Of a stretch of DNA of 24,819 bases, positions 1-24,819 are shown in pieces. Numbering within the stretch: position 1 is the first letter of the stretch; each line of letters starts with the position of its first letter. This DNA comes from a virus (taxonomy: Duplodnaviria > Caudoviricetes), in IMG/VR virus record IMGVR_UViG_3300016474_000121, positions 1 to 24,819 of that record; one strand, given 5' to 3'. The position numbers and the translations under genes were made by a program. The notes under the pieces were generated by a model. The model worked only from the letters and a program-made list of their open reading frames with translations. It searched no databases and was not told the origin of the DNA.

Positions 1-1247
1 TCTACATCTCGGAATTCTCCAGGGGCAATCGGCGTATCATCACCTTTAATCCGAAGGCCACGCGATTTAAGTCCGCCAGGGAGGTTAGATAGAGTTCCCG
101 CGTCCACCAGTTGACGGATAAGCATGGTTGCGGACTTGGCATATCCACCGATGAGGTGGATGAGTCCGTAGCCGTAGAAGCCGAATCCTGGGATGTACTG
201 GTAGTGGACGAAGTGTTGTCGCTTGAGGTGGAGTTTGTCGCCTTCATACCAGTTCCTTCTGATGGCTAAAACTTTACCTGTTCCCTTTTCGACTGTCACG
301 ACATAGGGCAGCGCGATACCGGTGTTTTCACCTTTCTTGTTTTTGTCCTCAAAGCCTTTGAGGTCCAGGTCCACGTTCATCTCAAGGATGCGATAGCGCT
401 CATCCTGGATGGCGGACATGCCTTGCTCTTCGGCCTTTTGCTTCTCGATGTCGTCGAGCTCACCGGTGGGGTCACCGAGATCGACGTCGAGGTAGAAGCC
501 AGCCTCTTGGAGCTTGTACAGCTCATTCTGCGTCTTGCGCATGACGTGGGTCACACGCTCTGCGCGCTCGATGCTGGATGCGCCGTAGGGGACGACGATG
601 TCTTCTGCGGGGATGAAGACGGAAACTTGGCGGCCCAGGCTCGGGTCGAAGTAAACCTTCTTGAAGGCGGAGCCGGTGATCGGCAAGCTCCATAGCATCT
701 TCTCATGCTCGGGGCGATACTCCGTCATCACCTCGGTCAACTGATAGTTCATGTCGGCCTGGACGCGGGCGGCGGAATCTTTCTTCGCCGGCGTCTCTTT
801 GCCGATGATCACTGTCTTGACGGGGCCTGCTGCCGGGAAAGTTTCTGTGATGCCTTCTGCCTGGAAGCGAACCACGCTCTCGGTGAGCATGGGGTGGAAG
901 ACGCCACAGGCACCCTGCCAGGGTTCTGTGCGGTCTTCGTACTTCAGGCCGAGGAGTTTCAAACCTTCGATGTAGGTCTGCACCCATTCTTTGCGGTCGC
1001 GCAGGTCCTTCTCGAAGTCTGCGACGAGTTCAGAGCCGAGGGAGTCCAGGTCCTGGTCGCTCATGTACTCGGCAAGGTTGGCGTCAAACTCTTCCGGGCC
1101 TTTTTCTGGTGCCGGCTCCAGGTCAATCTCCATCCCATCCATGGAGATGGAAACGGAGTCGGGGTTCTCGATCTCAATCTCAATCGGGGGTTCGTTTAAA
1201 CCCTCCAGTCCTTGAGGGGCCTGATACAAACCTTTGTCGATTGCCAT
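1..1247 (-). CDS. Phage portal protein, P22-like family (3' end runs off the window)
   Basis: Missing from the ORF track; translated by hand from ATG at 1247: MAIDKGLYQAPQGLEGLNEPP...EWVQTYIEGLKLLGLKYEDRTEPWQGACGVFHPMLTESVVRFQAE...GSAFKKVYFDP...VLAIRRNWYE...FVHYQYIPGFGFYGYGLIHLIGG...LVDAGTLSNLPGG. Open to the window edge and directly downstream of terL. Confidence 0.9.
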   Translation of the reverse strand, partial: MAIDKGLYQAPQGLEGLNEPPIEIEIENPDSVSISMDGMEIDLEPAPEKGPEEFDANLAEYMSDQDLDSLGSELVADFEKDLRDRKEWVQTYIEGLKLLGLKYEDRTEPWQGACGVFHPMLTESVVRFQAEGITETFPAAGPVKTVIIGKETPAKKDSAARVQADMNYQLTEVMTEYRPEHEKMLWSLPITGSAFKKVYFDPSLGRQVSVFIPAEDIVVPYGASSIERAERVTHVMRKTQNELYKLQEAGFYLDVDLGDPTGELDDIEKQKAEEQGMSAIQDERYRILEMNVDLDLKGFEDKNKKGENTGIALPYVVTVEKGTGKVLAIRRNWYEGDKLHLKRQHFVHYQYIPGFGFYGYGLIHLIGGYAKSATMLIRQLVDAGTLSNLPGGLKSRGLRIKGDDTPIAPGEFRDV

Positions 1248-1249
1248 GA

Positions 1250-1414
1250 TTAATCCTTCAAAAATTCTTCGGTGTAGAGACCGTGGCACCCATCCACCAC
1301 CTCTGCGCCAGTGCAGTCAATGATGATCTTTGAATGGGGGTTCTTATTTGCGTTGAGCCACTCGATCAATGGCTTCGCCAGCTTCTCAAACGTCTCGATT
1401 TCCTGCTGTGACAT
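1250..1414 (-). CDS. Small conserved-looking phage protein (54 aa)
   Basis: Hand translation MSQQEIETFEKLAKPLIEWLNANKNPHSKIIIDCTGAEVVDGCHGLYTEEFLKD; it fills the terL-portal gap exactly. Confidence 0.7.
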   Translation of the reverse strand: MSQQEIETFEKLAKPLIEWLNANKNPHSKIIIDCTGAEVVDGCHGLYTEEFLKD

Positions 1415-1423
1415 GATGTGCCC

Positions 1424-2932
1424 TCACACGGTGTAGAAGCGGTCGCGGCGACCACGGAAGTAAATCGGTTCATCTGGCTCATCCGAGTCGATCGGGATGA
1501 AACCGCCCTGGCGGAACCTCAGGAGAGCCTGCGATGTCGAGTCCACCAAGTCATCGTGGTCGCCGTTGGGGAATGCGGCCAAGTCTTCCATCAGCTCATC
1601 TGCCCAACGGGTCTCTGGACACCACACCACTCCTGAAGCAAACAGGTCAGAAATCGCGTTTACACGGGCGATCTTATCCTGTCCTTTGCCTGGTGTGTAC
1701 TCCGAAAGAGGGATACCGGTTTGGCGCAATTCGTAGATCAAAGGCGCGCCGGCGGCCTTCTTTTCCACGATCAGCGTGTCGGGGTTCCAGTACTTGTACA
1801 TTTCAACCGCCTTTGATTTGAGCTCGGGGAACTCAAGACGTTCTTTATATGCGTCCAGGAGGATGATGTTGCTCTTGTAATTGCCCTTGTCATCGGGATG
1901 TTTAAACACACCCCATGTAGTACACGCAGAGTAGTCTGCGCGGTTGTGTTTTTCAAAGGCGGTATCCCAGGATTGGATGATGTACTCGCACGGGGGCGGG
2001 GTTTCTTCGGGCCAAATGCGCCATTGCTCGCGTTTGACGATGGCCCCTTCCTCGGAGGTGGGGTTTTGCTGGTACTGGGCGTTCCACTTAGAGACGGGAA
2101 TCTCGGCCTTGATGGCTTCGAGCTCCTCTTTCTTCCAAAAACCGGGCCAAAGAGGGGTTCCCGAGGGCAAAATAGCAGGAAATTCTATTACTTCCCACTC
2201 ATCTGTACCATCTTTTTCGCTATTTTTGAGGATTTGGCCGGTCAGATCGCGTTTTGACCAGCGTGTCATCACGATGATGATGGCTCCGCCTGGTTGGAGA
2301 CGCTGGCGGGGGCCGGATGTGTACCATTCATAGACCCCATCGTAGACGGCGGGGTTGTTTTGCTTGGCTTCCTGCTCTGAATGGGGGTCGTCGATGATGA
2401 GAAGGTCGGCACCTTTACCGGTAACAGCGCCGCCGACGCCGATAGCGAAGTAATCGCCGCCTTTTGAGGTATTCCAACGGCCGGCCGCCTTCGAATCGGA
2501 GGACAGCTCGGTCTGAAAGACCTTCTGATAGGGGGCGGAGGAGACCAAATTCCTCACCTTACGGCCGAAACCGACGGCCAGTTCGGCGGTGTGGGCGGTC
2601 TGGATGATCTTTTTCTCCGGGAACATGCCCAAAAACCAAGCCGGCAAGAGGTAGGAGGCAAACTCCGACTTGGTGTGGCGAGGCGGCATGTTGATGATCA
2701 AGCGCTTGAGCTCGCCCTTTGCCACCCGCTCAAAGGCATCAGCCATGATCTGATGATGCTTGCCCGAAATAAACGAGGGCCACATCTGCGAGGCAAAGAA
2801 GATGAACGACTCCCGGCACCTCTCCTCACGATCAAGCTCCAGCAGGCGCTGGATTTTTCTGCGCTGATCGAGTCCCACAATAGGGATCATCTCCTCATAC
2901 GCATCTATCTCCTGCTTGGTCAGCAAGGTCAT
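1424..2932 (-). CDS. terL: Terminase large subunit (Terminase_6-like ATPase plus RNase H-like nuclease)
   Basis: MPPRHTKSE Walker A region, LLIIDDPH Walker B, IIVMTRW coupling motif, YQQNP, nuclease acidic motifs SWDTA, DYSAC and HDDLVDS. Confidence 0.97.
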   Translation of the reverse strand: MTLLTKQEIDAYEEMIPIVGLDQRRKIQRLLELDREERCRESFIFFASQMWPSFISGKHHQIMADAFERVAKGELKRLIINMPPRHTKSEFASYLLPAWFLGMFPEKKIIQTAHTAELAVGFGRKVRNLVSSAPYQKVFQTELSSDSKAAGRWNTSKGGDYFAIGVGGAVTGKGADLLIIDDPHSEQEAKQNNPAVYDGVYEWYTSGPRQRLQPGGAIIIVMTRWSKRDLTGQILKNSEKDGTDEWEVIEFPAILPSGTPLWPGFWKKEELEAIKAEIPVSKWNAQYQQNPTSEEGAIVKREQWRIWPEETPPPCEYIIQSWDTAFEKHNRADYSACTTWGVFKHPDDKGNYKSNIILLDAYKERLEFPELKSKAVEMYKYWNPDTLIVEKKAAGAPLIYELRQTGIPLSEYTPGKGQDKIARVNAISDLFASGVVWCPETRWADELMEDLAAFPNGDHDDLVDSTSQALLRFRQGGFIPIDSDEPDEPIYFRGRRDRFYTV

Positions 2933-3162
2933 AGAGCAGCCATCTCCTTGGCACTGCGGTCGGTCAGCTTGATCGAGTTGAACTTGTACGGCCGGATCGT
3001 CAAATGACCCTCATCCTGCAACTTATGCACAATCCGATGAATGTTAGCTTTCGACTTCATGTTCATCGCCAAAGCGATCGTCTGATAAGAAGGCGAAATC
3101 CCATGCATCTTGATGTACGCACGGATGAAATCAAGCACGAGCTGGTGTTTTCCACTCATCAT
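2929..3162 (-). CDS. Stand-alone LexA-type winged-HTH DNA-binding protein (no peptidase domain)
   Basis: KHQLVLDFIRAYIKMHGISPSYQTIALAMNMKSKANIHRIVHKLQDEGHL matches the LexA N-terminal domain pattern. GGAG precedes ATGATG at 3162/3159; the stop overlaps the terL start. Confidence 0.8.
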   Translation of the reverse strand: MMSGKHQLVLDFIRAYIKMHGISPSYQTIALAMNMKSKANIHRIVHKLQDEGHLTIRPYKFNSIKLTDRSAKEMAAL

Positions 3163-3322
3163 CCATCTCCGCCTGCGTAATGCAGTGATAAGCAATACGG
3201 CACTCAGTAATACACCTCAAAGCAGCTTCCTGCGCCGCTTCGTACTTCCGAGCCAACATGGCCTCATGCAACTCCTTCAGAGCCTTCTCAGCCATCATCG
3301 TGGGGTATGCGTAATCAATCAT
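3131..3322 (-). CDS. Hypothetical protein (63 aa)
   Basis: MIDYAYPTMMAEKALKELHEAML...; GAGG upstream; first gene after the promoter at 3343-3371. Confidence 0.7.
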   Translation of the reverse strand: MIDYAYPTMMAEKALKELHEAMLARKYEAAQEAALRCITECRIAYHCITQAEMDDEWKTPARA

Positions 3323-3342
3323 GGTTTAAACCTCATGGCCAG

Positions 3343-3371
3343 AGTTTAAACAAGATAGCGAACGTTTGCAA
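3343..3371 (-). promoter_or_regulatory. sigma70-type promoter for the LexA-like/terL/portal transcript
   Basis: Minus strand TTGCAA-17 bp (acgttcgctatcttgtt)-TAAACT. The -10 overlaps a GTTTAAAC site. Confidence 0.55.
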
Positions 3372-3455
3372 GTCTTTACTATTGCACTCCACACGACTTG
3401 CACCGCGTCGGCGTGGCCTCCGCGTTTGCAAGCTCTTGCTATTGCACTCCACACG
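3363..3455. repeat. 33-bp direct repeat, 2 copies, period 60
   Basis: 3363-3395 cgtttgcaagtctttactattgcactccacacg vs 3423-3455 cgtttgcaagctcttgctattgcactccacacg (4 mismatches). Confidence 0.9.
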
Positions 3456-3509
3456 GCCACCTTTTTTCCAAAATATATACCCCCCGGGAGGGTCGATTTT
3501 GAAAAGCAA

Positions 3510-3646
3510 GGGGGTGGGTCTGCATGGGGCGGGAGGATGAGAACGTTCGTGGATTGAAAAGGGAGGGGTATTGTGTGAGTGGATTACAGCGTAGGGCATG
3601 GAGGGGGAGGTAAGTGGCCCTAGTCGGGGGTGGGGGTACGGTGGGG
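3510..3646 (+). other. G-run-rich non-coding tract with a canonical G-quadruplex motif
   Basis: GGGGG-T-GGG-TCTGCAT-GGGG-C-GGG at 3510-3533; further G runs at 3603-3607, 3626-3630, 3632-3636 and 3643-3646. Confidence 0.6.
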
Positions 3647-3725
3647 CACGCATACCGCTCCCCTCGAAGGCTCTACCCCCATCGCCGTTTAAACTGCATC
3701 ACGCACACTAGGCATTGCATCACGC

Positions 3726-4427
3726 TCACTGCTCACGCACTGCTGGCACTGGCTCACTGATGACCGTAGAGGAAGGCACATCGATGATCTGCGCCTTGGT
3801 GATGCGCTTTGTGTTGCCCACCAGCTTCAGGTGGCGTGCGAGTTCCTGCTTCAACTGCTCGGCCGTAAGTGATTCCTCCTCCTCTTGCGGTGCCTGTTTG
3901 AACATTCCTACGCTCTTTCCCATCAGTTCTAGTGCCTTGAGTTTGCTGCCCTCTTGTTTGGCTTCTTTGCTCAGATCAAGCAAGCTCTTGATGACATACC
4001 GTTTCACTGCCACTGCATCTTCCGTGAGCGCTTCCACGGTCTGTCCCCAGTGCTCTTGGAGCATCCTCTGGATGCGTATGTCTTGGCTCAGCTTCCATGC
4101 GTTTGCTTTGATCGTCCTCTCGTTTGCCTTGGCGTTTGGGTATGCTTCTCTGTAGGCTTCTACCTGTGTTTTTCCCTCTATGAGGCCCTTTGCGAATTCC
4201 ATCATGCTTGATGTCATTGGCTTCTGTTTCGGGGTTCCTTGTATCTCTCCGTCTTTTCTTCTCTTTGGGGGGACTGCGTCTCTTACCAGCCGTTCCGCTT
4301 CGCTGAGTTCGGGCGCTTCATCACCCCCGTTTAAACCCACTCCGTCCGTCATCTCCTCAAGCCGCCGCAGTAGCTCATCTTTGTTCGCTCTGCCCTTACC
4401 CTGCAACTGATCGTCAAACACACCCAT
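3726..4427 (-). CDS. terS: Terminase small subunit (Terminase_2-like)
   Basis: FAKGLIEGKTQVEAYREAY...IKANAWKLSQDIRIQRML HTH-like region and SKLKALELMGKSVGMF C-terminal motif; upstream of terL; GGGGA RBS. Confidence 0.85.
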   Translation of the reverse strand: MGVFDDQLQGKGRANKDELLRRLEEMTDGVGLNGGDEAPELSEAERLVRDAVPPKRRKDGEIQGTPKQKPMTSSMMEFAKGLIEGKTQVEAYREAYPNAKANERTIKANAWKLSQDIRIQRMLQEHWGQTVEALTEDAVAVKRYVIKSLLDLSKEAKQEGSKLKALELMGKSVGMFKQAPQEEEESLTAEQLKQELARHLKLVGNTKRITKAQIIDVPSSTVISEPVPAVREQ

Positions 4428-4499
4428 CTCATTTCCCCTTCACTGTTTAAACCTGCTTCACCGTTCGCACCCCGTCAATGTATCTGAATACCATCTGAC

Positions 4500-4725
4500 T
4501 TGTCCACACCCTGTGCAAAACTCACCCTTTATCCACACCCTGTGCATAAGTTCTGTAAGTTTGCCGTCAGAAAAGCCCATCTGGCACCTACCCCTCACCC
4601 TCCTCCCGTTCGCCGCTTTAAACGCAGTGTGCAATCACAAAGTATTCATTTATTTATCCACACTGTCCACACCATCCTGTGGATAACGTACGCTCTCCAC
4701 AGGAAACTGTGCGTTCTGTGGATAA
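4500..4725. promoter_or_regulatory. Cluster of DnaA boxes (oriC-like or DnaA-titrating locus)
   Basis: TTATCCACA at 4529 and 4654; TGTGGATAA at 4678 and 4717; TGTGCATAA at 4541; degenerate boxes at 4500, 4512, 4663 and 4693. Confidence 0.8.
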
Positions 4726-4907
4726 GTTTCTTAGAACTTTCTCATTGCAGACATGCCTGCCAGCCGTGATCTTTTCCTGGCCATACCTACCCAGCCTGAA
4801 CCCCCTTTAGCGTCTCCCAGGCCCCTCACCTTGGCCTGTTCATCCCTCTAATAAGAGGCCGAACCAGACCGTCCAGGCACCCAATAACCCCACGCATTGG
4901 TCAACAT

Positions 4908-4936
4908 TTGACAGGCTGATTTAAACCCTATACAGT
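4908..4936 (+). promoter_or_regulatory. Strong sigma70-type early promoter
   Basis: TTGACA-17 bp (ggctgatttaaacccta)-TACAGT at the head of the + strand operon. Confidence 0.8.
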
Positions 4937-4942
4937 CCAACC

Positions 4943-5225
4943 CATGCCATATCACTTTCAGTCGTTTGACTGATAGCGATAGCGAGGCAAAGGCGATCGA
5001 GTCTGGTGCTACCCCCGTAAGTGGTAGACCCTGCTGGTGGAGTCCAGTCGTGAACGGCACACGTTACTGTCGGTCTGAGGCGGTCCCGGTGGCAACACCC
5101 TTCCAGCAATGGATGCAAGTCAGGCAAGGGAAACGCCTTGCACCCCGTCACGGGTAGAAGTGAACCCGAAAACATCGGGTCAAGCATCCATCCAAGGGTG
5201 CTTGCCCAGGTGCTTTTGCCTGATC
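4943..5225 (+). ncRNA. Candidate structured leader or ncRNA (unassigned)
   Basis: Serial hairpins between the promoter and the first RBS, e.g. GGTG-GCAA-CACC (5088-5099), TCCA-GCAA-TGGA (5102-5113), ACCCGA/TCGGGT (5164-5180), CAAGCATCC/GGGTGCTTG (5181-5204). Confidence 0.5.
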
Positions 5226-5239
5226 CTCTGGAGCAATCC

Positions 5240-5548
5240 ATGCCTTACATCACAGTCCTGAACCCCGAGCAAGTCCTGACCAACATCAAGAAGCGCCTGC
5301 AACAGGCGAACCGTGAATTCTCCAAGTACCCCAACGCCACCAACTGGAACGTGCAGCAACGCCTTGCCTTCACCTACCAGCAGGCCTTCTACTTCCTGAA
5401 TTCATCGAGCCGCAGTCTTGATCAGAAGTTTGCATTCCTGACCGCCCTGTCCCGCGAGCCCAACGGCAACTGGGGCGATGTGGTCTGCCAGCACTGCCTG
5501 GGAATGACCCTGCAAAAAGCCCTCAACGAGTACGCCGTCAACCCCTGA
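5240..5548 (+). CDS. Hypothetical early protein (102 aa)
   Basis: GGAG RBS then ATG at 5240 (MPYITVLNPEQ...); GC3-rich codon usage. Confidence 0.8.
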   Translation: MPYITVLNPEQVLTNIKKRLQQANREFSKYPNATNWNVQQRLAFTYQQAFYFLNSSSRSLDQKFAFLTALSREPNGNWGDVVCQHCLGMTLQKALNEYAVNP

Positions 5549-5559
5549 AAGGAACCGCC

Positions 5560-5820
5560 ATGAAAATCACCGTCTACACCGATCCCGGCCACGGTTGGGC
5601 TGCCGTCAAGCGCGACCTGCTGGTCAAGTTCGGCATCGCCGACAAGGTGTCCACCTACTCCTACCAGCGTGGCAAGACTGTCTACCTTGAGGAAGACTGC
5701 GACCTGTCCCTGCTGATCGGGGCCCTCAAGGCCCGCAACATCACCCCTCAGTGGGACGAGCGCCACACCGACCGCCGCAGCCCGATTCGGTCCTATGACC
5801 ACTACCGGGTGGCCCAGTGA
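5560..5820 (+). CDS. Conserved phage protein with DPGHGW...YLEEDCD motifs
   Basis: AAGGA RBS; the motif pair is recognisable from phage hypothetical proteins. Confidence 0.8.
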   Translation: MKITVYTDPGHGWAAVKRDLLVKFGIADKVSTYSYQRGKTVYLEEDCDLSLLIGALKARNITPQWDERHTDRRSPIRSYDHYRVAQ

Positions 5821-5902
5821 CTTGGCCCTTCCCGCCACCTACCGGCCCAGTGCCGTGGACGCCCGCCCAGCAGCGGGCATACCGCAAACAACAACAACCC
5901 CA

Positions 5903-5922
5903 GGGGCCTGACGCCCCCTTTA
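5903..5922 (+). terminator. Short hairpin, possible weak terminator or processing site
   Basis: GGGGC-CTGAC-GCCCC followed by CTTTA. Confidence 0.3.
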
Positions 5923-5934
5923 TCGGAGAGAGCC

Positions 5935-6573
5935 ATGCAGACCATCGCAACCATCGCCGCATCTGACCGCGCGTCCTACGCGGCAGCCGCTGAGCCCAGC
6001 CCCCGTGTGCTGGCGTGGGTCAGCCAGAACCAAGCAGCCTACGAATGGATCGTGAACCATGCCGACACAAACACCTTTGCCGGCTCCCTCCACGCATCCC
6101 TTCACAAGTGGGGCAGACTGACCGAGCGCCAACTGACCGCAGTCCTGGGTGCCATTGCCCGCGCCAACATCGCCGCCAACAAGGCTGAGAATGCGCCCGC
6201 ACTGTCGGTCGACCCCATCGAAGCCGCTTTCGACAAGGCTAAGGCAGCAGGCCTTGCCCGCCCCAAGCTGCGCCTTGGTGAGTTTGTCTTCAGCCCTGCG
6301 CCCGCCACCGGCAAGAACCCCGGCGCGATCTACGTCAAGCACAGTGACGGCACCTACCTTGGCAAGGTTGCCGGCGGTCGCCTGTTCACCGGCTATCAGG
6401 TCTCGCCCGAGGTCGAGAGAGACATTGTCTCCGTGGCAGCAGACCCCCACAACGCAGCCATTGCCTACGGCAAGCGCTACGGCAAATGCTCAGTGTGCGG
6501 TCGCGCACTGACTGACGCCGATTCAATTAATCGCGGCATCGGACCCGTCTGTGCCGCCAACTACGGGTGGTGA
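5935..6573 (+). CDS. DUF6011-like zinc-ribbon domain protein
   Basis: C-terminal YGKRYGKCSVCGRALTDADSINRGIGPVCA; GGAGAGAG RBS. Confidence 0.8.
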   Translation: MQTIATIAASDRASYAAAAEPSPRVLAWVSQNQAAYEWIVNHADTNTFAGSLHASLHKWGRLTERQLTAVLGAIARANIAANKAENAPALSVDPIEAAFDKAKAAGLARPKLRLGEFVFSPAPATGKNPGAIYVKHSDGTYLGKVAGGRLFTGYQVSPEVERDIVSVAADPHNAAIAYGKRYGKCSVCGRALTDADSINRGIGPVCAANYGW

Positions 6574-6575
6574 TC

Positions 6576-6977
6576 ATGGGAAATCGCGCAGTAATCACAT
6601 TCTCAGCCGCATCGTCGGCACCCTGCATCTACCTGCACTGGGACGGCGGCCGTTGCAGTGTCCAAGCCATGCTCGACGCAGCGCGCCACCTGAACATGGA
6701 CGCCCCGCTGCAAGGCATGGGAGACCCCATGCGCTTCGACGCCCAGGCTAAGGTGCTCGACGCCATCGCCGACATGGTCAAGCGCTGGGGAGGATCAGCC
6801 TACCGCGAGACCTACGGCAGCGCCGACACAGACAACCAAGACAACGGGGTCTACTACATCGACGAAGAACTGCAAATCGTCAAGCGCCTGTTTAAACGGC
6901 ATGACGAAGAGATCGACGAAGCGAAGCAGCAGCGCGTTTACCAGGGCCTGATCGAGGCCATGACGAGCGACGACTGA
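6576..6977 (+). CDS. Conserved phage hypothetical protein (MGNRA...IYLHWDGG...DNGVY)
   Basis: Start immediately after the previous stop; motif pattern typical of phage early proteins. Confidence 0.8.
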   Translation: MGNRAVITFSAASSAPCIYLHWDGGRCSVQAMLDAARHLNMDAPLQGMGDPMRFDAQAKVLDAIADMVKRWGGSAYRETYGSADTDNQDNGVYYIDEELQIVKRLFKRHDEEIDEAKQQRVYQGLIEAMTSDD

Positions 6978-7085
6978 TGACCGTAGAAGAGACCCTCCAC
7001 CAATAACCCCACGCCCTGATCGGGTAAATATCATCAACCATTTGCCCGTGATATTATCTGGGCTCCCTGTTTAAAGGTGCATGAC

Positions 7086-7670
7086 ATGACTGCTCATTAC
7101 TCAACCCGCGAAGAATGGCTGACAGCCGGCATCGAAGAGGTGCGCTCCCTGTTCGACCTCTCCGGCAAGTCGCTGCCAAAGCAAATCCGTGTGTCTTGCG
7201 GATTCCCCTCAACCGCCCTGCGCTCTGGCGCTATCGGCGAGTGCTGGATCAATTCGGCATCCGCTGACGGCACCTTCGAGATTCTCATTCACCCCAAGCT
7301 GGCCGACCCGGTCAAGGTGTTCGAGGTCTTGATCCATGAGTTGTGCCATGCGACCGCCGGCGCGTTCAACCACGGGGTCAACTTCCAGAAGATCGCCAAG
7401 GCAATGCACCTGCAAGCCATCGGCAGCGGCCGTGAGCCATGGAAATCCACCGAGGGCAGCGCCGACTTCGTGCCGACATACGCCGACATAATCGCCAGCC
7501 TGGGTGACTACCCCCACGCAGAACTGAAGTCCGACCGCCGGATCAAGAAGCAAACCACCCGCCTGCTCAAGGCGACCTGCCCATCGTGCGGCTACACCGT
7601 GCGACTGACCCAGAAGTGGGCCGACCAAGGCCTGCCGACCTGCCCCTGCGGCGATGACCTCGCCATCTGA
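7086..7670 (+). CDS. SprT-like zinc metalloprotease with C-terminal zinc ribbon
   Basis: VLIHELCHA (HExxH), NHGVNF, CPSCG...CPCG. Confidence 0.85.
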   Translation: MTAHYSTREEWLTAGIEEVRSLFDLSGKSLPKQIRVSCGFPSTALRSGAIGECWINSASADGTFEILIHPKLADPVKVFEVLIHELCHATAGAFNHGVNFQKIAKAMHLQAIGSGREPWKSTEGSADFVPTYADIIASLGDYPHAELKSDRRIKKQTTRLLKATCPSCGYTVRLTQKWADQGLPTCPCGDDLAI

Positions 7671-7699
7671 TTCCAACCACAACCACGAAGAGAGAAACC

Positions 7700-9142
7700 A
7701 TGAGCAACCTCGCACAGATCACCATCCAAATCGCCCGCCTGCCCATCGGCATCGTGGCAGGTGCCTACAACAAACTGAACCCGAGCCCCACGGTCGGCAT
7801 CACCAAGACCGATGCGGCCAAGTGGCTGGCCGAGCAGGTCGCCAACGGCAGCGCGACCGTCGAGCAGATCATGGCATGCCCGCCCGACACACTGGGCAAA
7901 CCATCCATCGGGGCGCTCGACCCCGCCATCACTGCGAAGATCGACGCATCCGCATCCACCGCCACCAAGGCCGCAGACGATGCGCTCCTGGCCCTGCACC
8001 GGGCCAAGGTCATCGGCGACGCAGTGCTCAAGCTGGACGACAAAACCACCCTCTTCAGCAAGAAGCTCGACGCCATCGCCACCAAGGTCGACGACCTGCG
8101 TGTCGACGAGAGCGCTGTGCGCATCGCCGTTGACGCACTGATCGGCGATCACTTCAGCCGATTCACCAAGCTGATCGAAGAGCGCAACGCCGAGCAATTC
8201 ATCGCCGAGCAGACCAACGTGCATCGGGTTGGAACACAGACCTGCCTCGAAGCGTTCGGCATCGACGTGCGGGACACCAAGGGCAATCAACTGACGGTCG
8301 ACCTCTGGAACCACCCCCATGCACCGGCGGTCGATCCCGACTTCATCTGGACCGAGGGCATTCTTCGTCACCTGCTGCTGTCTGACCGCACCGGCGAGAA
8401 CCTCTGGTTCGGCGGCGAGAAAGGCACCGGCAAGTCCGAGACCGCCCGCCAGTTTGCCGCTCGCACTGGCCGTGCGTTTAAACGTATCAACTTCCACAAG
8501 CACACCACGGTGGAGGAGTACATCGGCGCGGTCGGTATCGAAGACGGCAAGACGGTGTTTCAGCCAAAGGATTTTCTGACGGCATACGCCACGCCATCGA
8601 CCGTGATCCTGCTCGACGAGATCACCAACGCCGACCCCGCAGAACTGGCAACCCTCAACGGTTTCCTGGAGCCCAACGCCTGCGTGTCGTTCGGTGGCAA
8701 GACTCATGTCCGCGCCAACGGTGTGCTGGTCTTCGTCGCAGACAACACCTTTGGTTCGGGTGATGACTCCGGCCGCTATGCTGGCACCCGCCTGCAAAAC
8801 TCAGCGCTGGTCGATCGCTTCGCCCGCGTCATCCAGTTTGATTACCTGCCTGACGAGTTTGAGATTGACGCCATCGTGCGCCGCTCAGGCTGCGACAAGA
8901 CCCTCGCCGAGGTGATCCACAGTGCCATCAAGGTGGCCCGCAACAAGGTCAAGACCGCCGACATTGTCGACGCGCCTTCGATCCGCTCAGCCATCGCCTT
9001 CGCCCGCGCCATCCAGGTCCTGCCCCTGCGTGACGCCTGGGTGTCGACGGTGGTATCGCGCCAGCCCTCCGAATCGCATGCCGTGCTCAATGGCATCTAC
9101 GAGGCCTGCATCGATGAAAACCTGTTCAACCAACTGCTGTGA
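7700..9142 (+). CDS. CobS/CbbQ/MoxR-type AAA+ ATPase
   Basis: Walker A GEKGTGKS, Walker B ILLDE, ADNTFG sensor I, NSALVDRF arginine finger, SIRSAI sensor II. Confidence 0.92.
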   Translation: MSNLAQITIQIARLPIGIVAGAYNKLNPSPTVGITKTDAAKWLAEQVANGSATVEQIMACPPDTLGKPSIGALDPAITAKIDASASTATKAADDALLALHRAKVIGDAVLKLDDKTTLFSKKLDAIATKVDDLRVDESAVRIAVDALIGDHFSRFTKLIEERNAEQFIAEQTNVHRVGTQTCLEAFGIDVRDTKGNQLTVDLWNHPHAPAVDPDFIWTEGILRHLLLSDRTGENLWFGGEKGTGKSETARQFAARTGRAFKRINFHKHTTVEEYIGAVGIEDGKTVFQPKDFLTAYATPSTVILLDEITNADPAELATLNGFLEPNACVSFGGKTHVRANGVLVFVADNTFGSGDDSGRYAGTRLQNSALVDRFARVIQFDYLPDEFEIDAIVRRSGCDKTLAEVIHSAIKVARNKVKTADIVDAPSIRSAIAFARAIQVLPLRDAWVSTVVSRQPSESHAVLNGIYEACIDENLFNQLL

Positions 9143-9150
9143 GGTGAACC

Positions 9151-10722
9151 ATGAAGCGCTACTACGGATACCAGTTTAAACAGGCGGTCGAGGAACTCAC
9201 CTACAAGATCGCCAAAGAGTTTCTCGTTCAGATCGAGAGAATCGTCTGGACCGATGACATATCCACCGCCGGCACCAACCAGTACGGCGACATTTACTTC
9301 GCGGATGTTGATGATGACGCGGTGCTGTACGACATTGACGTGCAGCGCTACGCCGGATTTGCTGTGCATGAACTGCTGCACCGCAAGTACACCGACTTCA
9401 ATGTTCAAGAGGGTGATCAGTACCTGCGGCAACTGCACAATGCCTGCGAGGATGCATGGATCGAGCACACCGGAATCGATGAAAAGCTGACCGGCAACAT
9501 CGGCGGCCTTCTGACCTGCCTGCTGGATCAGATCGTGAGCGAAGCAAACGCCACCGTGGATGACTGGACCGACCCCCGTCAGTACCCGTTCATCTTCGCT
9601 GTGTACCTGCGCCGTCACCTGAACAGCCACGTGCCCGTGCCCGAGGGCATCGAGTGGATCATCCACAAGGCATCCGAGGACATTGCGACCTGCAAGTCGA
9701 GCCAGGACACCCTGCGTCTGGCGCAGTGGATCATGGCCCAACTCAAGGGCCTGCCACAGAACCCCGCAAACAGCCCCGGCAAGCCCTCTAAAAAGGCCCA
9801 GGACGCGCAATCAAAGAGCGGTCAAGGGGAGGGTAGCCGCCTTGAAAATAATCCGTTTGAGAACGTTGGCAAGGCGCGCGCACCATCGCAGTCTGACCTG
9901 GACGATGCGACCGATGTTGAGCCCACCAACATCGCACCCAAGGGCAAGGGCGGGATAGGTCACTGGGATGAGAATGCCAGCGTTGCCAACCTCAAGCGCC
10001 ACATCGGCGCAGATGCTTGGCTCAAGCTGACAAACCGTGTGCCGGCTCGCCTGCGGTACGAGGTCAAGCGCCTGTTCGACAACTCAGGCATGGAGGAATT
10101 CCAGCGCAACCGCCGTGCGGGCTCTCTCAACGTGAGCGCCCTGCACAACTACGGCATCAGCGACAAACTGTTTCAGCGCCGCCACGAGACCGCCGGCATT
10201 GACTCAGCGGTTGCCATCGTGCTGGACATTTCTGGTTCGATGTTCGATGACGGCAATCGCAACGAGGAATATCACTGCTCTGACCGCATCGTCCAGGCGA
10301 TTCAGACCGCCCATGCAATGATCGAGACCTTGCAGAAGTCGCAGGTGGCAACCTGTGTGCTGACGTTCGGCTCTAGCGTTGCCGTGCTCAAGCCATTCTC
10401 TGAGCACCACAAGAAGTCGGAAATCAAAATGACTTCAGTGCGTGACGGTGGCGGCACCAACGACTACTTCGCCGTGCGGTACGCTCACAAGTTGCTGCTG
10501 TCCCGGCCGGAGCAACGCAAGATCGCCTTCGTGATCACTGACGGCCAGGGTCGACCAGACTACGTGCGCCGCCAGTGCAAGTCGGGCGAGAAGCTGGGCA
10601 TCACCACCATCGGCATCGGCATCCAGAACAACGTCAAGAGCGTGTACCCCAACGCGATCAACGTCGACTCCGCCGATGATCTGGGTGTCGTGTCGTTTAA
10701 ACAAATCAAGCTGGCTGTGTGA
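9151..10722 (+). CDS. CobT-like VWA-domain protein, partner of the AAA+ ATPase
   Basis: N-terminal HELLH...NACEDAWIE, low-complexity linker, MIDAS DISGSM, GGTND, VITDG, TIGIGI. Confidence 0.9.
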   Translation: MKRYYGYQFKQAVEELTYKIAKEFLVQIERIVWTDDISTAGTNQYGDIYFADVDDDAVLYDIDVQRYAGFAVHELLHRKYTDFNVQEGDQYLRQLHNACEDAWIEHTGIDEKLTGNIGGLLTCLLDQIVSEANATVDDWTDPRQYPFIFAVYLRRHLNSHVPVPEGIEWIIHKASEDIATCKSSQDTLRLAQWIMAQLKGLPQNPANSPGKPSKKAQDAQSKSGQGEGSRLENNPFENVGKARAPSQSDLDDATDVEPTNIAPKGKGGIGHWDENASVANLKRHIGADAWLKLTNRVPARLRYEVKRLFDNSGMEEFQRNRRAGSLNVSALHNYGISDKLFQRRHETAGIDSAVAIVLDISGSMFDDGNRNEEYHCSDRIVQAIQTAHAMIETLQKSQVATCVLTFGSSVAVLKPFSEHHKKSEIKMTSVRDGGGTNDYFAVRYAHKLLLSRPEQRKIAFVITDGQGRPDYVRRQCKSGEKLGITTIGIGIQNNVKSVYPNAINVDSADDLGVVSFKQIKLAV

Positions 10723-10727
10723 GGTTT

Positions 10728-10754
10728 GGGGGACTAGCCATCCCCCGTCTTTTT
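10728..10754 (+). terminator. Probable intrinsic terminator
   Basis: GGGGGA-CTAGCCA-TCCCCC followed by GTCTTTTT, right after the VWA gene stop. Confidence 0.55.
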
Positions 10755-10765
10755 AGGAGAGAGCA

Positions 10766-10996
10766 ATGCACTGGAACTACCGTTTGATAGACCTCTCACA
10801 CGAGAACGCAGGCGACCCCTGGGTTCAGGTGCAGGAGGTGTACTACGACGACGACGAATCACTTCTGGGTTACACCGATGTGTCGGTCGGCAGTGAGGAT
10901 AGCGAAGGCCTGCGCGTGACGCTGAACCGCATGTTGCAGGCGTTGGATAAACCCGTGCTGAAGATCAGCGACTTCAAAGGAGAGAGCAATGAGTGA
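10766..10996 (+). CDS. Conserved phage hypothetical protein (WNYR...EVYY...KPVL)
   Basis: GGAGAGAG RBS; familiar phage motif pattern. Confidence 0.8.
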   Translation: MHWNYRLIDLSHENAGDPWVQVQEVYYDDDESLLGYTDVSVGSEDSEGLRVTLNRMLQALDKPVLKISDFKGESNE

Positions 10997-11057
10997 AGAA
11001 GAGTTTGTGTATGCGTGGCGTTACGCCAACGAGTACCTGATCGCACAAGGGGAATGA
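10989..11057 (+). CDS. Possible 22-aa micro-ORF
   Basis: GGAGAGAGCA-ATG; MSEEEFVYAWRYANEYLIAQGE fills the gap between neighbours. Confidence 0.4.
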   Translation: MSEEEFVYAWRYANEYLIAQGE

Positions 11058-11058
11058 A

Positions 11059-11430
11059 ATGAAGAATAGCACGGCACTGAGAAAAGCAAAGAAATACCTG
11101 TCTTCGAGCAAACGAATGGGAATCTGCGAAGCCTTGAGTGACGCCTACGCGGACGGCTGCATTAGCGAGTTGGCCTTAGACCTTACCTGCGACATGATCC
11201 AAGAGCGCATCGAGCCGTTCAGGTTTGCCGACGAGTGGCTTGCATGGCGTCTGACTTATGGGGACAGAGTAGCCCCGCGCATGAGTATGTATCAGTTAGA
11301 AGACGGAGACCGGCTCCAGTATGAGATAACGCTGTTGAGCATTCGAAGGCTAGGTGACGCAGCCATTCAGGAATGGCGTAGGCGATGGATGGACAAGATG
11401 ATCGCCGAACTGGAAGGGAAGGGAGAGTAA
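11059..11430 (+). CDS. Hypothetical protein (123 aa)
   Basis: In operon, GGGGA RBS. Confidence 0.7.
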   Translation: MKNSTALRKAKKYLSSSKRMGICEALSDAYADGCISELALDLTCDMIQERIEPFRFADEWLAWRLTYGDRVAPRMSMYQLEDGDRLQYEITLLSIRRLGDAAIQEWRRRWMDKMIAELEGKGE

Positions 11431-11532
11431 ATGAAGCACATTGAAGTGAGCGACGAGGGACTGCTGTTCTACGTCATCGCGGCTGTGGCCGCTGTGGTTT
11501 TGTTGCTGGACCTGTTTGTCTGGCGTCCATGA
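11431..11532 (+). CDS. Small single-pass membrane protein (33 aa)
   Basis: Hand translation MKHIEVSDEGLLFYVIAAVAAVVLLLDLFVWRP; GGAG RBS. Confidence 0.7.
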   Translation: MKHIEVSDEGLLFYVIAAVAAVVLLLDLFVWRP

Positions 11533-11543
11533 GGAGAAATGAA

Positions 11544-11732
11544 ATGAAGAGATACAAGGCAACCGTGATGATCCCCTACTACGTCACCGTGGAGGTGGAT
11601 GCAGACAATGAAGCGCTCGCAGTCGATGAAGCGCTGGCCGAGGCCAACTCACAGTGGAAGAGAGCGCTTGGCTCGTGGGGTGACGAGCCCCTTGTCACAG
11701 AACTGATGACCGTAGTAGAGGAAGAAGCATGA
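11544..11732 (+). CDS. Small acidic protein, DpnD/PcfM-like pattern
   Basis: MKRYKATV...VTVEVDADNEALAVDEA; GAGGAG RBS. Confidence 0.65.
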   Translation: MKRYKATVMIPYYVTVEVDADNEALAVDEALAEANSQWKRALGSWGDEPLVTELMTVVEEEA

Positions 11733-11989
11733 CACCCGCAATCGAAGCAATCCGTTTGTTCAGCAGCCAAGGCCCCAACAAGCCAACCATGCATGACGTG
11801 GGAGGTGACGGGCGCGCAGAGTTTGTCTTCGCACTGAAGATCAGCGACTGCATCGACATTTGGTACGCCGCCTGTATGGCCGCGCGCAACAACCTCGCCC
11901 TGGGCCCCGTGTACGAGCACGCAGGCATCATCTACTTCCCAGACGTTCCCATCGACGAAGAGGCATACAAGGAGCTTTGCCGTGCGTAA
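11729..11989 (+). CDS. Hypothetical protein (86 aa)
   Basis: ATGA overlap with the previous gene. Confidence 0.65.
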   Translation: MTPAIEAIRLFSSQGPNKPTMHDVGGDGRAEFVFALKISDCIDIWYAACMAARNNLALGPVYEHAGIIYFPDVPIDEEAYKELCRA

Positions 11990-12221
11990 GATCAAGGCTG
12001 TTACCCATCACCACCCAGTTTTCCTGAAGGCCGCCTACAAGGCTGACGCATCAGTTGACCTGATCAATGACGAGCGACACCTTGCACTTGGAGACAGATT
12101 CATTGGGTTTGATTCTGCGCGGGAGAACTTCGCGGTCTTCATCAAGACAACCGGCGGGTCCGTCAAGGTCCGCGTGTTCGATAACCTTATGAGCGCAGTC
12201 AACTGCGCCAGGAGAAAGTAA
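11982..12221 (+). CDS. Hypothetical protein (79 aa)
   Basis: AAGGAG RBS, GTG start overlapping the previous stop. Confidence 0.65.
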   Translation: MRKIKAVTHHHPVFLKAAYKADASVDLINDERHLALGDRFIGFDSARENFAVFIKTTGGSVKVRVFDNLMSAVNCARRK

Positions 12222-12400
12222 TGATCACCTACACCGAACTGTTTTTATTCATGGGGCTCGCCCTGGCCGGATGCTATGGCTTTTACTGGAGAAGCGAAGC
12301 ACAGAAGTGGCATCACATGTTTAAACTGATGCTTGTCGATGATCAAGCCCGCACGGAAATCATCAAGAGCTACAAAGAATTCAAGGAACGAGTAGGATGA
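12221..12400 (+). CDS. Small protein with N-terminal transmembrane helix (59 aa)
   Basis: Hand translation MITYTELFLFMGLALAGCYGFYWRSEAQKWHHMFKLML...KERVG; TAATG overlap, AGGAG RBS. Confidence 0.7.
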   Translation: MITYTELFLFMGLALAGCYGFYWRSEAQKWHHMFKLMLVDDQARTEIIKSYKEFKERVG

Positions 12401-12431
12401 AAAAGGGGGCTCAAGGCCCCCTGTTTTTTTT
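12400..12431. terminator. Bidirectional intrinsic terminator between convergent operons
   Basis: AAAAA-GGGGGC-TCAAG-GCCCCC-TGTTTTTTTT. Confidence 0.85.
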
Positions 12432-12445
12432 GGATGCAAACCCGC

Positions 12446-14125
12446 TCAGAATGCATCCAGGTTTTCCGTGTACACCCCAGCCGTCTTGTTGTAGAGCAAA
12501 CTGGTCTCGCCCTGAGTACCTATCCACCTGTAACGGCACTTCCAAACCGCTATCTCCACGACCGCGCCCTGTCCTCGATGCACAGTGATGCCGCAGTCCG
12601 TCTTTGCCCACCACGCCATTGATCCGCTGATCGACATTCCATCGGGCCTGGGTTGATCGTTTCCACTGCGTGTCATCTTGGCTGGATGCGCCACGAACCA
12701 GCAATGTACGTCGTGCGCCATGCAAAACTTCCGCACCTTCGTCAGCATGTTGCTGATCGCTTCCGTCTCCGCTGTGTCCTTGCGGCTCATGTCAATGTAG
12801 TTGTACGGGTCAATCACCATCCCGCGAACACCCATCCTCTTCACCGATGCGCGCGCCCGGTCAAGGATCGAGTCCAACGTGCTGGGCTCTTCTCCGTTTG
12901 TGTCCATGAAGATGAAGTGATCATTGACCCATTTAAACGCCTTCTCCCGTGTCTCTGGGTCCATGCGATCTCGGCCATCGTGAAAGCGCATCTGTGTATA
13001 GATTTCCATCAGGCGCACGATGTGGGTCTCTGGCTGGTTCTCAAAGGAGCAGATCACAAACTTCCAGTCGTTCTTGCGGGCCAGGTTCACCATGATCTGA
13101 TCCACGAAATTTGACTTGCCCGATGAGGGGTAGCCTGTGACAACAGTCAACTGACCTGTGCCCACCGTGTAGATTTCATCCAGCGATGCGTACCCTGTGC
13201 TTGTCCCTCGCCCGTTGCCCTTCGTGTAAAGGTCATCGATTGATTGACGGTACTTGTCTGCCTCACTGATCCCGCTGATTGGGTATGGCTCTGCGCCGTC
13301 GATGATCGCCTGAATCTGCGCGGGATCATCCAGCAGGACTTCGTTCAGGTCCTTCTTGTCGAACTTGGCGATGCGGCATTTCTCTTTGCCGATTCGGCGT
13401 GAAAGCTCTTCAGCCAATGCCTGACCAGGGGTGTCCTGATCAGTCGCCAGCACCACGTAGGGCGCAGCATCGATGATTTCCCTGGCGTTCCAGACGTAGG
13501 CAAAGCGCTTGTCTTCAGAGGGGAGAACCTTGCCATCGGCAACCTTCACCGGAGCACCTGAAGGAACTGACACTACGTTGTTTAAACCTGCCTGCATGGC
13601 GGAAAGGCAATCCATTTCCCCTTCGACGATGACCAGTGGCTCACCCTTCGTCACCCTATCGATGCCAAAGAAGTCGTGGGCACCGCCACCCTCTTGGGTG
13701 AAGTCCTTTTCCTCGATAGACCTGTACTTGGCAGCGACCAGTGCGCCGTTGCGGTAGTAGGGGAAACCGATGGCGTCAGTGGTCCGGCTCAGCTTGGCGA
13801 ACCATTTGTTCGCAGAGAACAGCTTTGCTGTGTCTGCGGTCTCACGAGAGATGCCACGTGTCGCTAGATATGCGTAGTGCTTTTCCTCAAGTCTCTCGCT
13901 TGTGATGACGGGGTTTGGTACGGCAGACAATTTTCTCTCCTGTTTCTGCGGTTGGACCGACCCCTCCACAAAGCAGTGGTGGCAGTAGTAGAGCACTGCC
14001 CCGTCTGGCTTACGGGTCAGGGTCATGTCCTTGATGTTTTTCTTTTTGCGCTCCGGGGCGCAGAACGGGCATACAACCCGTGTCGTTTGGTTGAAGTCTT
14101 GCTGGGCGACTAGCTCTTCAATCAT
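12446..14125 (-). CDS. Primase-helicase (T7 gp4/Twinkle-like: Zn finger, TOPRIM, SF4 helicase)
   Basis: CPFC...CHHC zinc finger, VIVEGEMD and ATDQD TOPRIM motifs, GYPSSGKS Walker A, VIDPYN, VAHP, ISGS. Confidence 0.95.
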   Translation of the reverse strand: MIEELVAQQDFNQTTRVVCPFCAPERKKKNIKDMTLTRKPDGAVLYYCHHCFVEGSVQPQKQERKLSAVPNPVITSERLEEKHYAYLATRGISRETADTAKLFSANKWFAKLSRTTDAIGFPYYRNGALVAAKYRSIEEKDFTQEGGGAHDFFGIDRVTKGEPLVIVEGEMDCLSAMQAGLNNVVSVPSGAPVKVADGKVLPSEDKRFAYVWNAREIIDAAPYVVLATDQDTPGQALAEELSRRIGKEKCRIAKFDKKDLNEVLLDDPAQIQAIIDGAEPYPISGISEADKYRQSIDDLYTKGNGRGTSTGYASLDEIYTVGTGQLTVVTGYPSSGKSNFVDQIMVNLARKNDWKFVICSFENQPETHIVRLMEIYTQMRFHDGRDRMDPETREKAFKWVNDHFIFMDTNGEEPSTLDSILDRARASVKRMGVRGMVIDPYNYIDMSRKDTAETEAISNMLTKVRKFCMAHDVHCWFVAHPAKMTRSGNDQPRPDGMSISGSMAWWAKTDCGITVHRGQGAVVEIAVWKCRYRWIGTQGETSLLYNKTAGVYTENLDAF

Positions 14126-14370
14126 TTCATGCTGCCATCAGATTTACGTTTGTACGATCTGTTGGCAGAGGCCGGCTTGGCCCTGAGGTTGCTACGAGTG
14201 CTTGTGCCGCCTTTGCTCAGCGGCTTGATGTGATCTATGTCAAGACCGTCACCCTTATGCACAATGCCTTCTCTCTCCAACATCCTTCGGGCTTTGTTTC
14301 TCTGTGCCCGTTTTTTCTTTACTTCGGGAGTCCCGTCGTAGTTCTTGTACTCAGCCTTGTAGTCACGCAT
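14122..14370 (-). CDS. HNH endonuclease
   Basis: DIDHIKPLSKGGTSTRSNLR...ANRS; GAGGA RBS before MRDYK. Confidence 0.85.
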   Translation of the reverse strand: MRDYKAEYKNYDGTPEVKKKRAQRNKARRMLEREGIVHKGDGLDIDHIKPLSKGGTSTRSNLRAKPASANRSYKRKSDGSMK

Positions 14371-14890
14371 TTTGGTCCTCGTATTCAAGGTAAAAAGCCA
14401 GCGAGTTCGACGTCAGCGCCGGCCTGATCAGGTATTCGAGGTTCTGATTTTCCCCTTTGATCACCAAAACGCAAGAGTTCCTACCATCACCGCTGTTGGG
14501 CACGAACGCATAGGTGTCAACCAGCATCGTCGGATTGACGATGTGGTAGTCAATGATCCCTCCGTTCGCATGCGGATCAATCATCAAAGTCTTGTCAACG
14601 AAATCAAAAGTAAGCTCTCCGCTGTCCAAGGTGAGAACTATGCAGTTGTCGTTTAAACCTACATCCAGCATGATCTTCCCCTTGGCCCTGTGGAAGTGGC
14701 TCAGGTGGTCATCATTCATTGGCTTGAAGGTGTTTGTTTTGACCGTGTGGATAGCCTGCTTTGCCAGCGGCTTTTGTTCCTGCGCGGCAGCCTCTTTGCG
14801 CGCAGTCTTTGCTCCATCTATCCAGCCGCCCAGGTTGGGAACCCCGCCCCAGTGCTCTTCTGGTATCTCATGTGATTTTTTTGTTTGCAT
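14363..14890 (-). CDS. Hypothetical protein (175 aa)
   Basis: GGAGAGAGAG RBS; overlaps the HNH start. Confidence 0.75.
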   Translation of the reverse strand: MQTKKSHEIPEEHWGGVPNLGGWIDGAKTARKEAAAQEQKPLAKQAIHTVKTNTFKPMNDDHLSHFHRAKGKIMLDVGLNDNCIVLTLDSGELTFDFVDKTLMIDPHANGGIIDYHIVNPTMLVDTYAFVPNSGDGRNSCVLVIKGENQNLEYLIRPALTSNSLAFYLEYEDQNA

Positions 14891-15024
14891 CTCTCTCTCC
14901 TCGAAGGGTGGGGTACTCCAGACAAATCCCTTGCTTACCTAACAGAACCCGGGATGTATGGCTTGTCTTGGGAGTGTGAAGCCTTGATCATGGCGTGACG
15001 ATGTCTGTTTCCCCCGTTTAAACT

Positions 15025-15243
15025 TTATTCTTGTCCTCCAGTCAGGTCAAGCTCTTCCTGGTCAGGATCGCGAACTGACTCAACCTTGGCCCCGTTACCG
15101 AGAAGGGCGAGCAAATCATTTTGTGAGGCCACCCGGATGTTGAATGTTGACTGAGCAACATGACTCAGAGCTTGCGCCCGCGTCTTTGCTTTAACCAGTC
15201 GACCTTGGTTGCCGTGATAAACGGCATAGATTCTTTCGCTCAT
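15025..15243 (-). CDS. Hypothetical protein (72 aa)
   Basis: RIYAV...RLVKAKTRAQALSHVA...VASQNDL; AAGGAG RBS. Confidence 0.75.
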   Translation of the reverse strand: MSERIYAVYHGNQGRLVKAKTRAQALSHVAQSTFNIRVASQNDLLALLGNGAKVESVRDPDQEELDLTGGQE

Positions 15244-15246
15244 GTG

Positions 15247-15483
15247 TTACTCCTTAATGCCGTGTGCGGCTTCGATGGCTCGGGCAAAGTAAATATCACT
15301 CGGCGTTCTGAGTGAACATTCGGCAGAAATTAAAGCGATTTCAGCATCGGTTAATGGTTTGCGTTTAGGGTGTTTATAAAGTGGAATGCTATTTTTATTG
15401 CTTTCATCGTCTTTGTCGTTATGCCAACGCAACCAACCTTTTCCATTTTCTGTTATCCATGCAACAGGTTTTCTTTTGCTCAT
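15247..15483 (-). CDS. Mosaic-family small protein (PVAW...PLY...KPLTD...FARAIEAAHGIKE)
   Basis: Shares its C-terminal module with 15798-16250; AT-richer DNA. Confidence 0.8.
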   Translation of the reverse strand: MSKRKPVAWITENGKGWLRWHNDKDDESNKNSIPLYKHPKRKPLTDAEIALISAECSLRTPSDIYFARAIEAAHGIKE

Positions 15484-15791
15484 TTTTGCTCCTTTACGTT
15501 TCGCAATATGGCCTCAGCATTTCTTTTTGCCTCACCACCGACACCATATCCATAGTCACTAGCAAATTCATCTTGAATCACATATAACTCCAGCGCAGTC
15601 AATAGCATCTGATTGACTTCATACAATCGACGTAATTCGTTGGCTGTGCTCCGCTGATCTTCTTGCTCTCGCTTCAGCGCATCGGGTCGATAACCAAACT
15701 CCACATAATCGTTTTCATCAACCCATGTCTGCAAATCTTTAGCGCGATTTTCCCAGTATTCAGCCAGTAGAAGTGTTTTCGGTTTCTGCAT
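15480..15791 (-). CDS. Hypothetical protein (103 aa)
   Basis: AAGGAG RBS; ATGA overlap with the next gene. Confidence 0.75.
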   Translation of the reverse strand: MQKPKTLLLAEYWENRAKDLQTWVDENDYVEFGYRPDALKREQEDQRSTANELRRLYEVNQMLLTALELYVIQDEFASDYGYGVGGEAKRNAEAILRNVKEQK

Positions 15792-15797
15792 AATTTC

Positions 15798-16250
15798 TCA
15801 CTCCTTAATGCCGTGGGCGGCTTCAATGGCTCGGGCGAACGCAATCATTTCACTGTCACTTCGTGGGTTCTCGTCGTACATAGTCACAATGTCCGATGCC
15901 AATAGCGGCTTGCGCTGTGGTGGGGTGGGGTAGAGGGCAATTAGAGCGCGACCTGTGCGGGCCTCGTAATCACCTTTGACCGGCCACACATCGCAACCTT
16001 TGCCCGCCTTCATCGCGCTTTCAAAACCAATCTTGTCGGCGTAGCCTGCTGGCTCCTGCTCTGGCTGTGCCAAGGCTTCTCGGATGGCGGTGATGGTTGC
16101 TCTAGTTTTTGGAAGTGCTTGTGCGGCCCGCCTCTCGCACCACGCAAGGTCATCTCCCGGTTCTCGATCAGCGTCACCAATGTCGGCTAATCCAGCCTCT
16201 GCGTACTCCAACGCCTCCAGCGCCAGCTTCAATGCTTCATCTTTGGTCAT
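15798..16250 (-). CDS. Mosaic-family protein (MTKDEALKLALEALE...FARAIEAAHGIKE)
   Basis: Paralogous linkers shared with 24373-24798 and 15247-15483. Confidence 0.85.
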   Translation of the reverse strand: MTKDEALKLALEALEYAEAGLADIGDADREPGDDLAWCERRAAQALPKTRATITAIREALAQPEQEPAGYADKIGFESAMKAGKGCDVWPVKGDYEARTGRALIALYPTPPQRKPLLASDIVTMYDENPRSDSEMIAFARAIEAAHGIKE

Positions 16251-16276
16251 GCTTGTCCCCTTGCTCGGATGGCGGC
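16207..16276 (-). repeat. 70-bp dispersed inverted repeat (partner at 24347-24416)
   Basis: gccgccatccgagcaaggggacaagcatgacYaaagaYgaagcaYtgaagctggcgctggaggcgttgga; 3 mismatches. Confidence 0.92.
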
Positions 16277-16513
16277 GTCATACAAGCGCAATTCGGCTGC
16301 GGCGTCTTTATGATTACAGCCGTTCTCCAGCCAGTTGATGACGGGCTCCAAATTGGGCCAAGCCTCACGCTCGGCAGCAACTACAAGGGCGGCAAAGCGT
16401 TCAAGCTGAGGAATGTACAAAGGAAGTCCGGTCTCATAGTCATATGGAAGAAATGCCTCCCGCGCCATGCGGATGATGTCATCTCTTTCAATCTTCTTTG
16501 CTTCCGTCTTCAT
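16247..16513 (-). CDS. Mosaic-family protein (RDDIIRMAREA...FAALV.AAEREA...AIRARGQA)
   Basis: Start at MKTEAK overlapping the upstream stop; C-terminus shared with 24116-24376. Confidence 0.8.
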   Translation of the reverse strand: MKTEAKKIERDDIIRMAREAFLPYDYETGLPLYIPQLERFAALVVAAEREAWPNLEPVINWLENGCNHKDAAAELRLYDAAIRARGQA

Positions 16514-16944
16514 GGTGTCTTCCCTTCGATCAAGAAGTCTGCAAACGCCTTTGCCGCATGGACGACATCGTGTGGGGTCATAATGGCACCTCTGCCTATG
16601 TGACACATCATTAATTTATTTGCCTCATCAAGAGCCACTACCCTCATGGGCTGCGTCCTCTCCAGGTAGCTGGTCATACTTTCAATCTTCTGAGCTTGAG
16701 GTGCGAAGGTAAGTCCTGCCGAACTGTTGCCATTAGGGATGGTGCCGATCGTGTAGTTTGCTGAGGATTGCCATTCAATCTTCTGTTGTTCGGCAATCAT
16801 CGCCTTCTTCATCAGTTCAGCCTTCTCCAGTTCAGCCTTCTCCTTCAGCTTGTTTAAACGATCTTGCGTGTGTGCTAGATCGCGCAGTCTGACCTGCTCG
16901 GCAACCTCCTGCGCTGTCATTTCTTTGATGCCGTTATTACTCAT
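16510..16944 (-). CDS. Hypothetical protein (144 aa), C-terminal domain paralogous to 17256-17591
   Basis: GAGG RBS; MRVVAL.EA...A.AFA.FLI.GK shared. Confidence 0.8.
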   Translation of the reverse strand: MSNNGIKEMTAQEVAEQVRLRDLAHTQDRLNKLKEKAELEKAELMKKAMIAEQQKIEWQSSANYTIGTIPNGNSSAGLTFAPQAQKIESMTSYLERTQPMRVVALDEANKLMMCHIGRGAIMTPHDVVHAAKAFADFLIEGKTP

Positions 16945-17245
16945 GGCTCACCTCAATCTCTTTGATGATGTTCAGTTTTTCCAGCACCTCGTCATCTGTG
17001 AGACGGCCGATAACGTCATCAAAACCGTGCTCGTAAACAAGCTCAAAGTTTGAGCCATCGAACTTGACCAGGGCCAACTCCCACAGCCCATGCTCAGCGC
17101 CGAAACTGCACGGCAACATCCCTACGCCAGGGACATTGATGCTGAAGCGAATGACGCTCGCGCCGTAGCCGTTGGGAAAGCGATACAGCTTCTGTATTCC
17201 ATCCCCGACCGGGTGGTCGTCCTCATACAACTTGTACTCTTCCAT
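16937..17245 (-). CDS. Conserved phage protein (YRFPNGYGASVI...GLWELA...DDVIG.LT)
   Basis: GAGGAGAGAGAG-ATG at 17245 (MEEYKL); familiar phage motif. Confidence 0.8.
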   Translation of the reverse strand: MEEYKLYEDDHPVGDGIQKLYRFPNGYGASVIRFSINVPGVGMLPCSFGAEHGLWELALVKFDGSNFELVYEHGFDDVIGRLTDDEVLEKLNIIKEIEVSHE

Positions 17246-17255
17246 CTCTCTCTCC

Positions 17256-17591
17256 TCAGGCTTTGCCATCGATCAGGAACACAGCAAAAGCTCTAGCCAT
17301 TTTTGTAATGTCCTGCGCGGTCATGTGCGCGCCATGTGACATAGAGTCCTTGGCAATCTCGCAGGCCTCGTTTAAAGCGACAACCCGCATGGACTGCGTG
17401 TCTTCCAGGTATTGTTTCTTTGCCAAATCACCCGATGCCACCTGCGCCCAGTAAGTTTTATCCATGCTGTGCAAGGCCTCGTCAAAAGCCTTGACCTTGT
17501 CATCAATGACCGCCTGCTCCAGTGATTTCCCGCTCATCGCCAAGGTCGACGGGGAAATCTTCATGACCCTCTTTCTTTCCTTCTCTTCCAT
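17256..17591 (-). CDS. Hypothetical protein (111 aa), paralog of 16510-16944
   Basis: AGGAGAGAGAG RBS. Confidence 0.8.
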   Translation of the reverse strand: MEEKERKRVMKISPSTLAMSGKSLEQAVIDDKVKAFDEALHSMDKTYWAQVASGDLAKKQYLEDTQSMRVVALNEACEIAKDSMSHGAHMTAQDITKMARAFAVFLIDGKA

Positions 17592-17619
17592 CTCTCTCTC
17601 CTATAAAAGGTTTTTGGTT

Positions 17620-17845
17620 TATTTCACCCAAAGACCCCCCTACCCCCAGGGAGTCGATGGGATGGTTTCACCGCCTTACGGCATCTGCATGCTCATTGCT
17701 GAGCCCCTCGGCTTGCAGATAAGACCAGCCGCACGGGTTGTTCGGGAACTGCCCCCTAGACCGAAGTCATACCGTGTCGCGGTTTTCTTCCGAGCAGCCC
17801 CACTTGCGGCCCCTACTTTCGTGCGGAGTACGGGAACTGGAACGG
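17620..17845 (-). ncRNA. Candidate tetraloop-rich structured RNA (unassigned)
   Basis: Minus strand GAC-UUCG-GUC (17759-17768), GCUCA-GCAA-UGAGC (17691-17704), GCC-GUAA-GGC (17673-17682), AUCUGCA/UGCAGAU stem (17714-17720 with 17683-17689). Confidence 0.5.
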
Positions 17846-17848
17846 GCA

Positions 17849-17945
17849 AAAAAAATCGCTAAGACAGACCCCGTTTAGAACGGCTGGCTCCTTTCGGATA
17901 CCAACAACCCCTTACGGGGCCGGAGTCTGACTTAGCGACTTTTGT
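17849..17945 (-). ncRNA. c4/CI-like antisense RNA (cloverleaf)
   Basis: Outer stem of ~23 bp (AAAAGUCGCUAAGUCAGACUCCG / CGGGGUCUGUCUUAGCGAUUUUU) enclosing GUAA- and GAAA-capped hairpins. Unpaired CGUUCUAA is complementary to UUAGAACG just upstream (17953-17960). Confidence 0.65.
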
Positions 17946-17976
17946 TTGCTGGCGTTCTAATTCCAACAGTGTTGCC

Positions 17977-18005
17977 ACTGTATCAGATGCGAACGTTCAG
18001 TGCAA
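17977..18005 (-). promoter_or_regulatory. sigma70-type promoter for the c4-like RNA and leftward operon
   Basis: TTGCAC-17 bp (tgaacgttcgcatctga)-TACAGT. Confidence 0.65.
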
Positions 18006-18026
18006 GAATTTTTGTAGGGATTTACC

Positions 18027-18491
18027 CTACCATACTGAGGATATTGACCAGTCGATCTTCTTGGAAACGGCTGGAGCTTTTTTCTTTGGCTGAGGCTTGC
18101 GGCCGGGTGACGTCTCGTTCTTGATCATGTTCTCCAAGCGGATCGCCCTCAAGTATTCCTCGTACTTCTTGGTCCGACGGATCAGTCCATCGATCAACCT
18201 CTCTGCCGAATCCTCACGGCCAGGGTTGTAGTGCAGAAACCACTCACGCAGACTGCTCACCAGGACGACCACACGAGGCTTGCCACCCAGGAATCGGAAC
18301 CTGCCGCGCAAGGGCAGGCGCTTCACTTTGACGCTCTGACCACCTACACCACACCCGAGCATGCAAGAGGCCCAGAAATTTTTGGGGAGGAAGTGAAAGG
18401 TCTTGACGAGGACTGCGGTGTCAACGTACTCGCCGTCCTCTGGCTTGTAGTGGAGCAGTTGACGCTCAAGCATTCTGTTGCTTATTGCCAT
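18027..18491 (-). CDS. Basic hypothetical protein (154 aa)
   Basis: GAGG RBS; lies directly downstream of the repeat array. Confidence 0.7.
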   Translation of the reverse strand: MAISNRMLERQLLHYKPEDGEYVDTAVLVKTFHFLPKNFWASCMLGCGVGGQSVKVKRLPLRGRFRFLGGKPRVVVLVSSLREWFLHYNPGREDSAERLIDGLIRRTKKYEEYLRAIRLENMIKNETSPGRKPQPKKKAPAVSKKIDWSISSVW

Positions 18492-18508
18492 GATCGCCTC
18501 TTGTTATA

Positions 18509-18816
18509 TGTTGGTGGCTCCCATAAGGCAGGGTTGGAGCGCAACTGAGCAAGAAAGCCCCACGGGGCCAATCCGTTTCCACCAACACGGCCTGGGACTC
18601 TGGTTACGTTAATCCAGTTCGGTTGTACTTCCCGACGATTCAATCCCAGTGCGTGTTGGTGTTGGACGGGCGTGGTCTTGGATTTCTGGCTGGCATTGTT
18701 GTCCAGCCCACCAGTAGGTCACGCCCACCAACACGGCTGGGGACTGTACGGCTACTGAACCTTTCGGCTCCCTCGTGACCGCACTCCAAGGTGAACAATC
18801 CCCATGCGTCTTGGTG
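18509..18816 (-). repeat. Array of alternating inverted repeats (CACCAACACG / CGTGTTGGTG) with unique inserts; candidate small-RNA array
   Basis: caccaacacg at 18580 and 18726; cgtgttggtg at 18652; cgtcttggtg at 18807; tgttggtgg at 18509. Confidence 0.8.
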
Positions 18817-18818
18817 CT

Positions 18819-18854
18819 TGTTGTTATCCTTCCTTAGCCGGAAGGATAACAACA
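18819..18854. repeat. Perfect 15-bp inverted repeat with 6-nt spacer
   Basis: TGTTGTTATCCTTCC-ttagcc-GGAAGGATAACAACA. Confidence 0.95.
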
Positions 18855-18871
18855 TCCTCAAAGAATGTCAA
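18843..18871 (-). promoter_or_regulatory. sigma70-type promoter driving the repeat array
   Basis: TTGACA-17 bp-TATCCT with TGn extended -10; AT-rich upstream DNA and GTTTAAAC at 18879. Confidence 0.75.
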
Positions 18872-18980
18872 GCTATGCGTTTAAACATACAAAGCGTTTT
18901 GCGTGTTTGTTTTTTATTGGTAACTTATTTTTCGCGCAGCGTTTATACTTGGCGCACGGATTCCTCATCCGTCTGCTGCA

Positions 18981-19433
18981 TCAAGCAGTTGCCTCTCTCT
19001 TCTTGCCCCGCCCTGTGCGGGGCTTTTCTTTGGGGCATACAGAAGGGATGCACTCCACGACGATCTCTGTGCGGGGGTTCTCAGGGTCAAGCCCCCAGTA
19101 GATGTGCTTCTCCTTCACCTGACGGTCGTTCTCATATATGAGGCCCTGCATCAGGTCCAGGATCAACGACTCATCCAGGTCAGGTCTGCGCGACGCATAG
19201 AAGATGCGCATGATCACCCGCAGGTCTCCCTGCATCAGCGTGGCCAGAGGAGTGCATTGACGTTTAAATGCCTCAGAGTACTTCAGCGCCTTGCTCGACT
19301 TGATCAGCCGACTCATCCCGCCAATACGAACCACCTTGCGGCTGTTGGCCTTGGATGCAGGCTCACCAAAAATAATTTGTGATATTGCTTGCAAACCCTG
19401 TTCGCTTGCACTATCATTTGGGCTCAGACTCAT
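18981..19433 (-). CDS. rusA: RusA-like Holliday junction resolvase
   Basis: GEPASKANSRK, RRPDLD...ILDLMQG.IYENDRQV, NPRTEI; GAGG RBS before ATG 19433. Confidence 0.85.
   Translation of the reverse strand: MSLSPNDSASEQGLQAISQIIFGEPASKANSRKVVRIGGMSRLIKSSKALKYSEAFKRQCTPLATLMQGDLRVIMRIFYASRRPDLDESLILDLMQGLIYENDRQVKEKHIYWGLDPENPRTEIVVECIPSVCPKEKPRTGRGKKREATA
19389..19417 (+). promoter_or_regulatory. sigma70-type promoter for the recombination operon, inside the rusA 5' end
   Basis: TTGCAA-17 bp (accctgttcgcttgcac)-TATCAT, 35 bp upstream of ATG 19453. Confidence 0.65.
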
Positions 19434-19452
19434 AAGCACCTCTGGAGAGAGA

Positions 19453-20325
19453 ATGAAAGTTACGAACGTTCACAACGTGCCGCAGCCCCTTGTAACGCTT
19501 GCTGAGGGCCGATATTACAGCAAGGGCAAGTCAGATTACAGCGTCACAGAGCTTATGTCTCCTCCCCGTGTGCAGCGCCTGCGCTCCCAGAGGGACGAGG
19601 ACATGGAGCAGGATGTATCTCAAATGTTGTGGCCCTTGCTGGGCTCCGCTCTCCACGTAGTCATGGAGAGAGGGGAGACAGAGGGGTGGACATCTGAGGA
19701 GCGCCTCTTCCTGGAGATTGACGGGGTGGTCATCTCTGGTGCGATTGACCTTCAGCAAAACACCCCGGACGGGATCGTCATCGTTGACTACAAGTTCACC
19801 TCTGCGTGGGCTGTGATGAATGACAAGATCGAGTGGGAGCAGCAGCTCAATGTGTACAAGTGGCTGGTCGAGCGAGTCAAGAAGACGCCCGTCAAGGCCT
19901 TGCGCATCTGTGCCCTGATCCGCGATTTCAACCGCCATGACACTGGCCGCGCAGGCTACCCGCAGTCTCCCATTCACATGGTGGAGATTCCCATGTGGGA
20001 CCCGGTCAAGGCTGAGACCTATGTACGTGAGCGCCTGGAGATGCACCGCAACTCCAAGCTGGCAGCAGACTTCGGAGAGCCTCTCCCTGAGTGCTCCCCA
20101 GAAGAGCGGTGGATGTCTGAGACGACATACGCCGTCAAGAGAGAGGGACGCAAGACTGCGATCCGTGTGTTTAAAACCATAGAGGAAGCCACCGAGTTGG
20201 CTCAGAAGGAGAAAGGCTATGTCGAAACACGGCTTGGGGAGCCCAAGAGATGCACCGGCAACTACTGCGGTGTTGCTGAGTGGTGCGATCAGTACCAGGC
20301 AGAACTAAATGACACCGTCGTTTGA
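19453..20325 (+). CDS. Cas4-like / PD-(D/E)XK exonuclease
   Basis: SVTEL, GSALH, ISGAID, IVDYK, QLNVY and C-terminal RC...YC...WC; GGAGAGAGA RBS before ATG 19453. Confidence 0.88.
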   Translation: MKVTNVHNVPQPLVTLAEGRYYSKGKSDYSVTELMSPPRVQRLRSQRDEDMEQDVSQMLWPLLGSALHVVMERGETEGWTSEERLFLEIDGVVISGAIDLQQNTPDGIVIVDYKFTSAWAVMNDKIEWEQQLNVYKWLVERVKKTPVKALRICALIRDFNRHDTGRAGYPQSPIHMVEIPMWDPVKAETYVRERLEMHRNSKLAADFGEPLPECSPEERWMSETTYAVKREGRKTAIRVFKTIEEATELAQKEKGYVETRLGEPKRCTGNYCGVAEWCDQYQAELNDTVV

Positions 20326-20614
20326 ACAACGAAAGAAGGACTGGTGGGAGTGGCACAAGGCCAACCCCATGGTCTGGGAATACTTCGAGCGCTTCTCTCT
20401 TGAGGCTGTCTCGAAGGGGCGAAAGAAGATCAGCCACTGGCTCATCATCAATCGCATACGGTGGGAGGTGAACATCGTGACCACCGGAGAGGACTTCAAG
20501 ATCAGCAATGACTACATTGCCTTCTACGCCCGACTCTGGAAAGCGAAGCACCCCCAACACAAGGACCTATTTACAACCAAGCGGATGATCGGAGAACCCT
20601 ATGACGCCGAATGA
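20309..20614 (+). CDS. Conserved phage hypothetical protein (HKANP...RIRWE...FKISND...YAR)
   Basis: Overlaps both neighbours; familiar motif pattern. Confidence 0.8.
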   Translation: MTPSFEQRKKDWWEWHKANPMVWEYFERFSLEAVSKGRKKISHWLIINRIRWEVNIVTTGEDFKISNDYIAFYARLWKAKHPQHKDLFTTKRMIGEPYDAE

Positions 20615-21290
20615 ATTGCTCAAGATTAACGTCAACGAGCACACTGAAAAGAAGAACGGACTGACCTACCTCTCTTGGGCCTGGGCCTGGGCTGAGGTGC
20701 TGAAGCTCGATGCCATGGCGAATTACGATGTGCAGCAGTTCACCCACCCTGACAACCAGAACCTGCTCGTTCCCTACCAGGACATCGGCGGCTCTTGCAT
20801 CGTCTGGGTTTCTGTGACCATCTTTAACAAGACGGTCAAGGTGCAGTTGCCTGTGCTGGACTATCGCAACAAGTGCATCCCCTCGCCCAACGCCTTTGAG
20901 GTCAACACCTCCATCATGCGCTGCCTGACCAAAGGTATCGCCATGCATGGCCTGGGTCTGTACATCTACGCAGGGGAAGACCTGCCGATGGACGCAGAAC
21001 CTGAGGCAAAGCCCGAACCGGTCAAGATCAAGCCCGTCGAGAAGAAGACTGGCGAGGTCAAGGCTGAGGTGGAAATGGATGCCGGCAACTCTGACGCGAA
21101 CGCCAAGCTGTTTGCCGACAGCATGATCCAGTTCTCCACCCTGGTCAAAGACGTGAAGGATTTAAACAGCTACTGGAAGGCCAACCAAGGCCAACTGGAC
21201 AAGCTGAAGGATTCTCACCCCGACCTGTACGAGAACGTGCGCAACACGTTCGCCAACATCAAGGCCCAGTTTTCACAACCCAAGGAGTAA
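20601..21290 (+). CDS. Sak3/DUF1071-type single-strand annealing protein
   Basis: EKKNGLTYLSWAWAW...NTSIMRCLTKGIAMHGLGLYIYAGEDLP. Confidence 0.9.
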   Translation: MTPNELLKINVNEHTEKKNGLTYLSWAWAWAEVLKLDAMANYDVQQFTHPDNQNLLVPYQDIGGSCIVWVSVTIFNKTVKVQLPVLDYRNKCIPSPNAFEVNTSIMRCLTKGIAMHGLGLYIYAGEDLPMDAEPEAKPEPVKIKPVEKKTGEVKAEVEMDAGNSDANAKLFADSMIQFSTLVKDVKDLNSYWKANQGQLDKLKDSHPDLYENVRNTFANIKAQFSQPKE

Positions 21291-21293
21291 ACC

Positions 21294-21590
21294 ATGACTG
21301 ACAAGCAATACAAACCCTATCCCGATTCCGGCTCCCTGCGAGCGACGCAGACCAAGAAAGGTCCCAAGTCGCCCGACTACTGGGGCAACATCGCCATCAA
21401 CCTGAAGGACCTGACCAACATCCAGACCGTTGACGGGCTGACTGTGGTCAAGCTCAGCGGATGGAAGAAGCAAGACAGCCAAGGCCGCACATACCTGTCC
21501 ATCTCTGTGGATCGCTTTGTGCCCGAGCAGCGTACCCAGTCCCGCCCGCAACCTGCTGCCGAGCAAGACGACAGCGACGTGCCCTTTTAA
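21294..21590 (+). CDS. Phage single-stranded DNA-binding protein
   Basis: PDYWG...LSGW...YLSISV core, acidic tail DDSDVPF; follows exonuclease and annealase. Confidence 0.8.
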   Translation: MTDKQYKPYPDSGSLRATQTKKGPKSPDYWGNIAINLKDLTNIQTVDGLTVVKLSGWKKQDSQGRTYLSISVDRFVPEQRTQSRPQPAAEQDDSDVPF

Positions 21591-21607
21591 TCAACAGGAG
21601 AAGAGAG

Positions 21608-22093
21608 ATGCGCCAATACACAAGCAAATCACGCATGATCGAGTTGACACGCTGGATCAAGAAGAACAAGAACGCCACCTTCCATGACTTCGTAGAAGAG
21701 ACCGGCGGCACAGACAGCCAGTTCTATTACATCCGTGATCGACTTGGATGGTCCAAGAAGAAAGGCTTAAGGAAGCAGGCCGAGAAAAGCCAGAAACCGA
21801 TGACCGTAGTTAAAGAGGAGGTGACCCAACCGCTGACTCCAAAAGACGAAGTCATCACCGAAGGCATCACGCCTGACTTCATTTGGTACGAGATGGACCT
21901 GATGCAACGAAAGCTCAATGACATCATCTCCCGCATGGCCCACGTCACCAAGGTTTCCCAGAACCGTGACCTGGAGCAGAAGAAGATGTTGCAGGGCTTG
22001 ATTAAAGAGAACTCCGAGGTCCGCGTTGAGAACAACAGCCTCAAGCAGCAGATCGCGGAGCTCACGGAGATGATCAATGGCACTACAGTTTGA
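21608..22093 (+). CDS. Hypothetical protein with C-terminal coiled coil
   Basis: AGGAGAAGAGAG RBS before ATG 21608. Confidence 0.75.
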   Translation: MRQYTSKSRMIELTRWIKKNKNATFHDFVEETGGTDSQFYYIRDRLGWSKKKGLRKQAEKSQKPMTVVKEEVTQPLTPKDEVITEGITPDFIWYEMDLMQRKLNDIISRMAHVTKVSQNRDLEQKKMLQGLIKENSEVRVENNSLKQQIAELTEMINGTTV

Positions 22094-22487
22094 GGCCAGA
22101 AAGATCGCTCTGAAGCAGGACAGGACTGGTTACGTGCTAACCCTGTCCCTGCACCCAGACGAAATCCCGGAGGAGCTATTGCGGGACTTCGTTGGGGCGC
22201 GATATGCCTGCGCCTTGGTTCGCATTCAGGATGACGAGAGCCCGACCCAGTACGTCAACCGGGTACAGAAGGCTGGGATGCTTTGCCGCAATCCTGCGTT
22301 CCAGGAGTTTGTCGCAGAGAGACTGGTCGGCCACTCCGTCAACGAAGAGCAAACCGCAAACGCCCTGTGTAAACAGTGCGGAATCACATCACGATCAGAA
22401 CTCAATGGCAACGTTCAAGCACAAGAAATGTTCGATGCCATAGTCCTGGACTTTGAAAACTGGAGCCCAAATGCCGACCCCTTCTAA
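22077..22487 (+). CDS. Conserved phage protein (AGMLC...FQEF...CGITSRSEL)
   Basis: Coupled ORF, GGAG RBS. Confidence 0.8.
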   Translation: MALQFEARKIALKQDRTGYVLTLSLHPDEIPEELLRDFVGARYACALVRIQDDESPTQYVNRVQKAGMLCRNPAFQEFVAERLVGHSVNEEQTANALCKQCGITSRSELNGNVQAQEMFDAIVLDFENWSPNADPF

Positions 22488-22812
22488 CAACTACAAGCCC
22501 TTCTTGACCTACCTGCATCCAAGCGAGTACGCCAAGCTCAAGAAGTTTGCAACCAAGACAAAGACACCGATGACTCAGATCGTGCGTGAGGCTGTGGCTG
22601 CGCGCATCTCTGGCGGCAACGCCTACGTCAGCGGTTTCAATGCTGGTCTGCAAGAGGCTATCGACGCCGTCAATGCCATGAATCACGCGCAGATGCGATT
22701 CCCCTCCGGGAAGTCGTTTGCCGAACTTGTCTCTGACGACCTTATTACTCGACGCATGACGGAGGTGAAAGATGAATCTGGTGGGGCAGAGAAATCAGTG
22801 CCAAGGCTGTAA
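22471..22812 (+). CDS. Ribbon-helix-helix-like DNA-binding protein
   Basis: FLTYLHPSEYAKLKKFATKTKTPMTQIVREAV; GGAG RBS before ATG 22471. Confidence 0.65.
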   Translation: MPTPSNNYKPFLTYLHPSEYAKLKKFATKTKTPMTQIVREAVAARISGGNAYVSGFNAGLQEAIDAVNAMNHAQMRFPSGKSFAELVSDDLITRRMTEVKDESGGAEKSVPRL

Positions 22813-23008
22813 GCAGTACTTCAACAGCAACTCAGCCTTTGAGAAGCACAGGACTGGGAAGTACGGTGTAAACAGGCGATGCCTGACGCCAGAAGAGATG
22901 ACGGCGAAGGGCATGCTGGTAAACCATGCGGGCTTCTGGGTGACCAAGGCCTACGATCCAAACATCAAAAGGAAAGATCATGAAAGAGACGAAGAAGAAG
23001 GAGAGTGA
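22772..23008 (+). CDS. Phage FDxHR-type zinc-binding protein
   Basis: CQGC...[13 protein letters not shown]...RRCLTP; GGAGG RBS. Confidence 0.75.
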
Positions 23009-23159
23009 GCAGGACAAGAAGTCCTACTGCCCTCAGAGCATCCTTGATCCCAACTTCAAGTACGTGCCCGCCGCCGCCACAGACGTTACTCAGACATGGC
23101 TCAGATTCGGCTGGAAGCCGATCGAAAGGAACGGGAAGCGTAATGAAAGCCGTTCTTGA
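22980..23159 (+). CDS. Small conserved phage protein (59 aa)
   Basis: Missing from the ORF track; hand translation MKETKKK...[28 protein letters not shown]...; AAGGA RBS. Confidence 0.7.
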
Positions 23160-23349
23160 GTTCAACTACCCAGACGACGAAGATAAGCTGCGCCATGCGA
23201 TACACGGAACGGAAGCGATCCATGCCCTGGACGACATACGCAGATTGATCAGGGCTTGGGAGAAGCATGATGCCTCCAACCCCGAAGAGCTGATTGATCA
23301 GATCAAAGAAAAAGTTTACGACGCACTGCGTCAATGCGGAGAAGAATGA
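23143..23349 (+). CDS. Hypothetical protein ([12 protein letters not shown]...)
   Basis: True start is likely ATG 23143, inside track ORF 23005-23349. Confidence 0.75.
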
Positions 23350-23534
23350 TGTGGATCAATCTAGTGTTCAAGGGCTATACCCACACCCTACCTCTGGAGG
23401 ACATCAGAGACCATGAGGTAGGCAACACCGGATGCTGGTGTGACCCCGATGTGGATGACGAGTTTAAATTGGTGGTTCACAACTCGGCGGATGGAAGAGA
23501 GAAGTTTGAAAGCGGCGAGCGCAAGCCGTCGTAA
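23346..23534 (+). CDS. Small His/Cys protein (H...CWC.P...VVHNSADGRE)
   Basis: ATGA overlap; GGAG RBS. Confidence 0.75.
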   Translation: MMWINLVFKGYTHTLPLEDIRDHEVGNTGCWCDPDVDDEFKLVVHNSADGREKFESGERKPS

Positions 23535-23601
23535 ACCAAGAGGAGAGAGAGATGAGGAAGATTTCTGAGTTGATCGACAAGCACAACGAGGAGAAGCGCA
23601 A

Positions 23602-23880
23602 ATGAAACGTGAAGAGCTGACGTTCGAGGAGTTCTGCAAGCTGCCGCTAATCTATTCACTGGGCATGAGTTTTGACTGGGGTGCGCACCGCCAGTATCGC
23701 AACGACGACCATGGATTCTGCGTTGAAGTAGTGACCAAGCGGGCGGTCTACGGCGACATTTACAGCGGCTGGCAACCTGAGCGCCGCGCGTATTTTCTCG
23801 ACGATGACGATCGTGAGTTCAAGACCATTGACCAACTCTACGTTGCGTACATGGAGAAGGTATGTGGGGTGGAAGCATGA
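23602..23880 (+). CDS. Hypothetical protein (92 aa)
   Basis: GAGGAG RBS. Confidence 0.75.
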   Translation: MKREELTFEEFCKLPLIYSLGMSFDWGAHRQYRNDDHGFCVEVVTKRAVYGDIYSGWQPERRAYFLDDDDREFKTIDQLYVAYMEKVCGVEA

Positions 23881-24119
23881 ATATGTTTGCACAGCAAGGA
23901 TGGCAGTGCCCGCTTTGTCAGCGGGTTTACAGCCCAACAACCCCGATGTGTTTCACTTGCCCGCCGCAGACTACGGCAGCGCCAGACGCCGTGCCACTGC
24001 AAACACAAGACATGCCACATGTGTGCCAGCGCAGGCTGAAGGCTGAGGGAAAAGCGTACCCAAGAACTTGCCATGTCTGTGGCCTGTTCGGTCCTTGTCA
24101 CGAAGGGAGAGACAAATGA
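23877..24119 (+). CDS. Small Cys-rich zinc-ribbon protein
   Basis: GWQCPLC..VYSP...C..C plus C...YPRTCHVCG..PC; ATGA overlaps at both ends. Confidence 0.7.
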   Translation: MNMFAQQGWQCPLCQRVYSPTTPMCFTCPPQTTAAPDAVPLQTQDMPHVCQRRLKAEGKAYPRTCHVCGLFGPCHEGRDK

Positions 24120-24376
24120 AGCAATCAGAAGTGCTGGCGATGCTGCACGACATCGTCGCAAACAATCAGGAGTACACCACCTGGACCGTATCCACGCCCC
24201 ATCTGGTCATGCTTGTAAACAAGGCGGTAGAGGCCGAACGTGAGGCCATAGCGCAGATGATTGAAGATGCACCGGCGTTGGTTGAGTATGCAAAGAACGA
24301 CAAAGGCGGCTGTTTGATGTGTGGGTTTACACCAAAAATGGCTGCCGCCGCCATCCGAGCAAGGGGACAAGCATGA
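24116..24376 (+). CDS. Mosaic-family protein (...AEREA...AIRARGQA)
   Basis: GGAG RBS; C-terminus shared with 16247-16513. Confidence 0.8.
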   Translation: MKQSEVLAMLHDIVANNQEYTTWTVSTPHLVMLVNKAVEAEREAIAQMIEDAPALVEYAKNDKGGCLMCGFTPKMAAAAIRARGQA

Positions 24377-24416
24377 CTAAAGACGAAGCACTGAAGCTGG
24401 CGCTGGAGGCGTTGGA
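24347..24416 (+). repeat. 70-bp dispersed inverted repeat (partner at 16207-16276)
   Basis: 67/70 identical by eye; spans a gene junction. Confidence 0.92.
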
Positions 24417-24798
24417 ACTTGAGGACTTGGCTTGTCGATACGAGAAAGACCCTACGCCCGAACATATTGCCAAAGCCATCACCGCCATCAAAGAAGCCTT
24501 GGCAAAGCCAGAGCAGGAGCTTGTGGCGTGGATGTATGAGCAAGCCCGTTTTGGCCCAACCGATTTGCGTGGGCAACAGTGGAAGTTGGCGCTTTCTCGA
24601 CTTAAACCTTGGGCTGGAGACGGACTTGTGCGTAACGTGCGCCCCCTCTACACCACCCCACCACAACGCAAGCCGTGGGTTGGGCTGACGGATGAGGAGC
24701 AAATACAGGTTGCATGGGCTTGCGGAGCAATGTCCGCTGACTGGCTGGAATTTGCCCAAGCCATCGAAGCCAAACTGAAGGAGAAGAACCATGGTTGA
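24373..24798 (+). CDS. Mosaic-family protein (MTKDEALKLALEALE...PLYTTPPQRKP...FAQAIEA)
   Basis: Paralogous linkers with 15798-16250. Confidence 0.85.
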   Translation: MTKDEALKLALEALELEDLACRYEKDPTPEHIAKAITAIKEALAKPEQELVAWMYEQARFGPTDLRGQQWKLALSRLKPWAGDGLVRNVRPLYTTPPQRKPWVGLTDEEQIQVAWACGAMSADWLEFAQAIEAKLKEKNHG

Positions 24799-24819
24799 CA
24801 GGCAACTTCTACGCAGAGC
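24791..24819 (+). CDS. 5' end of the next gene (truncated by window)
   Basis: AAGGAG RBS, ATG at 24791 (MVDRQLLRR...). Confidence 0.45.

Follow-up and report, generated by a model that had tools for sequence, protein, structure and literature searches.

An eight-base word written through phage genomes follows a C-terminal zinc ribbon, its likely reader, often fused to an SprT-like protease

The window, i.e., the whole stretch of 24,819 nucleotides analysed here (IMG/VR record IMGVR_UViG_3300016474_000121, Caudoviricetes), harbors an SprT-like gene followed by MoxR/CobS-like AAA+ and VWA genes, together with numerous copies of the palindromic word GTTTAAAC and its one-base variants, both within and between genes. 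The sites and the genes concerned are as follows.

1194..18886, no strand: array of 17 exact copies of GTTTAAAC, 11 genic and 6 non-coding, starting at 1194, 1900, 3324, 3344, 3687, 4329, 4445, 6890, 8476, 9174, 10695, 12319, 13580, 14651, 15016, 16852 and 18879
1658..24332, no strand: span of all variant sites
4616, 4919, 7069, 12931, 17370, 19262, 20169, 21160 and 23462, no strand: nine outer-base variants of GTTTAAAC, all 7/8 matches
1658, 22367, 22866 and 24325, no strand: GTGTAAAC/GTTTACAC variant sites
7069..7076, no strand: variant site GTTTAAAG, 9 bases ahead of the start codon of the candidate reader gene; putative autoregulatory operator
7086..7670, plus strand: SprT-like gene (194 aa), candidate reader, with an N-terminal zincin metalloprotease fold and a C-terminal zinc ribbon
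7533..7667, plus strand: its C-terminal 45 residues, the putative DNA-binding domain (K-Q-x-T-R arm, CxxC, R, PxC)
7700..10722, plus strand: MoxR/CobS-like AAA+ and VWA genes, downstream of the candidate reader gene
8476..8483, no strand: in-gene site in the MoxR-type ATPase, with the family word in 10/10 gene-bearing relatives at ~50% synonymous codon identity

On recount, the 17 exact copies and nine 7/8 matches reported in an earlier note on this DNA lay exactly where that note had placed them, and all 26 TTTAAA hexamers kept at least one G/C flank, as it had also stated. The G + C content is 55.2% rather than the ~57% it assumed, and an order-2 Markov model predicts 0.12 exact copies, in keeping with the few (~0.2) it expected. 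In addition, GTGTAAAC/GTTTACAC, absent from its list, are enriched in the window (4 versus 0.3 expected), and the counts of the two main variant classes lie above those of the codon shuffles (4 versus 0.42 and 4 versus 0.24). The 26 exact and variant sites in 24.8 kb include 19 within genes. Site density is 2.6 to 5 times higher between genes than inside them. The site has at most one extra preferred flank beyond its 8 bp.

The excess is independent of protein sequence. In 300 synonymous-codon shuffles preserving proteins and codon usage, genic copies of GTTTAAAC averaged 0.61 with a maximum of 3, and none reached the observed 11. These copies occupy the two coding frames described earlier, six as nnG-TTT-AAA-Cnn (FK) and five as nGT-TTA-AAC (G/R-L-N); 5 of the 19 TTA codons in the window lie inside sites, and 10 of its 19 FK pairs are written TTT-AAA. 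Across four genomes, 0/300 shuffles reached the observed count, while the relative G012 fits its null. Codon, amino-acid or mutational bias as the source of the word is refuted by these shuffles and is further opposed by the survival of sites at saturated synonymous divergence, leaving that explanation a negligible probability. The selection on DNA proposed in the earlier note is thus borne out by the genic excess and by the conserved site at 8476.

Among related freshwater-phage loci, 84 of 92 are enriched in the word, and five near-complete relatives carry 21-49 exact copies per genome, with individual sites both conserved and turned over. Spacing between sites is more regular than expected at random in Yang (CV 0.44), Henoccus, Marky, Honk and R5C, and also in the window when variants are counted (CV 0.67, P=0.024), whereas even spacing is absent over most of the whole freshwater genomes examined. 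A literature search, with most subscription journals outside its reach, returned no paper on GTTTAAAC in phages.

The search for genes co-occurring with the enrichment, which the earlier note had suggested, led to the zinc ribbon at the C-terminus of the SprT-like protein. Starting from the protein, at least 3 exact words were found in 80/80 SprT loci (the 80 best of 382, most of them from a single clade), totalling 749 exact words in 942 kb. Starting from the word, the tail was found in 14/24 dense loci and in 0/55 sparse loci. Word density was 0.76-0.91 per kb in 3 SprT-positive records versus at most 0.34 in 28 negative records; this comparison was not blind as regards the three positives, and its profile does not detect stand-alone tails. 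A tail profile applied to six of the 28 negatives gave no match. Few lineages serve as negative controls, namely G012, two cluster EB-type Microbacterium phages and two Mesyanzhinovviridae. G012 covers the syntenic arm without the SprT-like gene and has 1 word versus 0.73 expected.

Cultured phages with the gene, 14 hand-picked from 164 records, separate by their tails. In all 10 with a Q-x-T-R tail, GTTTAAAC or GTGTAAAC is the first or second 8-mer, with counts of 41 in Henoccus, 35 in Marky, 33 in Honk, 23 in UtzChips, 20 in Yang, 17 in R5C (versus 0.04), 7 in Mica, 6 in HeidiAbel and 4 each in Mano and Persinger. The four with another tail (Dismas, Armstrong, FP1 and Epa5) lack enrichment, and 8-mer, 10-mer and spaced-dyad scans showed no other conspicuous dispersed word in them; a few 10-mers have high counts in Armstrong and FP1. 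In an unrelated actinophage group, the tail is a stand-alone gene: GTTTAAAC is the top 8-mer in 23/23 loci, the arrays are the densest observed, and the complete genome G051, with the tail alone, has 37 sites, and an SprT protease domain was not detected in it. Thus, the word tracks the tail domain, not the protease, and it follows this domain across phages of Actinobacteria and Alpha-, Beta- and Gammaproteobacteria. Within the tail, a proline after the invariant Q pairs with an outer A (G fraction 0.41 versus 0.77); this association occurs on two branches, the word shifting to ATTTAAAC, and the 8-bp specificity appears to shift with one tail residue.

Because the same word, or one differing by a single letter, occurs in unrelated phages that encode this Cys zinc ribbon, the C-terminal domain of the SprT-like protein is very probably its reader. 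In 9/10 cultured phages and 6/11 clade genomes, a site is found ~100 bases or less ahead of the reader gene, and in 23/23 loci with the stand-alone tail gene one is found within 400 bases. Other candidates were considered. The LexA-like wHTH (2929-3162), the RHH gene (22471-22812) and TerS are all present in the word-less G012 and were rejected, as was MoxR/VWA, which does not lie beside the SprT-like gene in the cultured phages inspected; the MoxR/CobS-like and VWA genes are lost jointly with the reader gene in G012.

The earlier note had envisaged a genome-wide marking system, for example binding sites for a phage or host protein or a methylation/modification target. A genome-wide set of protein-binding sites is supported by our analyses, and these point to a reader encoded by the phage and away from host proteins and methylation targets. 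That a host factor or HIP1-like DNA methylation makes or keeps the word, with the phage gene a bystander, is very improbable: in the same host species, Microbacterium foliorum, Honk has 33 words and Dismas 0, the two differing by tail, the hosts of word-bearing phages span two phyla, and the preferred outer base tracks a residue of a phage protein. In addition, no methyltransferase of the two families searched, N6_N4 (PF01555) and D12 (PF02086), was found in four complete word-rich viral genomes (G002, G004, G005 and G051). The accumulation in genes, turnover and regular spacing do recall HIP1 as described in the accessible parts of its literature, and G034 is enriched (6 words in 34.5 kb versus 0.3 expected, two of them its selection pair) with no tail or protease match. 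G038, G043 and G035 likewise show a mild word excess without such a match, all four being exceptions to the pairing of word and tail.

Among the folds nearest to the predicted structure of the SprT-like protein (pLDDT 92.7) are those of the DNA-dependent metalloproteases Wss1 (Z 7.0, rmsd 3.4, 104 aligned) and SPRTN (Z 6.0, rmsd 3.4, 95 aligned), both middling matches; the best Foldseek match was weak (6mdw, E 0.016), and CapP and IrrE were weaker rows (E 0.2). The HExxH motif occupies residues 84-88, and H84, E85, H88 and H96 are invariant among 111 aligned homologues. The zincin fold with HExxH and a third zinc ligand is thus shared with SPRTN/Wss1, in line with the phage annotation 'SprT-like protease'. 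Spartan proteases are not known to bind specific sequences; here, by contrast, the occurrence of the tail goes with a particular 8-mer, and the tail is also encoded apart from the protease. The tail gave a weak Pfam match to Zn_ribbon_8 (E 0.009, under the cut-off). A PDB sequence search returned only projannalysin (E 0.26), and atlas searches added no function.

Several sites lie at promoters or promoter-like elements.

3324..3371, minus strand: promoter-like element ahead of the terminase operon, recognized by eye (8/12 consensus matches); site 3344 overlaps the -10 and site 3324 abuts the first start codon
4908..4936, plus strand: sigma-70-like early promoter (10/12 consensus matches), with ATTTAAAC (4919) in the spacer
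15016..15050, minus strand: promoter-like element from the consensus scan, whose -10 overlaps site 15016
18843..18886, minus strand: promoter (10/12 matches), with site 18879 just upstream of the -35

Of the three promoter overlaps claimed earlier, those at 4919 and 18879 were recovered in the consensus scan, while that at 3344 is a weaker match made by eye. Under strict consensus criteria, the promoter test reached significance in just two of 14 genomes (the window, P=0.026; G004, P=0.006), and five cultured actinophages had 0-1 promoters each by strict consensus. In the stand-alone tail group, the sites cluster in the early arm. An RNA run gave scattered contigs only.

We propose that the zinc-ribbon tail binds the word directly, probably as a dimer, since the word is (near-)palindromic. 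The bound tail would repress promoters overlapping a site, its own included, and sites in genes would act as roadblocks or silencers, damping transcription along the remaining genome. The protease may be an optional switch, for example by cleaving itself in response to DNA and thereby releasing or destroying the reader. A precedent is provided by IrrE/ImmA/CapP, where a metalloprotease cuts a separate HTH repressor acting at few operators; like these, the present system would couple a zinc protease to a DNA-binding repressor, but here a single polypeptide joins the putative reader to the protease, its sites number in the dozens, and cleavage is conjectural. Granted the identity of the reader, a repressor-type function is fairly likely, and our best reading is a stoperator-like repressor in the form of a portable, site-specific reader. 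The explanation as a whole, selected genome-wide sites likely bound by the phage's own zinc ribbon and repressing promoters, stands at slightly better than even.

Cluster AZ lysogens are homoimmune and their repressor was not identified, according to the accessible part of one report (PMC8758107), and the zinc-ribbon reader is a candidate for the repressor of cluster AZ/EH actinophages. In the available part of another (bioRxiv 2025.05.26.655371), Liebe, with a frameshift in the SprT-like gene and three other changes, forms clear plaques, and Maureen turbid ones. Several observations count against repression: asymmetric sites occur in both orientations, most sites are genic, HeidiAbel carries a cI-like gene itself and its plaques are clear, and the word hardly varies from host to host, although diversification would be expected of an immunity repressor. 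In G002, G004, G005, R5C and Marky, neither a tyrosine nor a serine integrase was detected; therefore, any repression in these five would not serve integrated lysogeny.

The same reader could serve other ends. The sites might be loading points that set the protease at intervals to cut DNA-stuck proteins (crosslinks or host defence proteins) in a Spartan/Wss1-like manner, with promoter sites only autoregulatory. The invariant HExxH and third His, the weak fold matches to Wss1 and SPRTN, the even spacing in five cultured phages and in the window with variants, and an ArdC-like gene in the same arm of G012 are consistent with this use. We nevertheless consider it rather unlikely, given that the densest arrays occur where the tail comes without a detectable protease, that most whole freshwater genomes lack even spacing, and that HeidiAbel, with both gene and sites, is very sensitive to restriction systems as far as the accessible part of PMC11990801 describes. 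Less probable again is an architectural or protective coat (bridging, looping, shielding, or recruiting partners for replication or packaging) in place of a transcription regulator. Mostly genic, unoriented and often evenly spaced sites, a word fixed across hosts, and its retention in phages without integrase would suit a coat; the higher density between genes, the early-arm clustering in the stand-alone group, the site at the reader's own promoter and the Liebe/Maureen plaque difference fit regulation better. The compaction, entry or protection roles raised in the earlier note are possible but not favoured.

Among known systems, the stoperators of cluster A mycobacteriophages (L5/TipsytheTRex immunity repressor), as described in the available part of PMC9283540, resemble the proposed repressor system in combining a phage-encoded protein with at least 20 short sites in its own genome, some at promoters, repression here being conjectural. 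The window shares the count of more than 20 sites and differs in site shape, orientation, location and reader type. Stoperators are 13-bp asymmetric sites in promoters and short intergenic gaps, oriented with transcription and read by an HTH plus Stoperator domain protein, and they serve both to repress initiation and to terminate elongation. The present site is an 8-bp palindrome or one-base variant, denser intergenically yet genic in 19/26 cases, putatively read by a zinc ribbon often fused to a zincin protease. Its orientation does not correlate with transcription, the asymmetric variant occurring in the two orientations 6/14 times in Yang (67/68 genes rightward), 15/8 in UtzChips, 15/18 in Honk, 22/13 in Marky and 22/19 in Henoccus. 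Moreover, unlike stoperators, the word is nearly constant across unrelated phages, including integrase-less ones. HIP1 of cyanobacteria, from the accessible parts of PMC5861425, PMC4390886 and PMC13756078, is likewise an over-abundant 8-bp palindrome found in coding sequence with some regular spacing, and its strong over-representation independent of codon use is found for GTTTAAAC as well; however, HIP1 belongs to chromosomes and is linked to two methyltransferases, while the present word resides in phage genomes and tracks a phage zinc ribbon.

If the repressor reading is true, a conspicuous genome-wide phage word would have a named reader, the common annotation 'SprT-like protease' would gain a function, and the repressor sought in vain in published work on cluster AZ and EH actinophages would have a direct candidate. 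A 45-residue domain with 8-bp specificity would, moreover, be remarkably small for a sequence-specific binder. More speculatively, and with doubt outweighing confidence, these elements may form a new phage control module: a portable 45-residue reader with a word every 0.3-6 kb, used alone or, when Spartan-fused, as a RecA-independent DNA-sensing switch, serving as the immunity repressor in AZ/EH phages and as a dormancy silencer in non-integrating freshwater phages. The repressor reading is open to direct test in cultured phages, namely Yang, Powerpuff, Liebe versus Maureen, HeidiAbel (E. coli K-12) and R5C. The phages with the putative module have hosts among Actinobacteria and Proteobacteria, and the spacing of their words is often even.

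The window, a 24.8-kb phage fragment encoding portal, terminase, SprT-like, MoxR/VWA, primase-helicase, exonuclease and Sak proteins, harbors 17 exact copies of the palindromic word GTTTAAAC, against 0.12 expected under an order-2 Markov model. These copies, like the nine 7/8 matches, were recovered at the positions reported in the earlier note, and all 26 TTTAAA retain at least one G/C flank; the G + C content is 55.2% rather than the assumed 57% or so. As had been described, the 11 in-gene sites are read as FK (six) or G/R-L-N (five), and their excess persists under a codon-aware null (mean 0.61; 0 of 300 synonymous-codon shuffles reached 11). Three related genomes, G001, G002 and G005, likewise exceed their shuffle means (20, 21 and 35 versus 1.6, 1.5 and 2.4). 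In addition to GTTTAAAC, GTGTAAAC/GTTTACAC and ATTTAAAC are enriched in the window, where sites including variants reach 2.3 per kb in intergenic versus 0.87 per kb in genic DNA.

Judged by the terminase, the closest annotated phages are DSL-LC04, HTVC023P/027P and MinM2. Enrichment of the word family (P<0.001) was observed in 84 of 92 terminase or primase loci, and five near-complete relatives each contain 21-49 exact copies. Some in-gene sites are conserved across relatives and others have turned over: 1-4 of 5-8 exact sites are common to relatives at 43-58% synonymous codon identity, and at the position of 8476 all 10 relatives with the gene carry a member of the word family.

The word tracks the C-terminal tail of the SprT-like protein. 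At least three exact words were present in all 80 SprT loci from IMG/VR (the best 80 of 382, mostly of one clade), and genome G012, which spans the entire terminase-to-primase arm, lacks SprT, MoxR and VWA and shows no word excess; an ArdC-like gene (ArdcN + Peptidase_M78; L116 1895-2656) lies where relatives carry SprT-MoxR-VWA. LexA-like and RHH genes were rejected as the reader, the protein proposed to bind the word, because G012 retains both without the excess. Among 164 cultured-phage records with SprT-like homologues, 14 were hand-picked for diversity. In 10 of these, the protein ends in a tail with a Q-x-T-R arm followed by a Cys ribbon, and the word ranks first or second among 8-mers.

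Word copies in cultured phages with the tail
GTTTAAAC: R5C 17 (expected 0.04), Mica 7, HeidiAbel 6 (expected 0.69), Mano 4, Persinger 4
GTGTAAAC: UtzChips 23, Yang 20, Honk 33, Marky 35, Henoccus 41

In the other four (Dismas, Armstrong, FP1 and Epa5), the protease carries another tail, and no word excess was seen; the k-mer tests spanned 40/42 kb of Mano, 40/44 kb of Persinger and 60/60.3 kb of FP1. Honk and Dismas, with 33 copies and no excess, respectively, share a host species.

The structure model of the window's SprT-like protein is confident (pLDDT 92.7), and its N-terminal 140 residues resemble minimal zincins, Wss1 and SPRTN (Z 6-7.4); weak Foldseek rows include SPRTN, CapP and IrrE. 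HExxH and H96 are invariant in the protease part; the tail, with only a sub-threshold zinc-ribbon match, has invariant Q156, T158, R159 and R173 and three invariant Cys.

Among 79 usable loci listed by a motif-first scan for two close words, the tail occurs in 14 of 24 dense versus 0 of 55 sparse ones; seven further dense loci are fragmentary members of the window's clade. The dense locus L178, with 19 words in 6.9 kb, lacks a protease; there the tail stands by itself as the 55-residue product of the first gene of an early operon, with three sites upstream. GTTTAAAC is the top 8-mer in 23/23 stand-alone-tail loci, several of them near-identical. The complete genome G051, from an actinophage with WhiB and amidoligase that is unrelated to the window, contains 37 sites and G053 contains 32, concentrated in the early arm. 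No SprT protease domain was found in either, each having one unrelated HExxH-containing frame. In the window's clade, which outer base a site has tracks the residue that follows the invariant Q: the fraction of G is 0.77 where this residue is Thr (17 loci) or Gly (35 loci), 0.68 for Ala (9 loci) and 0.41 for Pro (4 loci; A 0.46). G010, also Pro, has 8 GG, 23 GA and 7 AA sites and sits, with moderate support, on a different branch.

Counting against the link is G034 (L409-L410; 34.5 kb, 56% GC), with six GTTTAAAC against 0.3 expected, two being the pair for which it was selected, and no match to tail or protease. It may be an exception, or may have a more distant reader. G035, G038 and G043 show a mild excess without the tail domain.

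In 9/10 cultured phages and 6/11 clade genomes, the proposed reader gene is preceded by a site within about 100 bases; judged by eye, that site often falls in the spacer or on the -10 of a promoter-like element, or where the element begins. Of the window's six strong promoter matches, two are overlapped by a site (P=0.026) and a third has its site just upstream; the identical test was significant in only 2/14 genomes. Sites are spaced more regularly than at random in Yang, Marky, Henoccus, Honk, R5C and G009; the window and G013 join these once variants are counted, but G001-G006, G008 and G010 show no such evenness. Asymmetric sites occur in both orientations.

A site-specific reader would repress promoters overlapped by sites, including its own, dispersed sites would let it silence more broadly, and the protease would serve as an optional switch; reader binding, dimerisation, repression and cleavage are all steps that we infer. 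The marking system proposed earlier is favored in the form of a protein-bound array with a phage-encoded, putatively repressing reader. A methylation target is less likely: the word goes with the SprT-like tail, and no N6_N4/D12 methylase (PF01555/PF02086-type) was found in G002, G004, G005 or G051. An anti-restriction or DNA-cleaning role is disfavored by arrays without the protease and by the sensitivity of HeidiAbel to restriction systems (PMC11990801). According to the same paper, HeidiAbel forms clear plaques, which, together with its cI-like gene and the lack of a detected integrase in G002, G004, G005, R5C and Marky, counts against a purely lysogenic role.

In its workings the array would parallel the operators and stoperators of cluster A mycobacteriophages, yet it departs from the stoperator definition (PMC9283540) in site, orientation, location and reader. 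HIP1 is similarly abundant, but the word tracks a phage domain. Published hints of a repressor come from AZ and EH phages: the SprT-like gene is common to both (PMC8758107; PMC7302621), and the AZ phage Powerpuff forms homoimmune lysogens without an identifiable repressor (PMC8758107). Searches of open-access text yielded no account of this word in phages; the tail-versus-protease split, stand-alone reader, residue-base covariation, spacing and proposed link between the reader and the missing AZ/EH repressor are added here.

Polyvalent proteins of 2700-3200 residues (LPD38 + ART-PolyVal) are encoded at L098 7593-16730, L100 9322-17472 and L113 414-9902; these genes are site-rich and tail-fibre regions site-poor. 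In MinM2 (L096 9780-45587), about 15 copies of another palindrome, GGTTCAG(G/C)CTGAACC, many at early-arm gene boundaries, form a parallel array with a different, putative reader; the 50 kb examined, out of 65 kb, contain no SprT-like gene. The distant relative G011 (L131-L133) is enriched in ATAATTAT instead (9 copies), with an N6_N4 methyltransferase and no SprT-like gene.

Between the terminase and early operons (window 4529-4725) lie four DnaA-box-like TTATCCAC in both orientations, with similar clusters in 10 relatives and none in G011 or the examined 50 kb of MinM2. Because no DNA polymerase was matched among the proteins scanned, this cluster suggests a host-DnaA-initiated origin. TGACCGTAG occurs on the + strand at 3761, 6978, 11707 and 21801; all 15 copies in G000, G001, G002, G006 and G008 are antisense to the terminase genes, and six other relatives lack it. 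Confinement to a single strand may point to a nick-associated motif. A gene at 2929-3162 (-), immediately preceding that of the terminase large subunit, encodes a LexA DNA-binding domain only, and a second palindrome, GAACGTTC, at 3541, 17991 and 19464, near promoters or gene starts, could be its site.

Follow-up and report, generated by a model that had tools for sequence, protein, structure and literature searches.

Host RNase III cuts the polycistronic RNA of the phage T7 early region, and that of rRNA operons, at conserved helices, and in this way separates genes or releases rRNA. Small RNAs are also processed from alternating repeats and variable segments in CRISPR and TIGR-Tas systems, and the spacers of TIGR-Tas, which lie between box C/D repeats, are short and of fixed length. 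Among phage RNAs are structured mimics, such as pseudo-ToxI and Racr, that neutralize defence proteins. The attC sites of integrons have an invariant AAC/GTT and extrahelical bases. In the late leader of lambda, RNase III was reportedly found by Daniels in 1988 to cut at +209/+270.

The array reported here is predicted to work like the RNase III-processed leaders of lambdoid phages. In E. coli K-12, rnc-dependent cuts were mapped in Qin at 1641215/1641171 in the essQ leader and at 1649182/1649251 in ydfC-dicF (PMC6212723), and we found that both lie in the layout of the array, in which a long stem with an insert (carrier A) is followed by a second stem-closed module (carrier B) and the 3' cut falls directly before the B-like stem. 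These leaders and the lambda late leader after tR' also share with the array two G-C pairs beside a 2x2 internal loop. The lambda unit (about 44786-44940, after tR') has AUUG/CAGU in the same register and a predicted fragment of 61 nt; LPR2, an RNA of about 63 nt reported near this unit, was compared with it by size and rough place (bioRxiv 10.1101/2024.10.31.621285; PMC12197685). The lambdoid leaders differ in having another handle sequence and in being single units described case by case, whereas the arrays have tandem units, a strict junction grammar and more than 300 exchangeable inserts. Unlike the stems of T7 and rRNA operons, those of the arrays have short interchangeable RNAs between and inside the helices. 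Comparisons with C4 RNA, TIGR, CRISPR, integrons and tRNA, given below, set the array apart from each of them.

The window, by which we mean the whole 24,819-nt stretch of DNA that was analysed (IMG/VR record IMGVR_UViG_3300016474_000121), is a freshwater phage fragment, 42% complete, that encodes a terminase, a portal, a primase/helicase, RusA and a Sak-like annealing protein. The array sits on its minus strand between the RusA-like gene and an ORF of 154 codons (ORF154). It is real and is a member of a large phage family that has no Rfam match.

Organization of the array

The features, in the order of predicted transcription, are as follows.

18981-19439, minus strand: RusA-like resolvase, upstream context
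18843-18871, minus strand: sigma70-like promoter TTGACA-17-TG-TATCCT, a consensus match only, with a predicted start near 18836
18809-18864, unstranded: 25-nt inverted repeat overlapping the -10 box; the same element precedes the array of another locus (L378)
18797-18816, minus strand: 5' arm of carrier A1, with an RNase III cut predicted at 18807/18806
18746-18796, minus strand: insert A1, 51 nt with two hairpins, a singleton among 314 insert families
18733-18745, minus strand: 3' arm of carrier A1, with a cut predicted at 18734/18733
18655-18732, minus strand: module B1, an acceptor-like stem closing a 64-nt singleton insert; three-way shape like that of P1 C4 by eye, with no match to the C4 model
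18642-18661, minus strand: 5' arm of carrier A2, which overlaps B1 at its 3' end, with a cut predicted at 18652/18651
18600-18641, minus strand: insert A2, 42 nt with two hairpins, one of a family of 5 whose first hairpin shows compensatory changes
18587-18599, minus strand: 3' arm of carrier A2, with a cut predicted at 18588/18587
18509-18586, minus strand: module B2, a cloverleaf in which a 3-bp kissing pair joins the D-like and T-like arms, with an acceptor-like stem and a U-rich central arm that varies
18027-18491, minus strand: 154-aa basic protein of a small family, likely co-transcribed, not required by the array

An earlier note on this DNA had described two repeat units (18816-18726 and 18661-18580), each with a 2x2 CA/GC internal loop and compensatory inner stems, and a last half-repeat at 18517-18509; the units, the loops and stems and the half-repeat were all found as described. 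The promoter-like TTGACA-17-TATCCT site that it placed upstream is also present, agrees with the consensus at 10 of 12 positions and has an extended TG. Four inserts had been called unique, which is true inside the window (51, 64, 42 and 63 nt), but two of the four belong to families that occur in other phages. The hairpins proposed for the last insert (GCCCC/GGGGC and GCUCC/GGAGC) gave way to a cloverleaf with a kissing-loop pair, which is the fold supported by 14 relatives. The minus strand of 18500-18835 folds with z = -4.42, and none of 100 shuffles was equally stable. The best 21-nt direct repeat of the array is identical at 19 of 21 positions, against a shuffle maximum of 16 (n=200).

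The 25-nt inverted repeat at the promoter may be an operator or a B-like mini-module, and changes in related contigs lie at 18833-18840, in and beside its loop. In X16, the one run recorded as RNA, contigs lie on both flanking genes and none on 18538-18872, an uncovered stretch being uninformative and RNA ends not being visible in contigs.

A second ORF-poor and strongly folded stretch was noticed at 17600-18020 on the minus strand; it contains a 26-nt inverted repeat (17848-17946), has no Rfam match, and parts of 17620-17833 are common to many other contigs in DNA and RNA runs. Elsewhere in the window, 15906-16280 and 24343-24675 hold inverted duplicates of 32-74 nt, 93-95% identical, within two small paralogous genes on opposite strands.

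Distribution and structure of the family

A strict pattern of the repeats found 35 viral loci, and a looser one an estimated 1,000 or so stretches in IMG/VR and 12 in GTDB genomes, among them contigs of Burkholderiales MAGs and the chromosome of a Polynucleobacter. The hosts of the arrays are probably Betaproteobacteria; one candidate match (L161) is from Nocardia. The parsed set comprises 237 distinct arrays with 311 A units: one unit in 173 arrays, two in 56, three in 6 and four in 2.

Each unit is built on two carriers. Carrier A reads xxCAA(C/G)ACG-CA-UGGGGAUU, insert, AGUCCCCA-GY-CGU, with AAG in place of AAC in 83 of the 311 A units and a G-G at that position in 32 of 119. Carrier B, directly after A, reads GUUGGUG, insert, CACCAAC-A, and resembles a tRNA acceptor. 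Where another unit follows, the next A starts 5 nt past the end of B in 50 of 70 junctions and shares that end in 10 of 70. As a guard against circularity, the repeat searches were redone with the loop free and then with the outer stem free. In the loop-free search CA was recovered in 112 of 113 cases, and CA with GC or GU in 108 of 113; in the outer-stem-free search every base of CGUGUUGG was retained in 113-119 of 120. The stem of B covaries when its end is set by the next unit (94 of 102 pairs, against 82.8 +/- 1.7 in shuffles, none of 5000 of which reached this; 51 of 68 unit pairs were used and 17 of another junction form excluded), and the A after CACCAAC is conserved in 121 of 178 B ends. 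Because the B stem covaries in this way, the 5' strand of B has two partners, the A leader and B's own 3' end. G-U pairs outnumber A-C in the A stems by 334 to 7, a ratio that is biased by the unit finder and the search patterns and was not counted as evidence. The cultured phages Gervaise, CSP3 and PY54 keep the layout with changed letters.

A -10-like hexamer lies 14-24 nt before the first unit in 34 of 73 AAG-type arrays, against 15 in a control interval, and in 31 of 143 AAC-type arrays, against 19. Of 205 arrays, 24 end in a T-run.

In a blastn search of 50,697 GenBank phages the array of the window had no match, and a second query (L030) had one real match, the rest being chance. The Rfam search that had been proposed for the window returned only chance matches. 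Among 86 related loci only tRNA and abiF were above the Rfam cut-offs, with matches to YrlA, int-alpA and tmRNA below them; the first 80 loci searched, with the window, cover 206 of the 314 insert families, and the C4 RNA of P1, as positive control, was recovered at 68.8 bits. No account of the two-carrier grammar or of an exchangeable insert library was found in the literature searched, which included few subscription papers.

Insert families

By blastn, 281 A and 264 B inserts fell into 314 families, of which 217 are singletons and 5 are present in both carriers. Partners are freely mixed, one A insert family preceding 9 different B families in 9 arrays. Insert A2 of the window has four relatives with compensatory changes. 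In the B2 cloverleaf (14 members) 99.3% of cells pair, although relatedness inflates the shuffle test, and the kissing pair 19-69 is AU in 8 of 14 and GC in 6 of 14. Folded by themselves, inserts are only modestly more stable than their shuffles: in samples of 120 from each carrier the median z is -0.72 (A) and -0.48 (B).

The kissing-loop B scaffold (L016 3073-3108; L408, L409, L410) matches 186 GenBank phage records and occurs in 725 of 5,426 E. coli genomes, and none of the rows listed from either set has an RNA annotation; in one locus (L012) it encloses a tRNA-like piece. In E. coli phage Bas80 (L408 1222-1345) a tmRNA-like stretch lies upstream of an A-B unit and gives a weak permuted-tmRNA match of 27.9 bits. 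Resemblances to the hairpin ribozyme and to Ro60/Y-RNA were dropped on inspection.

Module exchange

The earlier note had proposed a comparison of relatives for a fixed loop with varying unit number and insert identity; the loop is fixed, and unit number and insert identity vary at orthologous sites. Public DNA runs of several studies contain about 70% of the words of 17600-19600. One of them (X3) has a contig of 1,359 nt, with 3 differences, in which 18578 is followed directly by 18725; exactly 18579-18724 is missing, which is 146 nt or one period. The same 18578/18725 junction occurs in X9 as a 17-letter loose end. Secondary support comes from a weaker 155-nt skip at the other repeat in X9, the short side of which is 30 letters, and from a joint 18599-18726 in X2 with unknown letters between. 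A contig from X8, which has 5 differences over 18726-19600 (875 nt), switches at 18726 to the kissing-loop insert family. Among pairs of IMG/VR arrays that are alike in both flanks, 8 of 10 differ in their modules, two of them by one whole A-B unit. Crossovers were seen in both repeats, and recombination at the repeats would be the simplest cause of this turnover.

Predicted processing by RNase III

A-stem sites were scored with the count matrix of in vivo E. coli cuts in Table S4 of Altuvia 2018 (PMC6212723), with its double-cut threshold of -25.5 for a helix of about 22 positions. Our scoring was ungapped, and on three training sites it came out more lenient than published by 1-5 units. The two A stems of the window score -22.2 and -23.4, above the threshold, and random threading reaches these scores in 0.015% and 0.56% of cases. 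Across the family 227 of 299 units reach -25.5 and 72 miss it, the 299 being non-independent by descent from one handle. In 205 of the 299 the best register is one whose cuts flank the two pairs next to the loop; the other 94 prefer another on the 8-position core. The register of the 205 also comes out best for Gervaise, CSP3 and lambda, and in PY54 it lies within 0.5 of the top score. Gervaise (-27.3) and lambda (-33.4, with a bulged outer arm) fall below the threshold.

The sequence rules described for RNase III are G-C/C-G between the cuts, A-U/U-A at D/D' and a G eleven nucleotides before the cut (PMC6212723). In the family C-G is found in 116 of 119, A-U in 109 of 119, U-A in 287 of 289 and the G in 274 of 289, some of these positions being fixed by the search patterns. 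The predicted register would account for the conserved C-G pair, for the A-U/U-A at D'/D and for the G that stands in a U-G wobble, eleven bases ahead of the 3' cut, and it sets the first base of B opposite the conserved A that follows CACCAAC. Positions B and C, which are mostly paired in the PMC6212723 matrix, fall on the CA/GY loop here; the mapped essQ site of Qin is likewise mismatched at B. The constant stem, which the earlier note took for a processing or protein-binding handle, fits the sequence rules of RNase III. In K-12, the prophage small-terminase genes nohD and nohA also have RNase III sites in their 5' UTRs (L418, 580765-580800; L419, 1636436-1636401), and arrays likewise often precede small terminases.

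We propose the following sequence of events. A phage promoter would transcribe the array, and carrier A would fold to a helix of about 20 bp using the 5' strand of the next B. The predicted RNase III cuts flank the two C-G/G-C pairs that adjoin the CA/GY loop and would release the A RNA (73 and 64 nt in the window; 44-152 nt predicted across the family). The freed 5' strand of B would then re-pair with the CACCAAC-A end of B, and its new 5' end, being fully paired, would be protected. B1 would be an RNA of 82 nt, and the cloverleaf B2 would head an RNA that runs into the 154-aa gene. At the DNA level whole periods are lost, gained or swapped at the repeats, likely by homologous recombination through phage annealing proteins such as the product of the Sak gene of the window. 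The shape of an insert would make it a decoy or ligand for proteins of the host that bind RNA or act in defence.

Neighbouring genes

The earlier note had taken ORF154 for an orphan; 24 clusters at 50% identity match it. A role as a dedicated partner was not supported by the linkage check, as the family lies beside none of 448 fetched loci, though two homologues follow such a module. P0006, 39% identical to ORF154, starts with a translated A insert and a B2-type module, and P0002 aligns from the 3' end of B; gene callers had run both proteins upstream through the RNA modules, which made the linkage visible. The ORF154 gene thus stands behind such arrays within its own lineage, yet the arrays need no such gene. 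ORF154 itself had no PHROG, Pfam or PDB match and no relatives on viral contigs by pattern scan. Its atlas neighbours at 0.83-0.88 (excisionase, Cox) lie below that tool's own bar and count as leads. Among 110 representatives of 896 neighbour clusters there was no partner family beyond ordinary phage genes and no shared Cas neighbour. In one locus (L032) a gene for an RtcB RNA ligase, at 1353-2540, lies near an array and a tRNA cluster.

Of 121 arrays, 49 have a large terminase in the flanks that were fetched and 21 have a small terminase nearby, encoded on the same strand; an RBS and start come within 60 nt of the last B in 52 of 205 arrays. With the weak folding of inserts alone and the two ORF154 homologues that come after a B-like end, this would suit stems that serve as T7-like RNase III punctuation and stabilize a downstream mRNA, often that of the terminase operon, the inserts being tolerated filler or mere protection of the 5' end. 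A single site would suffice for that purpose, yet 64 of 237 arrays carry 2-4 units; the same insert families turn up in unrelated phages, where compensatory changes and covariation of a kissing pair are seen, and the arrays that end in a T-run also count against punctuation. We regard punctuation as an unlikely but live rival.

Function of the inserts

The earlier note had suggested antisense or guide inserts. On such a reading they would be C4-like, or would be loaded into a protein such as that of ORF154. B1 resembles the three-way shape of P1 C4 by eye, and C4 (RF01695) likewise has an acceptor-like closing stem and a processed precursor; B2 has a variable U-rich arm on a constant scaffold, and lambda LPR2, which is Hfq-bound and lies near 6S RNA, had two RNA partners (bioRxiv 10.1101/2024.10.31.621285). 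The C4 model nevertheless had no matches in the window at E <= 10, and no target sites were found for array inserts: the four inserts of the window had no match above shuffles, in a record 42% complete where 7-nt seeds are below detection, and none of 26 inserts in 10 genomes reached p <= 0.05 against its own genome. Against guides, a Nop domain was absent from all 5 complete genomes and no partner protein is shared. Antisense or guide action is, on this evidence, quite unlikely, though antisense is a live rival too. The earlier note had also set the array apart from TIGR and CRISPR, and this held: besides the missing Nop domain, ORF154 is without a Pfam match and the predicted A RNAs vary widely in length, and insert families recur, with no Rfam CRISPR repeat in the 86 loci and no Cas neighbour in common. 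The inserts differ from the spacers of both systems in being folded modules of 40-150 nt in recurring families.

The acceptor-like appearance of the carriers raises another route to the same RNAs, with RNase P and the tRNA 3'-end enzymes as primary processors that read both carriers as acceptor stems. GUUGGUG/CACCAAC is the acceptor stem of a called tRNA in one locus (L009), A units begin on the CCA of real tRNAs in another (L011), and of 265 B modules 19 carry a T-loop motif and 22 the kissing-loop scaffold. An encoded CCA is missing at most B ends, however, and just 3 of 269 B modules are called as tRNA; the array does not pass as tRNA, whose cloverleaf has consensus D-, anticodon- and T-arms, and the window has no tRNA match. 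Such processing would also leave the fixed outer helix and the fit of the register unexplained. As primary processors these enzymes are very improbable, and they may act second, on tRNA-like B modules. The idea that an integron-type recombinase uses the A stems as attC-like sites of single-stranded DNA is scarcely credible: modules do move as units, and the AAC/GTT outer repeat and box spacing resemble attC, but of 10 genomes one had a tyrosine recombinase (one of the 7 that are >= 90% complete), the 110 neighbour representatives included 1 prophage integrase, and there is no extrahelical base, the inner stem is ungapped, AAG and G-G occur in the units as counted above, and both repeats are crossed over.

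The reading that we favour, and consider probable, is that phages exchange the modules of the row whole at short repeats, and that RNase III would cut the transcript into small RNAs that are likely protein-binding decoys. The polycistronic cassette of constant handle and variable modules envisaged by the earlier note agrees with this, as far as can be judged from sequence: the loop is fixed, modules vary at orthologous sites, and the handle would suit RNase III. If the preceding steps hold, inserts that work by shape as decoys or ligands come a little short of an even chance. Protein decoys are favoured because the shapes recur without complementarity to the phage genomes, are freely exchanged, and an orphan abiF motif follows four arrays. 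This motif (RF03085), above the Rfam cut-off, lies directly after 4 arrays of the fetched set of 237 (L014 2788-2824, L073 73-109, L119 467-503, L165 4251-4286), outside the carriers and followed by U-runs; it doubles as a terminator and is absent from this window. No Abi_2 gene was found in the four records, which are incomplete or of unstated completeness. In C. difficile the abiF motif is part of an RNA that binds and neutralizes AbiF (bioRxiv 10.1101/2025.04.15.648962).

Significance for phage biology

The handle gives a simple rule by which to find and delimit small RNAs of phages that annotation has missed, and it yielded the 314 insert families of the 237 arrays, almost all of them without an Rfam match. 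It also joins the RNase III sites of lambdoid leaders, the dicF operon and possibly lambda LPR2 under one grammar that is testable in E. coli. As a compact means of expression, the carriers could deliver several stable RNAs under a single promoter. Should the inserts be decoys, each would be a bait for the host protein that it blocks. A more far-reaching possibility, which we put forward as doubtful, is that phages keep hundreds of RNA folds, as a plug-and-play library in standard carriers, released by RNase III and traded by recombination, each of which would neutralize a different host defence or RNA-binding protein; the arrays would then be an all-RNA counter-defence island found from lambda to freshwater phages.
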